A stretch of 61,747 nucleotides of DNA, counting the filler. It is 4 parts of 4 records of this genome, joined end to end, with 100 filler letters (N's around TTAATTAATTAA, not from the genome) between each part and the next. Parts side by side here need not be neighbours in the genome. Positions count along the whole stretch, not along the records: positions 1 to 25,425 come from SRR31156797_21667; 3 more parts are not named here. One strand, written 5' to 3'. This document shows, piece after piece, positions 1-61,747 of this stretch. The position numbers were made by a program, and so were the translations under genes. The notes beneath the pieces were generated by a model. It did no database searches. It saw only the letters and a list, made by a program, of their open reading frames with translations, and was not told where the DNA came from. Position 1 is the stretch's first letter. Each line of letters opens with the position of its first letter.

Positions 1-30
1 ACCTGATCCGGGTAATGCCGGCGTAGGAAA
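1..30 (+). ncRNA. TPP (thi-box) riboswitch aptamer, 3' half (5' part outside the window)
   Basis: ACCTGATCCGGGTAATGCCGGCGTAGGAA matches the conserved thi-box 3' core (ACCUGAUC..GG.UAAU.CC.GCG.AGG.A); it lies directly upstream of a thiamine ABC operon. Confidence 0.93.
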
Positions 31-41
31 GAGAGTCAGGC

Positions 42-90
42 AACCATCTTCGATTCTTGGGCATTACCAGGAACCGGGATGGTTTTTTTA
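42..90 (+). terminator. Intrinsic terminator, the riboswitch expression platform
   Basis: Long hairpin AACCATCTTCGATTCTTGG / CCAGGAACCGGGATGGTT followed by a T run; GGCATTACC (60-68) is the exact complement of aptamer GGTAATGCC (11-19), giving an antiterminator alternative. Confidence 0.8.
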
Positions 91-114
91 TGTTTAAAAA
101 CAGGAGTGTTTATT

Positions 115-1185
115 ATGATCCACCATGTTTCAAAGGCCATGGCCCTGGTCTTCTCCTTGATTCTGGTGTTGAACCTGGCAGGGTGTTCCAGGGACGACCA
201 GCCAAAGGAAAGCGATGCTGTCCGGGAGATAACCCTGATGACCCATGACAGTTTCTCCGCAAGCGCCAGTGTGATCGAGGCGTTTGAAAAGAAGAACCAT
301 GCAAAAATCGTCTTTCTCAAGTCCGGAGACGCAGGAGAAGCCCTTAACAAGGCGATCCTTTCCAAAAACAATCCCCTGGCCGATATCTTCTACGGGGTTG
401 ACAACACCTTTTTATCAAGGGCCCTTGCCGAGGATATTTTCCATTCCTATGCCTCCCCAATGCTTGCCCGTGTGGACGAATCCCTCAGGCTTGACCCGGA
501 AAACAGGCTCGTTCCCGTGGATTACGGGGATGTTTGCATCAATTACGACCGGCAGTGGTTCAGGGAGAAAAATATCGCACCCCCTGAAAAATTGGAGGAC
601 CTGCTTGCGCCCGGATTCAAGGGACTCACGGTGGTGGAAAACCCGGCCACCTCTTCCCCGGGACTTGCCTTCCTTCTTGCCACCGTCGCCCGGTTCGGGG
701 AACAGGGGTATCTTGATTTCTGGCAGCAGCTTAAAAATAACGATGTGTTGATCACCAGCGGATGGAAAGAGGCCTACTGGGGTGAATTCTCCGCGGCCTC
801 CGAGGGCACGAGGCCCGTGGTCGTAAGCTACGCCTCAAGCCCGGCCGCCGAGGTTCATTTTTCCAAGACACCCATGGAAACGGCTCCCACCGGGGTTATG
901 ACCGGCCACGGCTCGGCCTTTCGCCAGATTGAATTTGCCGGCATCCTCAAGGGCACCCAAAAGCTTGACCTTGCAAAGAAGCTCATGGACTTCCTTCTCT
1001 CACAGGAGTTCCAGGAGGACATTCCTCTACAGATGTTCGTGTTCCCCGCCAACAGGGACGCTGCCCTTCCCGAGGTGTTCACGAAGCACGCCACCATCAC
1101 GGACGCGCCGGCTGTCATGGAATATAAAACCATTTCCGAAAAACGGGATCTCTGGATAGAGCAGTGGACAGAATCGATGTTGTAA
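115..1185 (+). CDS. thiB: Thiamine ABC transporter substrate-binding lipoprotein
   Basis: Lipobox LAGC; motifs THDSF, GVDN, PATSSPGLAFL, SYASSPA, QIEFAG; AGGAG before ATG 115; TPP riboswitch upstream. Confidence 0.92.
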   Translation: MIHHVSKAMALVFSLILVLNLAGCSRDDQPKESDAVREITLMTHDSFSASASVIEAFEKKNHAKIVFLKSGDAGEALNKAILSKNNPLADIFYGVDNTFLSRALAEDIFHSYASPMLARVDESLRLDPENRLVPVDYGDVCINYDRQWFREKNIAPPEKLEDLLAPGFKGLTVVENPATSSPGLAFLLATVARFGEQGYLDFWQQLKNNDVLITSGWKEAYWGEFSAASEGTRPVVVSYASSPAAEVHFSKTPMETAPTGVMTGHGSAFRQIEFAGILKGTQKLDLAKKLMDFLLSQEFQEDIPLQMFVFPANRDAALPEVFTKHATITDAPAVMEYKTISEKRDLWIEQWTESML

Positions 1186-2819
1186 CTGGACGGATGGGAG
1201 CGATTCCCCGGTTTGCCGTGGCCCTGGTGCCCCTTGGTTTCCTGGGAATCTTCTATTTCTATCCCTTGGCCGGCATTTTTCACCGGAGTTTTTTTTCCGG
1301 CGAGGTTTTCTCATTGGCAGCGCTCCTGGACCTGGCCGGTTCCAGGCGCATTGCGGGCATTGTATGGTTCACCCTGTGGCAGGCCGGGATATCAACCCTG
1401 TTGACCCTGGCCTGTGCGCTCCCCTGCGCCTATGTGATGGCCAACTATGAGTTCAAGGCGAAAAAGCTCATCATGACCATCGCGACCATTCCCTTTGTCC
1501 TGCCCACCATCGTGGTGGCCGCGGCATTCCAGGCCCTGGCGGGGAAGAACGGCCTGGTCGGGGGAATAAACCTTGAACACTCCATTTTCATGATCTTCCT
1601 GGCCCATGTGTTTTACAATTTCAGCGTCGTGCTGCGGATCACCACAGGGTTCTGGTCCTTTCTTCAGCGACAGATGAGCGAGGCCGCGGCCATGCTGGGC
1701 GCAAGCCCGTGGCAGGTTTTTTTCAAGGTCACCCTGCCGTTGCTCCGGCCGGCCATCCTTGCCTCGGCCATCCTCGTCTTTATCTTCTGCTTTTCCAGCT
1801 TTGGGGTGATCCTTGTTTTGGGCGGCCCCGGGTTCTCCACGGTTGAAGTGGAGATATACCGCCAGGCGGCCCACCTGTTCAATCTGCCCGCGGCGGCCGT
1901 GCTTTCACTGTTCCAGATCGGGTTCACCTTTGGGATGATGTGGATTTATACCACCCTCCAAAAGCGGATCACCACCTTTGTTCCCCAGGCGGAATCCCAT
2001 GGACTGAAGCCGGTTGCAACCCTGAAGCAGAAGCTCATGGTTGCAGCCTGCATAGGCTTTATCCTGCTCTTCTGCCTTTCTCCCATGGCCGCCCTGGTGG
2101 TGAAATCCCTGGTGTTTGAAGGCAGCCTGTCCCTTACCTTTTATAAGGAACTGTTCCTGAACACTTCTGGGTCCCTTTTTTATGTCTCGCCCGTGGACGC
2201 CGTGTCCAACTCCCTTGTGTTTGCCGCGGCAACCCTGGCCCTGGCCGTTGTCATCGGTGTGTGTGCGGCATCGACCATCCAACGGGCGAAAAAGCGGATC
2301 GGCGCCTTCCTTGACCCCATCTTCATGCTTCCCCTGTCAACCTCGGCCGTGACCCTGGGGTTCGGTATCATCATCACCCTGGACAAGCCGCCCCTCAATC
2401 TGAGGACCTCGGTGATGCTCGTGCCCATCGCCCATACCCTGGTGGCCTTTCCCTTTGTGGTTCGATCCGTGTTCCCGGCCATTTCGTCCATTCCGGGAAG
2501 TCTCAGGGAGGCGGCCTCCCTGCTGGGGGCAACTCCGGCACGGGTGTGGTACCATGTGGACCTTCCCATCATGGCAAGGGCGGTCACCGCCGGTGCCGTG
2601 TTCGCCTTTACCATGAGCCTGGGGGAGTTTGGCGCCACCCTGTTTATCGCCCGGCCAGAATTTTCAACCATGCCCGTGGCCATCTACCGGTTCCTGGGCC
2701 AGCCCGGCACCATGAACTACGGCCAGGCCATGGCTGTCTCTTCCATGCTCATGCTGGTGACGGCCGTGGGATTTTTATTTATTGAACGGTTTCGCTCCTT
2801 TGGAGACCGGGGATTTTGA
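1164..2819 (+). CDS. thiP: Thiamine ABC transporter permease (two-domain)
   Basis: Two EAA loops (EAAAMLGA, EAASLLGA), LAHVFYN, many TM helices; the start may be ATG 1194. Confidence 0.88.
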   Translation: MDRIDVVTGRMGAIPRFAVALVPLGFLGIFYFYPLAGIFHRSFFSGEVFSLAALLDLAGSRRIAGIVWFTLWQAGISTLLTLACALPCAYVMANYEFKAKKLIMTIATIPFVLPTIVVAAAFQALAGKNGLVGGINLEHSIFMIFLAHVFYNFSVVLRITTGFWSFLQRQMSEAAAMLGASPWQVFFKVTLPLLRPAILASAILVFIFCFSSFGVILVLGGPGFSTVEVEIYRQAAHLFNLPAAAVLSLFQIGFTFGMMWIYTTLQKRITTFVPQAESHGLKPVATLKQKLMVAACIGFILLFCLSPMAALVVKSLVFEGSLSLTFYKELFLNTSGSLFYVSPVDAVSNSLVFAAATLALAVVIGVCAASTIQRAKKRIGAFLDPIFMLPLSTSAVTLGFGIIITLDKPPLNLRTSVMLVPIAHTLVAFPFVVRSVFPAISSIPGSLREAASLLGATPARVWYHVDLPIMARAVTAGAVFAFTMSLGEFGATLFIARPEFSTMPVAIYRFLGQPGTMNYGQAMAVSSMLMLVTAVGFLFIERFRSFGDRGF

Positions 2820-3883
2820 TGAACGAATTTGTTTTAAAAAATATATACAAGAGCATGGGACCTTACGGGGTCCTGGAGCATATCGATCTTACCATGGAGA
2901 AAGGCGAGCGGGTCTGCCTCCTGGGCCCTTCGGGATGCGGCAAGACCACGTTGCTTCGCATTGCCGCGGGCCTGGAACAGCCCGATGCCGGGGATGTGAT
3001 CTTCCGGGGACGAAGCCTGCTTGACATTCCTCCCCACAAGCGCAACTTCGGCATGATGTTCCAGGATTTCGCCCTGTTTCCCCATCGGAACGTGTTTGAC
3101 AACATCGCCTTCGGCCTCGAGATGAAGAAGCGTTCCCGACGCGAGATCACCGACCGGGTCCATGGGATGCTGGAGCTGGTCAATCTTGAAGGGTACGGCA
3201 AACGGCGTGTGGAGGCGCTTTCTGGTGGCCAGCGCCAGCGGGTGGCCCTTGCCCGGACCCTGGCCCCCGGACCCGATCTGGTGATGCTGGACGAACCCCT
3301 GGGGTCCCTTGACCGCAGGCTCAGGGAGCGGCTCCTGGCAGACCTGTGCGCGATCCTGACCCAGACCGGGGCCACCACCATTTTCGTGACCCATGACCAG
3401 AACGAGGCCTTTGCCGCGGCGGACCGCATCTGTATGATGAACCAGGGGAGGGTTCAACAGATCGACACACCAGAAAATCTTTATGCCAATCCGTCAACCC
3501 CCTGGGTTGCGGATTTTCTTGGGTTTCAGAACATTATAAAAGGAAGGAGGGCAGGGGAGGACAGGATTGAGGCCGGGGGCGCCGTTTTTTATCCGGAACA
3601 GGCCATGGATGATAAAGCTAACACCATGGAACCGGTGTTTCTGCTGCTTCTGCCGGATGCCGCCACCCCTGTCACCGCCGGGGAGTATGAGGGGCTCCCG
3701 GGTAACCGGGTCAGGGGCGTTCTTACGGACCGCTTTTTCCAGGGAAGCTATCAGAAGATTTCCATGGAAACTGGTGCCCATGGGCGCTTGGTCTTTGAGA
3801 TGCCCGCCACCGTGATCCTTCCCAAACCCGGGGAGCCCCTTTTCCTGAAGATCGATCCCAGGGGATTAAGGCTGCTCGGTTAG
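2816..3883 (+). CDS. thiQ: ABC transporter ATP-binding subunit (ThiQ/PotA-like)
   Basis: Walker A GPSGCGKT, signature LSGGQRQR, Walker B VMLDEP, H-loop VTHDQ; in operon with thiBP. Confidence 0.85.
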   Translation: MMNEFVLKNIYKSMGPYGVLEHIDLTMEKGERVCLLGPSGCGKTTLLRIAAGLEQPDAGDVIFRGRSLLDIPPHKRNFGMMFQDFALFPHRNVFDNIAFGLEMKKRSRREITDRVHGMLELVNLEGYGKRRVEALSGGQRQRVALARTLAPGPDLVMLDEPLGSLDRRLRERLLADLCAILTQTGATTIFVTHDQNEAFAAADRICMMNQGRVQQIDTPENLYANPSTPWVADFLGFQNIIKGRRAGEDRIEAGGAVFYPEQAMDDKANTMEPVFLLLLPDAATPVTAGEYEGLPGNRVRGVLTDRFFQGSYQKISMETGAHGRLVFEMPATVILPKPGEPLFLKIDPRGLRLLG

Positions 3884-5194
3884 GACCGATGCGATATCTC
3901 CCCTTGCGAGCATGATGGCCAGGATGGCGACGCTATGGCTGTAATCGGCGTCCGACAGCCGGCGCTCGGCCGTGACAAGCAGGGTGTTTGCGTCCATCAT
4001 GTCCACGCTGTCGGCCATGCCGTAGGTGAACTGCATCTTGACCGCATTGAAATTCTCCCGGGCGGATTTGAGCTCATCCTTCAATGTTGATTGAACGCTG
4101 ATGGTTGCTTCATAGTTGAGCCAGGCCTGCTTCGCCTCGAGCAGGATCCGTTTCTTTTCCGATGCCAGGGTGTGGAGGGCTTTTCTTTCATCAGCCCTGG
4201 CCTGTTTGATGTCGGCGTCCCTGAGACCGCCGTCGAACAGGGTAAAGGTAAGGGTGGCGCCGATGGAGGTGTCCTCGGTGGTGGAGCTGCCGGAAGCGGG
4301 TTCGTCAAATTCAGACCGGGTGTGGGCATACCCTCCTTCCAGGGCCAGGGTGGGCCAGTAGGCGCTCTGCTCGAACTTCACCGTTTTTTGGGCAATTTCC
4401 AGGGCTTTCTGGGCCGCCAGGATTTCGGATCTTTTTTCCAGGGCATCCTGTTCGAGTGCTTCAAAGGAATAAACAAAGGGGGTAAACCGGGTTTCGCCCC
4501 CTTCCAGGAGCATGAAGCCGTCCTGTATGGTAACGAGGTTCTGCAATGATGCCCTCACAAGGCTCAGGTCGTTTTTCGCTATTACAAGCTGTGTTCTGGC
4601 ATTTGAGAGCTGGGCCTCTGCCCGGTAGAGGGCTGTTTTTGTCACGTCCCCCACCTTGAGTCGCTCGTTTACCGCGGTCCTGTGCTTTTCAAGCCTTTCC
4701 ACATCGGCCTGGGCGATCTCCAGGGCCCGCTTGCGGCTCAAAATTTGAAAGTAGGCGGAGGCCACCTGGAACACATAGTCGTTCCTGACGGCCGTAAGGA
4801 TCCATTGGCTCCGGTCGATGCCGTCACGGGTGATGTTGAGGGCGATCAGTTCCTTGCCGTTGAGGGTAAAGGACTGGTTCAACCGGACGCCCCGGGAGGT
4901 CTGGTCGGGATTCTTGGTGTCCGGCTCCCTGTAGGCAAGGTAGGAGCCAAAGGCGGTGGCCCTGGGCATCAGCACGGAGAGCGCCCGTCTCTTCTCCTCC
5001 ATTGCAATCACAAGGTCGTTTTCCGCAAGCTTGATCTGTTCAGCCGTCTCAAGGGCCTTTTGGCAAAGATCAACTATGGAATAGGCCGTGTCCCCGGTTG
5101 CCGGGAGCGGATTGGAACAGGCGGTGCCGAACGGGAAAATCAGTGCAAGAATCAGTAGCAGCGGCAGCGGCAAAAAGCAATAGCGGTTCATCAT
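3866..5194 (-). CDS. TolC-family outer-membrane efflux protein
   Basis: Signal peptide from MMNRYC; two OEP repeats (QVASAYFQIL...ERLKVG; YWPTLAL...TLFDGG...QFTYGMAD). Confidence 0.88.
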   Translation of the reverse strand: MMNRYCFLPLPLLLILALIFPFGTACSNPLPATGDTAYSIVDLCQKALETAEQIKLAENDLVIAMEEKRRALSVLMPRATAFGSYLAYREPDTKNPDQTSRGVRLNQSFTLNGKELIALNITRDGIDRSQWILTAVRNDYVFQVASAYFQILSRKRALEIAQADVERLEKHRTAVNERLKVGDVTKTALYRAEAQLSNARTQLVIAKNDLSLVRASLQNLVTIQDGFMLLEGGETRFTPFVYSFEALEQDALEKRSEILAAQKALEIAQKTVKFEQSAYWPTLALEGGYAHTRSEFDEPASGSSTTEDTSIGATLTFTLFDGGLRDADIKQARADERKALHTLASEKKRILLEAKQAWLNYEATISVQSTLKDELKSARENFNAVKMQFTYGMADSVDMMDANTLLVTAERRLSDADYSHSVAILAIMLARGDIASVLTEQP

Positions 5195-5210
5195 GGAAAA
5201 ATCCTTCAAT

Positions 5211-6008
5211 CTATTTAAGCGGCAGGTTTTTCTTGGCCACCCATTGGATCCATTCATACTGTTCCTTTGTAAGCACCTCTTTTTTTTCATCCACAAAGGT
5301 GAGCAGCTCTTTTGCGTTTTTAAACACCACTGAGTAGAACCCCTTGGCATAGGGACCATGGCCGATCAGGGAGATAGCGCCCTTGCCCTCGACGCCGATG
5401 AGCATCTCGTGGTTGGAAAACACCTTCAGGTCGCCTGCGCCGGATATGGTGCCGTATTTTTCCAGCTGCATTTCACGATGGACGAAAAATCCCAGGCTGA
5501 CCACAAGCACCAGGATGATCGCGGAGGCGAATTTCAGGGTGCGATTGTAGAGCAGGGGATGGAATAGATTGTTGAAGGTGATGGGCTTGGAGGAATGGAT
5601 GGCGTGCTGGAGTGCTTTTTCCTTGGCCAGAAAGGGCTTTACCACCATGCCGGTAAAGGATTCAACTTCGCTTCGGGCCGCCTGGTCCAGGGGATTGACC
5701 ATGGCCAGCTTCAGCACGTTGTTCTTTTCCATGCCCAGGGGGATGGCGCCATAGCGTTTGCAAAGATAGCGGGGAAGCTTGTCCGTCGCCTCCCTGGGAA
5801 GCGTGCCGCTGAGATCGGCGATGGGGATGCCGTGCTGGTCCGAGAGGGCGCTGAACAGCTCTTCATCCCTGATCAGCCCCATCTGTATCAAAATCTGGCC
5901 AAGGCGCCGGTTGCTGCCGGCTTGAATTCGCAGGGCCGAGTCAATTTTCTCAGAAGAAATCAGCTTTTTTTGGATCAAAATCTGACCTAACGTCTGTTTT
6001 TGCACCAT
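5211..6008 (-). CDS. MshEN/GspE-N domain membrane protein with no ATPase; predicted c-di-GMP receptor
   Basis: Tandem motifs TLGQILIQKKLISSEKIDSALRIQ and RLGQILIQMGLIRDEELFSALSDQ, then a GspE-N core (LAMVNPLD), one TM helix and a small C-terminal domain; AGGAGG before ATG 6008. Confidence 0.8.
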   Translation of the reverse strand: MVQKQTLGQILIQKKLISSEKIDSALRIQAGSNRRLGQILIQMGLIRDEELFSALSDQHGIPIADLSGTLPREATDKLPRYLCKRYGAIPLGMEKNNVLKLAMVNPLDQAARSEVESFTGMVVKPFLAKEKALQHAIHSSKPITFNNLFHPLLYNRTLKFASAIILVLVVSLGFFVHREMQLEKYGTISGAGDLKVFSNHEMLIGVEGKGAISLIGHGPYAKGFYSVVFKNAKELLTFVDEKKEVLTKEQYEWIQWVAKKNLPLK

Positions 6009-6098
6009 GGAATCCTCCTGTTCGTAGAAAGGTTTATTATTCATTACTATAAACAGTGATCATTATCAATGGTGATGTTCTAATTTTCCGCCGGGGAA

Positions 6099-6773
6099 TT
6101 AAAATGCCCCACGGGAAAAGGTGTATACCGAAATTGAAAACAGTGCCAGATTGCCGAGCATATGGATGATAACGGGCGCGGCAATGCTCTTGGACCGCTC
6201 GAACGCCAGGGCGAAGACAAGGCCGCCAATGATCTGAAATAAGGGAATTCCCGCAGTCCCGCCATGGCAGAGGGCAAAGATAAAGGTGGTCATGGCCACG
6301 GCCAGGGGAACGGAAAAGCGCCGCAGGTATCCGTAGATGATTCCCCTGAAGAAAATCTCCTCCGCCACCGGGGCGACCAGGCCGCCGGTGATGAAAAAAA
6401 GGATCAACTCCCTTCCCTTGAACGGAATGGGGGCACTTAGCATCTTCAGGGGATCGATTCCGGAGAGAAAGAGTCCCCCCAGGGCTGCGGCAACCACCAG
6501 GCCGAACACCCCGGACCAGATAAGGCCGACCCGGATTCCCCGGCCAAGGTGCTCCCTTGTCATGCCCGCCAGGGCCGGCCCCCGGGAGTGAGACCTGAGA
6601 ATCAGTACCAGCAGGAGCGCCTGGATCACCCTTAATATAAGGGTCTTCTCCAGGGGCGAAAATGAAAACGGCAACCCGGGGAGGGGCTGGGCAGCCACAA
6701 GCTCGCAAATAAATACGGTGGCCAGGGATAGAAAGAGCAGCCTGCTGAAATTATGTTCATTATGTCCTGTCAT
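6099..6773 (-). CDS. CPBP/CAAX (Abi/Rce1-like) intramembrane glutamic endopeptidase
   Basis: Motifs EEIFFRG, FALCH and IIHMLGN; ATGA overlap with the upstream gene. Confidence 0.9.
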   Translation of the reverse strand: MTGHNEHNFSRLLFLSLATVFICELVAAQPLPGLPFSFSPLEKTLILRVIQALLLVLILRSHSRGPALAGMTREHLGRGIRVGLIWSGVFGLVVAAALGGLFLSGIDPLKMLSAPIPFKGRELILFFITGGLVAPVAEEIFFRGIIYGYLRRFSVPLAVAMTTFIFALCHGGTAGIPLFQIIGGLVFALAFERSKSIAAPVIIHMLGNLALFSISVYTFSRGAF

Positions 6774-8272
6774 GGCCTGCACCTTTTAAAGGCCTGCCAG
6801 GCGTATTGCTGCTCGTACCAGTGGGGACTGGTTTCAAGGATTTCCCTGAACAGTGCCCGTGCCTTTCGTCCCCGGTCCAGGCGGGAAAGTCCCCGGATGG
6901 CGGCGCACCTGACGTTCAGGGCCGGGTCTTTCATGAGCGCCTTTAAAAGATGTACGCTGTCAGGCCGCCGGACCCGGGCCAGGGCATTGGCCAGCCAGTA
7001 CCGTTCCGGGGTGGTGCCCGTTTTCAGGCGGGCCACGGCCGTGGGATAATTCCAGATATTCCTTTTCTCCCGGCTGAGGTGACGCAGGGCCTCCACCCGG
7101 ATCCCGGGATTTTCCGAAGAGAGACGCTCGGCCAGGGTTGATGACGTTTCCGGCGCCATGGGCTGGACCGTCCAGACCAGGATCAATGGCAGAAGACCTG
7201 TGAGGAGTCCCCCTGCCGGGGCTGCAAGGACCGGGGGAAGAAAAATGCCGCCGATCCCTTTTGCCGAAACAAAGAAAACCATAAGACTGAAAATGGGCAG
7301 GGCCGTCACCAGGCCCCAGAGGCAGAGCCGGCGGAATCCCTCCCCCGTATCCGCTTTTTGGGAGAAGGCTTCGAGGTGGGGGGTCGGTGAAGAAAGAAAA
7401 TCTTTCAACCCCACCATGACGCCGTTGCCGGAAAAGAACGGGTTTAAGAATTGCGGGACCGGACTCCGGGATTTAAGGACAAAATTCCGGGAGTCGGTGG
7501 CTTTGTCCAGGATGAGATCGGCGGAGGGGGCATGGTCCACGGTGAGCCAGCCAAACCGGGCCAGGATTTTTTCCATCCTTTGCCGCCCGGCAATATCCGG
7601 ATGGATCCAGCAGGGCTTGATCACTTGCTTCCAGGGGGACTGGATCGCCTGGCTGGCCGAGGGGGTATGCCGGTAATAATAACGGACAATGGATTCCCCC
7701 GGTAGATTGTCAAAGAGAAGATGATCCCTGAGCTTGAGAAAGACCCCCGGGTCCGCCTGGGTCGCCAGAATGGTTCCCCCGATGCAGAGGGCGGCCAGGA
7801 AGGAAAACAGGCTGCCCAGTGAAACTGTCCTTCCTTTGGTTGGAGGAGAGGACGGCATGGCAATAAAAACGACCGGGGGAATCACAAGGGTGAATGCCAA
7901 TGCCTTCAGGGAGCTAAGCAGGCCGTGGTCGAGAATGAAAAATAGGTTGCAAAGGAGAAAAAGCAGGATAAAGCAAGTGGTCCGGGGCCATTTTTGTTTG
8001 ATTGCAAGGTGAAGGCACCGGCAGGCCGGAAGGGAGATCATCGTGACAAAAAGGCCCGCGGTCACGACCAGGAATTGGGCCGGGAAAAAGGCCGATGAAA
8101 ATCGGTCCAGGTTTTGAAGCACCAGGGCATTGGGCACCACCAGATGGCCTGCCCGGCACATGGCCAGGACGGCTTCTTTTAAATCAAGGTTGGCGGCCCG
8201 TACCAGAAAAAATGCAATGGTCTCCGATGCGGCAAGGCCCGAAAGTAAGGGTATTACAAGCTGTTGAACCAT
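6770..8272 (-). CDS. Polytopic membrane protein with C-terminal HEAT repeats
   Basis: Several TM segments, a soluble loop, then HEAT-like repeats (LSSENPGIRVEALRHL; LMKDPALNVRCAAIRGL). Confidence 0.65.
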   Translation of the reverse strand: MVQQLVIPLLSGLAASETIAFFLVRAANLDLKEAVLAMCRAGHLVVPNALVLQNLDRFSSAFFPAQFLVVTAGLFVTMISLPACRCLHLAIKQKWPRTTCFILLFLLCNLFFILDHGLLSSLKALAFTLVIPPVVFIAMPSSPPTKGRTVSLGSLFSFLAALCIGGTILATQADPGVFLKLRDHLLFDNLPGESIVRYYYRHTPSASQAIQSPWKQVIKPCWIHPDIAGRQRMEKILARFGWLTVDHAPSADLILDKATDSRNFVLKSRSPVPQFLNPFFSGNGVMVGLKDFLSSPTPHLEAFSQKADTGEGFRRLCLWGLVTALPIFSLMVFFVSAKGIGGIFLPPVLAAPAGGLLTGLLPLILVWTVQPMAPETSSTLAERLSSENPGIRVEALRHLSREKRNIWNYPTAVARLKTGTTPERYWLANALARVRRPDSVHLLKALMKDPALNVRCAAIRGLSRLDRGRKARALFREILETSPHWYEQQYAWQAFKRCRP

Positions 8273-8294
8273 GGATCTCGCTTCTGTTTAAGGA

Positions 8295-8792
8295 TCAGGG
8301 CCGGAATTCGATCTTGACCCTGCCGCTCATCTTGACATGTACCTCGCCCCCTTCGACCTTGAATCCTCCCAGGCCGAAAAGCCCGATTCCCGATTCGACC
8401 GGGCTTGAATACACGTCGGTATAGGCAAGCTGCTCACCAGGAATTTGGGGTTCATCCGCAGAGGTATATTCCATTTCAAAATGTTTCCAGCCCTCTTCAG
8501 GGGGATTGGCTTCAATCTTTCGATAGACCTCTTCAAAGGATTGCACGTTTTTTTTCAGGTTCTTGAGCTGGTTTGCATAGGCCAGGTTGAATGAAAGGGC
8601 CTTGTCCAGGTCTGCTTTGGTGCCCCCGGTGCTGGCATAGGCTTCGGAAAAACCGATCATGTTTCCTAAAATTCCGGTTTGGCCGGTGACTGAGCCCATC
8701 TCCTTTTTTGTAAGAGCTTTCATTTCCGCAAACACGGTTTGAATAAAAAGTACGGCGGCCAGCACTGTGATGATGTTTTTGAAGCTTTTCAT
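8295..8792 (-). CDS. Small secreted DUF6160/FilA-like paralogue (divergent arm)
   Basis: Signal peptide, then AEMKALTKKEMGSVTGQTG; C-terminal strand MSGRVKIEFRP resembles LGGRLEIAPH of 9626-10543; AGGAG before ATG 8792. Confidence 0.6.
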   Translation of the reverse strand: MKSFKNIITVLAAVLFIQTVFAEMKALTKKEMGSVTGQTGILGNMIGFSEAYASTGGTKADLDKALSFNLAYANQLKNLKKNVQSFEEVYRKIEANPPEEGWKHFEMEYTSADEPQIPGEQLAYTDVYSSPVESGIGLFGLGGFKVEGGEVHVKMSGRVKIEFRP

Positions 8793-9084
8793 GAACAACT
8801 CTCCTGCTTTTGCCCTTCTTTATTATGGACACAGTTTCTCTTTTGTAAATGGTGTTGAAGTATAGCGGTATTGGCTGGACCGGTCAAACGAAATCGTTGG
8901 GAAAGGTTTTTGCCGGTCCTTGATCGGGGGAGGGGAGGGGGAAATGAAGAACTGATTGCCGATTTTGGAATGAAATCCGTTTTATATGAAAAAAACACTA
9001 AATGAATCTCATTTAATTTGTTTAATAATTTCAACAAGATCCGATTCTCGGTAAAAAAACACATAAAAAGTTATGTTTTTTTGC

Positions 9085-9116
9085 TTGACATCTGAAGTGG
9101 AATGGTTTTTTATAAG
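9085..9116 (+). promoter_or_regulatory. Candidate sigma-70-type promoter for the rightward operon
   Basis: Perfect TTGACA at 9085-9090; TATAAG at 9111-9116 with a long 20-nt spacer. Confidence 0.4.
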
Positions 9117-9319
9117 AACACCGTTCAGGAAAGTACATACCGATCGAAAAGAAGTAAATCGATCAAAAAAGAGGGATATCGATCAAATTAGTATAAATCC
9201 CTTTAGTATCAGATGCAACTCTTTCGCAACCGTTTAATTGTTAAAAAACTTTTACAAGATGAGGATGGTCAATTCACATTCTGTTCAAGTTAAGTTTTTT
9301 ATAAGAACAATGTTCAGGA
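9105..9319 (+). repeat. 26-bp direct repeat (9105-9130 and 9294-9319) with a GAAC-N3-GTTC core
   Basis: GTTTTTTATAAGAACACCGTTCAGGA vs GTTTTTTATAAGAACAATGTTCAGGA, 24 of 26 identical. Confidence 0.8.
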
Positions 9320-9509
9320 TCAAGCGCAGGAGTTATTATCGTAGATCGGAGTTTCATTCAGGGCTGACCCCATTGAACGCCTGCAGCAGCCGGGCCCCAA
9401 AACAATTTGGGAAACGACTTGCAAACCAACCGGAGAAAGGAGGTGGGGAAACGTCAATCCGGAGCAATTGGTTCATCAGCATTGTTCGCAGGTTCAAGCT
9501 TTTAGCACC

Positions 9510-9600
9510 AAAGCCAGAAAAGCCAAACCGCAGGTAACTGCGGGACGGAAAGCCACGAGTCCGGGAACGGGTCCCGGATGGTCGGGCTGCCTCAGGAAAG
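9510..9600 (+). ncRNA. c-di-GMP-I (GEMM-I) riboswitch
   Basis: AAGCCAAACCGCAG-GTAA-CTGCGGGACGGAAAGCCACGAGTCC...GGATGGTCGGGCTGCC shows P2 with a GNRA loop, the GAC bulge, AAAGCC junction and P3; it ends ~25 nt before the start of the major subunit gene. Confidence 0.88.
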
Positions 9601-9625
9601 TTCATTAACTTTTAGGAGGAAAAAA

Positions 9626-10543
9626 ATGAAAAAGCTTACTGGTCTTATCGCAGCAGCCGGAATCGCATTTGCCCCCATGTCTTCTTCAGCCCTTGAAGCC
9701 CTTACAGACAACGCCATGAACGATGTCACCGCCCAGGCCGGCGTCAGCATCGCCATTGATGATGTAGTTCTGTTCCAGAGCGTCGAATATACCAAATACA
9801 TTGATGAGGACGGTATCACCGAAACTCCGACCTGGCTGTACGAAGACTCAACGACTGCAACTGATCCCCAGTATGAAACAAGTGCTGATGCCGCCGCCCT
9901 GGTAATCGGTTCCAAAGAGACCCTGAAGGTCCTCAACGGCATCTGGACAGGCAAAGAGAATGCCGCTTCAGCTACAGCAGGTGAGCTAATGGCAAACGGA
10001 TGGGAAGGTACCGAGAATTTTGGCGCCACCGGTTACCTGAACAAAGACCTCAACCTCGACGGTGTCTTTGATGTATTTGTTCCTTCCGAGCTCAAGATTG
10101 ATATAGGTACCTGTACAACTCTGTCCAGGGCAGCCCAGACCAAGCTTGGTATCGTTACAGCTGCTCATCTGGAAGACGGTTCCGGCAATATCGTTCTTGT
10201 TGATCCGGTTGAGGGTTACTTTATTGACGCCGACGGCGACGATGCCTTTGACGCCGGTGAAGCATTCGGCGGAACTCCGGTCACCATCCCCGATGCATAC
10301 CTCGTTAACGGTATTACCGCCAGCGGCGCCGCTCTTGACAGGGCCGACGCCACGGTTACTGGTGTCGTAATCGGTCTGCCCACACTTGAGATCACAACTA
10401 CTTCCGATTCCTATGATATCGGAGTCGAGATGGTTTCTCTTGATGACCAGAACCTGAACAGCGGCAAAAAGTTCATCAAGATCGAGAAGGGCGACAGCCT
10501 CATGGCCATCCTCGGTGGAAGACTTGAGATCGCTCCTCACTGA
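9626..10543 (+). CDS. DUF6160/FilA-like secreted protein; predicted major filament subunit
   Basis: Strong AGGAGG RBS, signal peptide, ALEALTDNAMNDVTAQAGVSIAID, GVVIGLPTLEI and terminal GGRLEIAPH; acidic, beta-rich composition; followed by hairpins. Confidence 0.78.
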   Translation: MKKLTGLIAAAGIAFAPMSSSALEALTDNAMNDVTAQAGVSIAIDDVVLFQSVEYTKYIDEDGITETPTWLYEDSTTATDPQYETSADAAALVIGSKETLKVLNGIWTGKENAASATAGELMANGWEGTENFGATGYLNKDLNLDGVFDVFVPSELKIDIGTCTTLSRAAQTKLGIVTAAHLEDGSGNIVLVDPVEGYFIDADGDDAFDAGEAFGGTPVTIPDAYLVNGITASGAALDRADATVTGVVIGLPTLEITTTSDSYDIGVEMVSLDDQNLNSGKKFIKIEKGDSLMAILGGRLEIAPH

Positions 10544-10600
10544 TCCCATTGATATGCCGGGAATATCCTGAATATTCCGGATAATACTCAATAAGATCAC

Positions 10601-10640
10601 TCATCCCCTTCACCCCCAAAAGGTGAAGGGGATGATTCTT
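10601..10640 (+). terminator. 14-bp hairpin after the major subunit gene (attenuator or mRNA stabiliser)
   Basis: TCATCCCCTTCACC-CCCAAAA-GGTGAAGGGGATGA followed by TTCTT; a second hairpin lies at 10557-10580. Confidence 0.7.
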
Positions 10641-10704
10641 ATCTCCCCCAGAAAAACAGCTTGAAGCCCCATGGCAACAGGTTTTTTCGACACCGGAGGT
10701 GATG

Positions 10705-11736
10705 ATGATCAAAATGAAACATATTCCAAAAGCCGCAATGGCTGCAATGACCGCAATGGCAGTACTGCTCTCCGGCGTCTGCGAAGCCGTTGCCCTGGAA
10801 AGGATGACCGACCGGGAGATGAATGGGGTCACGGCCCAGGGGGGGATCACCCTGGCCCTGGATGAGGTCATGGTTTTGAATTACATCCCTTCCCTGACGT
10901 TAAGGGATATTGGAACCCTTGACAGCCAGGGCGGTTCACTGACCGACGGATATTTGACCGGTGAACTCGAATCCCTTTTTTCCGCGGATCTGACCTTCAG
11001 TCTGGATATTGGAAGTTATGATCCGGAGGGGCCTTTGCTTTTTTACGGAACCAGCGGAGATATCACCGGTATCAAGGTTTCCCAGGAGAGCGGTGAGGCC
11101 GGTTTTTCTTACTCCTACGAAGATATCTGTGTCTGGAACCATCAACTTGGGATGACAGGGACAGATCCCGGAGAGACCCATCTGGGTGATTTCTCCGTGG
11201 CAAATGCAACCCTTCTGGACTCCCGGTTTACCCTTTTTCCGCCTGATGAAGGGGGGAGCTCCGGCATACGGATGCTTGCGGAATTTCAAAAAAGTGTCGA
11301 TTCCATCACGTTTTCCACACAGGACGGAAGCGAGGACGATTTTGTCATTTCCGGTGTGATGATCGGCGGAACCTTTTCCGGGGCCGATCTTCCGGAGAAC
11401 AATCAGGGGTCCGCTCCCATTGATACCTCTTCCTGGGCCTTTGACGAAAACATGTTCAGGTTCGGGATTCCCCACCATGAAGGAGACCCGGCCGGCATGG
11501 CAGCCCATGAAAATACAACCCTTTCTTTCGCAATTGACGCCTCCGGTGCCCCGAGGGAGCTAGGGGACGGAAGCATGTATGTTGCGCCCCACCTTGCCAT
11601 CCAGGCGCCCATGGAAGGCTCCTTCCGGATGCAAAGCGTCTCCTCGGGGGATTTTGATTACGGGCCCATTGCCATTGACGGTATCCGTTTGTACAAAAAC
11701 CTGATCGAATTTCCGGGCAGGGGCATAGGAAACTGA
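10705..11736 (+). CDS. DUF6160/FilA-like secreted protein (minor subunit candidate)
   Basis: Signal peptide, then ALERMTDREMNGVTAQGGITLALD; C-terminal YGPIAIDGIRL. Confidence 0.7.
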   Translation: MIKMKHIPKAAMAAMTAMAVLLSGVCEAVALERMTDREMNGVTAQGGITLALDEVMVLNYIPSLTLRDIGTLDSQGGSLTDGYLTGELESLFSADLTFSLDIGSYDPEGPLLFYGTSGDITGIKVSQESGEAGFSYSYEDICVWNHQLGMTGTDPGETHLGDFSVANATLLDSRFTLFPPDEGGSSGIRMLAEFQKSVDSITFSTQDGSEDDFVISGVMIGGTFSGADLPENNQGSAPIDTSSWAFDENMFRFGIPHHEGDPAGMAAHENTTLSFAIDASGAPRELGDGSMYVAPHLAIQAPMEGSFRMQSVSSGDFDYGPIAIDGIRLYKNLIEFPGRGIGN

Positions 11737-11773
11737 ATTAACCTTAAAAAGAAGGTGATTGAAAAGGAAGATC

Positions 11774-12451
11774 ATGAAAACGATAGGCCCCATACATATA
11801 ATAGCGGTCGTTCTTTCCTTTTTTCTTATTTTTGGCGGGCCCGCCGTTTCGATGGCCCAACTCCGGAAGATGAATGACCGGGAGATGAACCGGGTAACAG
11901 GCCAGGGAACCACCAACCTGTATATTGAAGAGAACACGGTCCGGCTCTTTTTGGACGTTCACACGGAAACCTACGGGGAAATCGACTCCATCAAGGCCGG
12001 ATACTACGAAAAAACAATTGAGGGCGACACCCATTACGGCTGGGACACGAACTGGACCGGCGTCACCCTTGGGGAGAGCTACGATAAACCACTGGTTATG
12101 GACGGGCTCATCTTTCGGGTGGAGTTTGATGATATCAACGCCCAGACCAAAAAGCTGACCCGTATCATGGTGGGCACGAACAATATGGCCGGGCAGATCT
12201 CCGGCTCATTCAACTCAACCACCGGGGCTGTAAATCCCAATGTCATCGATCCCCTCCAGAATGGCGATCCGCCCATGGTGATGAACAGGCACGAAGGCCT
12301 GACAGGACCTTTGAACATCAACGGCGGATTTTTCTTTGAGCTCAACCTGGACAGCGCGAGCCCGGACCGGGGCATGAGGACCATCATCGGATACCCGGAG
12401 GCGGCGGCTGTCAACATGACCTTCAGCGGTACGGATTGGTGGCAGGAGTGA
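11774..12451 (+). CDS. DUF6160-like secreted protein (minor subunit candidate)
   Basis: Signal peptide, then AQLRKMNDREMNRVTGQGT; beta-rich body. Confidence 0.65.
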   Translation: MKTIGPIHIIAVVLSFFLIFGGPAVSMAQLRKMNDREMNRVTGQGTTNLYIEENTVRLFLDVHTETYGEIDSIKAGYYEKTIEGDTHYGWDTNWTGVTLGESYDKPLVMDGLIFRVEFDDINAQTKKLTRIMVGTNNMAGQISGSFNSTTGAVNPNVIDPLQNGDPPMVMNRHEGLTGPLNINGGFFFELNLDSASPDRGMRTIIGYPEAAAVNMTFSGTDWWQE

Positions 12452-12566
12452 TTTCATATTGTCACGACTTTTTCTTAACTGTGATTTTATCACCTGACAG
12501 TGATCTTTTAACATTACAGTGTTTTTTTTGCTTTACAAAGTACCCATCCCGTGTATATAGATAATC

Positions 12567-13316
12567 ATGCATGTAATCATAGCCGCAGCCATATTGACCG
12601 CGTTAATTACAACCTTCTCCCCCCGGGCCGATATCCCGGAGTTGCAGGTCAATATGGCGTCCCACGAGAACTCCCTCATTCGATTCCGGGAAGATGTCAG
12701 ACCCAGGGAAAAATTCGTCTTCGACCGCATTGTGAAGCAGGAACACGATTTCTCCTGCGGCTCCGCGGCCCTTGCCACCCTTCTTAACTACGGCCTTGGC
12801 GAAAACTTAAGTGAAAAACAGGTGATTCGGGGGCTGATGAAGCACGGGGACAAGGAGCAGATAAAAAGACTCCGTGCCTTCTCCCTGTTGGACATGAAAC
12901 GGTTGTGCCAAGTTCTTGGCTACGAGGGCGCCGGGTACAAGGCTGAGATGGAAGATATCGAGAATTCAGAATACTGGCCGTGCATCGTTCCTATCAAATT
13001 GTTCGAATACAGGCACTTTGTCGTCCTGAAGGGCGTCCATGACGGTCATGTCTTTCTGGCGGATCCATTTCGCGGGAACATAAGCTACTCCATGCAGCAA
13101 TTCAAAGATTCCTGGTACGAGAATGTCATATTCCTCGTGACTTCCGAAAAACTGAAGACAACCAAGAACATGCTCAAGCTGACCCGGAGCGATCTTCGTT
13201 ATATTTCAGAGGATACGGCCTGGGATATGATCAAGAACAGACCCAAACCAATAGAATTTCCCGTTTATTTTGAACGGGACGACATACCGGGAGAAAAGCA
13301 ATTTTATAGACCCTAA
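12567..13316 (+). CDS. Stand-alone periplasmic C39 cysteine peptidase (FapD/FilB-like)
   Basis: QEHDFSCGSAALATLL (catalytic Cys), FSLLDMK, HFVV (His), LADP (Asp); N-terminal signal; no ABC domain. Confidence 0.9.
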   Translation: MHVIIAAAILTALITTFSPRADIPELQVNMASHENSLIRFREDVRPREKFVFDRIVKQEHDFSCGSAALATLLNYGLGENLSEKQVIRGLMKHGDKEQIKRLRAFSLLDMKRLCQVLGYEGAGYKAEMEDIENSEYWPCIVPIKLFEYRHFVVLKGVHDGHVFLADPFRGNISYSMQQFKDSWYENVIFLVTSEKLKTTKNMLKLTRSDLRYISEDTAWDMIKNRPKPIEFPVYFERDDIPGEKQFYRP

Positions 13317-13337
13317 CAATGAAACGGAGAAGGCACA

Positions 13338-14912
13338 TTGGATCTGAAAGTTCGAATTACCCTGATTTCTGTCTTTTTGATTTGTTTCGCAATGAATCCT
13401 GCCCACACCCGCGGTCAAGAATGCGAAATCCAATTTGGCGCATTCTTAATCCAAGACAACGCCGAACGCCTTAAAAACGATCTCCTGGAGATCGCCCCCG
13501 ATGCCTATCTCATCGAAATAAACACAAACGACAACCAGTTGTTTTACTCCGTCCGGGTCGGACCTTATCCCGGATACGGGGAGGCTGTCGAAAAACTGGA
13601 CGCCCTTAAAACAAAGGACGCTTCCCTTGAAGCCATGATCATGTTGAAGGAAACGTTTTCCAAGGCATCCGAGGCGGTTCAGGAGCAGCTTCCTGAAAAA
13701 CAGGCCGAAGCCCCGGTTCCTCCTCCAACGCCGGTCCCAACCCCAACCCCGGCCCCGGTCCCGGCCCCGGTCCCGGCCGCCGAGGACACTGTCAGTGAAG
13801 ACACCGGCGACACCCTGTGGGAGGAGTCCGGAAACGAACTGGCCTGGGAGGATGCACCTGGCGAGACACCCTGGGGCAGTGACGACGCAGATTCCGGTGA
13901 GGGGATGTCCCAAGACAAAGCCGGTTCCCCTGTCTCACCCGGGCAATCTCCCGGCATCCAGGCCCTCGAGGAGGAGATAGACGAACTCAAGGCACAGGTC
14001 AAAACCCTGCTTGACGCGGAAGAGATCCGGGGAGAACTCCAGGAGACCAAAGAGGAGAAGAAAGACAGGGACGAAGATATCCTCGAGGCGGCAGGCAGAA
14101 ATTACACCCTCATGAGGAAAGGGGGCTTCGGGTTTGAGTACATGCTCGGCTACACCTACTACGCCTATGACACCATCACCGAAATCAACGTTATTGAACA
14201 CAACAGCAACCACACCATCAGAAATACGTTTACCATTGAATATCCCATGCGGGACAACCTGACCCTTGAAGCATCCATTCCTTTTGTTTACGAGTACGAT
14301 GCCGTGGGCAGCGATGATTCAAAACATGTCACCGACTTCGGAGATGTGAGCTTCGGTGCCAGTTTTCAGCCCATCAAGTCCGGGGGGAAAATTCCTTCCA
14401 TGATTTTCAACGCCACCTTGACCTGCCCCATGGGACGCAGTCCTTATGAGGTAAACCCGGAAGAGGATCTCTCAACCGGCTCCGGCGGCTACTCCCTGGA
14501 GGGGAGTGTCTCCTTGAGCAAGGCCATCGACCCGATCATGGCATTCGGAACCCTGTTTTATAATTACCGGTTTCCCATAAAAAACCTGGACTACAAAATC
14601 GGGTCCCACACCCTTGAAAGGTACGATCGGGGCGACTCCGTGGGGTTCAGTGTGGGGTTGGGGTACTCGGTTTCCTATATCACCTCGGTCACACTGGGAT
14701 ACTCCTATTCCTACGCATTCCAATCCAAGAGATACTACAGGGATTATGGGGCCCAGGATTACGCAACCCAGACCTCTTCCAGTCTTTCCATCGGATCCTC
14801 CTGGAGACTTTCCGACAAGCTAAGGATAAATATAAATCTTGGCATCGGACTCGGAAACAGCGAGCATTTTTCCCTTTCATGCAGAATTCCCATGGAGTTT
14901 GGACGTGATTAA
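13338..14912 (+). CDS. FapF/FilC-like outer-membrane transporter with an N-terminal SPOR domain
   Basis: Signal peptide; SPOR motifs (IQFGAF...NAERL...YSVRVGPY); Pro-rich linker; coiled coil; barrel with FGDVSFG, PMGRSPY, STGSGGY, IDPIMAFG. Confidence 0.8.
   Translation: MDLKVRITLISVFLICFAMNPAHTRGQECEIQFGAFLIQDNAERLKNDLLEIAPDAYLIEINTNDNQLFYSVRVGPYPGYGEAVEKLDALKTKDASLEAMIMLKETFSKASEAVQEQLPEKQAEAPVPPPTPVPTPTPAPVPAPVPAAEDTVSEDTGDTLWEESGNELAWEDAPGETPWGSDDADSGEGMSQDKAGSPVSPGQSPGIQALEEEIDELKAQVKTLLDAEEIRGELQETKEEKKDRDEDILEAAGRNYTLMRKGGFGFEYMLGYTYYAYDTITEINVIEHNSNHTIRNTFTIEYPMRDNLTLEASIPFVYEYDAVGSDDSKHVTDFGDVSFGASFQPIKSGGKIPSMIFNATLTCPMGRSPYEVNPEEDLSTGSGGYSLEGSVSLSKAIDPIMAFGTLFYNYRFPIKNLDYKIGSHTLERYDRGDSVGFSVGLGYSVSYITSVTLGYSYSYAFQSKRYYRDYGAQDYATQTSSSLSIGSSWRLSDKLRININLGIGLGNSEHFSLSCRIPMEFGRD
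13715..13780 (+). repeat. Short tandem repeats encoding a PV/PT/PA linker
   Basis: CCGGTCCCAACCCCAACCCCGGCCCCGGTCCCGGCCCCGGTCCCGGCC within the PVPPPTPVPTPTPAPVPAPVPA linker. Confidence 0.7.
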
Positions 14913-16668
14913 TCCAAGAGTTGGCATTCTGGTTCTGGTCCTGGTTCTGGAGTTGTTATCGGCCCGCACGGGGCTATGCGTCAGCAACGAGCAGATGGCA
15001 GTGGATGCCCGGGCCATCGCCCTGGCCAACACGGTGACAGCTGATCCGGCAACCTCCCTTCCCACCCATTACAACCCGGCCGGACTCTCCTGGGTTAACG
15101 ACGGAAAGATGCTGAGAAACACCTATGCGGTGCCGTTTCTAAAAAGAACCGGCAAATTCACGGCCGATGAGGACTACGAAGGACTCATGGGCGGTACCTG
15201 GGGGCCCAATGCTCCCTACAACCCGGATGATCCCTTGAGCGCCCATGGCGGTCCGGATCCCCTGGCCGGAACCAAGGGCACCAGCTCCTCCGGTCGAATG
15301 TACATCCCATTCTTCGGTCCCCTTGACTTCTCCATCGGATCCAGCATGGGGCTCTCCTCCAGGGCCAAGGATTCCAAATGGACCTTTGCCCATGCAAACT
15401 ATGCGCCCTATGGCGGCGGGATGACACATCGGGATGAGAACGATCCCCTGCGATTCAAGATGAAGTCGGCCTATGCCCAGCACCTAATCTATACGGCACC
15501 CACGGCAGCCCTGAAACTGACAGATACCCTGTCCGTGGGATTGGCCATGTGTTTTGGGCAGTCCGCCCTGGGCACGGAAATTGATTCCCGGTCACCCAAT
15601 GAACTGGTTGCCCTGCAGCGGGTTCTGGGGGACGCCACTAAAGACCTGAACATTCCCTATATCTCCCAGGAGACCATGCCGCCCCCATGGTATGGCGGCG
15701 GCAGCGGGCCCTACGAATACAATGTCCGTGGCAAGTTCAATATCAGGGACGACTTTTCACCGTCATTCAATCTGGGGCTTCTCTGGCGTCCCCACAGTTG
15801 GTTCTCCTTTGGCCTTTGCTACCAAAGCGCCATAAAATCGGAGATGAGAGGGGATTACTTCTTTGAATACAGTGAGCAGTACCGGAGAACTGTGGACTGG
15901 AACGCCAGTTCAAACCAGACCATGCAGTCTGCCGGTATGCTGGACCTGCCCATAAAATCGGTTCCCAACCAGTCAGGCACGGTGACCGGAACGGTGCGCT
16001 ATCCCCAGAGGGTGCAGACCGGTATCATGGTCAAGCCCACGGAAAAGCTAAAGCTTCTTTTTGACGTACACTGGGCAGACTGGTCCGTCAATAAACAGGA
16101 CCATTTTAAATTTGACCAGAAAATCCATCCTCTCCAGTCTGCAAAGCTGTTGGGGGCTAAGGGTGGAGACAGCGGCATCATAGTTGACAGGGACATGAAA
16201 GATACCTGGCACTGGAGTGTGGGCGCTGAATACCAGCTCACGGAAAAACTCTGTCTCAGGGCCGGGTATGAGAGAAGGCCCACTTCCCATCAGAAGCACC
16301 TGTTTGACACAGGCTCCATGCCCGATGCAGACTTCCTCGGCTGCGGCATAGGGATTCGGCAAGCCAAGAACATGAGGCTGGATCTCAGTTTCGGCTATCT
16401 TTACTACAGGGATTATAAGGTCCCCAACAATACCAGCGCCAACTTCAACTCCACCATATTCACCGATATCGGAAGCCCCTATGCCGGCCTTGACTATGAG
16501 CAGGATTTAACCGTGAAGATCTTTTCCATCGGCATCTCCATGCCACTGGAAGAACAGGGCCGGAGGATCTCAAAGCTTGTAAATCTAGTTTCCCTGCCGG
16601 TTCGTGTGGTGGGGAAACTAGCCAGTTTAATCAACCCGTTTCATAAGGATGACGCACATGAAGGTTAA
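14905..16668 (+). CDS. OmpP1/FadL/TodX-family outer-membrane barrel (FilD-like)
   Basis: ARAIALANTVTAD...HYNPAGL plug motif, FNLGLLW, DVHWADWS, KDTWHWSVGAEY, LRAGYERR; GTG start with GGAG. Confidence 0.85.
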   Translation: MINPRVGILVLVLVLELLSARTGLCVSNEQMAVDARAIALANTVTADPATSLPTHYNPAGLSWVNDGKMLRNTYAVPFLKRTGKFTADEDYEGLMGGTWGPNAPYNPDDPLSAHGGPDPLAGTKGTSSSGRMYIPFFGPLDFSIGSSMGLSSRAKDSKWTFAHANYAPYGGGMTHRDENDPLRFKMKSAYAQHLIYTAPTAALKLTDTLSVGLAMCFGQSALGTEIDSRSPNELVALQRVLGDATKDLNIPYISQETMPPPWYGGGSGPYEYNVRGKFNIRDDFSPSFNLGLLWRPHSWFSFGLCYQSAIKSEMRGDYFFEYSEQYRRTVDWNASSNQTMQSAGMLDLPIKSVPNQSGTVTGTVRYPQRVQTGIMVKPTEKLKLLFDVHWADWSVNKQDHFKFDQKIHPLQSAKLLGAKGGDSGIIVDRDMKDTWHWSVGAEYQLTEKLCLRAGYERRPTSHQKHLFDTGSMPDADFLGCGIGIRQAKNMRLDLSFGYLYYRDYKVPNNTSANFNSTIFTDIGSPYAGLDYEQDLTVKIFSIGISMPLEEQGRRISKLVNLVSLPVRVVGKLASLINPFHKDDAHEG

Positions 16669-18184
16669 ATTGTCAACCCTTGGGGTGGCCGGGTCTTTTT
16701 TTCTCGCCATGCTAATGGGGCCTTTCAATGCAGGTTCAACGGTATCAGCCGGAAATTTTGAAGAAAAGGCGGTGGTCATCGGCTCGGCCACGGATAATGA
16801 GGTCCTGTTCATTGAATCCATCCGGATCAGCAAACAGGACTCAAGTCACTTCGCCTTTTTGAAAAAAAGAGACGATCTCATGTTCGTCACCACCGATGGT
16901 GTGGAAGGGCCGGGGTATGAGAATATCGCCAGGGGAACCCCCATTTTCAATCAAGACGGCTCCAGGTATGCCTATATCGCCTATCGTGGGGATAAAGTCT
17001 TTATAGTGACCAACGGAAAGGAGCAGCCTGAATTCAGCGGCCTGGACAGGCTGACCTTCAGCCCTGACGGGAAACGCCTGGTTTACAGGGCAAAGATTCG
17101 GGATAAGCAGGCCCTGGTTGAAGACGGAAAGATCATAGCCTCCTTTGACGGCATCAAGGATGCCCCTGTTTTCAGCCCTGATTCAAAACATCTGGCGTTT
17201 CTTGGGGTCAACGGAAAAAAGGTTTCTGTTTTACTCAACGGCAAGGTGATCATGAAAAATCTTGATAACGCCAAGGATATCACCTTCAGCCCCGATTCCA
17301 GGCACCTGGCCTTTGCAATCAAGAGAAAAGATAAATGGTATCTGGCCAAGGATAAAAAGATATCCAAAACCGGGTATGAAAACATCCAGGACTTGAAATT
17401 CAGCCCGGATTCAAAACGATTCGTCCATGCCGCCCAGGACAAGAATCAATTGTTTTATGTTGAGAACGATCAGGAGATGCCCAGGTTTCTTACCGTGGGC
17501 AGCCTTGTCTTCAGTCCGGATTCAAAACGGCTTGCCTATGCGGGCATGTCCGGAGAAGAAGAATGGCGGGCCGTCCTGGATGGCAGCCAGGGGCCGGAAC
17601 TGGCTCAACTTGGTTTTTTAACCTTTAGTCCCGATTCCACACGCTTTGCCTATTCGGGTCTTACAAAGGAAGACAAAGGGGCGCTGGTAGAGGATAACAC
17701 AGAAGTTCACTACTTTGACTCCGCGACCAAGCCCGTGTTCAGCCCGGATTCAAAACATCTGGCCTGCCGGGTACGGTCCGGGAAATACTGGCAGATGTTT
17801 TTTGACGGGGCTCCGGGGGACAAGTACCAACTGGTTCAGGAGCCTGTTTTCAGTTCCGATTCCAAATCACTTGCCTACACCGCCATAGAGTCAGAGAAAA
17901 TGCGGGTGGTCAAAAACGGAAAGTCAGGGAAGCTGTTTGCCGAGGTCGGGTCCCCCTGGTTCAGCCCGGATGGAACCCACATGGCCTATCCCGCAATGGT
18001 GGAGGAGGGTAAATGGCATCTTGTTTTTGACGGACAGGTTCAAAAGCAGGTTTTCAACGGATTCTTAAAAGGTTCCTCCATTGTTTTCGGTGACAACTCC
18101 TGCCACACATTCGCCCTGGAAATAGGTGATGCTAAAGCGGATAAAAAGCTGACCTTCTATAGATACGAGCTCCTGTTCAACTGA
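16658..18184 (+). CDS. Secreted PD40/TolB-like beta-propeller repeat protein
   Basis: Signal peptide; about 10 repeats of ~37-38 aa with F-S-P-D-[SG]-[KRT]-[HR]-[LF]-A. Confidence 0.8.
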   Translation: MKVKLSTLGVAGSFFLAMLMGPFNAGSTVSAGNFEEKAVVIGSATDNEVLFIESIRISKQDSSHFAFLKKRDDLMFVTTDGVEGPGYENIARGTPIFNQDGSRYAYIAYRGDKVFIVTNGKEQPEFSGLDRLTFSPDGKRLVYRAKIRDKQALVEDGKIIASFDGIKDAPVFSPDSKHLAFLGVNGKKVSVLLNGKVIMKNLDNAKDITFSPDSRHLAFAIKRKDKWYLAKDKKISKTGYENIQDLKFSPDSKRFVHAAQDKNQLFYVENDQEMPRFLTVGSLVFSPDSKRLAYAGMSGEEEWRAVLDGSQGPELAQLGFLTFSPDSTRFAYSGLTKEDKGALVEDNTEVHYFDSATKPVFSPDSKHLACRVRSGKYWQMFFDGAPGDKYQLVQEPVFSSDSKSLAYTAIESEKMRVVKNGKSGKLFAEVGSPWFSPDGTHMAYPAMVEEGKWHLVFDGQVQKQVFNGFLKGSSIVFGDNSCHTFALEIGDAKADKKLTFYRYELLFN

Positions 18185-18233
18185 TTGATTGCGGTGCGAC
18201 GCTGATGATGACCCTAATATACGGAATTGATGC

Positions 18234-19136
18234 ATGAAAAAATATCTTATCTCCTGCCTGTTAATCTGCTGCCTTGCGCAACCCCTTTACGCGACATCAA
18301 ACACCCATTTTCCACGCCTGTTTACAAATGAAACAGACAAAAGCATGTTCCTGATCAGCCTGGAATACGACCAGCAGGAGAACACCTTTGAGGACCAGAC
18401 GGAAAGGGAAGTTGAAGAGGACAGTATCGGGGACAACCGCATTTATACAAAAACGCGGTCGTCCGTGAATACCTATGCCTATGCCGGCGTAAAGGTCGGT
18501 TTCAAGTACAAACGGCTGCCGCTCTTTTATCTTACGGCGGGCTATGCCGAGGCCGACGTGGATTTCACGTTTGAGGACACCCTTACGGATAACAAATTTA
18601 CCTATAACATCGACACCACCTTTAAAAGCGATTATTTCCCGGTCTATGGCGGAGGCATCAGCGCCCAGCCGTTTAAAAAAGAAATATTTGAAAACCATAA
18701 CCTGCATATCGGCCTTGATTTGAGATACAGGTATTTTGATTTTGACGCCAAGAAAAGAGCCGGTTCGGAAGATACGGAATGGTACGATATGACCTATGAG
18801 TCCGAACTCCATGAAGTCCAGCTGACCCTGGTGGGGGCTGTTGACGGTTTTTCATGGAGCCCCTTTTCCGGCCTGAACCTTTCATTCACACCCTACGCCG
18901 GGGCCAAGGTGTCCCATTTTTTCGCAGATGAAATTTTTACTGACAGCGGCAACGTTATCAGCGGATACGGATTTCTAAATGACCCCATTTATTACAAGGA
19001 GGAGATCGAGGTGTCAAACCACATCTCTTTTTTTGGAGGGGTCGGTATTGAAATGACAAAGAACATCATTCTTGGACTTGAGATTCGAACTGGAGATGAA
19101 GATGGTTATGCATGCAATGTATCGTTCAAATTTTGA
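18234..19136 (+). CDS. Predicted outer-membrane beta-barrel protein of unknown family
   Basis: Signal peptide, alternating aromatic strands, terminal NVSFKF beta-signal. Confidence 0.65.
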   Translation: MKKYLISCLLICCLAQPLYATSNTHFPRLFTNETDKSMFLISLEYDQQENTFEDQTEREVEEDSIGDNRIYTKTRSSVNTYAYAGVKVGFKYKRLPLFYLTAGYAEADVDFTFEDTLTDNKFTYNIDTTFKSDYFPVYGGGISAQPFKKEIFENHNLHIGLDLRYRYFDFDAKKRAGSEDTEWYDMTYESELHEVQLTLVGAVDGFSWSPFSGLNLSFTPYAGAKVSHFFADEIFTDSGNVISGYGFLNDPIYYKEEIEVSNHISFFGGVGIEMTKNIILGLEIRTGDEDGYACNVSFKF

Positions 19137-21300
19137 CCCGGAGTTCCTTGGAAAAATCATCAACCCGATTGCCCTTTTTACGCTGGTCTTTTTTCTTGCC
19201 ATCCCCTGTCTGGCGGAAGAAACCCTCAGAAGCATCACTTTTCAGAACGGATGGCCGGAAGTGCCCCGGAGAAATATTACTTCCGACGCGGACGGAAACC
19301 TTCTTTTCTATACGATCGGGGATACTCTCGTGATTCTCGATGGCGCCGCCCTGACGGAAAAATCCCGCATTCTGTTAAAGACCAAAAAAGGAATCACCGG
19401 TATTGTCTATGACAGCGGAAACCAAATGGTTTACGCCTCCTGCGGCAGCGGCGGACTCCAGGTTATCGATGTGGCCGATCCCATGGCTCCCCAATTGATG
19501 GGAGAGCTTCTCAAGGATCACAAGGCCAATAACATTTACGGGTCAGCCGTTGATTACCTGGATAACCGGGTTTATCTGGCGGATTTTTATTTCGGTCTTC
19601 GGATAATCGATGTGAGCAACCCCTCCAATCCCAATCAGTCGGGATACCACGAGGAGTTCTCCGAATACGCGGACGAAGATAATTCATTCTCAGGAGGCCA
19701 CCTCAATGTCAAGGTGGTTGTTCTCAATGATACCAAATACGCGTTTGTCCTGGATTATTACTATGGTTTGAGAGTTTTTGACGTTACCGTGGGTACCAAA
19801 CCGGTCCTGGTGGACAGGATAGACATGAGAACCTCCCAGTACTATGGCCAGGTTTCCCTGGTGAAGGATTTTGCCGTTGACAGCAATTATGTCTACATTT
19901 CCGATGCGACCTACGGCCTGACCATCCTGTCCATTTTTTCCGATGCCGCAAATCCCCTGACCGTCAATCTTGCCAAGGCCGGTCAGATCGTTACCCCCGG
20001 CGCCGCCTCCTCTGTTTCTCTGTATAATAACATGGTGTATGTGGCTGACGGTTTGAAAGGTCTTTATGTTGTGGATGTCTGGGACAGGACCGACCCGGTC
20101 CATGCCGGGACCTACGAGACGAGCGGGGTCTACGGCGTACATGCTGCCGGCGGGAGAATTTTCGTGTCGGATACCACGGACGGGCTTGTCACTGTCGCCA
20201 AGACAGGCACCTTTGTCTATTCGAAAACCGGGTCCTACGAGCCCCCCTGTGATGCGGATGCCGTCTTTGTAAATGACAGCTATGCCTATATTCTGGACAA
20301 TGACGATTCAAAGGAGGGGCTGCGCATCATCGATCTTACAACTGAAGGAGAGTACCAGCTGTTTGGACGGGTTTTGACTCCCGGCGAGGCCAATGAACTG
20401 TTTGTACAGGGATCCCATGCCTATATCGCCGACGGATCGGCCGGTGTCTCTGTTGTCGACATCAGTGACAAAAGCGTGCCTGTCCTGATTGACGAAGATG
20501 GGTTGAATGATGAAGACGGGTTTAAGGGGGAAGCACCCGAGGGGGCGGTTTCGGAGATTTCATCGGTTTCTGATATCACCCTGCGGGTCAAAAATGAAGA
20601 GAAGTTTGTCTATTTTACCGATACCAACCGGGGACTTTTCATTGCAGGGGCCGATGACCAGGAGCGCTTGTTTCATAAGGGCAGCATATACATCGAAAAT
20701 GCCGGGGCCGTTGCCCTGTATCAACACAGGGGAAATTCCGAAGAAGAGAAACTGTACGCCCTGGTTGTCAACGGTACAGGGCTTGTGGTGGTTGATGTCA
20801 CAGACCCCCTGAACCCCTCCGGGCCGGTTTCCTCATTTGAGACCCCTGGTGATGCCCTGGATATCGGTGTCAAGGATAACTTTGCCGTTGTGGCGGATGG
20901 AGACGGGGGCATTGTTCTCATCGACCTTTCCGATCCCGCGAAACCTGAAGGGGTGACCACTTATGCCACGGAGGGAACGGCTGAGGCGGTTTCCATCTTC
21001 CAATCCTACATTCACGCGGCAGTCGGTACCAATGGCCTGCGGATATTGGGCATTGACGAAACCGTGCCTGCCACTATCTCAGAGATCACAGACGTCAACA
21101 CACCCGGTTACGCCTCATCCGTTTTTGTGGCCGGCAACGATACGGCCCGGCTTACCTATGTCGGGGACGGCAAGGGAGGCTTGCTCTCTTTTCTCCACAG
21201 CGACAGCTATACCGACGGAATAGATGAAAAACCCTTTACGGACGACACCCACGACACCGGTTGGGACCGGATAGACTGTTTTATTTCAACCCTTTTTTAA
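19102..21300 (+). CDS. LVIVD-repeat beta-propeller surface protein with C-terminal CFISTLF
   Basis: Many GL.[IV][IV]D[VI]S[DN]P repeats; signal peptide; acidic linker then C-F-I-S-T-L-F-stop; exact start uncertain. Confidence 0.8.
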   Translation: MVMHAMYRSNFDPEFLGKIINPIALFTLVFFLAIPCLAEETLRSITFQNGWPEVPRRNITSDADGNLLFYTIGDTLVILDGAALTEKSRILLKTKKGITGIVYDSGNQMVYASCGSGGLQVIDVADPMAPQLMGELLKDHKANNIYGSAVDYLDNRVYLADFYFGLRIIDVSNPSNPNQSGYHEEFSEYADEDNSFSGGHLNVKVVVLNDTKYAFVLDYYYGLRVFDVTVGTKPVLVDRIDMRTSQYYGQVSLVKDFAVDSNYVYISDATYGLTILSIFSDAANPLTVNLAKAGQIVTPGAASSVSLYNNMVYVADGLKGLYVVDVWDRTDPVHAGTYETSGVYGVHAAGGRIFVSDTTDGLVTVAKTGTFVYSKTGSYEPPCDADAVFVNDSYAYILDNDDSKEGLRIIDLTTEGEYQLFGRVLTPGEANELFVQGSHAYIADGSAGVSVVDISDKSVPVLIDEDGLNDEDGFKGEAPEGAVSEISSVSDITLRVKNEEKFVYFTDTNRGLFIAGADDQERLFHKGSIYIENAGAVALYQHRGNSEEEKLYALVVNGTGLVVVDVTDPLNPSGPVSSFETPGDALDIGVKDNFAVVADGDGGIVLIDLSDPAKPEGVTTYATEGTAEAVSIFQSYIHAAVGTNGLRILGIDETVPATISEITDVNTPGYASSVFVAGNDTARLTYVGDGKGGLLSFLHSDSYTDGIDEKPFTDDTHDTGWDRIDCFISTLF

Positions 21301-21312
21301 AGGCCTTGGTTT

Positions 21313-23319
21313 ATGAGAATCTTCGTTCTTCTGGTTTTGGTTTGCATGGTCGCCTCCCCCGGGTGGGGAGCGTCCATGTCCATTAAAGCATCGGACCGGT
21401 ACATCCTGGCAGGGGAAGAGGTGGAGTTCACGCTCACCTATAAAGCAGATCAAATTCCAGAAGGCGGAGATGGGAGCAACCTGCCCGATCGATTAATCGT
21501 AAGTCTTGAAATCGACCTGGACCAAAGGCACGTCCATACCGAAGAGTTTCCCATTGAGCCGGGCGAAACAATTGAGCTCAAATATTCTTATACCTTTGGA
21601 ACGTCCGGGTACTATGATGCCGAGGCAACATTCAAGTGGATGTACGTTAACGAATACGGGCAGGAAACCTTTGACAGGAAAAAATTGAAACCGGTAACCA
21701 TCGGAGTCGCCAACTGGGTGTTTACAGCCGACGGTACCCTTGGCTGCATCGAATCCACCCCCCTGGTAAGTATAGACAATACAACATTGTACGTCGGCTC
21801 TGAAGACCATTTCCTCTATGCCCTGAATATCACGGATGGAACGGAAAAATGGCGGTTTACCACCAATGGGGCCATCAATTCCACACCGGCCCTGGACAGT
21901 GGGGGAAACATCTATTTCGGATCTGACGACGGCTTTGTCTATTGCCTGAAGGATTTGGGTGAAACATACGAGGAAGTATGGAAACAATCGGTAAATGGGC
22001 ATGTCTACTCTTCTCCGGCCCTTGATGAGGCGGCGCGGCTGCTATATATCGGCTCCACGGACGCCCATCTCTACGCCCTGAAGCTGAATGACAAGGGCAA
22101 AGAGGCCTGGCGTGTCAAGACCAGGGGGAAAATCACCTCCTCTCCGGTAATCGGAGCCGATGGCACCGTCTATGTGGGCTCCCTGGATAATCACCTTTAT
22201 GCGGTGTATCCGGAGGATCTGAACGACGAATCGAAAAACTGGCGGTTTGACGCCCAATCACAGATTGTCGGTTCTCCCGCACTGGACAAGGACGGAACCA
22301 TCTTTTTCGGAACAACCGCCTTTGAAGGAGGGATAAACGACAAGAACGGTTTTTATGCCCTGTCCTCCAACGGAAATAAGAAATGGTTCATTCAGCATAA
22401 CAGCGGTTTTTACTCCACTCCGGTCATCGGAGCGGACGGAACCATTTGTATCGGCTCGTTCAACAACATGCTGTACGGCATTGACAGAAAGGGCGGGGGC
22501 CTTTCCATGTTCAAAAAATTCTCCGACGACCTCGCCGCTTCGGTGGCGGTAGGAACCAATGATCATATATTCTGCGGAAGCAAGGAAGGGATTGTCTACG
22601 GGCTGGACCTGATGAACGGCAATTCCTATAAAGGCCGGAATGAATTCTGGAACTACGATGTGCAAACGCCGATTACAACTTCTTCCCCCGTCTTACATAA
22701 CGGACATATCTATTTTGGAACCTGCGGGTATGACCATGGTTCCATCTTTTCCCTGGCCGCCTCAAAGAGGAGTGGAAACCAAAGCCAAATTGGTGTGGAA
22801 ATCGAAGAGGAATCTCCTTGGCCTCTTTTCAGGGCCAATTCCCGGAACACCGGGAAAACGAAGTACACCCGGGAAACTATTGCTCCGGCTGTTGTTTCCG
22901 TGGATCCGCCCCCTGGGGAAACCCATTTTGATCTGTCGAGAAGAACCATCACGGTCACCTTTTCCCGCCCCATGAACCCGGAAAGCATCTACAAACCGGC
23001 GATGGATACCAAGGAGGGATATTACGGCCTGACCCTGGAACCCTTTGATTCAGGACCGGAAGAATTCGATATCAATCTGGATGACCCTTACAAATGTGTA
23101 TTGACATTGCCGGAAAACGAATCCTTTAAACCTTACATCACCTATACCGCCACGCTTCTTTCCAAAGCGAAATCCGAAGATCAAAATAGTTTTACGGACA
23201 ATGCCATACTGTATAACTACACCTGGTCTTTTTCCGCCATGGAAGAAGAAGAGGTAAGCTATGATCACAGCCCTTCATCGCCATGCTTCATTTCTCAACT
23301 TTTTGGAAAAGGAAAATAG
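21313..23319 (+). CDS. PQQ-binding-like beta-propeller plus Ig-like (Big_5-type) protein with C-terminal CFISQLF
   Basis: Repeats SSP.[IL]..DG.[IV]Y.GS.D..LYA; WPLFRANSRNTG; APAVVSVDP...ITVTFSRPMNPES...YTWSF; ends CFISQLFGKGK. Confidence 0.8.
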   Translation: MRIFVLLVLVCMVASPGWGASMSIKASDRYILAGEEVEFTLTYKADQIPEGGDGSNLPDRLIVSLEIDLDQRHVHTEEFPIEPGETIELKYSYTFGTSGYYDAEATFKWMYVNEYGQETFDRKKLKPVTIGVANWVFTADGTLGCIESTPLVSIDNTTLYVGSEDHFLYALNITDGTEKWRFTTNGAINSTPALDSGGNIYFGSDDGFVYCLKDLGETYEEVWKQSVNGHVYSSPALDEAARLLYIGSTDAHLYALKLNDKGKEAWRVKTRGKITSSPVIGADGTVYVGSLDNHLYAVYPEDLNDESKNWRFDAQSQIVGSPALDKDGTIFFGTTAFEGGINDKNGFYALSSNGNKKWFIQHNSGFYSTPVIGADGTICIGSFNNMLYGIDRKGGGLSMFKKFSDDLAASVAVGTNDHIFCGSKEGIVYGLDLMNGNSYKGRNEFWNYDVQTPITTSSPVLHNGHIYFGTCGYDHGSIFSLAASKRSGNQSQIGVEIEEESPWPLFRANSRNTGKTKYTRETIAPAVVSVDPPPGETHFDLSRRTITVTFSRPMNPESIYKPAMDTKEGYYGLTLEPFDSGPEEFDINLDDPYKCVLTLPENESFKPYITYTATLLSKAKSEDQNSFTDNAILYNYTWSFSAMEEEEVSYDHSPSSPCFISQLFGKGK

Positions 23320-23336
23320 GGAGGATTACATTGACA

Positions 23337-25425
23337 ATGTTTGTTCCGAAAAAAAGAGATTTCCTGCTGGTATTGATCCTTTTTTTATCGCTTATCCTGG
23401 GGTGCAACGGTGGTGACGGCGGAAGCAATCATACCCCCTCTGACGTTGGGCCGGAACCGAGCACCGATACCTTGACCGTAAGAACATTTGAGTACACCCC
23501 CTCATACAAGACCGTTCTGCTTGAGCCGTCGGATTTTAAACATCTTCAGATGACAACTTCAGGATCCCGGATCATTGTGCTTCCCACTTCGCGATTGTAT
23601 AACACCATTGAAAAGTGGGACATCCTCATGGCAGGTATTTCCGATCATTTTCCCCTGGGACTTTTCGGCTGTGTCTATTCCATTGTTGTGTCACAGGATT
23701 CAATGGAATTGTCACTGGAAGGTCCACCTCTTGAAAACGCGTTCAAGTTTTTAAAAATGGATCTGGATAAAACCGTTACCCTGTCCGACACCATTCAAAA
23801 ACAGGTCTATCAGGGCGTTGATATCCAGGACAGGGACGGCAAATTTTATCTTACCCTGGACGCCGTGATCTATGATCATGACAAGGACCCGGACACACTC
23901 GGAGATCAGGTCAGGGTAAAGGGAACCATCGAGTTTGAGCTGGTATTTCAACTTTACGTGGATATCAACCTCTGGACAATTCAATCTGTGTCCTTCAAGC
24001 CCGTGCTGAAAGAGACAGCCCGGCTCACTTTCTTGTCCGACCTTGCCCATGAAGTGGATGAAACAATGGTGCTGGCTGAACTCCAGACAAAGCCTTTTTC
24101 CCTGGGCCCCCTTGTGCTGGCGCCGGAATTCAAGCTGTTGCTGGACACCAAGGGTAAATTAAGCACCCAGGCACAGGCAGGGATGGACTGGACACATATT
24201 TATGAACAGGAACTTTCCTATGACGGGGCAAACCTTGTTAATCACTGGAATGACAGTGAAGAACCCGATATTTCCTTTCACACCTCGAATTTTAAGGCAG
24301 CTGTTGATTTTAAGACGGAATTCACATCTGAATTTGACTTCAGGATATTTGGGATTTCTATTATCCCAAGCAAAAATAAGAAGCTTTTCAATTTCCTTGG
24401 AACCATAAAAACAGACAGCGACCGTATCTGTATGGAGCAGGTGTCCGGGGTTGAAACTTCCAGCCAGGTAACACTGAATTTCTTCTGTGGCCACAATCTT
24501 GATGCCGAGGATCTGGCTTTTTCACATACGAGTGAAATCAAGACCTCTGACGAAACCTGTTCGTACCTTATGGAATACCATCCAGTTGCCAGGGCAGGGA
24601 AGGATCGAAGTCTCTTAGAAGGAAGTGAGGTTATCCTTGACGGGAGCGAATCCTATGATCTGACTAACCCCTATGATCTGGATGACGACATTCTTTCATA
24701 CGAGTGGAAACAGACCAACCGGAATAATGAGTCCGGGCCCATTGTTGAGTTGACCAATATTACTCCGGCAGTTGCGTCGTTCAACGCGCCCGTGGTGAAC
24801 GCCAAGGGCCAGGTGCTCACCTTTGACCTCGAGGTCACCGATTACAGCGGTAACGTGGATCGGGATACCGTGAATATCACCATAAAGGACAAGGATGGAT
24901 TACCTGAGATAAAGGGAAGCCTTTCAGGAAAAGCCGTGGATTATGCAACAGGTGAACCTTTATCGGATGTGTCTGTTGAAGTGTTTGAAAAGAGAACCGA
25001 AATGCCCGTGGAAGAATCCATTGGATTTACCACCACGGACAGCAAGGGTAAGTTCCTGATAGACACACTTTCTCCGAACTGCAGGGTCGCTTTCAGCAAA
25101 AACGGACATATTCCGGTCAGTCTGGATGGAATTACCATCCGGTCCGAAACGGATACAGAGCTGGGAAAGATCATAATGCTGGATGATTCCCACTCCGGGC
25201 GGGGCGAGATATCCATCTCTCTGATCGATGCGATTTCAGGTGAAGAGATCCCCCAGGCAAATATCTCTTTGAAACAATATACGGATGGGAAAAACATCGA
25301 TACGGCGACCACGGATTCGGAAGGACGGTGCACCTTTAAAAAACGCTGGGCAGACGCTTATTTTGCCACAGCCAAAGGGAATGGTTATAAAACAACGACT
25401 TTCAGGGTTGCCGCCTATGAAGATG
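23337..25425 (+). CDS. Large lipoprotein with PKD-like and carboxypeptidase-regulatory-like domains (3' truncated at contig end)
   Basis: Lipobox LILGC then a Gly/Ser linker; PVARAGKD...LDGSESYD...YEWKQ; D..[TS]GE[PE][LI] repeats; runs into the linker. Confidence 0.7.
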
Positions 25426-25525
25426 NNNNNNNNNNNNNNNNNNNNNNNNNNNNNNNNNNNNNNNNNNNNTTAATTAATTAANNNNNNNNNNNNNNNNNNN
25501 NNNNNNNNNNNNNNNNNNNNNNNNN
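25426..25525. other. Artificial contig linker
   Basis: N44-TTAATTAATTAA-N44, stops in all six frames. Confidence 0.98.
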
Positions 25526-25554
25526 CCTTTTCCGTAGATTGCTACTTTTCTCAT
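25526..25554 (-). CDS. nifH: Nitrogenase iron protein, first 9-10 codons only (cut by contig edge)
   Basis: Minus strand reads ATG AGA AAA GTA GCA ATC TAC GGA AAA GG = MRKVAIYGKG; GGAGG RBS at 25560-25564; perfect sigma-54 promoter upstream; divergent nifV. Confidence 0.85.
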
Positions 25555-25604
25555 TTTTTCCTCCATGTGGTTTGGATTGTTTTCGTTGTTGCTGATTCTC
25601 TTAA

Positions 25605-25621
25605 GGCAATCCACGTGCCAA
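25605..25621 (-). promoter_or_regulatory. Sigma-54 (-24/-12) promoter for nifH
   Basis: TTGGCACGTGGATTGCC, a perfect TGGCACG-N4-TTGC. Confidence 0.88.
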
Positions 25622-25694
25622 AACGGTGTTGTTGGTGTATGGCCTTGAAATATAACGATTAGTTTCGAAGAGAGGAGGGTTTTGTTTACATACG

Positions 25695-25749
25695 AAAAAT
25701 GTAGATTGCTACGAATAGTCTGTACAAAATTGTAGGAAACTACATTTTT
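25695..25749. promoter_or_regulatory. Palindromic upstream activator sites between the divergent sigma-54 promoters
   Basis: TGTAGATTGCTACG (25700-25713) and TGTAGGAAACTACA (25731-25744); outer inverted repeat AAAAATGTAG / CTACATTTTT. Confidence 0.6.
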
Positions 25750-25821
25750 GAATGTTGTGTCAGAGGTAGTAAGATAGATAGGATGTTATATAAATTAAGG
25801 TGGATAGGAGACTGTAATGTT

Positions 25822-25838
25822 TTGGCACCAATAATGCT
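25822..25838 (+). promoter_or_regulatory. Sigma-54 promoter for nifV
   Basis: TTGGCACCAATAATGCT with GG-N10-GC spacing. Confidence 0.72.
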
Positions 25839-25878
25839 TTGCGTGTTCTGTAAACTTAAATCCTTCTGGAGCATTACT

Positions 25879-26985
25879 ATGTTGATCGATACCACCCTGC
25901 GTGAAGGCGCACAGTTGTTCGGGGCCTATTTTAATTTGGAAATCCGCAAGCGCATCGCATCCTTTCTCATTTCCATGGGAGTTGATGAGATAGAGCTGGG
26001 CTGGGTCGGACAAGATGATCTCGCGCTTTTTGCCGCCTATGCCGGAACTCTTGGCGGGGATACAGCCTTAAGCGTCTGGTCTCCCTGCCGTGAGAAGGAT
26101 ATTGAGATTGCGGCGGAACTGGGGTTGAAGCGTATTAATATTGGAGTCCCGGTTTCAGACCTGCATATTGAGAAGCGTTTGGATTCGGATCGTCAGGATA
26201 TTTTGCGTAAGCTTGCTTCCGCTGTGCGCAGGGCAAAGGAATGCGGATTTGAATATATTTCTGTGGGCCTTGAGGATATCTCCCGTGCGGATAATGATTT
26301 TGCCCTTTCCATGGCTCTGCATGCCGAGATTTGTGGAGCTTCGCGGGTCCGCCTTGCGGATTCTCTTGGGCAACTGACCCCTCTTGCCATGGGAAAGCTG
26401 GTCAAAAAATTCAGGGAGAGGGTCAATATTGATATTGCCGTGCATTGTCATGATGATTTCGGCATGGCTACGGCTAATTCCTTTACCGCCCTTGAAGCCG
26501 GGGCCGATTACGCGGATTGTTCCATCCTCGGTATTGGCGAAAGGTCCGGTATTGCTTCCACTGAAGAATTGGTGGCTCGACTGACTCTTCGTGAAGGCAA
26601 TGCCCGTTACTCTACCTCCGTGCTCAAAGAGTCTTGCATGCTGGTTAGTGCGGCCGCCAAGGTTGCCATCCCTCGCACTAAGGCTGTGGTCGGGACAGAT
26701 ATATTTGCCTGCGAATCCGGGTTGCACACCCATGCCCTCAGCAAATCTCCAGAACTTTTCGAGCCTTACGATCCTGAATCCGTGGGCACGACTCGCAAAA
26801 CGGCCGTGGGCGGCAAGAGCGGGCGGGCCGCAGTGCGTAACGCCCTTGATGAATACGGTATTGATTGCGGCACAGATTCCCTTTCCACCCTCACCGAGGC
26901 TGTACGCCAGCTTTCCCTGCGCCTTGAGAGGCCACTGACCCGTAGTGAATTTATTAAGCTTAATGACGAGGAGGTCTATTCATGA
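25879..26985 (+). CDS. nifV: Homocitrate synthase (DRE-TIM family)
   Basis: IDTTLREGAQ, HCHDDFGMATAN, GIGERSG, ESGLH, GGKSG; no LeuA regulatory domain; next to nifH with a sigma-54 promoter. Confidence 0.8.
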   Translation: MLIDTTLREGAQLFGAYFNLEIRKRIASFLISMGVDEIELGWVGQDDLALFAAYAGTLGGDTALSVWSPCREKDIEIAAELGLKRINIGVPVSDLHIEKRLDSDRQDILRKLASAVRRAKECGFEYISVGLEDISRADNDFALSMALHAEICGASRVRLADSLGQLTPLAMGKLVKKFRERVNIDIAVHCHDDFGMATANSFTALEAGADYADCSILGIGERSGIASTEELVARLTLREGNARYSTSVLKESCMLVSAAAKVAIPRTKAVVGTDIFACESGLHTHALSKSPELFEPYDPESVGTTRKTAVGGKSGRAAVRNALDEYGIDCGTDSLSTLTEAVRQLSLRLERPLTRSEFIKLNDEEVYS

Positions 26986-27848
26986 ATACCATGAGACGTG
27001 TCTATTCTACTGAAGCCGGTGAACTGGTGGCTCAGCATTCCACTGATGACTTGCGTCGCAAGACCTTGCAGCCGGTGCAGACCTACACCAACGGCAAAGT
27101 TAAATCCCTGCCTTTGGAAATACGTACTCCTGTATTCACCCCGGTGGGAATTATCGAGGCGGAGATGGTCACTTTTTATGAATCAGGAAGGCTGAAGCGG
27201 GTTTTCCCACTCAATGGAAAACTATCCGGTTATTGGACACAGGAAGATGAGGGGCGGCTTGCTGAGCCGTTAACTTTTGATACTCCTGTTGGTCCTCTTA
27301 GCGCAAAGATGATCAGCCTCTGTTTTTATGAGCACGGAGTGTTGCGGTCCATGACTCTTTGGCCCGGAGAAGAGCTGACCGTGCAAACTCCGGTAGGAGC
27401 AATGAAGATTCGTATTGGCATAAGTTTCAGTCCGGGGGGGCGCATCCGTTCCATTGAGCCAGCGGAACCTACTCCGCTGCATACCCGCATCGGCATGATT
27501 ACCGCATATGATTCTGATGCCGTAGGCATCAATGGCGATTTGAATTCACTTATCTTTGATAGCGAAGGGCAGGTGGCATCTCTAAGTACAACTTTAAATA
27601 TTGTAACTGCCCGCCATTATTCAGGGGCGGAATTTATTTTTATGCCTGAGTGCCGGGAATCTTTGTGTTCGGAAAGTGAGCGGGAGATAGTACCTATGCG
27701 AATGCTTTTTGATGATCAGGGAGTTGAAATTAGTATTACACCGGATTCAGAACCGTCTTATGTTGATTTTGCGGAATATGAAGTCAGCACGGCGCCGTTT
27801 TTACCGCAGCTGGATAATTTGTCCACAGGAATGTTATGTTCTGTTTGA
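26982..27848 (+). CDS. Hypothetical protein coupled to nifV, with internal repeats
   Basis: ATGA overlap with nifV; repeated T-P-V-G...F-Y-E-x-G-x-L units. Confidence 0.6.
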   Translation: MNTMRRVYSTEAGELVAQHSTDDLRRKTLQPVQTYTNGKVKSLPLEIRTPVFTPVGIIEAEMVTFYESGRLKRVFPLNGKLSGYWTQEDEGRLAEPLTFDTPVGPLSAKMISLCFYEHGVLRSMTLWPGEELTVQTPVGAMKIRIGISFSPGGRIRSIEPAEPTPLHTRIGMITAYDSDAVGINGDLNSLIFDSEGQVASLSTTLNIVTARHYSGAEFIFMPECRESLCSESEREIVPMRMLFDDQGVEISITPDSEPSYVDFAEYEVSTAPFLPQLDNLSTGMLCSV

Positions 27849-27917
27849 AGGTAAGTAGTTGTCCGCAAATGGTCTGAAATAGAGTGTTAGCGAGTTGTGA
27901 GGCTTTCTTGGTTCAAA

Positions 27918-29183
27918 CTAACCGATTTCCAACCTCTTTAGCTTCTTACGTAAGCCTTCGCGACTGATGTTGAGGAGGCGGGCGGCTTCGGATTTGTTGC
28001 CGTCTGTTTCTTCAAGAGCCCGTTCAATGAGTAGTTTTTCACCCTCTTCAAGGGACATTATGCCTGAAGGAAAGGTTGGGGCTTGGCTTGTACAGGGGGC
28101 TATTGTCTTAGGGGGCAGGCAGACAGGCCCTTGCCCGCTTACTTCCGGAGAGAGGTCGCAGGGGGTAATGGTTTCACCAAGGGAAAGCACCACCGCACGG
28201 TCAATTTCGTTTTCAAGCTGGCGCACGTTGCCGGGCCAGTCGTTATTGACGAGGGTCTGCATGGCCTCCGGCGAAAAGCAGCGCAACCCTTTGCGCATTT
28301 TGCCTACCGCGATATCAAGGAAATATTTTGCCAGCAGGGGGATGTCTCCGCTACGTTCGCGCAGGGGAGGGATATTCAGACGGATAACGTTCAAGCGGTA
28401 AAAGAGGTCTTCGCGGAAATTGCCTTCTTCCACCATTTTACGCAGGTCCTTGTGGGTTGCAACAATGACCCGGACATTAACTTTTGAGGTCGTTCGGCCG
28501 CCGACCCGTTCTACTTCGCCGGATTCGATTACACGTAGGATCTTGGCCTGACTTTCAAGGGGCATGTCCCCGATTTCATCAAGGAAAAGGGTTCCGTTGT
28601 CCGCCTGTTGAAATCGGCCTATACGGGCATCAACCCCGGAAGCGACCCCTTTTTCAATGCCGAAAAGCTCGCTTTCAAGCAGAGTTTCTGGGATGGCCGA
28701 GCAGTTGATGGCTACATAAGGACCGGATGCGCGTTCACTTTGGAAATGCAGGGCCTTGGCTACAAGGTCTTTACCGGTCCCGGTTTCACCGGAAACAAGC
28801 ACCGTCACCGGTGCATTGGCAACCTGATCCACCTGCATGAGCAGCTGCTGCATAGAGGGGCTGGAGCCGATGATGTTTTCAGTGGAAAATTTTTCGCGCA
28901 GGTCGCGTTTGAGGCGGGAGTTCTCGCTGGCGATCAGTTTGCGGCTTTGTTCCAGTTTTTCCGTGGCTTGCCGGAGTTCATCGATGATCTGTTCCAGCTC
29001 GTATTCCCGTGCTTCCACCTTGACCAACATCATTCCGAATGCTTCGGCCAGTTCTTTTACTACCGGATGGTTGGAGTCTCCAACTGTAAGGTCGAACAGT
29101 TCGTGTGCTTTGTCATATTCACCCTTTGAGATTGTGCCGCATATTTCGGCAAGGCGCTGGGCCAGCTCTTTAATTCCTAACAT
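27918..29183 (-). CDS. Sigma-54-dependent Fis-family enhancer-binding protein with no receiver domain
   Basis: GETGTGK, ESELFG, FLDEIGD, FREDLFYRLNV, WPGNVRQL, C-terminal HTH; GAFTGA loop reads GVASGV; start may be 29216. Confidence 0.9.
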   Translation of the reverse strand: MLGIKELAQRLAEICGTISKGEYDKAHELFDLTVGDSNHPVVKELAEAFGMMLVKVEAREYELEQIIDELRQATEKLEQSRKLIASENSRLKRDLREKFSTENIIGSSPSMQQLLMQVDQVANAPVTVLVSGETGTGKDLVAKALHFQSERASGPYVAINCSAIPETLLESELFGIEKGVASGVDARIGRFQQADNGTLFLDEIGDMPLESQAKILRVIESGEVERVGGRTTSKVNVRVIVATHKDLRKMVEEGNFREDLFYRLNVIRLNIPPLRERSGDIPLLAKYFLDIAVGKMRKGLRCFSPEAMQTLVNNDWPGNVRQLENEIDRAVVLSLGETITPCDLSPEVSGQGPVCLPPKTIAPCTSQAPTFPSGIMSLEEGEKLLIERALEETDGNKSEAARLLNISREGLRKKLKRLEIG

Positions 29184-29247
29184 GGAGTCAGCTCCGGTTT
29201 GCATGTGCAGATGCATTTGGCTGCTTACAAAGTAGCATGAAAGCAGG

Positions 29248-29670
29248 TTAAACAGGAAGGCGGAAACAGCTTTTTACTTCATTGCAGGCGTCGGTTCGCG
29301 AATAACTGCTGCAGTCTGCCATGGTCCTGACAATATGCAGCCCAACTCCGCCCATAGACCTGATGCTGATGTCTTCGGGCAGTTCCCGGGTCTCTCCCTC
29401 AAGGGGGTTAAAGGGTGGGGACCAGTCTCGGACCCGCATGCAGAACATTGCGGAATCACCGGGGCAGTTCTCTGTTCGGCAATCAACTTCCACATTACCT
29501 TTCAGGCCGCCGTAGGCGTGGGTGAAGATATTTACAGTCAACTCTTCAAGGACAAGCTCAATGCGCAGTAGTTTGTCTTCATTGATACCGGCCCGGCGGG
29601 CCTGATCCATGACGAAATTTCTTATGGGAACCAGGTTTTCAAGTTTTGCAGGATAGCGGATGGCGGCCAT
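29248..29670 (-). CDS. RsbW/BtrW-like anti-sigma serine kinase
   Basis: ELVLEELTVNIFTHAY, D...PFNP, GGVGLHIVR. Confidence 0.88.
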   Translation of the reverse strand: MAAIRYPAKLENLVPIRNFVMDQARRAGINEDKLLRIELVLEELTVNIFTHAYGGLKGNVEVDCRTENCPGDSAMFCMRVRDWSPPFNPLEGETRELPEDISIRSMGGVGLHIVRTMADCSSYSRTDACNEVKSCFRLPV

Positions 29671-29687
29671 GGTCGGCTTTCCGGTAG

Positions 29688-30017
29688 CTATTGGTGGGCC
29701 GCTTCTTCCAGCGTGGTATATACCGGGAAAATTTTGATGAACCCGGAAATATTGAATACTTCCTTAGCCATGTGGGAAAGTCCGCAAAAACAGATCTCAC
29801 CACCGGCGGCGCGTAAACCTTTGGCAACTGAAAGGATGCTGCGCAATCCGGCGGAACTGATATATTTGATATCTGAAAGGTCCATTACGACCTTTGCAGG
29901 CTTTTGTTCAATCAAAGCGAGACATTCCCGCTCAAATTCAGCGGCGTTGAGCGCGTCGATCTGGCCCAATGCGTAGATGACCAGAACTTCGTTAATATAT
30001 TCACTCTTCAGCGGCAT
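29688..30017 (-). CDS. RsbV/BtrV-like STAS anti-anti-sigma factor
   Basis: GQIDALNA, DLSDIKYISSAGLR (phospho-Ser motif), EVFNISGF. Confidence 0.92.
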   Translation of the reverse strand: MPLKSEYINEVLVIYALGQIDALNAAEFERECLALIEQKPAKVVMDLSDIKYISSAGLRSILSVAKGLRAAGGEICFCGLSHMAKEVFNISGFIKIFPVYTTLEEAAHQ

Positions 30018-30276
30018 TTACTACTCCTGTCTGTTACCGTAATGCGACAGTTTTAAAATTAAACCCTTTTTTGCGTATAAAAGCGCAAGTGCAGAGTTGT
30101 TCTGACTCTAACAGTAATGTTGAAGAGTATAGAAGTCAATTATAAATCTAGTTAAAATTTTTTAATATAGGTCAAAATAAAGTGTATTGCAAGATATTTG
30201 CGCGCATGTTTGTAAATGCAAACAAAAAAGTAATTTATCTTAATCTATACAAACGTTTGAACGTCTGAGGTTACAT

Positions 30277-30738
30277 TCAAGCGCGTAGGTAATCGTTGTT
30301 TTCATTTGTGATGGGCATGCTGTCTTCGTCAGCGAAGCGCCCATTAAGGCTGTCACGCCAGAAAGTTGCGGCTTCAGCAAGGTTTTCAACGGCTATGATG
30401 AAGCGCTCGCTGTTTGTGCGCTCGAGTCTTAATTGATGGGTGAGCACAATCAGCCCGGCTTCTTTCATGTAAGCAAAACGGGCACCTGCCAGATTCTCCC
30501 AGAACAGATTCAGCTCCATGAGGTCGGCATATATTTCAGCCCGGTTTTCCTGCGGGAGTTCAAGTATGGGCACGGTCAGCATTAACCGTTCCTGTACGGG
30601 AAGGAAGTCCACTCCCATGGATACCCCCTCCTGAAAGTCAATTCGGCAGCAGCCGCTGTCAGGCATTTGCAGCCCGTCTATTCCGCTGTGTTTTCCATAC
30701 GCTTCGAATAATTCAGAAATTTTTATTGCATGGTCCAT
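30277..30738 (-). CDS. CesT/SycE-type class I T3SS chaperone
   Basis: 153 aa, acidic; GIDGLQMPDSGCC, LMELNLF, ENLAEAATFW. Confidence 0.82.
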   Translation of the reverse strand: MDHAIKISELFEAYGKHSGIDGLQMPDSGCCRIDFQEGVSMGVDFLPVQERLMLTVPILELPQENRAEIYADLMELNLFWENLAGARFAYMKEAGLIVLTHQLRLERTNSERFIIAVENLAEAATFWRDSLNGRFADEDSMPITNENNDYLRA

Positions 30739-30752
30739 GATGTCCTCCCGTT

Positions 30753-31166
30753 TTATGCCTTGTGGAATGTGTCCAGTGCGGACTGGAAAATACGCAGGTA
30801 ATTTTCAAGTTCCTGATCCAGACCGAATTCCGGGGTATTTTCAAGTTCAATGCGTTTGTTGAGTAGCACAGCTTCCATTTCCCGGGAGTATGCAAACCAG
30901 CCGTCCGCCAGCTGGTCGGGGAAAAGGTTCAGCTCCAGCATGGTTTCAAGAAGCTGTTCAAGCTTCGGATCATCCTCGGTGAGTGCGCAGACTACGGCAT
31001 GTACCTGAATTAGAGGTATACGGTGATCGGCCAGCAGGTACACTTCGTGCCCTTCATAATTGATGATAGCTTCGCCGTCCTCATTCATGATCAGATCATT
31101 AATGGATGCGCGGGCGGCAAGCTCGCTGACCAGCCGCCGCGCAGTTGCAATATGTTTATTATCCAT
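30753..31166 (-). CDS. CesT-type T3SS chaperone
   Basis: 137 aa, acidic; LIMNEDG, MLELNLF; overlaps the stop of the upstream effector candidate. Confidence 0.75.
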   Translation of the reverse strand: MDNKHIATARRLVSELAARASINDLIMNEDGEAIINYEGHEVYLLADHRIPLIQVHAVVCALTEDDPKLEQLLETMLELNLFPDQLADGWFAYSREMEAVLLNKRIELENTPEFGLDQELENYLRIFQSALDTFHKA

Positions 31167-33276
31167 CGGTTACCTCACCGTTTTCCATGGGTACAATCTT
31201 GTAGAATTGATTGATGGCCTTCTCTGCCATGTCTCGCCAATCAGAATCTGCGGGCAGGTGATGGTGGGTACCAACGAATTCTTCAGCCTGCTTTTTCACA
31301 CTGGGACGCAGTTCATCAAGGACACTCTTATTTATCTCAATGCTTATGCCCAGTTCCTTTGCTGTCCTGGTAAGCAGGTCGGGGGACTTCATCATGGCAG
31401 AAGCATCAGTGCGGGCCTTCTTCTGGAGGTCATGCAGTTCTCGTTCAAACGGGGACTTGCCCAGATGCTTAACCATCTTCTTACCGACCATCTTGGCCTG
31501 CAGCTTTCCGGCACTGCCGATCTCGAAAGTTCGGGCGGCAACACTGTTGAGCATACGTCCGAATTCTTGCACAGAGATTTCTTCGTTACGGTGCCTGCGC
31601 TGGAATTCATCCACCCGCCGCAGCAGGGTGGTCTTCATGTATTCCCGGTGCGTCGGGGTCAGCTGTGAGGTCTCAGTAATACCCTGCATGGCGTTGGCAA
31701 GGAATGCGTCATCGGAAACCACCTGCTTGGCCCGTTCATGGTTCTTCACTGCTGCGGGCAGCTTCGCCACACGTGGATCTCTGGAGCTAAAGAAGTTCAC
31801 ACCCTTGTAAGGAGCAGGATTCCTGTCTTGCCGCACTTGAGTCTGCACCTGTGGCTCCGGTGTTACTTCTTGGGTTTGCGGTTGAATCTGCTGCTGTGCC
31901 TGAGTCTGCGCTGCAGCTTCCTGATTCTGCTGAACCTGCTCCCGGGCATCCTGCACATCAAGAATCATGGCGGTGTTTTCCGTGCGTACGGCCCGGCGTA
32001 CATTTTTAACCGCGCCTTTGAGCTTGTTGGCAGCCATACCGTGTTCAAGTGACTTGGCAATGGCTTCGCTAAGGGCCTGATCAACCTGTGCCTCATCCAT
32101 GACAACTTTAGTTTCAGCAACCAGTTGCTCTGCATGGTTCTTGGCTGTCTCGGCAATGTAGTTGAGACGGGCAGGCTTGATGCGATCAACCGGACTGCCG
32201 GGCAGTTCCGCAGCCAACCTCTTCAAACGCTTAATATCATGGGCAGCGGATTCAACCTTTTCGCGACTGAGCTGCATTATGTCCACTTTACCAGTGGGCA
32301 GGTCCGGTTCAAAGTTGGCGGCAATGTTGCGCTCAGCATTGCGGAAAGCTCCCTTGAGCTTGGCAATCCCTACGGACTTGGCAAGGGCTTTTTCAAAGAC
32401 TCCGCCAGCCAGTTCTTCAAGCTGCTTGTTGGTCAGTGCTCCCTGCTGGGCGCGCGGGTCCTGCTCAATGCGCTGTTGCAGCTTATCTTGAATGTAGGAG
32501 AGCCGTTCGGATACTGCTTCGCGATCAAAACCGAGCTTATCGGCGAGTCCCATGAGCTTTGCAGTGTCCTGCACCTGCTCTAAAGCTTTGGCACGGTTTT
32601 CTTCAACCTGCGCTCTTGCCAACTCTTTTGGCACCGTGGTTTTTACTTCCGCTACTTCGGTGGCGGGTTCTTGCTGTGGAGCCACCTCAGGTTCCGGTTT
32701 CGGTTCCGGGGTTACAGTAGTGCTGTCCCAGAGTGCTTCCGGCGGGGTAGAAACAGGAGCCGCAGCTTTTTCTGACTGCACTCGCCTGTTAACGCCCCTT
32801 GCAGTGTCAATGATGGCCCGGATTTCGCGGCCGGTAACAATGCGGAACGGATCGTCCGGATTATGTCCGCTGACCCGACTCAGTAAGGGAAAGGCCGCAC
32901 AGTACCCCTGACCTTCGAGTTCACGCTGGGTGGCGTCCGCAACTTCAACTCCGTAACTCTGCTTTACTCTGGCCCATGCAGTATCGTAGGCATTGCGGTT
33001 TTCAGTTGCTTCTGTGTTACGGTATGCAGCGCAGGTTTCTTTAAAAATACCTAATGATTCAGCTATTTTTACTAAAACACCTTTAACGCTTGAACCTGTT
33101 CGGACCTGACCGGTAGCTTTATTAAAGTAAATACCTTTGTCGTTATCCTCTACGGTATTCAACCATGAATATTTGGTAACGTTGTACTTTTCCCGGAGTT
33201 GCTGCTCTTTTGAGGGGCGGTACTTATTTATGATTTGTTGCGTTTTTGCACTGTGGGCGTTCTTTATGCGGGGCAT
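31159..33276 (-). CDS. Putative type III secreted effector A (705 aa, helical repeats)
   Basis: No Sec signal; followed by two CesT chaperones; own sigma-54 promoter; P/E/Q-rich linkers; AGGAG RBS. Confidence 0.62.
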   Translation of the reverse strand: MPRIKNAHSAKTQQIINKYRPSKEQQLREKYNVTKYSWLNTVEDNDKGIYFNKATGQVRTGSSVKGVLVKIAESLGIFKETCAAYRNTEATENRNAYDTAWARVKQSYGVEVADATQRELEGQGYCAAFPLLSRVSGHNPDDPFRIVTGREIRAIIDTARGVNRRVQSEKAAAPVSTPPEALWDSTTVTPEPKPEPEVAPQQEPATEVAEVKTTVPKELARAQVEENRAKALEQVQDTAKLMGLADKLGFDREAVSERLSYIQDKLQQRIEQDPRAQQGALTNKQLEELAGGVFEKALAKSVGIAKLKGAFRNAERNIAANFEPDLPTGKVDIMQLSREKVESAAHDIKRLKRLAAELPGSPVDRIKPARLNYIAETAKNHAEQLVAETKVVMDEAQVDQALSEAIAKSLEHGMAANKLKGAVKNVRRAVRTENTAMILDVQDAREQVQQNQEAAAQTQAQQQIQPQTQEVTPEPQVQTQVRQDRNPAPYKGVNFFSSRDPRVAKLPAAVKNHERAKQVVSDDAFLANAMQGITETSQLTPTHREYMKTTLLRRVDEFQRRHRNEEISVQEFGRMLNSVAARTFEIGSAGKLQAKMVGKKMVKHLGKSPFERELHDLQKKARTDASAMMKSPDLLTRTAKELGISIEINKSVLDELRPSVKKQAEEFVGTHHHLPADSDWRDMAEKAINQFYKIVPMENGEVTDG

Positions 33277-33338
33277 AGCCTTCTCCTGAATTTAAAATCT
33301 CAGTATCTGCCACCAAAGCAGGCACCTGTGTGTAATAT

Positions 33339-33355
33339 TGCAGAGATGATGCCAA
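33339..33355 (-). promoter_or_regulatory. Sigma-54 promoter for the effector A/chaperone operon
   Basis: TTGGCATCATCTCTGCA with GG-N10-GC spacing, about 60 nt upstream of the start. Confidence 0.68.
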
Positions 33356-33420
33356 GTTCGGCTTAGCCGGATTAAATTCTCATTCCGAATTGCATGGGGT
33401 TGATGGACTGGGACTCTAAG

Positions 33421-33462
33421 TGGATGGTATCCCTTCTTGCCTTTTCAGGGGGATACCATCCA
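33421..33462. terminator. Hairpin downstream of effector B
   Basis: TGGATGGTATCCC ... GGGATACCATCCA, 13-bp perfect stem. Confidence 0.65.
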
Positions 33463-33494
33463 ATAGTAACGTAAGGTTCGGTTTTACAGAGGAC

Positions 33495-35681
33495 TTATGC
33501 TTGTTCCTCAGCCGGGGTAAAGGTGTAGCTATATTCTATGGGGCCTATGAGATCGGCACTTGGAACTCCACTATCAATGCTTTCGCGTGTAATTTTATAA
33601 GCAAACTCTACTCGAAGCGGGCTGCTGTCTTGATCGGCACGTTCGTGTCTCATATTCTCAGGATCATCTGTTCTGAGCACCCCGCTGAGGTTGGCGGTTA
33701 GTGTGAAATCAACCTGATATCCGTCATCATCAGTTTTGGTGATGACGAAGTTGCAGCTCGACTGTCCCGGCTCGATGATGATGTCGCCGGGAATCGGTCC
33801 TAATCCATTGGCGAAGCCGTTACGTATATCTGCGAAAATCCCTTGGTGTGTAATGGAGGATACGGCTCGTGCTCCGGCAGTATCTTCGCCAAAGAAGGTA
33901 TTGTAATCAGTTGCAGCTGTTTCTTGGGAAGATCCCGGTTGGCTGATTTGCTTGTCGCCTACCGTGAAGTATGCTCGGGGGAGGTCGACCATCATGGTCG
34001 GGTGTATATTCCCTTCCCAGTTTTGAGGTTTGGCCAAATCCTTGTTCATTTCAGTAACGAGATTATTAGTAAGGCGTTGCCCAAGCTCACCTTGTCCGCT
34101 TCGACCTGCAAGTTCAGGCAGGGGCACGTTTCCTCCCAAATCGCGTATCATGGAGAACACATTGTCCTCAATGTCATACTCGCTAGCTATGCTGCTGGTG
34201 CCGGTGTTCGTCGCAGAGTGAGGCGTGAGTCCTTCGGCTTCCTGTCTTCTTGAAATTGCGTCGGTGAACATGTTGTATATCGTTTCTACACGAGAAATTA
34301 CGCTGACAGCTTCCGGGCTGTCGATGTTTTCGGTCTGGAGAAAAGCCAGACTGTCGAGGAAGCGGATTCCTTTCTCACCTGTCAATATGTCATGCGCAAC
34401 TGTGGTGTCGTAGTCGTTGCGAAGTGTGGTTAAATTCTTTTCCTTCGGATCTCCCAAGTAGATGTCCAATGCAGTGGCCAAATATGACTCAATGCTGGCC
34501 AAGCCCGGCTCGTATTCCAGTACAGGAGCGTAGGCTGCTTCAAAGTCCATTAGAAATTTGGTAAATGCTCCAGCTATATTGTCGCTGTCGTCTATAGCCA
34601 GTACAAAGTTTTCATAAGCATCTGCGATTTTCAGGCATGTTTTCACTTCCTGCTCGGTATTGATGAGTTGGTTGCCAGCAATGGCTTTGCGCAGGTTTGC
34701 AGTGGCAGTTTCGTCGAGTCCTAACGTGTTTATATAGTTCAAACCTTCTGCTTTTTTGGCGAGAAACTTTGTTGTCAACTGTTCAACGTTGCTGCGCATC
34801 TCAGCCGCAGTATGGATGTCGCCGCACTTCAAAACATTTTGATCAATTTTATACTCAAGCTTTTCTGTGTCTAACGCATTAGCAATATCGCCAAAGTCCA
34901 ACTTACGAGCTATGGATTTAATGATGTCTCCACCTTCGCTTTGCTGTAACTTTTTGAAATTGAAGGAATTGACTAAGTGTGCAGCCCTGTCTTTCTCGTT
35001 GTTCGGGTGTAGCAGTAATTGTTCATTTATTTCGTTCTTTTCGTCGTTTGAAAGGTCGGATGAGTTTACCAGCGCTATTTCATTTTCCAAGGAATCGATA
35101 AAGTTATCAATTTGTTGTTTGGCAATGTGTTTAGCCGCGCCCGAGGGTAACCAGTACTTACTGTCAGCGCTGGCCTTCATGACTGCACTGTGGATATTGT
35201 CAGCAAGCTTGGTGCTGGATTCTGTGGGCAAGTCGGACGGCAGGTTGTATTTCTGAGCAAGACTTTTCCATTGATCGGAGAAGGAGTTGGGATCGTCAGG
35301 GGAGTGTATGTTTGAAAAACGATCAGCATTGATTTTGGCTGAATCGAGATTCTGGGCCTTGGTTTTCTCTATGGAACCGACAGCTTTGGAGATAAGACGT
35401 TTGGAGAGCGGCTTACCTTGTTGATGATGTTTTTCAATACTTTCTTTTGCCAAATTAGCATACCCCAGACCATACTGGTGGTCCTCCGCGATGGCCCTAA
35501 TAAATGCGGACATTACAGCCGAGTTTTCAGTCTTAGCTTGTCCGGGGTGCATCTTGTCTCTGATCCAGCCGATTGCCCGGCCAAAGAAATTTTTATTGGA
35601 CTTTATCGTTTGTGTATTCTGGTCCCAACGGATGTGTCCGTTTTGTGCAGCTTTTTGGAAATCGTTGATTTTTAAGGTCAT
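33495..35681 (-). CDS. Putative type III secreted effector B (728 aa)
   Basis: Directly downstream of a CesT chaperone; no Sec signal; N-terminal block resembles effector A. Confidence 0.65.
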   Translation of the reverse strand: MTLKINDFQKAAQNGHIRWDQNTQTIKSNKNFFGRAIGWIRDKMHPGQAKTENSAVMSAFIRAIAEDHQYGLGYANLAKESIEKHHQQGKPLSKRLISKAVGSIEKTKAQNLDSAKINADRFSNIHSPDDPNSFSDQWKSLAQKYNLPSDLPTESSTKLADNIHSAVMKASADSKYWLPSGAAKHIAKQQIDNFIDSLENEIALVNSSDLSNDEKNEINEQLLLHPNNEKDRAAHLVNSFNFKKLQQSEGGDIIKSIARKLDFGDIANALDTEKLEYKIDQNVLKCGDIHTAAEMRSNVEQLTTKFLAKKAEGLNYINTLGLDETATANLRKAIAGNQLINTEQEVKTCLKIADAYENFVLAIDDSDNIAGAFTKFLMDFEAAYAPVLEYEPGLASIESYLATALDIYLGDPKEKNLTTLRNDYDTTVAHDILTGEKGIRFLDSLAFLQTENIDSPEAVSVISRVETIYNMFTDAISRRQEAEGLTPHSATNTGTSSIASEYDIEDNVFSMIRDLGGNVPLPELAGRSGQGELGQRLTNNLVTEMNKDLAKPQNWEGNIHPTMMVDLPRAYFTVGDKQISQPGSSQETAATDYNTFFGEDTAGARAVSSITHQGIFADIRNGFANGLGPIPGDIIIEPGQSSCNFVITKTDDDGYQVDFTLTANLSGVLRTDDPENMRHERADQDSSPLRVEFAYKITRESIDSGVPSADLIGPIEYSYTFTPAEEQA

Positions 35682-35715
35682 GTCTACACCTCGTATGGTT
35701 ACCTATAATTTACAG

Positions 35716-36168
35716 CTATACTTTCATACCAACAGGCAATGTGTCGTTCGCATCTTGTTTAGTTTTGTCTTCAGGCCAGTTTTGAATATTGTTGGTCCAG
35801 TGTTCTGCGACATTTACAAAATTTTCAATCATGCAAGAGAAACTGCCTTCATCCAGGGAAAGCACCGGAACTTGATACTGTAGTAAAACCACATCATGTT
35901 CGTTTGTTATGCCGAGACTGGCCCCGTGTGTGTTTCGATAGAAGGCGTTTGCCTCCAGCAGTCGAGCATATAATCTTTCTTTGTCTTCAGTGGGTATGCT
36001 GCCTACGTTGGTATACAGAAACAGGACTCCGTTCGTTTCATCCATCTCAAAATTGATGACAATTTCATCAAAGATCAGTGCGCAGCATCCATGTTCATCA
36101 GGTTCCAGGCCGCAAATATTAACTTCATTGCCGAATGCTTGTAGTAATGTTGTAAAGTGCTTAGTCAT
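35716..36168 (-). CDS. CesT/SycE-type class I T3SS chaperone
   Basis: GLEPDEHGCCALIFD, LYARLLEAN, GASLG, ENFVNVAEHW. Confidence 0.9.
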   Translation of the reverse strand: MTKHFTTLLQAFGNEVNICGLEPDEHGCCALIFDEIVINFEMDETNGVLFLYTNVGSIPTEDKERLYARLLEANAFYRNTHGASLGITNEHDVVLLQYQVPVLSLDEGSFSCMIENFVNVAEHWTNNIQNWPEDKTKQDANDTLPVGMKV

Positions 36169-36219
36169 GGGAATCTCCTTTGGTTGTTTTAGCTGCTAAG
36201 ATTAATGTTCTTTTGGTTA

Positions 36220-36237
36220 AGCAATAAGTGGTCCCAA
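36220..36237 (-). promoter_or_regulatory. Possible sigma-54 promoter for the chaperone/effector B operon
   Basis: TTGGGACCACTTATTGCT (GG-N10-GC; GGAC instead of GGCAC); palindrome TTGCCAA-N5-TTGGCAA upstream at 36289-36307. Confidence 0.45.
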
Positions 36238-36352
36238 GGTGTATTTGTTTTGTACTACAGCTGGTTGGGTTCTTGTGCTTTTGGGGTGTTGCCAAATAAG
36301 TTGGCAAGGTTAATGGGCTGAATTTTGCCGATGCGTCCCCTCCTGCGGGGGG

Positions 36353-38449
36353 TTAAAGCATGACTTTTCCAAGGGGCTGGATGGTGATTTCCTGAGTGAG
36401 TTCCTGATAGGAAAGCACCGGAAGTTCGTAAAGCTCCAATTCAATCATTTTACGCACATAACGGCGGATATCCATGGAAGTGATCAGTACCGGGCGCGGG
36501 CTGCGGTCTTCCAGTTCACCCACTTCATGAACAAGATTGGTCACGATCTTGGATGAAGTTTCCGGGGGCAGGGCCAGATAGGATCCGGATGAGGTCTGAC
36601 GGATGGCATTGCGGATGGTTTCTTCCACCGAAGGATCAAGCATGTAGGCCGAAAGCACATTCTGTCCGCCGCTGTACTGGTAGCTGATCTGGCGTTTGAG
36701 GGCTGTGCGCACGTATTCGGTGAGCATGACACTGTCTTTTTCTTTTTGTCCCCACTCAATAAATGATTCAAGGATGGTGCGCAGGTTGCGGATGGAAATC
36801 TGTTCCTGCACTAGTCGTTGCAGGATTTCCGCAATTTTCTGTACGGGCATTATCCGCTGCACTTCCTTGACCAGTTCGGAATAACGCTGGTCCATTTGGG
36901 TCAGTAAGTAGCGGGTTTCCTGCATACCGATGAAGGTCTCAGCATGTTTTTTTAGTAGGAAGGAAAGATGAAAGGTCAGTACCTGCGCTGATGGCAGGTA
37001 GGTCATCCCGGCCTTATCCAGCAGCGGGGTCCGTTCCGCTTCCACCCAGATTGATTCCGCTCCGGGCAGAAACTGTTCTCCGGTTTCGTACTTGAAGCCC
37101 ATCATGTCCAGAGAACGGGCCGGCTCGCGGACCAGCACCTGCCCGGCGGGCAGCCAGCCTTTGCTCATGGGGATTTCCTGCAAGAGGATGGTGTAGGAAT
37201 CTTCCTGCATTTCATTGCTGAAACGCAGGTGAATTCCGGGGAAGGGCACTCCGAGATCATAGTAAAGTGCCTTGCGCAGCCGGATCACTTCATCATTGAG
37301 CTGGGCGGCTTTTACATGGGTGCGTACTGACTCGGAAAGGTCGATTATCAGCGGCACGGTGATGGAAAATTCTTCGGTGTCCCGACTTGAACTGCGCGGT
37401 GTGGGACTGTCCCCGGCTGGAGCCATGGCTCTTTCAAGCTGGGCCTCCACGCTTGTTTCTGCTTCCGGTTTGATGTGTTTGCGGTAAAGGATGAATCCGG
37501 TTCCGCCGAGAATGGTTGCCAGCACGATGAATTGCGGCTTGGGGAAACCGGGAATGAGTGCGAAAAGCAGTAGCAATGCACCGCCTATGAGCAGAGCTTT
37601 GGGCTGGGCTAGAAACTGCTTGCCGATTTGTTCGCCGAGGTTCTCGTCCTCTTCTGAGGAAACGCGGGTGACTACGATACCGGCAGTGATGGAGATGAGC
37701 AGGGCCGGTATCTGGGAAACCAGACCGTCGCCGATGGTCAGGATTGCGTAGGTCTGCAATGCTTCGGTTGCGGTCATGCCGTTCTGGGTTATGCCGATGA
37801 CAATACCGCCGAGGATGTTCACCGCAGTGACGATGAATCCGGCAATGGCGTCACCCTTGACGAATTTCATAGCTCCGTCCATAGCCCCGTACATCTGGCT
37901 TTCTTTGGTTACCAGAGAGCGTCGCTTGCGGGCCTCTTCCACATCAATGACCCCGGCACGCATGTCGGCATCAATACTCATCTGCTTACCTGGCATGGCG
38001 TCCAGCGTGAAGCGGGCCGAAACTTCTGCTACACGTTCCGAACCCTTGGCAATGACCAGAAACTGGACAATGGTCAGGATCAGGAAGATGACCGCACCGA
38101 CCACAAAATTTCCGGCAACAACGAAATTACCGAAGGTGTAGATGATTTCACCCGCGTTGGCCTTGAGCAGGATCAGCCTTGTTGTTGAGATGTTCAAGGC
38201 CAGACGGAACAGGGTGGAAAAAAGGAGCATGGACGGGAAGACCGAAAACGAAAGGGCCGAGGGAATGTAGATGGCGACCATGAGCATGACCACTGCCAGC
38301 ATCAGGTTAGAGGCGATCAGACCGTCCACCAGCATGGTGGGCAGGGGAATGATCATCAGCCCGATAATGGCCACGATGAGAAAAGCCAGCGCAATGTCGT
38401 TGTAACGGGTCATGCGCACGACTATGCGTTCCAGTTTATCAAAATGCAT
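36353..38449 (-). CDS. sctV: T3SS export gate (LcrD/YscV)
   Basis: [49 protein letters not shown]. Confidence 0.96.
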
Positions 38450-38452
38450 ATT

Positions 38453-38818
38453 TTACCCTTCAGCGGTGCTGGTGGACGTGGTGTTTTTTGTGTTCAATTC
38501 CATAAAAGATTTAATTGCGTCCTCGGCTCTCCGGAGTTCGCCCAGTTCTTTCAAAGCCCCGGCCCGGATGAGCATGGCTATGCGTTCTTGTTCGGGAGAC
38601 GGGGCGCTGGCCAGCCGTTCCCAGAGTCTGATCTGGCCCAATGCTTCTTGATAAAGTCCCTGGGAATGATAAAGGGAGGCCAGCGCACGGGCATTGTATT
38701 CATCTTCCGGGAAAAGTTCCTGCAATCCTTCAAGTAGGGTGCGGGCCTTTTCCGGTTTGCCGTGCTGGATGAACAGATGGGCCAGCAGCTGGATTGATTC
38801 TTTGCTTCCGTGATCCAT
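38453..38818 (-). CDS. sctY: YscY-like TPR chaperone
   Basis: TPR-like helices; positioned between sctX and sctV. Confidence 0.72.
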   Translation of the reverse strand: MDHGSKESIQLLAHLFIQHGKPEKARTLLEGLQELFPEDEYNARALASLYHSQGLYQEALGQIRLWERLASAPSPEQERIAMLIRAGALKELGELRRAEDAIKSFMELNTKNTTSTSTAEG

Positions 38819-38821
38819 GAG

Positions 38822-39205
38822 CTATCCTTTTTGCAGCAGTTGACGATAGGTTGAAAGGAGTTCCTTGAGCTCCGCATCCTCATCAAGCACGTCCGCAGCA
38901 TGGCGCAGGGTGCGGGAATTGTTGTTTCGTGAGGCCGTGCGTAGCTCATCCGCCGCCTGACGGAGTTTGCGGTTGAAAACCGAGGGCAGGAAAAGTTCGC
39001 GGGCCGTGATATCCGGGGTCAGAAAATTCTGCATGGATGCGCCTAGCTTGGGCGCGAAAAGTTTTTCAAGGGAATTGCCCGCTGCTTCGTCTCCGCTGGG
39101 AACCACATGCAGGGAATCTGGCAGTCGGGAGAAGGTTTCGCTTTCCTGCCGGGTGATGCTTTCGATTCCGGTGTTAGGTAAAAATTGGGTATTGATTTTG
39201 GACAT
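38822..39205 (-). CDS. sctX: YscX-like protein
   Basis: C-terminal AADVLDEDAELKELLSTYRQLLQKG; canonical position. Confidence 0.75.
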   Translation of the reverse strand: MSKINTQFLPNTGIESITRQESETFSRLPDSLHVVPSGDEAAGNSLEKLFAPKLGASMQNFLTPDITARELFLPSVFNRKLRQAADELRTASRNNNSRTLRHAADVLDEDAELKELLSTYRQLLQKG

Positions 39206-39216
39206 TTAATATTCCC

Positions 39217-39588
39217 TTATTTTTCAATGACACTGTTGTGCAGTTGTTCCAGCAGATTAAAACACTTATTGATATTGGGCAGTGTAAATTCATTTTCAGC
39301 CATGCGAACCATGAAGATCAGTGTTTCATTGCCTTTCATGCCCGTTTGCACGGTAAACGGATGACCCTGATCATGATGACAGAGCTTGAGGGCTTTCGCC
39401 GGAATATCATCTTCATAAGGAGGGATCTTGCGGGCAAGATAGATGAGCATTTCATCCTTGCCCAGCTCAAGGTAAAGGGTGCCCAGCTGCTCAATCTCAA
39501 GGGTTGCGCTGCCTTGCGGGTCCAGAGTCAGCCCATCCAGCCCAAGGGATCTGCCGAATTCATTTAAAGTATGTGCTGTTATGCTCAT
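39217..39588 (-). CDS. sycN: SycN-like gatekeeper chaperone
   Basis: EFGRSLGLDGL...LGTLYLE; directly after sctW. Confidence 0.8.
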   Translation of the reverse strand: MSITAHTLNEFGRSLGLDGLTLDPQGSATLEIEQLGTLYLELGKDEMLIYLARKIPPYEDDIPAKALKLCHHDQGHPFTVQTGMKGNETLIFMVRMAENEFTLPNINKCFNLLEQLHNSVIEK

Positions 39589-40683
39589 TTAGAACTCCAT
39601 TTCTTCTTCGCGGTCGATGGCGTCATCCAGCAAGTCTTGAATGGCATCCAGCAGGTTGTAGCGTTTGTCAGTATCGTTGAAAATTTTATGCGGCAGCTTG
39701 CGTACATTGTTTTTCAGCCCCTGTAGGAATTGTACATCACAGGGTGGGTTTTCCGAAACCAGAAAGGGCATTACTGCGGTCAGCTGTGAACTTTGTACGA
39801 AATTTTCATCCTTCAAACGTAGCACCGGACTCATGATGTCCTGCGGCTTGGCTCGGTCCACTTGCTTTCCGCAGAATTCTACCAGCCGCTCCAGCAGTTT
39901 TTCACTATCGGTGTAGAAATTTTTGAGCACTTCCAACATGTACAGATCATCCAAGATATTCTTCATCTGGGACATGGTGGTGGAGGGCGTGGTTGCGGCC
40001 ATATCCGCACTGAGGGCCCGGATTAAGAATTCTATTGCACTCGGGAATTCCGCCGCACCGTATCTTTCCGCAAGTTTGTCAAAGGCCTGTGTGAAACTCT
40101 GGTAGTCAAGCACCGTGCCCCGGTAGAGGGAGCGCAGGGCTCCTTGATCTCCAAGGAAAGCATCTCCTTTGATTCCGGCGATGTTGTATCCGGCCCGTAC
40201 AGCCGGGCCTTCCTGCTCCATTAGTTCCGTAAGCGCTTTTTCTACCAGTGTCCGCGCTTCCGGACTGGATTCGCCGAGCATCTCTTTGGCGTAGCTGAGC
40301 ATGGCGTGGCGGTGGGTGGGGTCTTTTACATCCCCAAGCAACCGATTCAGGTTACGGGTTGTCGCCTCCTGTTTCATGGCATCCAGAAAACGTTCCAGAT
40401 CGGACTTTTCAAGGTCACCCAGTTTCTCGAGCAGCTTTTCGACCCTTTCAAAACGTTCTGCGGATCCCTTTTCCTCGCGCAGCTTGCGTTCGCTGATTTT
40501 TTTCTCCTGCGTTTCCTGCGCCGAAAAAGTCAGCTCTTCCGCAGCATCTGCCAGTAAAGACATGGCATTGGGCTGTACGCTGACTTGTCGTCCATTAAGG
40601 TTGCCTGATGTCTGTTCCGTGCCTTCCGAACCGGAAGTCTGAAACAATTGCGGCTGAAAATTTCCGTCGATTCTAGTACTCAT
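39589..40683 (-). CDS. sctW: T3SS gatekeeper (YopN-TyeA fusion type)
   Basis: LADAAEELTF, VRAGYN, LRSLYR, ALSADM; C-terminal TyeA-like LPHKIF...LDDAIDREE. Confidence 0.9.
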   Translation of the reverse strand: MSTRIDGNFQPQLFQTSGSEGTEQTSGNLNGRQVSVQPNAMSLLADAAEELTFSAQETQEKKISERKLREEKGSAERFERVEKLLEKLGDLEKSDLERFLDAMKQEATTRNLNRLLGDVKDPTHRHAMLSYAKEMLGESSPEARTLVEKALTELMEQEGPAVRAGYNIAGIKGDAFLGDQGALRSLYRGTVLDYQSFTQAFDKLAERYGAAEFPSAIEFLIRALSADMAATTPSTTMSQMKNILDDLYMLEVLKNFYTDSEKLLERLVEFCGKQVDRAKPQDIMSPVLRLKDENFVQSSQLTAVMPFLVSENPPCDVQFLQGLKNNVRKLPHKIFNDTDKRYNLLDAIQDLLDDAIDREEEMEF

Positions 40684-40685
40684 AA

Positions 40686-41744
40686 TTAATATGCCGGCTT
40701 GGTTACTTCTTCCACCCACTTGAGAACTTCAGCGATAGGTTCAATGAGTTCCGAGGGGATGTATTCCATGAGTGTTCCCTGATCATAGAGATCGCGGGCA
40801 AGGGGCACGTTGCGCATGATCGGCACCCCCGCCTCCTGTGCCACTTGAATCATGCGTTGGGCTAGCATGTCCGTGCCCATGGCGGTGATCAGCGGCAGGT
40901 CGGTTTCGTCCTTGTCGTAGAGAACGGCAATGGCGATATGGGTCGGGTTGGTGATCAGCACCGAGGCGTTGCGTACCTTTTCCATGGAATCGTTCATCAC
41001 CATCTCCTGATGTATCTGCTTACGCTGGGACTTGATGTGCGGGTCTCCTTCCATTTCTTTGAATTCCCGCATGACCTCATCTTTGGTCATCATCAATTCT
41101 TTGGTATGCAGTTTACGTTGCAATATGTAATCCACTACCGAGATCGTCACATAGGTTGCTCCGGTGTAGATAACCACCCGTTGTATTATTTCAGCTAGCG
41201 CGCCCATAATTCCTTCCAGTCCGCCGATGGGTGCCTTGACCAGCCCGTCCATCGAATCGAGGATGATCCAGCGCAAAAGCAGGACCAGAAATATTATTTT
41301 AAACAGCGACTTGCCGAACTCCAGCAGGTTCTTTTTGGCAAAAACTTTTTTGAACCATTGCTGGGGATTGATCTTGTTCAGATCCGGCTTGATGGATTCG
41401 AAGCTGAACAGGAATCCGATTTGCATCACTGTTCCCAGTACCGCGGCCACAATGACCAGTAGCATAAGCGGTATACAAAGCAGTGCAAACTTTATTGCCA
41501 CCAGGCCCATGATGTTGCCAAGGGCCTGCTTAAAGGGCTGGTGCATGAAAACTATGGGGGCCTCCAGCATCTGCAGGAGATTGCCGAGCACAAAATCCCA
41601 GCCGCCCCAAAGGTAGGCGAAGACCGCTAGCACCACAGCGGTGGAGCCTATCTCCTGACTTTTGGCAACCTGACCCTTTTTGCGTGCATCGCGTACCTTT
41701 TTCGGGGTCGGTTGTTCTGTTTTTTCTCCGGCCTGCTGACTCAT
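40686..41744 (-). CDS. sctU: T3SS export apparatus switch protein
   Basis: GEKTEQPTPKK, KEMEGDP, autocleavage site NPTH. Confidence 0.95.
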   Translation of the reverse strand: MSQQAGEKTEQPTPKKVRDARKKGQVAKSQEIGSTAVVLAVFAYLWGGWDFVLGNLLQMLEAPIVFMHQPFKQALGNIMGLVAIKFALLCIPLMLLVIVAAVLGTVMQIGFLFSFESIKPDLNKINPQQWFKKVFAKKNLLEFGKSLFKIIFLVLLLRWIILDSMDGLVKAPIGGLEGIMGALAEIIQRVVIYTGATYVTISVVDYILQRKLHTKELMMTKDEVMREFKEMEGDPHIKSQRKQIHQEMVMNDSMEKVRNASVLITNPTHIAIAVLYDKDETDLPLITAMGTDMLAQRMIQVAQEAGVPIMRNVPLARDLYDQGTLMEYIPSELIEPIAEVLKWVEEVTKPAY

Positions 41745-42526
41745 CTGAATGCTTCCTGCAGATAGTCGAACATGTTGTGCATCCCGTCGATGCGGTGTTT
41801 GAAGATGTCCATGAGTACGGAAGCGTATAATATCAGAATGAATATGGCCAAACCACTTTTAATGGGCATGGACAGGAAAAATACGTTTAATTGCGGGGCA
41901 AAACGGTTGATCAGTCCCAGCCCGAGATCGGTGAGGAAACAGACGATGAGTATCGGGCCGGCCAGCACAAGAACCATGCGGGCGAAAATGTCGATCTGGG
42001 AGATGAACAGGTTGATCAGTGTGGTGCTTTCAAGATTGGGGGCGAAGGAGAATACCGGCCAGGTGGCATAGCTGTGCATGAGAAAACCGATGAAAGCCAC
42101 AAAGGCCCCGGAGGTGAAAAAAAGCATGGTCACGGTCTGAAAAAACAGGCTGCCCAGAGGAGAGGATTGCTGTCCGGAAAGCGGGTCCACTGAACTCGCC
42201 ATGGAGGAACCTCGCTGGTTGTCGATGAGAAACCCCACGCTGTCTGCAATCCAGAAGAGCATGCCCAGCAGGAAACCGATGATCACACCGATGACGATTT
42301 CTTTGAACATGAGCAGGAACAGCCTTGGGGAAAGCGTCAGCTCTTCCGGAGCACCTCCTGCAACAATAGGGAAAACCAGAAGCACGAGAGTCATGGCAAT
42401 GGCATTGCGCAGGGAGCCGGGAACAGCCTGTCCCCCGAGGAAAGGCGCGGTGCGGAATGCCGCCACAATGCGGGCCATACAGAGTATGAATATGAAGAGC
42501 GGGCTGATTATGTCCTGTCCCATCAT
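41741..42526 (-). CDS. sctT: T3SS export apparatus subunit
   Basis: GFLIDNQRG, RFAPQLNVFFLSMPIKS. Confidence 0.94.
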   Translation of the reverse strand: MMGQDIISPLFIFILCMARIVAAFRTAPFLGGQAVPGSLRNAIAMTLVLLVFPIVAGGAPEELTLSPRLFLLMFKEIVIGVIIGFLLGMLFWIADSVGFLIDNQRGSSMASSVDPLSGQQSSPLGSLFFQTVTMLFFTSGAFVAFIGFLMHSYATWPVFSFAPNLESTTLINLFISQIDIFARMVLVLAGPILIVCFLTDLGLGLINRFAPQLNVFFLSMPIKSGLAIFILILYASVLMDIFKHRIDGMHNMFDYLQEAFR

Positions 42527-42545
42527 GACCTCATGCCGTCCCGGC

Positions 42546-42815
42546 CTATTGCACAAGTACCGGGAAGGAGGTGAACAGTTTCAACGCGAAATTGAATATT
42601 TCCCCACCCAGCCATCCTGCGGTAAGGGCGATGGTTACGGTCACCCCGATGAGCTTAATGGCAAAGGACAGGGTCTGTTCCTGAATCTGGGTCAGGGCCT
42701 GCAAAAAGCTAACGATCAGTCCGGTCAGCGAAGCTACTATGATCGGCGGCATGGAAAGCATGAGCACTAGAATTAGAGCCTGTAGGGTGTAATCAAGGAT
42801 TGATGACTGCGGCAT
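42546..42815 (-). CDS. sctS: T3SS export apparatus subunit
   Basis: QALTQIQEQTLSFAIKL. Confidence 0.95.
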   Translation of the reverse strand: MPQSSILDYTLQALILVLMLSMPPIIVASLTGLIVSFLQALTQIQEQTLSFAIKLIGVTVTIALTAGWLGGEIFNFALKLFTSFPVLVQ

Positions 42816-42820
42816 AAGCG

Positions 42821-43474
42821 TTACCTATAGCTCAGGACAAGGCCTTGAACCAGTTTACCCCAGCCGTCCAGCAGCACAAAAAGCAGCAGCTTGAAGGGCA
42901 GGGAGATTGTCATCGGCGAAACCATCATCATGCCCATGGCGAGCAGGATGTTCGATATTATGAGGTCGATGGCGATGAACGGCAGGTAGAGCAGGAAGCC
43001 GATCTCAAATGCGCGGGTCAGCTCGCTGACTGTGAATGTGGGGATTAAGATGGCGAAATCATTCTTGTTCAGCTTGTCCGCCTGTTTTTTGGGCCAGAGT
43101 TTGCGTGCTGTTTTCATGAAAAATTCTCCGGTCTTGGGATCGGAATGCTTCATGAGGAAGTCTTTAAACGGGCCTTTGACTTTGTTGCCCACCTCAACGA
43201 ATTCACTTGGCGAGGAGGGCAGTTTATTTATATTCATTTCTTCCAGCTTATCCCAGGTGCCGTACATGACTGGGGCCATGATGAACACGGAGAGGATCAG
43301 GGCCAGCCCGTTGAGGACCATGTTTGGTGGCACCTGCTGCACCCCCAGTGCGTTGCGCACCAGCGAAAGCACTATGACTAGCTTGACGTAGGAGGTGGTC
43401 ATCATGACTACGAAAGGAGCTAGTGAAAGTATTAGCAGGGCCCCGATAAGCAGGATGGGATCGTACTGGACCAT
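42821..43474 (-). CDS. sctR: T3SS export apparatus subunit
   Basis: RNALGVQQVPPN, AMGMMMVSPMTISLPFKLLLFV. Confidence 0.96.
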   Translation of the reverse strand: MVQYDPILLIGALLILSLAPFVVMMTTSYVKLVIVLSLVRNALGVQQVPPNMVLNGLALILSVFIMAPVMYGTWDKLEEMNINKLPSSPSEFVEVGNKVKGPFKDFLMKHSDPKTGEFFMKTARKLWPKKQADKLNKNDFAILIPTFTVSELTRAFEIGFLLYLPFIAIDLIISNILLAMGMMMVSPMTISLPFKLLLFVLLDGWGKLVQGLVLSYR

Positions 43475-43479
43475 TGGGG

Positions 43480-44550
43480 TTAATCTCCCTTGTTTTCCAT
43501 GCCGATGGTGAGCACCCGTACTCCGGCCTTTCCACCAATATCAACCAGTTCTCCAGTGCCGATGGTCTTGCCGTTCACGCTGAGTTTAATGGGCGCGTCA
43601 AGGAGCGTGGTGGTTTCCAGCACATAGCCGGGACGGATTGTTTCCAGTTCTTCTACGCTGACGGTCAGGGTGTCCAGTTCAAACCGCAGGGGGATCTCAA
43701 GACTTTTAAGGTCAGTTTTTGCGGTAGAGTTGTCGGAAGTTGCGTTTACTTTGCGTTCATCAAGTTCTGTGCTCATGATATATTCCTGTACGCTGATGGT
43801 TGTCTTGTTCAGAGTGCCGCGCAGGGCGCGGCCATTTTCAATACGGATGAGAACCGTATTGTCTCGGATCGGGTGGTAAAGGTCGGGGATGATTATGTCA
43901 CCGGGAGTCACCGAGAAAAGTTCACGCAGGGAAAGTTTTACTTCTCCCGCCTCCACTTTGAGCCGCAGGGGCAGTTTTCGTGTCCAGCCCGTTTGTGTTG
44001 CCGGAACGCCCTTTGTTTCGAAAAGACGGGCCAGCTGTTCTTCAGCTTCTGTTGTCTCCCCGGTTAGGGTCAGTGCGCCTTCCACATGGTAGCCGTCACT
44101 TGTCCGCTCAAGCCTGAAGAAGAGGGCTTCATCCAGACCTTCCACATTTTCTTCTTCCAGCAGGACGCTGGTGATTGTCACCGGGCGCCCGGACGCTTTT
44201 TCAAGATTATCGAGAATTTCTTCCAGCAATGCTTCGCAGGCTGCGCCGAGGAGTTCTTCGGCAACGTTTTCCAGTCGCGCGGTATCCATTTTGATGTCCA
44301 GCCAATCCAGCGGAAGAGCGTGGCTGAGGAATAAAATGGTTTCAGCTCGTCCCCAGTTACCGTAAGCCCGGAAATTCCAGAGTGTGGAACTTGGGCGGGC
44401 AATGGGCTGCATCTGCCAGTGCTCTCCGCCTAGGCTGAGAAGTCCATGGCTGATTCTGCTGTGCATGCGGTTCTGCCAGCGCACGTTACCGGGACTCAAT
44501 TGCGGCAAGTCTACAGCGCGGGTTTTAATTTTATTTGGTCCATGGATCAT
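43480..44550 (-). CDS. sctQ: T3SS sorting-platform/C-ring protein
   Basis: Two SpoA domains; C-terminal VNGKTIGTGELVDIGGKAGVRV. Confidence 0.9.
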   Translation of the reverse strand: MIHGPNKIKTRAVDLPQLSPGNVRWQNRMHSRISHGLLSLGGEHWQMQPIARPSSTLWNFRAYGNWGRAETILFLSHALPLDWLDIKMDTARLENVAEELLGAACEALLEEILDNLEKASGRPVTITSVLLEEENVEGLDEALFFRLERTSDGYHVEGALTLTGETTEAEEQLARLFETKGVPATQTGWTRKLPLRLKVEAGEVKLSLRELFSVTPGDIIIPDLYHPIRDNTVLIRIENGRALRGTLNKTTISVQEYIMSTELDERKVNATSDNSTAKTDLKSLEIPLRFELDTLTVSVEELETIRPGYVLETTTLLDAPIKLSVNGKTIGTGELVDIGGKAGVRVLTIGMENKGD

Positions 44551-44553
44551 GGC

Positions 44554-45177
44554 TTAAATTTCTTCACTTTCTTCGTAGAGGTTGCGCTGCTGGCGGGAGC
44601 GTCCGTCCTGTGTGTCGCCGTCAGTCGTCCGGGAAAATTCCACCCCGACAGTCACCTGTCCGCTGAGTTTCTGGGAAAGATGGGTTTGTAGTCCGTTATG
44701 CTGCTCCGCAAGGAAACGGTAGGAGTTGTTGTCTGTTGTCAGCAGGTTAACCTGCAGCTTGCCCCCTTCGCGGGACATGTGGATTTCCGTTCCGGGCAGT
44801 ATTTCATTACTCAAGGTGATGCGTACTTCCTGTTTTGCGGAATTCTGGGGATCGGAAACAAGGATGCGGTCCACGATGTTGCGGGCAGTACTGTTCAGCT
44901 GTTCGGCTCCTTCATCCATGCCGGACGGTTTGCCCTGCAATCCGCGCAAAATGGCATCTCCGCCAAAGGGGGAAGCCTGTTGCAACAGCCCTTCGGTTTT
45001 GGATTGCTGCTGCCCGTGATCCTCTCGTTTGTTTTTCTTTTGTTCCCGGCGCATGGAATCGCGGAATCTGTCCACATCCTGACGCGGGGCTTCTGCCGAT
45101 TGTCCGGTGGGCTGTCCGCTTTCCTGCTTGGGGGCGGTTTCCGCACTGCGTGGCGGTGTTTGTTCTACTTTTTTCAT
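44554..45177 (-). CDS. sctP: Needle-length ruler (YscP/FliK-like T3S4 domain)
   Basis: Low-complexity N-terminus; IVDRILVS...ILPGTEI...LQV; C-terminal DGRSRQ. Confidence 0.8.
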   Translation of the reverse strand: MKKVEQTPPRSAETAPKQESGQPTGQSAEAPRQDVDRFRDSMRREQKKNKREDHGQQQSKTEGLLQQASPFGGDAILRGLQGKPSGMDEGAEQLNSTARNIVDRILVSDPQNSAKQEVRITLSNEILPGTEIHMSREGGKLQVNLLTTDNNSYRFLAEQHNGLQTHLSQKLSGQVTVGVEFSRTTDGDTQDGRSRQQRNLYEESEEI

Positions 45178-45668
45178 CAATCTTCCCCCTCGTATATAAA
45201 TTCCGGTCGGTTGCCTGTGTACTCTTCAAGTTCCAGGTCTTCGGCCCGTTCCATGAGCAGTCGCTGTTCCCTATCCCAGTGCTGGTTATGCTCCTCAATT
45301 TTCCGCTTGCCGCGCATGGCTTCGAGGCGTCTTCTGCGGGCTTCTTCCAGAGCACGTTTGCAATCCTCAATCTGTTTGCGGGCTGCGATAATTTTTTCTT
45401 CCTGTTTTAATTCCCGGCCGCGTAGGGATTGCAGTTGCAGCTTGTATTCATCAATCTCTTTAAGTTGGACTTTAGTACCTTTGATCTCCTGAAAAAGTTT
45501 TTCCTCCTCGGAAAGCCTCCATTTTGTGTACTCTGCCAGCTTATCCTTGCGCCGCTGCAATGTTTCTTTGGCCTCTTTTAACTCGTGGGTGCAGCGGTTT
45601 ACTTCATTTTCAGCCGTTTCTTCACGCAGTTTTCGCACCTTGAGTAGTTTTTGCAACGGATAGCCCAT
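45177..45668 (-). CDS. sctO: T3SS stalk protein
   Basis: Charged coiled coil YPLQKLLKVRKLRE...ELEE, directly after sctN. Confidence 0.85.
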   Translation of the reverse strand: MGYPLQKLLKVRKLREETAENEVNRCTHELKEAKETLQRRKDKLAEYTKWRLSEEEKLFQEIKGTKVQLKEIDEYKLQLQSLRGRELKQEEKIIAARKQIEDCKRALEEARRRRLEAMRGKRKIEEHNQHWDREQRLLMERAEDLELEEYTGNRPEFIYEGED

Positions 45669-46984
45669 TACCCGGCAATATCCCTGAGATCGCGCAGGGT
45701 CTCATTAATATTTGAACGCTCATCAAGACCTTGTTTCAGAAAAGAGTTGATGCGTCCGATTTTGTTAATGGCCTCATCAGCTTCCGCGTCCGCTCCCTGT
45801 CGGTATTCACCGATCTGGACCAACAGTTCCACCTCATTGTATTTTGCCATGAGCGAGCGCATTTTTCCTGCGTCCGCACGGTGTTCCGGGCTAGTGACGG
45901 CGTTCATTACCCGGCTGGTGCTTTGCAGCACGTCAATGGCCGGATAGTGGTTTGCCGCAGCCAGTTTGCGCGAGAGGATGATGTGTCCGTCTAGGATGGA
46001 GCGGGTTTCATCGGCAATGGGTTCGGTCATGTCGTCTCCTTCAACCAGCACGGTGTAAAGGGCGGTGATGGAACCGGTGTCTGAGTTTCCGGCCCGTTCC
46101 ATAAGTTTGGGCAGGCTGGAGAAAACCGAAGGCGGGAAGCCGCGCCGTGTGGGCGGTTCCCCGGCGGCAAGGCCGATCTCACGCAGGGCGCGTCCGAAAC
46201 GGGTCACCGAATCCATAAGGAGCAGGACCCGCTTGCCCTGATCTCGGAAAAATTCTGCAATGGCCGTAGCAACATAGGAAGCCTTGAGCCGTTCCATGGC
46301 CGAGCGGTCCGAGGTGGAAACCACCAGCACGGATTTTTTCAGCCCTTCCGGTCCGAGATCATGTTCGATGAATTCACGTACTTCACGGCCACGTTCACCC
46401 ACCAGTGCCAGCACAGTTACATCCACATCAGCGCCCTTGACCAGACAGGAGAGCAGGGTGGATTTACCGCCGCCTGCCGCCGCGAAAATACCCATACGCT
46501 GCCCTTCGCCACAGGTAAGTAAGCCGTCAATGGAGCGGATACCCAGCTCCAGCGGGCGGTCAATGATTCTGCGGGTCATTGGATTGGGCGGGTCGGCATA
46601 GACCGGGTAGAAATCTTCGGCCACCAGCTTGGGGCCGCCGTCCAGCGGATTGCCCAGTCCGTCCAGCACCCGGCCTAAGAGGCTGCTGCCCACTGGAACC
46701 ATGTGCATAGAGCCGGACGGAATTACTTCTGTTGCTGCAGAAACGCCCTGAATATCGCCCAGCGGAGTCAAGAGAGCCGCCTCCTTGGAAAAACCGACCA
46801 CCTCAGCTTTGAGTTTCCAATCATCCCACGGGTTGACCAGTGTGCATATTTCTCCGATATGCACACCCGGAATCACCGCTTTGATGATGGTCCCGACAAC
46901 TTGCACAACTCTGCCTTTGACTTCCACCGGGGAGTCGCTACGCAGGGCTTCGTTGAGGATTTCCGGGATATATTCAAAGCTCAT
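45668..46984 (-). CDS. sctN: T3SS ATPase
   Basis: [41 protein letters not shown]. Confidence 0.97.
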
Positions 46985-47610
46985 CAGGATTTGTCCTTGC
47001 TGAGGTGTTTTAAAAAAGAATTTTCAATTCCGGCCAGTTGGGTTTCCAGCCCAGCGTCAATGACTCCGATATCGCTTTCCAGCGTGCAGCCCCCTTTTTC
47101 CAGTCGCGCATCGGAAACCACATCCAGAAAGTCGATGCCGGGATAGTCGCGGCGGTAATCCAGGATTTTATCGCGGACCGTGTTGTATTCCTCCGGGCTG
47201 ACCCGGATGATGACTTTTTTTTGGCCCCGGAAATAGCTGACCGCCTTATGAACGACCTTGGTGATCCGTTCCTCATCGTCCATGCCGTCAATGAGCTTGC
47301 GCAGGGATTGTATGACAATATCTACAATGGTGATTTCCATACGTTCAAGGTAATCCACGCTGCTCGAGACATGGTCGATCATACGTTCTGCCATTTCCAT
47401 TTTGGCTTCCAGCAATCCGTCCTGATAGCCGCGTTCCTTTTCTCGATCATATTCCTGCCGCGCTTTTTCCATGATCTGTTCTGCGCGCCGGGAGGCTTCG
47501 GTAAGAATGTCCTGTGCCTGCACGAGGTCGGAGTATTCATCAGCCTTGATGACTTTGCGGCCCGGTTTGGGCTGGACGGTATCTTTTACTATGCGAAACA
47601 CGGAGCCCAT
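46984..47610 (-). CDS. sctL: T3SS stator (YscL/HrpE)
   Basis: [32 protein letters not shown] before ATG 47610. Confidence 0.9.
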
Positions 47611-48299
47611 TGGGGTGCCACCTCCTTGAGCAGAATCTGGCGGATAACGTTCCATAGAGCATCTATATCCACCTTTTGTCCCGTGGATGGGACATTGAAA
47701 AAATCACGGGGGTGAATAATTTCAAGCCGTTTGCGTAGCTCTTTTCGTTCCTGAGCAAAACACAATGCAATTCCCGAATATCCCTGACGCAGGACTATCT
47801 CCGGCAGATTTTTATCTTCTACCGGGGGAAGCAGACCGGAACATTCCCCAGTCATGAACGAAGCCCTTTTCACAGCGAACTGGTAGCCGTCTTCACCGAA
47901 AGTCTTTTTTAATTCATTTACCTGTGTTTTCATGATGCAGCGCGAAATTTCTCCTGCATTGACTGCCAGACCGAGATATTCAGCTAATTTGCGCAGGGTG
48001 GGGGCGTCTAATAGGGCCAGCCTGCTGCGCGGGACCATAAAATCGAGGAACCAGTTTTCCGGTGCATCTTCAACCAGCAGGGCCAGCAGTGAGCAGAGCC
48101 GTTTTTTGCCCCGTTCAGATTCCATGGTTTTTTCAAACAACCCGGTATCCAGAAACGCTTTGCCCTGCGCGGTCAACAGGTTGGTATCCAAACCTTTGTT
48201 ATTGCGCAGGGTACAGGCTGTGCTGGCGTTGAAGGCAACAATGGCAGCCAGAAGCTGCCTGTTGCTTTTGATGATATGTTTAAGGAAAGCCTTTCCCAT
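47589..48299 (-). CDS. sctK: T3SS sorting-platform adaptor (YscK-like)
   Basis: Position between sctJ and sctL; RLALLD...LGL...YQFA. Confidence 0.72.
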   Translation of the reverse strand: MGKAFLKHIIKSNRQLLAAIVAFNASTACTLRNNKGLDTNLLTAQGKAFLDTGLFEKTMESERGKKRLCSLLALLVEDAPENWFLDFMVPRSRLALLDAPTLRKLAEYLGLAVNAGEISRCIMKTQVNELKKTFGEDGYQFAVKRASFMTGECSGLLPPVEDKNLPEIVLRQGYSGIALCFAQERKELRKRLEIIHPRDFFNVPSTGQKVDIDALWNVIRQILLKEVAPQWAPCFA

Positions 48300-48303
48300 A
48301 TTT

Positions 48304-48390
48304 TGCCTCCGGCAGCCCTCCGGGGTCCAAGGAACTCTTTTTAAAAAGGTTTCTTTGGAATCTCCTAAAACTTTTATTAGGGCTTCGCCG
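48304..48390 (+). repeat. REP/MITE-like palindromic intergenic element, copy 1
   Basis: GCCTCCGGCAGCCCTCCGGGG, an imperfect palindrome CCAAGGAACTCTTTTT/AAAAAGGTTTCTTTGG, then AAAACTTTTATTAGGGCTTCGCC; related to the inverted copy at 49223-49295. Confidence 0.75.
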
Positions 48391-48429
48391 TTGTGTTTTA
48401 TTATTCTGTATTCTTAATTAAATTTTGAC

Positions 48430-49209
48430 CTATTCCAACATCTGTTGGTTTTTTTGTTTTTCGGTTCTCATGCCTTGCTTTTTGAAATAGAAAATTGTCC
48501 CGAGCATCCCGACCAGCAGCAGCCCGCAGCTCGCTAAGAGCAGTTCCACCATGGTTGCCGATTGCGGAGCCACTTTCAGGCCCAGAACATCGGTATAGGG
48601 TACCGGACGGGTGCGTGAGGCCGGAGGTGCCGCAGGGAACAGAAAGGCCGAGATAGAATCGTATTTCAGATCCTGAACACTGTTTTCCACCAGCTTTTTG
48701 ATCTGGTGGACTTTGCTTACAATATCAGAATCGCGGCGGTATTTGATGAACACAGATGCCGATGAAGGAGTAGTCTTCTCGCCAAGGGCATCTTCTTCGG
48801 GAAGCACGATGTGCACCCGCGCAGCCAGCACTCCGTCAATTTCGGCGATGGTCCCGGCTACCTCTTGTGAAAGTGCAAAGATGAAGCGGGCTTTTTCCTC
48901 CAGCGGGGAAGATATAATTCCTTCCTTTTTAAAGATCATGCCCATGTTTTCATAGCGGTCACGCGGCAAACCATTCTGCTCCAGCAGGTCCATGCCCGCG
49001 GCAATATGGTCGCGTTCCACGGTGATGATCCATGTGCCTTTGTCCCCCGGTTCTTTGCGCGCGTCATAGCCGCCGTCCAGTAGCAGAGCCAGAATTTCGT
49101 TGGCATCCTGTTCTTGCAATCCGGTGTAAAGCTGCTCCTGACATCCTGCCAGAAGGCTGATTAAACAAAAGCAAACTATTAGTTTTATGCATCGTGCCAC
49201 TACGGACAT
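48430..49209 (-). CDS. sctJ: T3SS inner-membrane ring lipoprotein
   Basis: Lipobox LAGC, LYTGLQEQDANE, SSPLEEKAR, IDGVLAARVHIVLP, SASVFIK, C-terminal TM helix. Confidence 0.95.
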   Translation of the reverse strand: MSVVARCIKLIVCFCLISLLAGCQEQLYTGLQEQDANEILALLLDGGYDARKEPGDKGTWIITVERDHIAAGMDLLEQNGLPRDRYENMGMIFKKEGIISSPLEEKARFIFALSQEVAGTIAEIDGVLAARVHIVLPEEDALGEKTTPSSASVFIKYRRDSDIVSKVHQIKKLVENSVQDLKYDSISAFLFPAAPPASRTRPVPYTDVLGLKVAPQSATMVELLLASCGLLLVGMLGTIFYFKKQGMRTEKQKNQQMLE

Positions 49210-49222
49210 TTAATGTTCCTTT

Positions 49223-49295
49223 GGCAAAGCCTTAATAAAAGGTTTCGGTTTTTTAAACCCTTTTGCAAAAGGGTTTAAGGCCCCCGGCAGGGCCG
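49223..49295 (-). repeat. REP/MITE-like palindromic intergenic element, copy 2 (cut by contig end)
   Basis: Perfect 26-bp palindrome TTAAACCCTTTTGCAAAAGGGTTTAA (49253-49278); flanks match copy 1 in reverse complement. Confidence 0.75.
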
Positions 49296-49395
49296 NNNNN
49301 NNNNNNNNNNNNNNNNNNNNNNNNNNNNNNNNNNNNNNNTTAATTAATTAANNNNNNNNNNNNNNNNNNNNNNNNNNNNNNNNNNNNNNNNNNNN
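49296..49395. other. Artificial contig linker
   Basis: N44-TTAATTAATTAA-N44. Confidence 0.98.
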
Positions 49396-49421
49396 TTTAG
49401 GGTTAGGTTTGGTTAAAGATT

Positions 49422-49457
49422 GAAAGCCGCTGTCGATTTAAATTGACAGTGGCTTTC
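49422..49457. terminator. Hairpin, probable terminator of an upstream gene
   Basis: GAAAGCCGCTGTCGATT-TA-AATTGACAGTGGCTTTC. Confidence 0.6.
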
Positions 49458-49538
49458 TAAATTTATAACATTTGCATTATCCGATTATTAAGCTTTAATT
49501 AAGCTAATATTTCGCAGAACTTTTTCATATTTATTCCT

Positions 49539-50984
49539 ATGTCATTTATTTTTATATCGTACCTCCTTCTGCTTATTTATATTGTTGTTAAATCAGCAAA
49601 AAAATCAAAAAGCAATACTGATTTTGTAATAGGTGGCAATAAAATATCGGGATATTCTCTTGCTTTATCTGAAAGAGCTACAGGAGAATCTGCATGGTTG
49701 CTTTTAGGTCTCACCGGTCATGCATATGCTGAAGGGATTGCATCCATATGGGTTGCTTTGGGATGTGTTTCGGGTATATTTTTCATTTGGGTCTTTTTAG
49801 CCAAACCGCTACAGCGTTTACAGGCAAAAACGGGTGCTTTAACAGTACCATCACTTTTTATTAATAAATTTCCTCAACATACAAAATCCATTACACTTCT
49901 TACTTCAGCTGTCATCATCTTCTTTTTTATGCTTTATATAGCTTCCCAGTTTTCAGGAGCAGGTATTATTTTCAACAATACTTTTGGTATCGATCCTTTC
50001 TGGGGAGTGGTCATTGGTTCATTACTGGTAACTATTTACACTATGCTTGGAGGATTTATAACTGTAGTAGCTACAGATGCCTTTCAGGCTATATTAATGG
50101 CTATTACATGTTTGGTTTTACCCATAGTTGCCTATTTTATATCAAAAGCCAATGGAGTTGATTTGTCAGGATTAATGACGACTATTCCTGATTCATATCA
50201 ATCAAACAATAGTGATAACTTATTTTCCGGGCTTTTAATAGTAAATGGATTTAGCTGGGCATTAGGATACACGGGTCAACCTCAATTATTAACCCGAATG
50301 ATGGCTTTGAGGAATGATAAAGAAACATATCAAGGAAGAATTGTAGCGATTATATGGACCGTATTGGCTTATGGAGGTGCATTTATGATTGGTCTACTGG
50401 GTTATAAAATGGTTCAAAACGGATTACTTGGTGATGCTGCTCAAACACTAGCTAATGATGCCGAAAAGATAATGCCCACAATGGTTGTGCTTCTTTTACA
50501 TCCTCTACTTGCCGGAGTATTATTATCCGGAGCTGTTAGTGCGATGATGTCGACTGCCTCATCACAATTAATGGTAGCTTCTACTGCAATTAGTGAAGAT
50601 TTGATTGAAAGTCTGAAACATCTAAAATATAGCCAACAACGAAAATTATTCATCAATAAAGCGCTTATTATTTTAGTAGGTATTGTGGCATTTGGCCTGG
50701 CTATATCTATGAAAGAAACCGTATACGGACTGGTTTCCTACGCCTGGTCGGGCATTGGCGCCTCCTTTGGCCCTGCTATTTTGTTATTATTATTCTGGAA
50801 AAGATTTTCCGTGGCAGGTTTATTCGGATCATTTATCGGTGGATCCATCACAACTATTATTTGGAAAACCTGGCTGGTTGATTCTACCCATATTAGTGAA
50901 AGATTAATGAGTTACCTGATTGCATTTACTTTAGCTGTTGGGCTATCTTTGCTATTCCCTAATAAAAAAGAAGCACTGCATTAA
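49539..50984 (+). CDS. putP: Sodium:proline symporter (SSS family)
   Basis: ALSERATGESAWLLLGL, YTMLGGF..V..TD..Q, LGYTGQPQLLTR, SAMMSTASSQL, YAWSGIGASFGP. Confidence 0.8.
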   Translation: MSFIFISYLLLLIYIVVKSAKKSKSNTDFVIGGNKISGYSLALSERATGESAWLLLGLTGHAYAEGIASIWVALGCVSGIFFIWVFLAKPLQRLQAKTGALTVPSLFINKFPQHTKSITLLTSAVIIFFFMLYIASQFSGAGIIFNNTFGIDPFWGVVIGSLLVTIYTMLGGFITVVATDAFQAILMAITCLVLPIVAYFISKANGVDLSGLMTTIPDSYQSNNSDNLFSGLLIVNGFSWALGYTGQPQLLTRMMALRNDKETYQGRIVAIIWTVLAYGGAFMIGLLGYKMVQNGLLGDAAQTLANDAEKIMPTMVVLLLHPLLAGVLLSGAVSAMMSTASSQLMVASTAISEDLIESLKHLKYSQQRKLFINKALIILVGIVAFGLAISMKETVYGLVSYAWSGIGASFGPAILLLLFWKRFSVAGLFGSFIGGSITTIIWKTWLVDSTHISERLMSYLIAFTLAVGLSLLFPNKKEALH

Positions 50985-50985
50985 T

Positions 50986-53900
50986 CTATGACATTTCATT
51001 ATTTAAAGGGATGGTAAAATAAAAAGTCGAACCTTTATTTACTTTAGACTCCAAGCATATCTTTCCACCTAAAATTTCAACAAAAGCTTTGGCTATAGCC
51101 AATCCTAATCCCGATCCTTCATATACTTTTTCATCTTCAATATCCGCTTTTTCAAAACGGTTAAAGATGGCTTCCTTTCTATTATCCGGAATACCTATTC
51201 CTGTATCTTTTATTATAAATTGTAATTGACTCACCTGTTCCTCAACTCCAATAGTTACTTCACCCTTATGTGTAAATTTTATGGCATTCTTTATTAGGTT
51301 AGATAATATAGAATTCAGTTTTGTTTTATCAGCAATTACTTGCTTTTGAAGTAAAGATGCATCGCAATCCAACAATAGTTTTAATCCTTTTTCTTCCACC
51401 TTCATTTCAAAAAAGTCAATCATATCATATAAAACGGATCCTAATTCAAATGATTCGAAATTTAAACTTACCTGCTTTGCCTCTATTACAGAAATATCCA
51501 CAATATCATTTATGGTGTTCATTAGGCGTTCACCGCTTTTATTAATTACATGAATATACCTTTGCGTTTCGATAGGCGACAAATTGGGTTCTGACAATAA
51601 ATTAGTAAAACCTAAAATACCATTCATCGGAGTTCTAATTTCATGACTCATGTTTTGAAGAAAAGCTGTTTTTAACCGGTTACTTTCTTCAGCTTTTTCT
51701 TTAGCCGTAACCAACTCTTTAGTTCTTGTTTGAACTAATTCTTCTAAATGACTACGATGTCGCTCCAATTCTTCATTCTGATTTTGAATAATTTTAGTGC
51801 GTTCAAACACCTTTTCCTGTAGCCTCTTTCTATCCCTTTTTAGTTTATATATCCGGAATTTCACAACTCCATATACAATTCCAACAATAAATATAATTGT
51901 GATAATATAAAACCATGTTTTTTGCCAAAAAGGTATTGGAATAGAGATTTGTAGCTTGGAATCCTGAGTACTCCATACTCCACTACTATTAGCCACCTGT
52001 ACTTTAAATATATAATCTCCTGGATCGAGGTTTGTATATTTGGCGGTTCTATCATTTACATCGGAAAGCACCCATTCCTTATCAAACCCTTCCAACTTGT
52101 ACTTGAATAAGTTTTTTAAAGGATAGGTAAAACTTATTGCATTAAATTTAACAAGAAGTATTGACGCTTTTCTGGATAAAACAATACCACTTTCAGAACC
52201 TCCCGGTACATCTAACCAATTTCGTTTTTCATTGTCCACTTCTATGGATGAAAAGTATGATTTAAAATCACTAACCTGCTGAACTACCTGATTAGGATCG
52301 AAGTAACTAAAACCATTGGTACCTCCAAAATAGAGAATTCCGTCCGGCGTTTTGTAAAATGATTGAAAAAAGAACTGATTCCCCTGAATACCATCTTCCT
52401 GACTAAAAGAAGTAATCTTTTCTGCATCCTGAACATAGCGATTCAAGCCATTATTTGTTGAAATCCAAATTTCTCCTTTTTTACCTTCCAATATGCCATA
52501 AATAAAGTTATCCGATAGGCCATTATCCTTAGTATATTTTTTTATCAGCTCACCTTCCTTATTAAAAACAAATACGCCTTTATCAAGGGTTCCTACCCAA
52601 AAATGATTATCAGTATCAATGTGCATACAACTACTGTTGGATAATGATATTAACTGATCAAATGCTCCATTTGCCTCATTATATCTATAAACTCCTCTAA
52701 AATCCACGGCAAACATGGCACTTTTATTATGCTCATAAAACAGAGGTGAATTAATATCATCTTTACTTTTAAAAAGATGATAATTTTGGATTTTACCAGT
52801 TTGTTTATCCATCATACGGACAGAACCATCTATACTGCTAAACCATAAGCGATCTTGTGCATCAATATACATTGACCATCCCCTTCTTGATGAAATTTTA
52901 TTTATTTTTCTAATGACGGCATCATCATTAATAAATATTTCTTTTTGAGGATTGAATTTACACAAACCCTTTTCCCAGGTTAGTATCCAAATGATTCCAT
53001 CTGCATCCTGTGCAATACTTCTAATCGTATTTGAAACCAGACCTTTATTTACATCATCTGCCACATAGTTTTTAAAGCTGTCTTCTTTAGTATCAAATAC
53101 ACTGATTCCTCCTCCATCAGTTCCAACCCATATTCTACCTTTATTATCTTCGAAAAAACATCCGACATGATTATAAATTAATCCATTTGATGAATTTAAA
53201 TCTCTTCCCGAAACATTTCTTTGTTGCTTGGTTTGAAAGGTATACCTGGCCGGATTATAAAACTCTACTCCTCCTCGAGATGATCCGAGCCATAAAATAT
53301 CCTCGTCGTCTTTATGTAAACATAAAATCCCATCAGTAGAAAGATTGTACTTTGAATCTGATTTTAATATATGTTCTATTTTACCGGTTTGTCGATCAAG
53401 CCTGTTTAACCCTCCCTGATCAATTGCAATTAGCAAATAACGTTCATCTTCTTCGAGAACACCCATCACTAAATTTCCACTTAACCCGCTATTTCCGCTC
53501 TGTTCTTTATAATTAGTATATTGATGCTGATCTAAATTAAAACTCCATAATCCTAAACCTTCAGTTCCTATCCAAATAGTATTATTTTTATCTAACAACA
53601 ATCTTTTGTAAGTACCCAACTCTTCACTTTGACCTGGGTTGGAATAATACATAAGCTTCTTATCGCTATGTATATAACTATATATACCATTTTCATATGT
53701 ACATATCCATAACAGGTTATGATCACCCTCAACAATAGAAGTAACTTGCTGATTTCTTTCTTCACCTATAAAATTGATCTTAATAAAATCATTTAATTCG
53801 TCATCCCATAAAAACAAGCCTTTGTATGATCCAACCCATAATTGACCATTAGAATCCTCATAAGTACAGTACACTAAATCATTGCTGATTGAGGTTCCAT

Positions 53901-54270
53901 CATCTTTATTAAAATGATAAACCTCAAAGCTATCTGTGGCTACATCATATTTATTTAACCCATCTCTGGTTGAGAACCAAATATATCCCTTAGAATCCTG
54001 AAATATTTGTACAATTCGATTACTACTAATCGATCCTGAAATACTGCTGTCGGGCTGATAGGGCTTTAATGAATAACCGTCGTATCTAAACAAGCCAACG
54101 CCATCGGTTCCAATCCATAGAAACCCATTGTTATCCCGATGCAAAGCTCTAATCATAGGTAAGCCTTGTTCTGTTTTCAATTGGCTAAAATGCAAATCAG
54201 CACTTACATGAAGAGATTGCATGTAAATAATGACAAAAAAAATACACTTATATATCTTTTGAATACCCAT
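50986..54270 (-). CDS. Sensor histidine kinase with periplasmic Reg_prop beta-propellers and a Y_Y_Y domain
   Basis: LWIGT.G.GL repeats; FKYKLEGFDKEW...YTNLDPGDY; TM helix; NMSHEIRTPMN; N, G1 and G2 boxes; no receiver or AraC domain. Confidence 0.9.
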   Translation of the reverse strand: MGIQKIYKCIFFVIIYMQSLHVSADLHFSQLKTEQGLPMIRALHRDNNGFLWIGTDGVGLFRYDGYSLKPYQPDSSISGSISSNRIVQIFQDSKGYIWFSTRDGLNKYDVATDSFEVYHFNKDDGTSISNDLVYCTYEDSNGQLWVGSYKGLFLWDDELNDFIKINFIGEERNQQVTSIVEGDHNLLWICTYENGIYSYIHSDKKLMYYSNPGQSEELGTYKRLLLDKNNTIWIGTEGLGLWSFNLDQHQYTNYKEQSGNSGLSGNLVMGVLEEDERYLLIAIDQGGLNRLDRQTGKIEHILKSDSKYNLSTDGILCLHKDDEDILWLGSSRGGVEFYNPARYTFQTKQQRNVSGRDLNSSNGLIYNHVGCFFEDNKGRIWVGTDGGGISVFDTKEDSFKNYVADDVNKGLVSNTIRSIAQDADGIIWILTWEKGLCKFNPQKEIFINDDAVIRKINKISSRRGWSMYIDAQDRLWFSSIDGSVRMMDKQTGKIQNYHLFKSKDDINSPLFYEHNKSAMFAVDFRGVYRYNEANGAFDQLISLSNSSCMHIDTDNHFWVGTLDKGVFVFNKEGELIKKYTKDNGLSDNFIYGILEGKKGEIWISTNNGLNRYVQDAEKITSFSQEDGIQGNQFFFQSFYKTPDGILYFGGTNGFSYFDPNQVVQQVSDFKSYFSSIEVDNEKRNWLDVPGGSESGIVLSRKASILLVKFNAISFTYPLKNLFKYKLEGFDKEWVLSDVNDRTAKYTNLDPGDYIFKVQVANSSGVWSTQDSKLQISIPIPFWQKTWFYIITIIFIVGIVYGVVKFRIYKLKRDRKRLQEKVFERTKIIQNQNEELERHRSHLEELVQTRTKELVTAKEKAEESNRLKTAFLQNMSHEIRTPMNGILGFTNLLSEPNLSPIETQRYIHVINKSGERLMNTINDIVDISVIEAKQVSLNFESFELGSVLYDMIDFFEMKVEEKGLKLLLDCDASLLQKQVIADKTKLNSILSNLIKNAIKFTHKGEVTIGVEEQVSQLQFIIKDTGIGIPDNRKEAIFNRFEKADIEDEKVYEGSGLGLAIAKAFVEILGGKICLESKVNKGSTFYFTIPLNNEMS

Positions 54271-54396
54271 TTAAATTATTCTAGACTACCTTGTTATAAG
54301 GTTTTGATTTTATACTTATTAAGTTAGTATTATTAATATTTAATACATATTCACTGAATTATTAACAATGCATAATTCAATATTCATCGCTTGTAA

Positions 54397-55477
54397 TTAC
54401 AACTCTACGTTTAACAACGCAGAAATGAGTTCATCTTTAATCACAGGTTTCCCTACATATCCATCGAAACCATATTGTAAAATTTCCTTTTTTTCGGCTG
54501 GCGTTGCAAAAGCGGTAACGGCTATAATAGGTACTTTTTCATTGAATTTTCTAATCTCCTTTAATGCATCTATTCCCGATTTTAAAGGCATTTTTATATC
54601 CATTAAAACCACAAATGGTTTTGACTTATCAATATGCTTTAGATAATTTACGACCTGAATTCCATCTTTAGCCCAATACTTTACCTTAAGATTAAACTTA
54701 AAAAGTAAGTTTTTCAGGAATAGAAAATTAAACTCTTCATCTTCAGCAATCACCACATCAAAATCAAAACTCGTTATAAGGTCTTCATTTGGTGTTGCTT
54801 CTGTTTGTACTTTATCCTTTATGATGAGATACTCAGGCAAACTAAAATAAAAGGTGGTGCCCTTGCCTACTTCAGACTCCAACCATATTTTACCTCCCAT
54901 TATTTCAACTAGATGTTTAGAAATAGATAAACCAAGACCTGTACCTCTATATACTTCTTCTAAATTTTCCACCTTTTCAAAATGGTTAAAAATGGTTCTA
55001 TGATATTCCGGTGCTATACCAATTCCTGAATCTTTTACATAAAACACTAAACTACGCTCTTCTTTATAGTACCCAAAAGAAATAGTACCTCGTGGCGTAA
55101 ATTTTAAAGCATTATTAATTAAGTTGATTAATACCTGTCTAAAACGAACTACATCTGTATGTAAAACAAGATTTTCATCCTGATCATTAACCAACTTAAT
55201 ACGTTGATTTTCGTTTACCTTTAGTGTATAAAACTGATATAATTCATCGAGTACATTGTATAATGCAAAATCCTCCTTAAAAACTTCCAGCTGTCCTGAA
55301 TCAATTTTTGAAATATCCAGAATATCATTAATCAATACCATTAAAGACTCCGAATTGTTATGAATGATATCAATATAGCGTTTCTGAACATCCTTATCGT
55401 ATTCTTCTTCCAATAATCCTGAGAAACCCAAGATGGCATTCATGGGTGTTCTGATTTCGTGACTCATATTGGCTAAA
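54397..55477 (-). CDS. Hybrid histidine kinase/receiver, C-terminal part (5' truncated)
   Basis: LANMSHEIRTPMN, NLINNALKFT, GTGLGL; receiver AEDE...LMDIKMP...KP; frame open to the contig edge. Confidence 0.88.
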
Positions 55478-55577
55478 NNNNNNNNNNNNNNNNNNNNNNN
55501 NNNNNNNNNNNNNNNNNNNNNTTAATTAATTAANNNNNNNNNNNNNNNNNNNNNNNNNNNNNNNNNNNNNNNNNNNN
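55478..55577. other. Artificial contig linker
   Basis: N44-TTAATTAATTAA-N44. Confidence 0.98.
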
Positions 55578-55883
55578 CTTAGCGGTTACTCACTTTATTA
55601 CAATAGCATATCCAGCATGTACGATGCCTATGGGTGGTTTAATGGAGCATCTGCCTATGCCTATGAAGCATCAATTTATGCATTATATTCATCTGTTTAC
55701 TATGCATATGATGCATATGTGAATGCCAATGCCGCCTACGAGGTTCTTTTAAGCGCGGCGTACTATGCGTATTATGCCTGGTACTATAGCGATTTGGACT
55801 ACGCTTTTCTCTCGCAGTACTATGCGGGGGCTGGAGCCTATTACATTGCATATGCCATTTACTATGCGGGAGTTCTTTATTAG
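55578..55883 (+). CDS. Tyr/Ala-rich protein, probably a C-terminal fragment
   Basis: Frame open from the contig edge (LSGYSLYYNSISSMYDAY...); 26 Tyr and 22 Ala in the last 88 aa, encoded by mixed synonymous codons. Confidence 0.6.
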   Translation, partial: LSGYSLYYNSISSMYDAYGWFNGASAYAYEASIYALYSSVYYAYDAYVNANAAYEVLLSAAYYAYYAWYYSDLDYAFLSQYYAGAGAYYIAYAIYYAGVLY

Positions 55884-56204
55884 ATTCGTCGGCATCATCT
55901 AAACTTTCCTTATCACTTTGCAATCTCAGAATACCACGGGGGTGTCGACCGTTACAGGGGAGAAGCGATTGATCACCTTTAATTTGGATATTATGTATCA
56001 TAAAACAATGATGGAATTTCTTCACGGGTCCAGCTTCATAAATGTTGTACGAATCATAGGCAGGAGGCCCCTTTTTCTTCACTACATGTGCTGAAAGCTG
56101 CTTGAATACCGGATACTGTGCGGGAAATCCGTTCCCCCCGGTTCCTGGAATCTTCAAGCCGCTTTCAGCAAAAAATTATCCATACGGCATCATCGGATGC
56201 ATCC

Positions 56205-58190
56205 ATGAATGAGCCAGGCACCATCCCCCAATCCCTCTTTCATTTTGTCCTTTCAATTTTGCTGATGTATGTTTTGTTCCGTGAGAACCGGGGAAACCGT
56301 AACCTTTTCAAGTGGTCAGGGACGGATCGCGCGCTTTTTCTGATCGCCTTTTTTTATTTCTTCACAGGTCTTCTTCCCTTATTGCCCATGGACCATGTCT
56401 TCCTTTCAACACCCCGGCATCAAACAACCGGCATGTGGCGGCGTTCTTTTCATTCCGTCATGTCCGTAGCCGGTTACTGGGTCCTGCTCCTTGCCTTCAG
56501 CCTCTGGCTTCAAAGAGAACCGCCCAAACAGAAAAACCCCCTGGAATGGGGGAACGTGGACCGAACGCTGCTGCTCGTCTGGGTCTTTTTCTTTGTAGGC
56601 GGCATTGAACGTATTGAAAATATTCTTTTTTCATCCGGCGTACCGGTATCGTGGATCAACCAGAGTTTCGCAGCCACCCTCAGACCCGTTTATATGGGTG
56701 AAGGCGCATTTGTGCTGATCCTGTTGTTATCCGGCTTATGGTTGCGCCGCCACCGACCCGAAAACCGGATCTTTGCGCACATGGTCATTCAGTATGCCGC
56801 CATGAGCACCGCCTTCAACGCCTATATTTTCGGCGCACTGACCAACCCCAACGCATTTCTGGGGGGCATGGCACTGGGAGCGTCCACCCTGCTTCTGTTT
56901 CGGCCCTCCATTGCGCTGCCGGCCGTTGGAACCTTTATGGTCATAACCGTTGGGGCCGCCATTTTGTCGGGAACAGGCCTGATACCCTATGCACCCATGT
57001 ACGCTTCATTTCCGGTTGAAAACGGCAGAATCGCACCCCTGTATCTGATTTCAAGCCTCAGCTGGACAACCATTGTGTTTCTCATTGTGCTCTCCCTCAT
57101 GACCTTTGTCCTGGTAAGGTGGCGCAATCGTGAAGCAAGGCTCTCTGAAATGACGGATCTTTTAAGGAAAATGTTCGGCCGCTATCTGTCAACGGAGGTC
57201 ATGAACGCCCTCATCGAAGACCCCGCCTCCCTGGAAATGGGTGGAGAACGGCGCCGGGTAACCATCATGATGACTGATCTTAGAGGGTTTACATCCCTTT
57301 CTGAACGGCTGGAGCCTGAACGGGTGGTCCAAATGCTCAACGCCTATTTCGAGGTCATGGTCGACATTGTCCTTGAGTTTAACGGTACCATCAACGAAAT
57401 CATCGGAGATGCACTGCTGGTGGTCTTCGGCGCCCCACATGAGATCAAAGACCGGACTCGAAGGGCGGTGGCCTGCGCCATCACCATGCAGAATGCCATG
57501 GCGGAGGTCAACACACACAATCGAGACCAGGGACTTCCCGAGATCGAAATGGGCATCGGCCTCAACGAATCGGAAGTCATCGTGGGAAACATCGGTTCCA
57601 GCAAGCGCAGCAAATATGCCGTTGTGGGGAGTGGCGTCAATATGGCCAGCCGGATCGAATCGTACACGGTGGGTGGTCAGGTCCTCATTTCCGAATCCGT
57701 AAGAAAGGAGGCCGGCGACATGCTTCGCATCGATGCGCAACGAGACATCAGGCCCAAAGGAGCAGCAGTACCCCTCAGGATCTATGAAGTGGGGGGGATC
57801 GGCGGAACATACGACGTGGCTCTGGAAACCAAGGAACCGCCGCCCATCCCCTTGGCACGAACAATCCCTCTCCTGTTCACCCCCCTTGAAGGGAAAAAGG
57901 TGGAAAAAACCCGCATCCCCTGCACCCTGGTCGGGCTTTCAAACAAAGGGGCCATAATCCAGATGCCCACCCCTCTCGAACCCATGATAAACATCAAATT
58001 GAACCTGCAGGAGGCTCCCAAAAAGCTGACATCAAGAGATTTCTATGGGAAAGTCATTGATTGTCAGAAAAAAGAGGAATTCCTGCACCGAATTCGCTTC
58101 ACGGCGGTTCCGGCGGAAGTGGATGCCTATTTCCAGGCGATTTTGCAGTATGGTACGGAACCCGGCGGAAAATCGTATCAAACCGGTTGA
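56205..58190 (+). CDS. Membrane-bound class III nucleotide cyclase with a C-terminal PilZ-like domain
   Basis: Multi-TM N-terminus; FGRYLS, MTDLRGFT, IGDAL, GVNMASRIES; C-terminal GLSNKGA...FYGKV...IRF; start uncertain. Confidence 0.87.
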   Translation: MNEPGTIPQSLFHFVLSILLMYVLFRENRGNRNLFKWSGTDRALFLIAFFYFFTGLLPLLPMDHVFLSTPRHQTTGMWRRSFHSVMSVAGYWVLLLAFSLWLQREPPKQKNPLEWGNVDRTLLLVWVFFFVGGIERIENILFSSGVPVSWINQSFAATLRPVYMGEGAFVLILLLSGLWLRRHRPENRIFAHMVIQYAAMSTAFNAYIFGALTNPNAFLGGMALGASTLLLFRPSIALPAVGTFMVITVGAAILSGTGLIPYAPMYASFPVENGRIAPLYLISSLSWTTIVFLIVLSLMTFVLVRWRNREARLSEMTDLLRKMFGRYLSTEVMNALIEDPASLEMGGERRRVTIMMTDLRGFTSLSERLEPERVVQMLNAYFEVMVDIVLEFNGTINEIIGDALLVVFGAPHEIKDRTRRAVACAITMQNAMAEVNTHNRDQGLPEIEMGIGLNESEVIVGNIGSSKRSKYAVVGSGVNMASRIESYTVGGQVLISESVRKEAGDMLRIDAQRDIRPKGAAVPLRIYEVGGIGGTYDVALETKEPPPIPLARTIPLLFTPLEGKKVEKTRIPCTLVGLSNKGAIIQMPTPLEPMINIKLNLQEAPKKLTSRDFYGKVIDCQKKEEFLHRIRFTAVPAEVDAYFQAILQYGTEPGGKSYQTG

Positions 58191-58262
58191 CATCCGTACA
58201 CCCGGATGGCAGAATTTTTCCACAACGGCACTTGGTCATAACCCTTTCCATGGAGGCAGGAC

Positions 58263-59558
58263 ATGAAACATTTCAGGTATATGTGGACGCTATTTCTGGC
58301 CTTTTTTCTCTCAACCCTACCCGTTACCGGTCTGACGTCTGAAAACAGTGACGATGCTTGTATCAGATGCCACCAGGAGATTTCTCCCGGTCAGGTTGCG
58401 GACTGGCGGGCCAGCAAACACAGCAAAGAAGATGTGGGATGTGTTGAGTGCCACGGCGACAAACACATGGACGTCAAAAATTATAAACTGGCCGTACTTC
58501 CCGATGAAAAGGTGTGCGCCCAATGCCACGAAGAAAAGTTTAATGAATTTGTCAAGGGAAAGCACAACCTGGGGTGGTCGTCCATGATGGCAATGCCCGT
58601 CACCCATCTGGAGCCCGATGAACTCATCGAGGGCGGCCGGGGATGCGGAGGATGCCACAACATGGGGGTAAAAACCAAAGCCCAGAAGGAAGCACAATTG
58701 AAACTGGGGTATCGCTACCAGAACAATTCCTGTGATGAGTGCCACACCCGCCATGCCTTCTCAAAAAAAGAAGCGCTGAACCCCCGGGCCTGCCAGCAGT
58801 GTCACATGGGATTTGATCATCCCCAGTGGGAGATGTGGAGCAGTTCCAAGCACGGCACGCGCACATTGGTCAAGGAAGCGGGGGACCTGCCCGAAGGGGC
58901 CAATGCGCCCAAATGTCAGACGTGCCACATGCCGGACGGTACCCATAACAACCACACGGCCTGGGGCTTTCTGGGGGTCCGCTTGCCCTTTCCGGAAGAT
59001 CCCCGGTGGAAACGGGACCGCATCACCATTTTAAAGGCCCTGGGCGTTCTCAATCCTGAAACCGGAAAACCTACCGACTTACTGAATGTGGTTAAAAGCC
59101 TGGAAATGGCCCGGCTCACCCAGGAATCATGGCAGGTTCAGCGGGATAAAATGATCAAGATCTGCGCCCAGTGCCATTCAAAGACCTATGCCGAAAAACA
59201 GCTGGAAATGGGCGATGAAATGCTTCGAAAATCCGACCGCCTCATGGCCCGGGCCATCGATATTGTGGCGGGGCTTTACAAAGACGGCATTATCCGGAAG
59301 CCGGAAGCCTATCCGTTCAACTATCCCAACCTGCTCTTTTTCATGCGCACCGGGGGTGGAAATCTGAACAGGCTTTCCCATATTGATCAGATTCTTCTGA
59401 AGATGTACCTCAAACACCGCATGCGCACTTTTCAGGGATTCTTTCACATCAATCCGGATTATGCCTACTGGTACGGCTGGGCAGCCATGGTGGAGGACCT
59501 GGGCAAGATCGAGGAAACCGCTAAACTCATGCGGGCCACACACGAGGAAGCCGAATAA
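58263..59558 (+). CDS. Periplasmic octaheme cytochrome c, HAO-like family
   Basis: Signal peptide; 8 CxxCH motifs; CHTRHAFS, CHMGFDHPQWE, SKHG, HINPDY. Confidence 0.88.
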   Translation: MKHFRYMWTLFLAFFLSTLPVTGLTSENSDDACIRCHQEISPGQVADWRASKHSKEDVGCVECHGDKHMDVKNYKLAVLPDEKVCAQCHEEKFNEFVKGKHNLGWSSMMAMPVTHLEPDELIEGGRGCGGCHNMGVKTKAQKEAQLKLGYRYQNNSCDECHTRHAFSKKEALNPRACQQCHMGFDHPQWEMWSSSKHGTRTLVKEAGDLPEGANAPKCQTCHMPDGTHNNHTAWGFLGVRLPFPEDPRWKRDRITILKALGVLNPETGKPTDLLNVVKSLEMARLTQESWQVQRDKMIKICAQCHSKTYAEKQLEMGDEMLRKSDRLMARAIDIVAGLYKDGIIRKPEAYPFNYPNLLFFMRTGGGNLNRLSHIDQILLKMYLKHRMRTFQGFFHINPDYAYWYGWAAMVEDLGKIEETAKLMRATHEEAE

Positions 59559-59575
59559 ATTTTGGATTTCCCATC

Positions 59576-59615
59576 AAATTCCCGGGGAATCATAGTGAAC
59601 TCCCGGGAATTTTAT
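59576..59615. terminator. Hairpin between convergent genes
   Basis: AAATTCCCGGG...CCCGGGAATTT inverted repeat. Confidence 0.65.
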
Positions 59616-59637
59616 TTAAACCGCAGCCGCTGACGGT

Positions 59638-61747
59638 TTATACTTTTCGCGTTGCCCTCAATTCCGTCTTGACGGCCATTCCAAGCTTTTCCATGAGAAA
59701 CGGTTTCTTAAGATACCCACCGGCCCCTAAACGTTGGGCTTCTCTAACGCGATCCGTTTCCGAAAAACCGCTGGCAATCACCGCCTTCTGACCGGGATGC
59801 ATTTCAATAATTTTTCGGTAGGTGTCCAATCCATCCATACCCGGATCCATGATCATGTCCAGCAGCAAGAGATCGACTTCATGGTTATTGAGGTACATTA
59901 CCGCTTCTTCCCCGCTTGAAACGGAAAACACCCTGTATCCCAGTTGTGTCAGCATTCCGGCAGCAACTTCCCGCTGCTGTTCCACATCGTCGACAACCAG
60001 AATCAATTCGCCTCCTCCCCCATAATCTTCAATGCGAGTTTCCATCCCATCAAGAGCCGATGTGTTTCGGGTAGCCGGAAAGTATAACTTGAATATGGTT
60101 CCTTCTCCTTCGGTACTCTGAACATCAATAAATCCCTTGTGGTCCTTCACCGTTCCCCATACGACGGCCATGCCCAAGCCCGTACCGCTTCTCCCCATTT
60201 TCTTCTTGGTGTAAAACGGTTCGAAGATCTTGTCGATGTCATCCGGAGAAATACCGATTCCGTTATCGGCAACAGTCAAAGTCACATAATCCCCCTCCTT
60301 AATATGGTCATAGCCTGCAACGGGTCGGTCCATGTAACACTGATCGGTGGAAATAACGATTCGCCCTCCCCGGGGCATTGCCTCAACAGCATTGGAAATC
60401 AGATTCATCACCGTCTTCGATAAGTGTGTAGGGGAACCCATGATGGTCAAGCCCTCGGCTTCTTCCAGTCGCACCTCCGTCCACACATCCGGGTAATACT
60501 CCCTGATTTTATAATACTCCGGACTGGCCAGAAACTGGGACACAACCCGGTTTAAGTCCACCGGTTCGGTGGACATAACCGCTCTTCTGGCCAGGGTCAG
60601 AAGATCCTGAACCACAGCAACAGCTTTTTCCCCTGATTTCTGTATGGTCGCTATAGGTTTCCTAAAGGGACTGTCTTCGGGGAGTTGCAGTAATAACAGT
60701 TCCGGATAGCTGACAATACCGGAAAGAAGATTGTTCAGGTCGTGGGCCACACCGCCCGCCAATGTACCCACTGTCTCCATCTTTTCCGCCCTTCGCAACT
60801 GATCCTTAATGCGCTTTTCTTCGGTCACATCCCGCACAATACCCCTGAAACCGATGGGATTTGACGCCGAATCCCTGATCAACGCCACGGATGTCTCCAG
60901 AATTCGGACGGTGCCGTCTTTCCGATTGACCTGCCATTCAAGTCCCTTGGCCGGAACCCCTTCCCTGTAAACCTTGTTGAATGCCTCGTACTGTTTTCTG
61001 GCATCTTCATGACTGGAAAAATTCCGATTATTCATGCCGATCATTTCATTTCTTTCATAACCCAGAATTTTACACATGGATTCATTATAAAACGTAAAAT
61101 TCCCAGCAATATCCAGTTCATAGTACCCTTCCTGGATGTTTTGGATGATAGAACGGTATCGCTCTTCGCTGTTTTGAAGGGCTTTTCCGACGCGCCTGCG
61201 TTCGGTTATATCCTCGATAGCGACCACCACGCCCTCCGTAGAATCTTCCATGCTGACCGGTGAAGCCCTCAGGAAAATGTTCAGGATCTCTCCATCCTTT
61301 CTCACATGGCGCGTTTCTACGGAAGTAGCGCCTAAAACCCAAAGATCATCATAAAGTACTTGCCCCACACGCCTGCGTTCATCTTCATTTTCATAGAGCA
61401 TCGGCGTTGTTGGGCCGATCAATTCGACTTCCGTGTAACCCACAATATGACAATAGGCCTCATTTACGGCAATAAACTCGCGATCCTTCATAATGGCAAG
61501 ACCCACCGGCGCCGCACTAAAGGTACTCTGAAGCCTGGATTGACTTTCCAGGAGCGCCTTTTCGGCCTGTCTTTCCCTGGTGACGTCCCGAACGTTCATG
61601 ACGATGCCGTTTATGGAAGGATCATCCAGAAGGTTCATTCCCACCGCTTCGAGATTAAGCCATGAGCCGTCCTTTTTCCGGTGCCGGTATTCCGTGCGCA
61701 CTGATCCCGTTTTTTTCCTCCTTAGGGCTGACTCAAAAATAAAATCA
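59638..61747 (-). CDS. Multi-PAS hybrid sensor kinase/receiver (5' end outside the window)
   Basis: PAS/PAC repeats, AGGVAHDLNN, FEPFYT, GTGLGM, receiver VVDD...LLDMIM...KPF; frame open to the window end. Confidence 0.92.
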   Translation of the reverse strand, partial: DFIFESALRRKKTGSVRTEYRHRKKDGSWLNLEAVGMNLLDDPSINGIVMNVRDVTRERQAEKALLESQSRLQSTFSAAPVGLAIMKDREFIAVNEAYCHIVGYTEVELIGPTTPMLYENEDERRRVGQVLYDDLWVLGATSVETRHVRKDGEILNIFLRASPVSMEDSTEGVVVAIEDITERRRVGKALQNSEERYRSIIQNIQEGYYELDIAGNFTFYNESMCKILGYERNEMIGMNNRNFSSHEDARKQYEAFNKVYREGVPAKGLEWQVNRKDGTVRILETSVALIRDSASNPIGFRGIVRDVTEEKRIKDQLRRAEKMETVGTLAGGVAHDLNNLLSGIVSYPELLLLQLPEDSPFRKPIATIQKSGEKAVAVVQDLLTLARRAVMSTEPVDLNRVVSQFLASPEYYKIREYYPDVWTEVRLEEAEGLTIMGSPTHLSKTVMNLISNAVEAMPRGGRIVISTDQCYMDRPVAGYDHIKEGDYVTLTVADNGIGISPDDIDKIFEPFYTKKKMGRSGTGLGMAVVWGTVKDHKGFIDVQSTEGEGTIFKLYFPATRNTSALDGMETRIEDYGGGGELILVVDDVEQQREVAAGMLTQLGYRVFSVSSGEEAVMYLNNHEVDLLLLDMIMDPGMDGLDTYRKIIEMHPGQKAVIASGFSETDRVREAQRLGAGGYLKKPFLMEKLGMAVKTELRATRKV

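Follow-up and report, generated by a model that had tools for sequence, protein, structure and literature searches.

The closest described system is the Fil fimbriae of Acinetobacter, reported for Acinetobacter sp. Tol 5, in which FilA was identified from sheared surface material and long curved 'Fil fimbriae' were seen on cells (PMC3498257), although the link between FilA and the fibre was 'deduced' in the Tol 5 papers. NCBI names four families, FilA–FilD (NCBIfam NF050077–NF050080), for what remains a poorly studied route so far seen only in Acinetobacter. The Fap functional-amyloid pathway of Pseudomonas follows a related logic, combining the outer-membrane barrel FapF with FapD, a periplasmic C39 protease whose catalytic Cys is needed for secretion but whose substrate is unknown (PMC5557850). 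C39 domains also cut double-glycine leader peptides in the ABC exporters of bacteriocins and competence peptides. Here we analysed a stretch of 61,747 nucleotides, filler included (the window), from a sulfate-reducer-like genome, and find a gene cluster, predicted to be switched by the biofilm signal c-di-GMP, that most likely trims, exports and assembles small secreted proteins into a surface polymer by a Fil-type route. A sequence-only reading had placed a riboswitch and 16 genes here in two divergent arms, and our searches recover all of them at those positions. The arms diverge from an 827-base intergenic region, 8799–9625, and the genes within each arm are tightly packed or overlap:

3866–5194 (−), TolC-family outer-membrane factor (OEP 3.6e-49; TIGR01844 1.3e-41, below its cut-off)
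5211–6044 (−), MshEN-domain membrane protein, a predicted c-di-GMP receptor (MshEN 58.1 bits; NF053729 57.6 bits against a cut-off of 38)
6099–6782 (−), CPBP (Rce1-like) intramembrane glutamic protease (Rce1-like 2.6e-19)
6770–8272 (−), polytopic membrane protein with C-terminal HEAT repeats (HEAT_2)
8295–8798 (−), short DUF6160 paralogue of 167 aa (27.2 bits) at the head of the left arm
8799–9511, shared intergenic region with a 26-base direct repeat (9105–9130 and 9294–9319) and promoter-like sites on the minus strand
9512–9594 (+), c-di-GMP-I riboswitch aptamer
9590–9619 (+), predicted hairpin, the inferred expression platform of an ON switch
9626–10543 (+), DUF6160 subunit 1 (45.2 bits), the likely major subunit: signal peptide, leader and mature β-rich unit
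10601–10635 (+), terminator-like hairpin with a 14-pair stem, a pattern match only
10699–11736 (+), DUF6160 subunit 2 (30.9 bits)
11759–12451 (+), DUF6160-like subunit 3 (17.4 bits against a cut-off of 27)
12567–13316 (+), periplasmic C39 cysteine peptidase, FilB-like, with a hydrophobic N terminus read by eye
13338–14912 (+), FilC-like outer-membrane transporter: SPOR domain (28.7 bits), proline-rich and acidic linker, coiled-coil-like stretch (read by eye) and FapF-type barrel (Phenol_MetA_deg type)
14839–16668 (+), FilD-like FadL/TodX-family outer-membrane barrel (Toluene_X 5.4e-35)
16649–18184 (+), PD40 (TolB-like) β-propeller with a signal peptide (PD40 6.4e-19)
18234–19136 (+), probable small outer-membrane β-barrel with no Pfam family, which resembles outer-membrane β-barrel clusters only by language-model features (atlas feature score 0.97–0.98)
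19072–21300 (+), LVIVD-repeat propeller protein (LVIVD 4e-44; choice-of-anchor B 2.5e-13) that ends in CFISTLF (21277–21297)
21313–23319 (+), PQQ_2/BamB-like propeller plus Big_5 domain that ends in CFISQLFGKGK (23284–23316)
23283–25425 (+), PKD plus CarboxypepD_reg protein, probably a lipoprotein (a lipobox-like LILGC is read by eye)

Three points of that earlier reading needed correction. The barrel at 13338, described there as FapF-like, is much closer to FilC; the third of the secreted paralogues falls below the Pfam cut-off, although it has the same N-terminal motif as the others; and position 25425 is not a gene end but an assembly gap, the last gene being cut by a run of N that starts at 25426.

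Profile searches match the core of the right arm to NCBI's Fil models far better than to the Fap models (FilB 1.4e-53 against FapD 3.2e-33; FilC 9.5e-54 against FapF, NF058560, 5.2e-17), with FilD at 1e-73 and the FilA model matching the N terminus of subunit 1 at 4.5e-7. All of these hits lie far below NCBI's curated cut-offs (182 against 475, 183 against 630, 248 against 970, and 30 against 220), and the products are therefore distant relatives, not equivalogs. The FilC-like barrel also matches the solved structure of FapF (PDB code 5o65, E 6.8e-10 over residues 330–520) and, as in Fap, has a coiled-coil-like stretch before it, and the FilD-like barrel shows similarity to the PorV family (8.5e-13). 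The peptidase keeps a Q/C/H/D catalytic set, with Q58, C64, H150 and D166 conserved in at least 95% of 23 orthologues; it shares the catalytic Cys and His with the Fap protease and has the same catalytic residues as the C39 domains of the bacteriocin and competence-peptide exporters. The four kinds of gene occur in the order of the Fil names, but the locus differs from Fil in having three to four subunit paralogues instead of one named FilA, a SPOR domain on FilC, an added PD40 propeller and propellers with a C-F-I tail, and predicted control by a c-di-GMP riboswitch. It differs from Fap in lacking FapA, FapB, FapC or FapE-type subunits, in the obvious leader carried by its subunits, and in its extra FadL-like barrel and PD40 gene.

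We next compared 22 related loci, which were chosen through FilC. C39, FilC and FilD are kept together in 22 of 22, and a DUF6160-type ORF is present in 21 of 22. The PD40 propeller is a frequent partner (16 of 22, and also in L045, a satellite cassette), but the other additional genes are not: LVIVD is in 7 of 22, the PQQ-like propeller and the orphan barrel are each in 2 of 22 (the barrel in L030 and in the close relative L001), and the lipoprotein is in 1 of 22 (L001). The FilC family is found in 39 of 201 genomes of the class and in 19 of 301 of the phylum.

The riboswitch matches Rfam RF01051 over its full length at 62.4 bits (gathering score 35) and is the only Rfam hit in the window. 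As in c-di-GMP-I (GEMM-I) riboswitches such as Vc2, the alignment shows the canonical G, A and C at the three positions taken to be the ligand contacts. The aptamer is kept in L001 with changes on both strands of one helix, and the intergenic region is 87% identical between the two. The minimum-free-energy fold of 9505–9640 (z −3.93; 0 of 200 shuffles fold as well) pairs CCUC, from the 3′ strand of aptamer stem P1, with the Shine-Dalgarno GAGG, and these bases are conserved in L001. Aptamers of the c-di-GMP-I clan occur in the window, in 10 of the 22 related loci and in L045, making 14 arrays, each directly upstream of a DUF6160-type ORF (12 confirmed by profile and 2 by motif only). Related loci use arrays of two or three aptamers that include the GGC and UAU variants, whereas 12 of 22 have no riboswitch in the stretch examined. 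The DUF6160 family is not named as a target gene in any paper found.

Each of the four DUF6160 proteins has a Sec signal peptide followed directly by a leader of roughly 17 residues, L-x-x-[LM]-[ST]-D-x-E-[LM]-x-x-[IV]-T-G-Q-x-G. A regular expression built on this motif picked out 42 ORFs, in most of which the motif starts right after an A-x-A-type signal-peptide end, although at least two rows are chance matches. The leader segments match positions 18–44 of the Acinetobacter FilA model. The spacing of hydrophobic and acidic positions is that of double-glycine leaders (L-S-x-x-E-L-x-x-I-x-G), but this resemblance is our reading against a consensus: the leader ends in T-G-Q-x-G and not G-G, the −1 position would be Q or the spacing would be shifted, and no double-glycine-leader family matched at E up to 10. 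Here, moreover, the leader follows a Sec signal peptide, and the peptidase is a free periplasmic protein. Subunit 1 has 181 representative relatives and is only 35% identical to its L001 orthologue, while its neighbours are 48–85% identical and the untranslated leader is 87% identical; subunit 3 has orthologues in L001, L002, L015, L016 and L045.

Natural tandem fusions of two and three DUF6160 units indicate where the mature protein may begin. The first unit aligns from profile position 2–10, but inner units that align in full start at position 34–42, mostly 39–40, which is the first residue after the leader; this argues for leader removal and head-to-tail assembly. Ten junctions read ...L-E-I-A-P-H, three residues, G-[MVI]-D-I-x-L-D-D-V, and an AlphaFold2 model of one such protein (pLDDT 69, pTM 0.69) puts a β-hairpin across each junction. 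The model of the single subunit is of middling confidence (pLDDT 68) and has no solved relative (Foldseek best E 0.12; VIA best Z 3.9).

We favour, with moderate confidence, a reading of 9512–25425 as one operon for a Fil-type surface polymer switched on by c-di-GMP. The analysis itself shows a canonical aptamer 31 bases before the first subunit gene, the leader directly after each signal peptide, the homology of the transporter to FapF-type barrels with SPOR and coiled-coil parts, and the C-F-I motif at the end of the LVIVD and PQQ-like propellers; the functional steps that follow are inferred from sequence alone, for this locus as for its Desulfobacteria relatives. In this view, ligand binding closes stem P1 and frees the ribosome-binding site, making an ON switch. 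After export, the C39 peptidase would remove the leader, and the FilC-like barrel, tethered to peptidoglycan, would pass the unfolded subunits across the outer membrane. Outside the cell, the freed N-terminal strand (G-V-S-I-x-I-D-D-V) of one unit would pair with the C-terminal strand (...L-G-G-x-L-E-I-A-P-H) of the previous unit, giving a head-to-tail β-sheet polymer, with subunit 1 as the major unit (in keeping with the terminator-like hairpin after its gene and its divergence from L001) and subunits 2 and 3 as minor ones. The FadL/PorV-like barrel and the PD40 propeller would be assembly or anchoring helpers, and the LVIVD and PQQ-like propellers co-expressed surface cargo, not core parts. 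The model of the tandem protein resembles outer-membrane β-barrels, and a barrel-like or sheet-like oligomer is therefore as compatible with the data as a thin fibre.

The sequence-only interpretation, an undescribed and expanded Fil/Fap-like system that builds a multi-subunit fibre by a route distinct from chaperone-usher, type IV pili and curli, is thus only partly supported. The core assignment, its conserved clustering and the wide recurrence of predicted c-di-GMP control agree with it, and no usher, PapD-type chaperone, pilin or curli family appears among the 16 products. 'Undescribed' is too strong given the Acinetobacter precedent, of the 'expansion' genes only PD40 is common, the left arm is not a conserved part, and that the product is a fibre remains an inference.

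Among alternatives, the one that survives best, though we consider it unlikely, is that the DUF6160 units build a large β-barrel-like or sheet-like oligomer at the outer membrane or cell surface (a pore, tube or coat), which the C39/FilC/FilD module and the C-F-I-tailed proteins would serve. The model of the natural three-unit protein has strands of 17–24 residues, and all of its 50 best VIA matches are outer-membrane β-barrels (13 chains at Z 8 or more; best Z 12.9, but 12.6 Å RMSD); the best, though insignificant, matches of the single-unit model are the long hairpins of pore-forming proteins. However, RMSD values of 7–16 Å and the pLDDT of 69 mean that the likeness may reflect only long antiparallel strands, the C terminus ends in A-P-H and not in the aromatic residue typical of barrels inserted by the BAM machinery, and FilA of Tol 5 was linked to long curved fibres (PMC3498257).

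It is less likely still that the C39/FilC/FilD module mainly exports or anchors the large proteins that end in C-F-I (LVIVD and PQQ-like propellers, Ig-domain giants), with the DUF6160 proteins as adaptors or stalks. The window and 10 of 22 loci hold at least one large ORF (656–1364 aa) with C-F-[IL] in its last 15 residues, and in loci L026, L031 and L032 such a giant lies directly upstream of the C39 gene; PorV, which the FilD-like barrel resembles, carries cargo with a C-terminal tag in type IX secretion. Against this, C-F-I-type hits are spread over the genomes, mostly far from Fil loci, 12 of 22 loci have no such protein in the stretch examined, the riboswitches always precede DUF6160 genes, and a 12-stranded FapF-type pore is, we infer, unlikely to pass folded propellers.

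A Fap-type functional amyloid, in which subunits are secreted unfolded through the FapF-like channel and form cross-β amyloid, is doubtful. The FapF and FapD homologues and the shared peptidase-plus-barrel logic (PMC5557850) speak for it, but beyond the better Fil scores, none of the 16 products hit a Fap subunit family in the Pfam or NCBIfam scans, the subunits are acidic, show no Q/N-rich imperfect repeats by eye and are predicted to have a defined β fold, and the Fap operon as described has no FadL-like barrel and no PD40 gene. Least likely is an uptake route for hydrophobic substrates, with the secreted proteins helping the cell to reach oil or lipid, as suggested by the Toluene_X and Phenol_MetA_deg families, by FilC relatives in Alcanivorax and Desulfatiferula olefinivorans and by the growth of fibre-bearing Tol 5 cells on triacylglycerol (PMC3498257), because no catabolic genes lie in the operon, the C39 peptidase and leader-bearing subunits have no role in such a model, and c-di-GMP control points to a surface or biofilm function.

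The left arm is best regarded as a neighbour, kept only in L001 among the related loci. Its HEAT-membrane/CPBP pair is found in 109 of 201 genomes of the class, elsewhere in the genome; the HEAT-membrane gene is followed by CPBP in 10 of 10 contexts, with no DUF6160 gene nearby in any of the 10, and is probably not Fil-specific. The CPBP protein gives weak hits to the MrtS, MrtJ and myxosortase families, all below their cut-offs. This recalls the sorting of MYXO-CTERM surface proteins by myxosortase, a CPBP protease (PMC11980579), since here too a C-terminal tag with an invariant Cys sits on many large surface proteins and a CPBP-family gene lies next door; however, the C-F-I tail has no transmembrane helix and no basic end, and the link between the pair and the tail is only a co-occurrence lead. 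The short DUF6160 paralogue that heads the arm belongs to the same short class that follows tandem riboswitches in other loci, although no riboswitch was found upstream of it here, and the MshEN protein adds a second predicted c-di-GMP sensor.

The window has one Rfam match at gathering level, a full-length c-di-GMP-I aptamer (RF01051, 62.4 bits against a gathering threshold of 35, model positions 1–87 of 87) that lies in an 827-base gap between two divergent gene sets. Pfam and NCBIfam scans of all 16 products confirm every gene listed by the sequence-only reading, each in its place, and so its observation stands. Three points require correction: the third subunit paralogue falls below the DUF6160 (PF19657) cut-off (17.4 against 27 bits), although it shares the N-terminal motif, whereas the other three paralogues pass (45.2, 30.9 and 27.2 bits); the 'orphan barrel' has no family and is supported only by language-model likeness to outer-membrane barrels; and the last gene is cut by a run of N at 25426, such that the right border is an assembly gap. 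The features with coordinates used below are as follows.

6099–8272 (−): polytopic HEAT-repeat membrane protein followed by a CPBP (Rce1-like) protease
8295–8798: left-arm DUF6160 paralogue
8799–9625: untranslated region before subunit 1, with a 26-base direct repeat (9105–9130 and 9294–9319)
9512–9594 (+): c-di-GMP-I riboswitch aptamer
9626–10543: subunit 1
11759–12451: third subunit paralogue
16649–18184: PD40 propeller

The core of the right arm is Fil-type. NCBI models for the 'putative pilus system' proteins FilB, FilC and FilD match the adjacent C39 peptidase, SPOR-barrel protein and FadL-like barrel at E 1.4e-53, 9.5e-54 and 1e-73, with the Fap models matching much less well (FapD, NF058616, 3.2e-33; FapF, NF058560, 5.2e-17; both below their cut-offs). 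The barrel also matches the solved FapF structure directly (5o65, E 6.8e-10, residues 330–520). All of the Fil scores are far below the curated cut-offs (182 against 475, 183.2 against 630, 248.5 against 970 and 29.6 against 220 bits), indicating distant relatives of the Acinetobacter proteins, and we therefore treat the locus as Fil-type and do not file it as FilABCD. FilA matches only the N-terminal 80–100 residues of subunits 1 and 2 (4.5e-7 and 3.9e-4), with the leader segments matching model positions 18–44. None of the 16 products hit a FapB, FapC or FapE amyloid subunit family in Pfam or NCBIfam, and no usher and PapD-like chaperone, pilin with secretin and ATPase, or CsgA with CsgG appears among them at E up to 0.01. 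The only precedent for surface fibres of this kind is in Acinetobacter sp. Tol 5: Fil fimbriae are long curved fibres on cells grown on triacylglycerol, where FilA was identified by Edman degradation and the fibre link was 'deduced' (PMC3498257, PMC11784438). In a literature collection largely lacking subscription journals, we found no paper on the mechanism, and DUF6160 appeared only in a paper on another topic. FilC relatives (proteins P0281 and P0294–P0299) occur in Alcanivorax and in Desulfatiferula olefinivorans, which degrade hydrocarbons; together with the Fil fibres seen on Tol 5 cells grown on triacylglycerol, this hints at a link with hydrophobic substrates.

One scan of species genomes gave two related loci. 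The first, L001, from a Desulfobacterium MAG, keeps both arms and the riboswitch; the second, L002, from a Desulfosalsimonadaceae MAG, keeps three subunits, C39, FilC, FilD, LVIVD and the PQQ-like gene but has no PD40, no left arm and no riboswitch. The FilC family is in 39 of 201 sampled genomes of the class and in 19 of 301 of the phylum. We fetched 20 more loci around FilC matches and compared them with the window's proteins, giving the following counts.

Features of the 22 related loci (number of loci with the feature)
C39-FilC-FilD together: 22 (by construction for FilC)
DUF6160-type ORF: 21
PD40: 16
LVIVD: 7
PQQ-like propeller: 2
Orphan barrel: 2
Lipoprotein: 1
Left-arm genes: 1 (L001 only)

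A second site in the genome of L001 (locus L045, 5611–9757) holds a satellite cassette of a c-di-GMP-I riboswitch, three DUF6160 paralogues in the same order as in the window and a PD40 gene, with no C39, FilC or FilD; the trio of paralogues and the PD40 gene therefore travel together. The best NCBIfam hit of the window's PD40 propeller is TmcD, a subunit of a sulfate-reducer electron-transfer complex (6.5e-41, 140.6 bits against a cut-off of 440), which is probably similarity between repeats. In 3 of the 22 loci a CheA-like histidine kinase gene lies next to the Fil-type locus (L018 9511–12135, with Hpt, H-kinase_dim, HATPase_c and CheW domains; L019 135–2315 (−) and L021 4268–6310 (−), 46–50% identical). 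We rejected the TolC homologue in L018 as a link, because it sits with an HlyD-type efflux gene.

Association with c-di-GMP riboswitches recurs. Aptamers of the c-di-GMP-I clan were found in the window, in 10 of the 22 loci and in L045, forming 14 arrays of one, two or three aptamers, some scored as the GGC or UAU variants. In all 14 the next ORF on the same strand is DUF6160-type, 12 confirmed by our profile at E up to 1e-3 and two only by the motif. The double and triple arrays, mixing the canonical form with the GGC and UAU variants (L019 2969–3227, L021 7081–7404, L024 11144–11411, L026 9001–9352, L030 10656–10978, L031 11435–11710 and L032 11568–11913), each precede a short DUF6160-type gene (150–190 residues) just downstream of the FilD or PD40 genes. 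The window's left-arm paralogue belongs to this short class, but no aptamer was found before it. A survey notes that tandem c-di-GMP riboswitches are enriched in Thermodesulfobacteriota (PMC12452182). By our own mapping of positions onto the alignment, the window's aptamer has the canonical ligand-contact bases (G20, A47 and C92 in Vc2 numbering: G before the first helix, A after the second and C in the 3′ junction), as opposed to the A20 of cGAMP-sensing aptamers or the GGC and UAU variants, and RF03167 scores 58.5, below its cut-off of 59; we therefore expect c-di-GMP rather than cGAMP as the ligand. The predicted unliganded fold pairs CCUC of the 3′ strand of P1 with GAGG of the ribosome-binding site, from which we infer an ON switch. 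Twelve of the 22 loci have no aptamer in the stretch fetched; in L002, the one close relative that lacks the riboswitch, a LytS-type histidine kinase and a LytTR response regulator (2438–4266) sit in that place, upstream of the subunit genes.

The subunits carry a second leader, recognized from sequence alone. A regular expression built on the motif picked out 42 ORFs from the window and its relatives, a count that reflects the pattern used and includes at least two chance matches. In most of these the signal peptide ends in an A-x-A-type site and is followed at once by L-x-x-[LM]-[ST]-D-x-E-[LM]-x-x-[IV]-T-G-Q-x-G, with G-V-S-I-x-I-D-D-V coming next. By our reading, the spacing of L, S, E, L and I, present in most of the 42 ORFs, equals the double-glycine leader consensus of C39 peptidase substrates, although that consensus ends in G-G, G-A or G-S where the present segment reads T-G-Q-x-G, and no leader family matched at E up to 10. 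The peptidase has a hydrophobic N terminus and keeps Q58, C64, H150 and D166 in at least 95% of 23 orthologues. In Pseudomonas, FapD is periplasmic and its catalytic Cys is needed for secretion, with its substrate still unidentified (PMC5557850).

Natural fusions appear to mark the mature start. A full HMMER search found 181 representative relatives of subunit 1, some of which are two- or three-unit tandem proteins with a single leader (P0170, P0179, P0214, P0231, P0200 and P0203). With our profile, the first unit of these starts at profile position 2–10, whereas inner units that align in full start at 34–42, mostly 39–40, which is the first residue after the leader. Ten junctions read ...L-E-I-A-P-H, three residues, G-[MVI]-D-I-x-L-D-D-V, and 194 of 303 collected proteins (subunit and FilC relatives together) end in a pattern like that C-terminal motif. 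The AlphaFold2 model of one three-unit protein, P0170 (pLDDT 69, pTM 0.69), has a hairpin across each junction. We take this as Rosetta-stone evidence that free units join head to tail once the leader is gone. The same model resembles outer-membrane barrels in the VIA search (best Z 12.9 at 12.6 Å RMSD, all 50 top rows), and the polymer could therefore be tube- or sheet-like rather than a thin fibre. The single-unit model (pLDDT 68) has no solved relative, with a Foldseek best E of 0.12 and a VIA-wide best Z of 3.9; an environmental 'pilus-like' entry, 9xfv_A, appeared at a non-significant E 0.43 and Z 3.8, and the A1 profile matched no PDB sequence at E up to 10. Complex prediction with three copies of mature subunit 1 (residues 36–305) gave no structural model (score 0.00, without controls or our alignment) and says nothing either way.

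Subunit 1, the likely major unit, is followed by a terminator-like hairpin, and is only 35% identical to its L001 orthologue (6613–7293), while the other right-arm products are 44–79% identical and the left-arm products 70–85%. The untranslated region before it, which includes the 26-base direct repeat of unknown role, is 87% identical in DNA to L001 5709–6612. Fast change in an abundant exposed subunit would fit this pattern, which is an inference.

The LVIVD and PQQ-like proteins end in CFISTLF and CFISQLFGKGK. Across the window and 22 loci, 25 of 1033 ORFs of 90 residues or more have C-F-[ILVM] in the last 30 residues. Fourteen of these are large proteins (656–1364 aa) in the window and 10 loci, LVIVD propellers or Ig-domain giants, in which a C-F-I-x-x-[LM] tail is seen by eye, often with a Gly/Ser-rich stretch before the Cys. 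The 14-position NCBI model for a 'CFI-box putative sorting motif' (NF041763, cut-off 15.9 bits) gives no hit to the window's tails at E up to 10, and one relative, in L026, scores 15.3. No paper using the term was found in the literature searched.

We rejected the left arm as a core part of the system. Its HEAT-membrane protein has matches in 109 of 201 genomes of the class, against 39 for FilC, at positions unrelated to the Fil loci. In 10 of 10 contexts (L035–L044) it is followed by the CPBP gene, with a DUF6160-type ORF present in 0 of 10, MshEN in 0 of 10 and TolC in 1 of 10; the pair is therefore an independent, common unit, and the left arm a neighbour of the Fil operon. Still, 35 of 39 FilC-positive genomes have the pair, against 74 of the other 162 (Fisher p 2.4e-7, not corrected for kinship). 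Hits of the C-F-I model in ORFs of 300 residues or more, counted wherever in the ORF they lie, number 27 in five genomes with the pair and FilC, 17 in five with the pair only and 2 in five with neither, although these searches are noisy, with controls giving hits in 10–11 of 14 genomes and reaching the cut-off in 1. A CPBP protease, myxosortase, cuts a C-terminal tag with an invariant Cys in Myxococcus (PMC11980579). The pair may therefore be a CAAX-like system that sorts C-F-I proteins, which is a lead and no more. The left-arm MshEN protein passes the cut-offs for the c-di-GMP-binding domain (PF05157, 58.1 bits against 23.1; NF053729, 57.6 against 38) and would add a protein-level c-di-GMP input.

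Taken together, the interpretation offered by the sequence-only reading is partly supported: its Fil/Fap-like reading of the right arm is supported and sharpened, whereas its claims about the left arm and most of the 'expansion' genes are weakened. Fil fimbriae are already known, having a name and a few micrographs but no mechanism; what these loci add is the leader, the logic of the tandem fusions and the riboswitch link, which make the system directly testable. The analysis itself establishes the gene content, the distant Fil homology, the aptamer match and the recurring position of aptamers before DUF6160 genes, whereas c-di-GMP binding, control of expression, leader removal by the C39 peptidase, export, head-to-tail joining and the formation of a surface fibre are all inferred.

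A bolder and tentative reading is that Fil-type loci define a widespread, uncharacterized outer-membrane assembly pathway of a periplasmic C39 peptidase, a FapF-like channel, a FadL-like barrel and a PD40 propeller, in which Sec-exported subunits would carry a second, double-glycine-type leader whose removal licenses head-to-tail β-strand pairing into a surface polymer. This would be a new pilus class and would also reveal what periplasmic C39 peptidases such as FapD cut; in Desulfobacteria, single to triple c-di-GMP riboswitches would gate the subunit genes, and in the same genomes a CAAX-like C-F-I tail on dozens of surface proteins may be processed by the HEAT-membrane/Rce1-like pair. Pilus and fibre assembly routes in Gram-negative bacteria are few and well catalogued, and these loci offer a testable mechanism, suggest a substrate class for the FapD-like peptidases and link a whole family of unknown proteins, DUF6160, directly to c-di-GMP riboswitches in sulfate reducers, whose biofilms matter for corrosion and for syntrophy. 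The C-F-I tail and its possible sorting pair are a separate lead on how these bacteria dress their surface.

Elsewhere in the window there are three places with two runs of 44 N set 12 bases apart (25426–25525, 49296–49395 and 55478–55577), the first of which cuts the last gene of the operon. A low-GC stretch at 49500–56000 (0.32–0.35 against about 0.52), with an N run at each of its borders, holds a sodium:solute symporter, a 1094-aa sensor kinase with Reg_prop and Y_Y_Y domains and a hybrid kinase/receiver, and may be foreign DNA or a misjoin.
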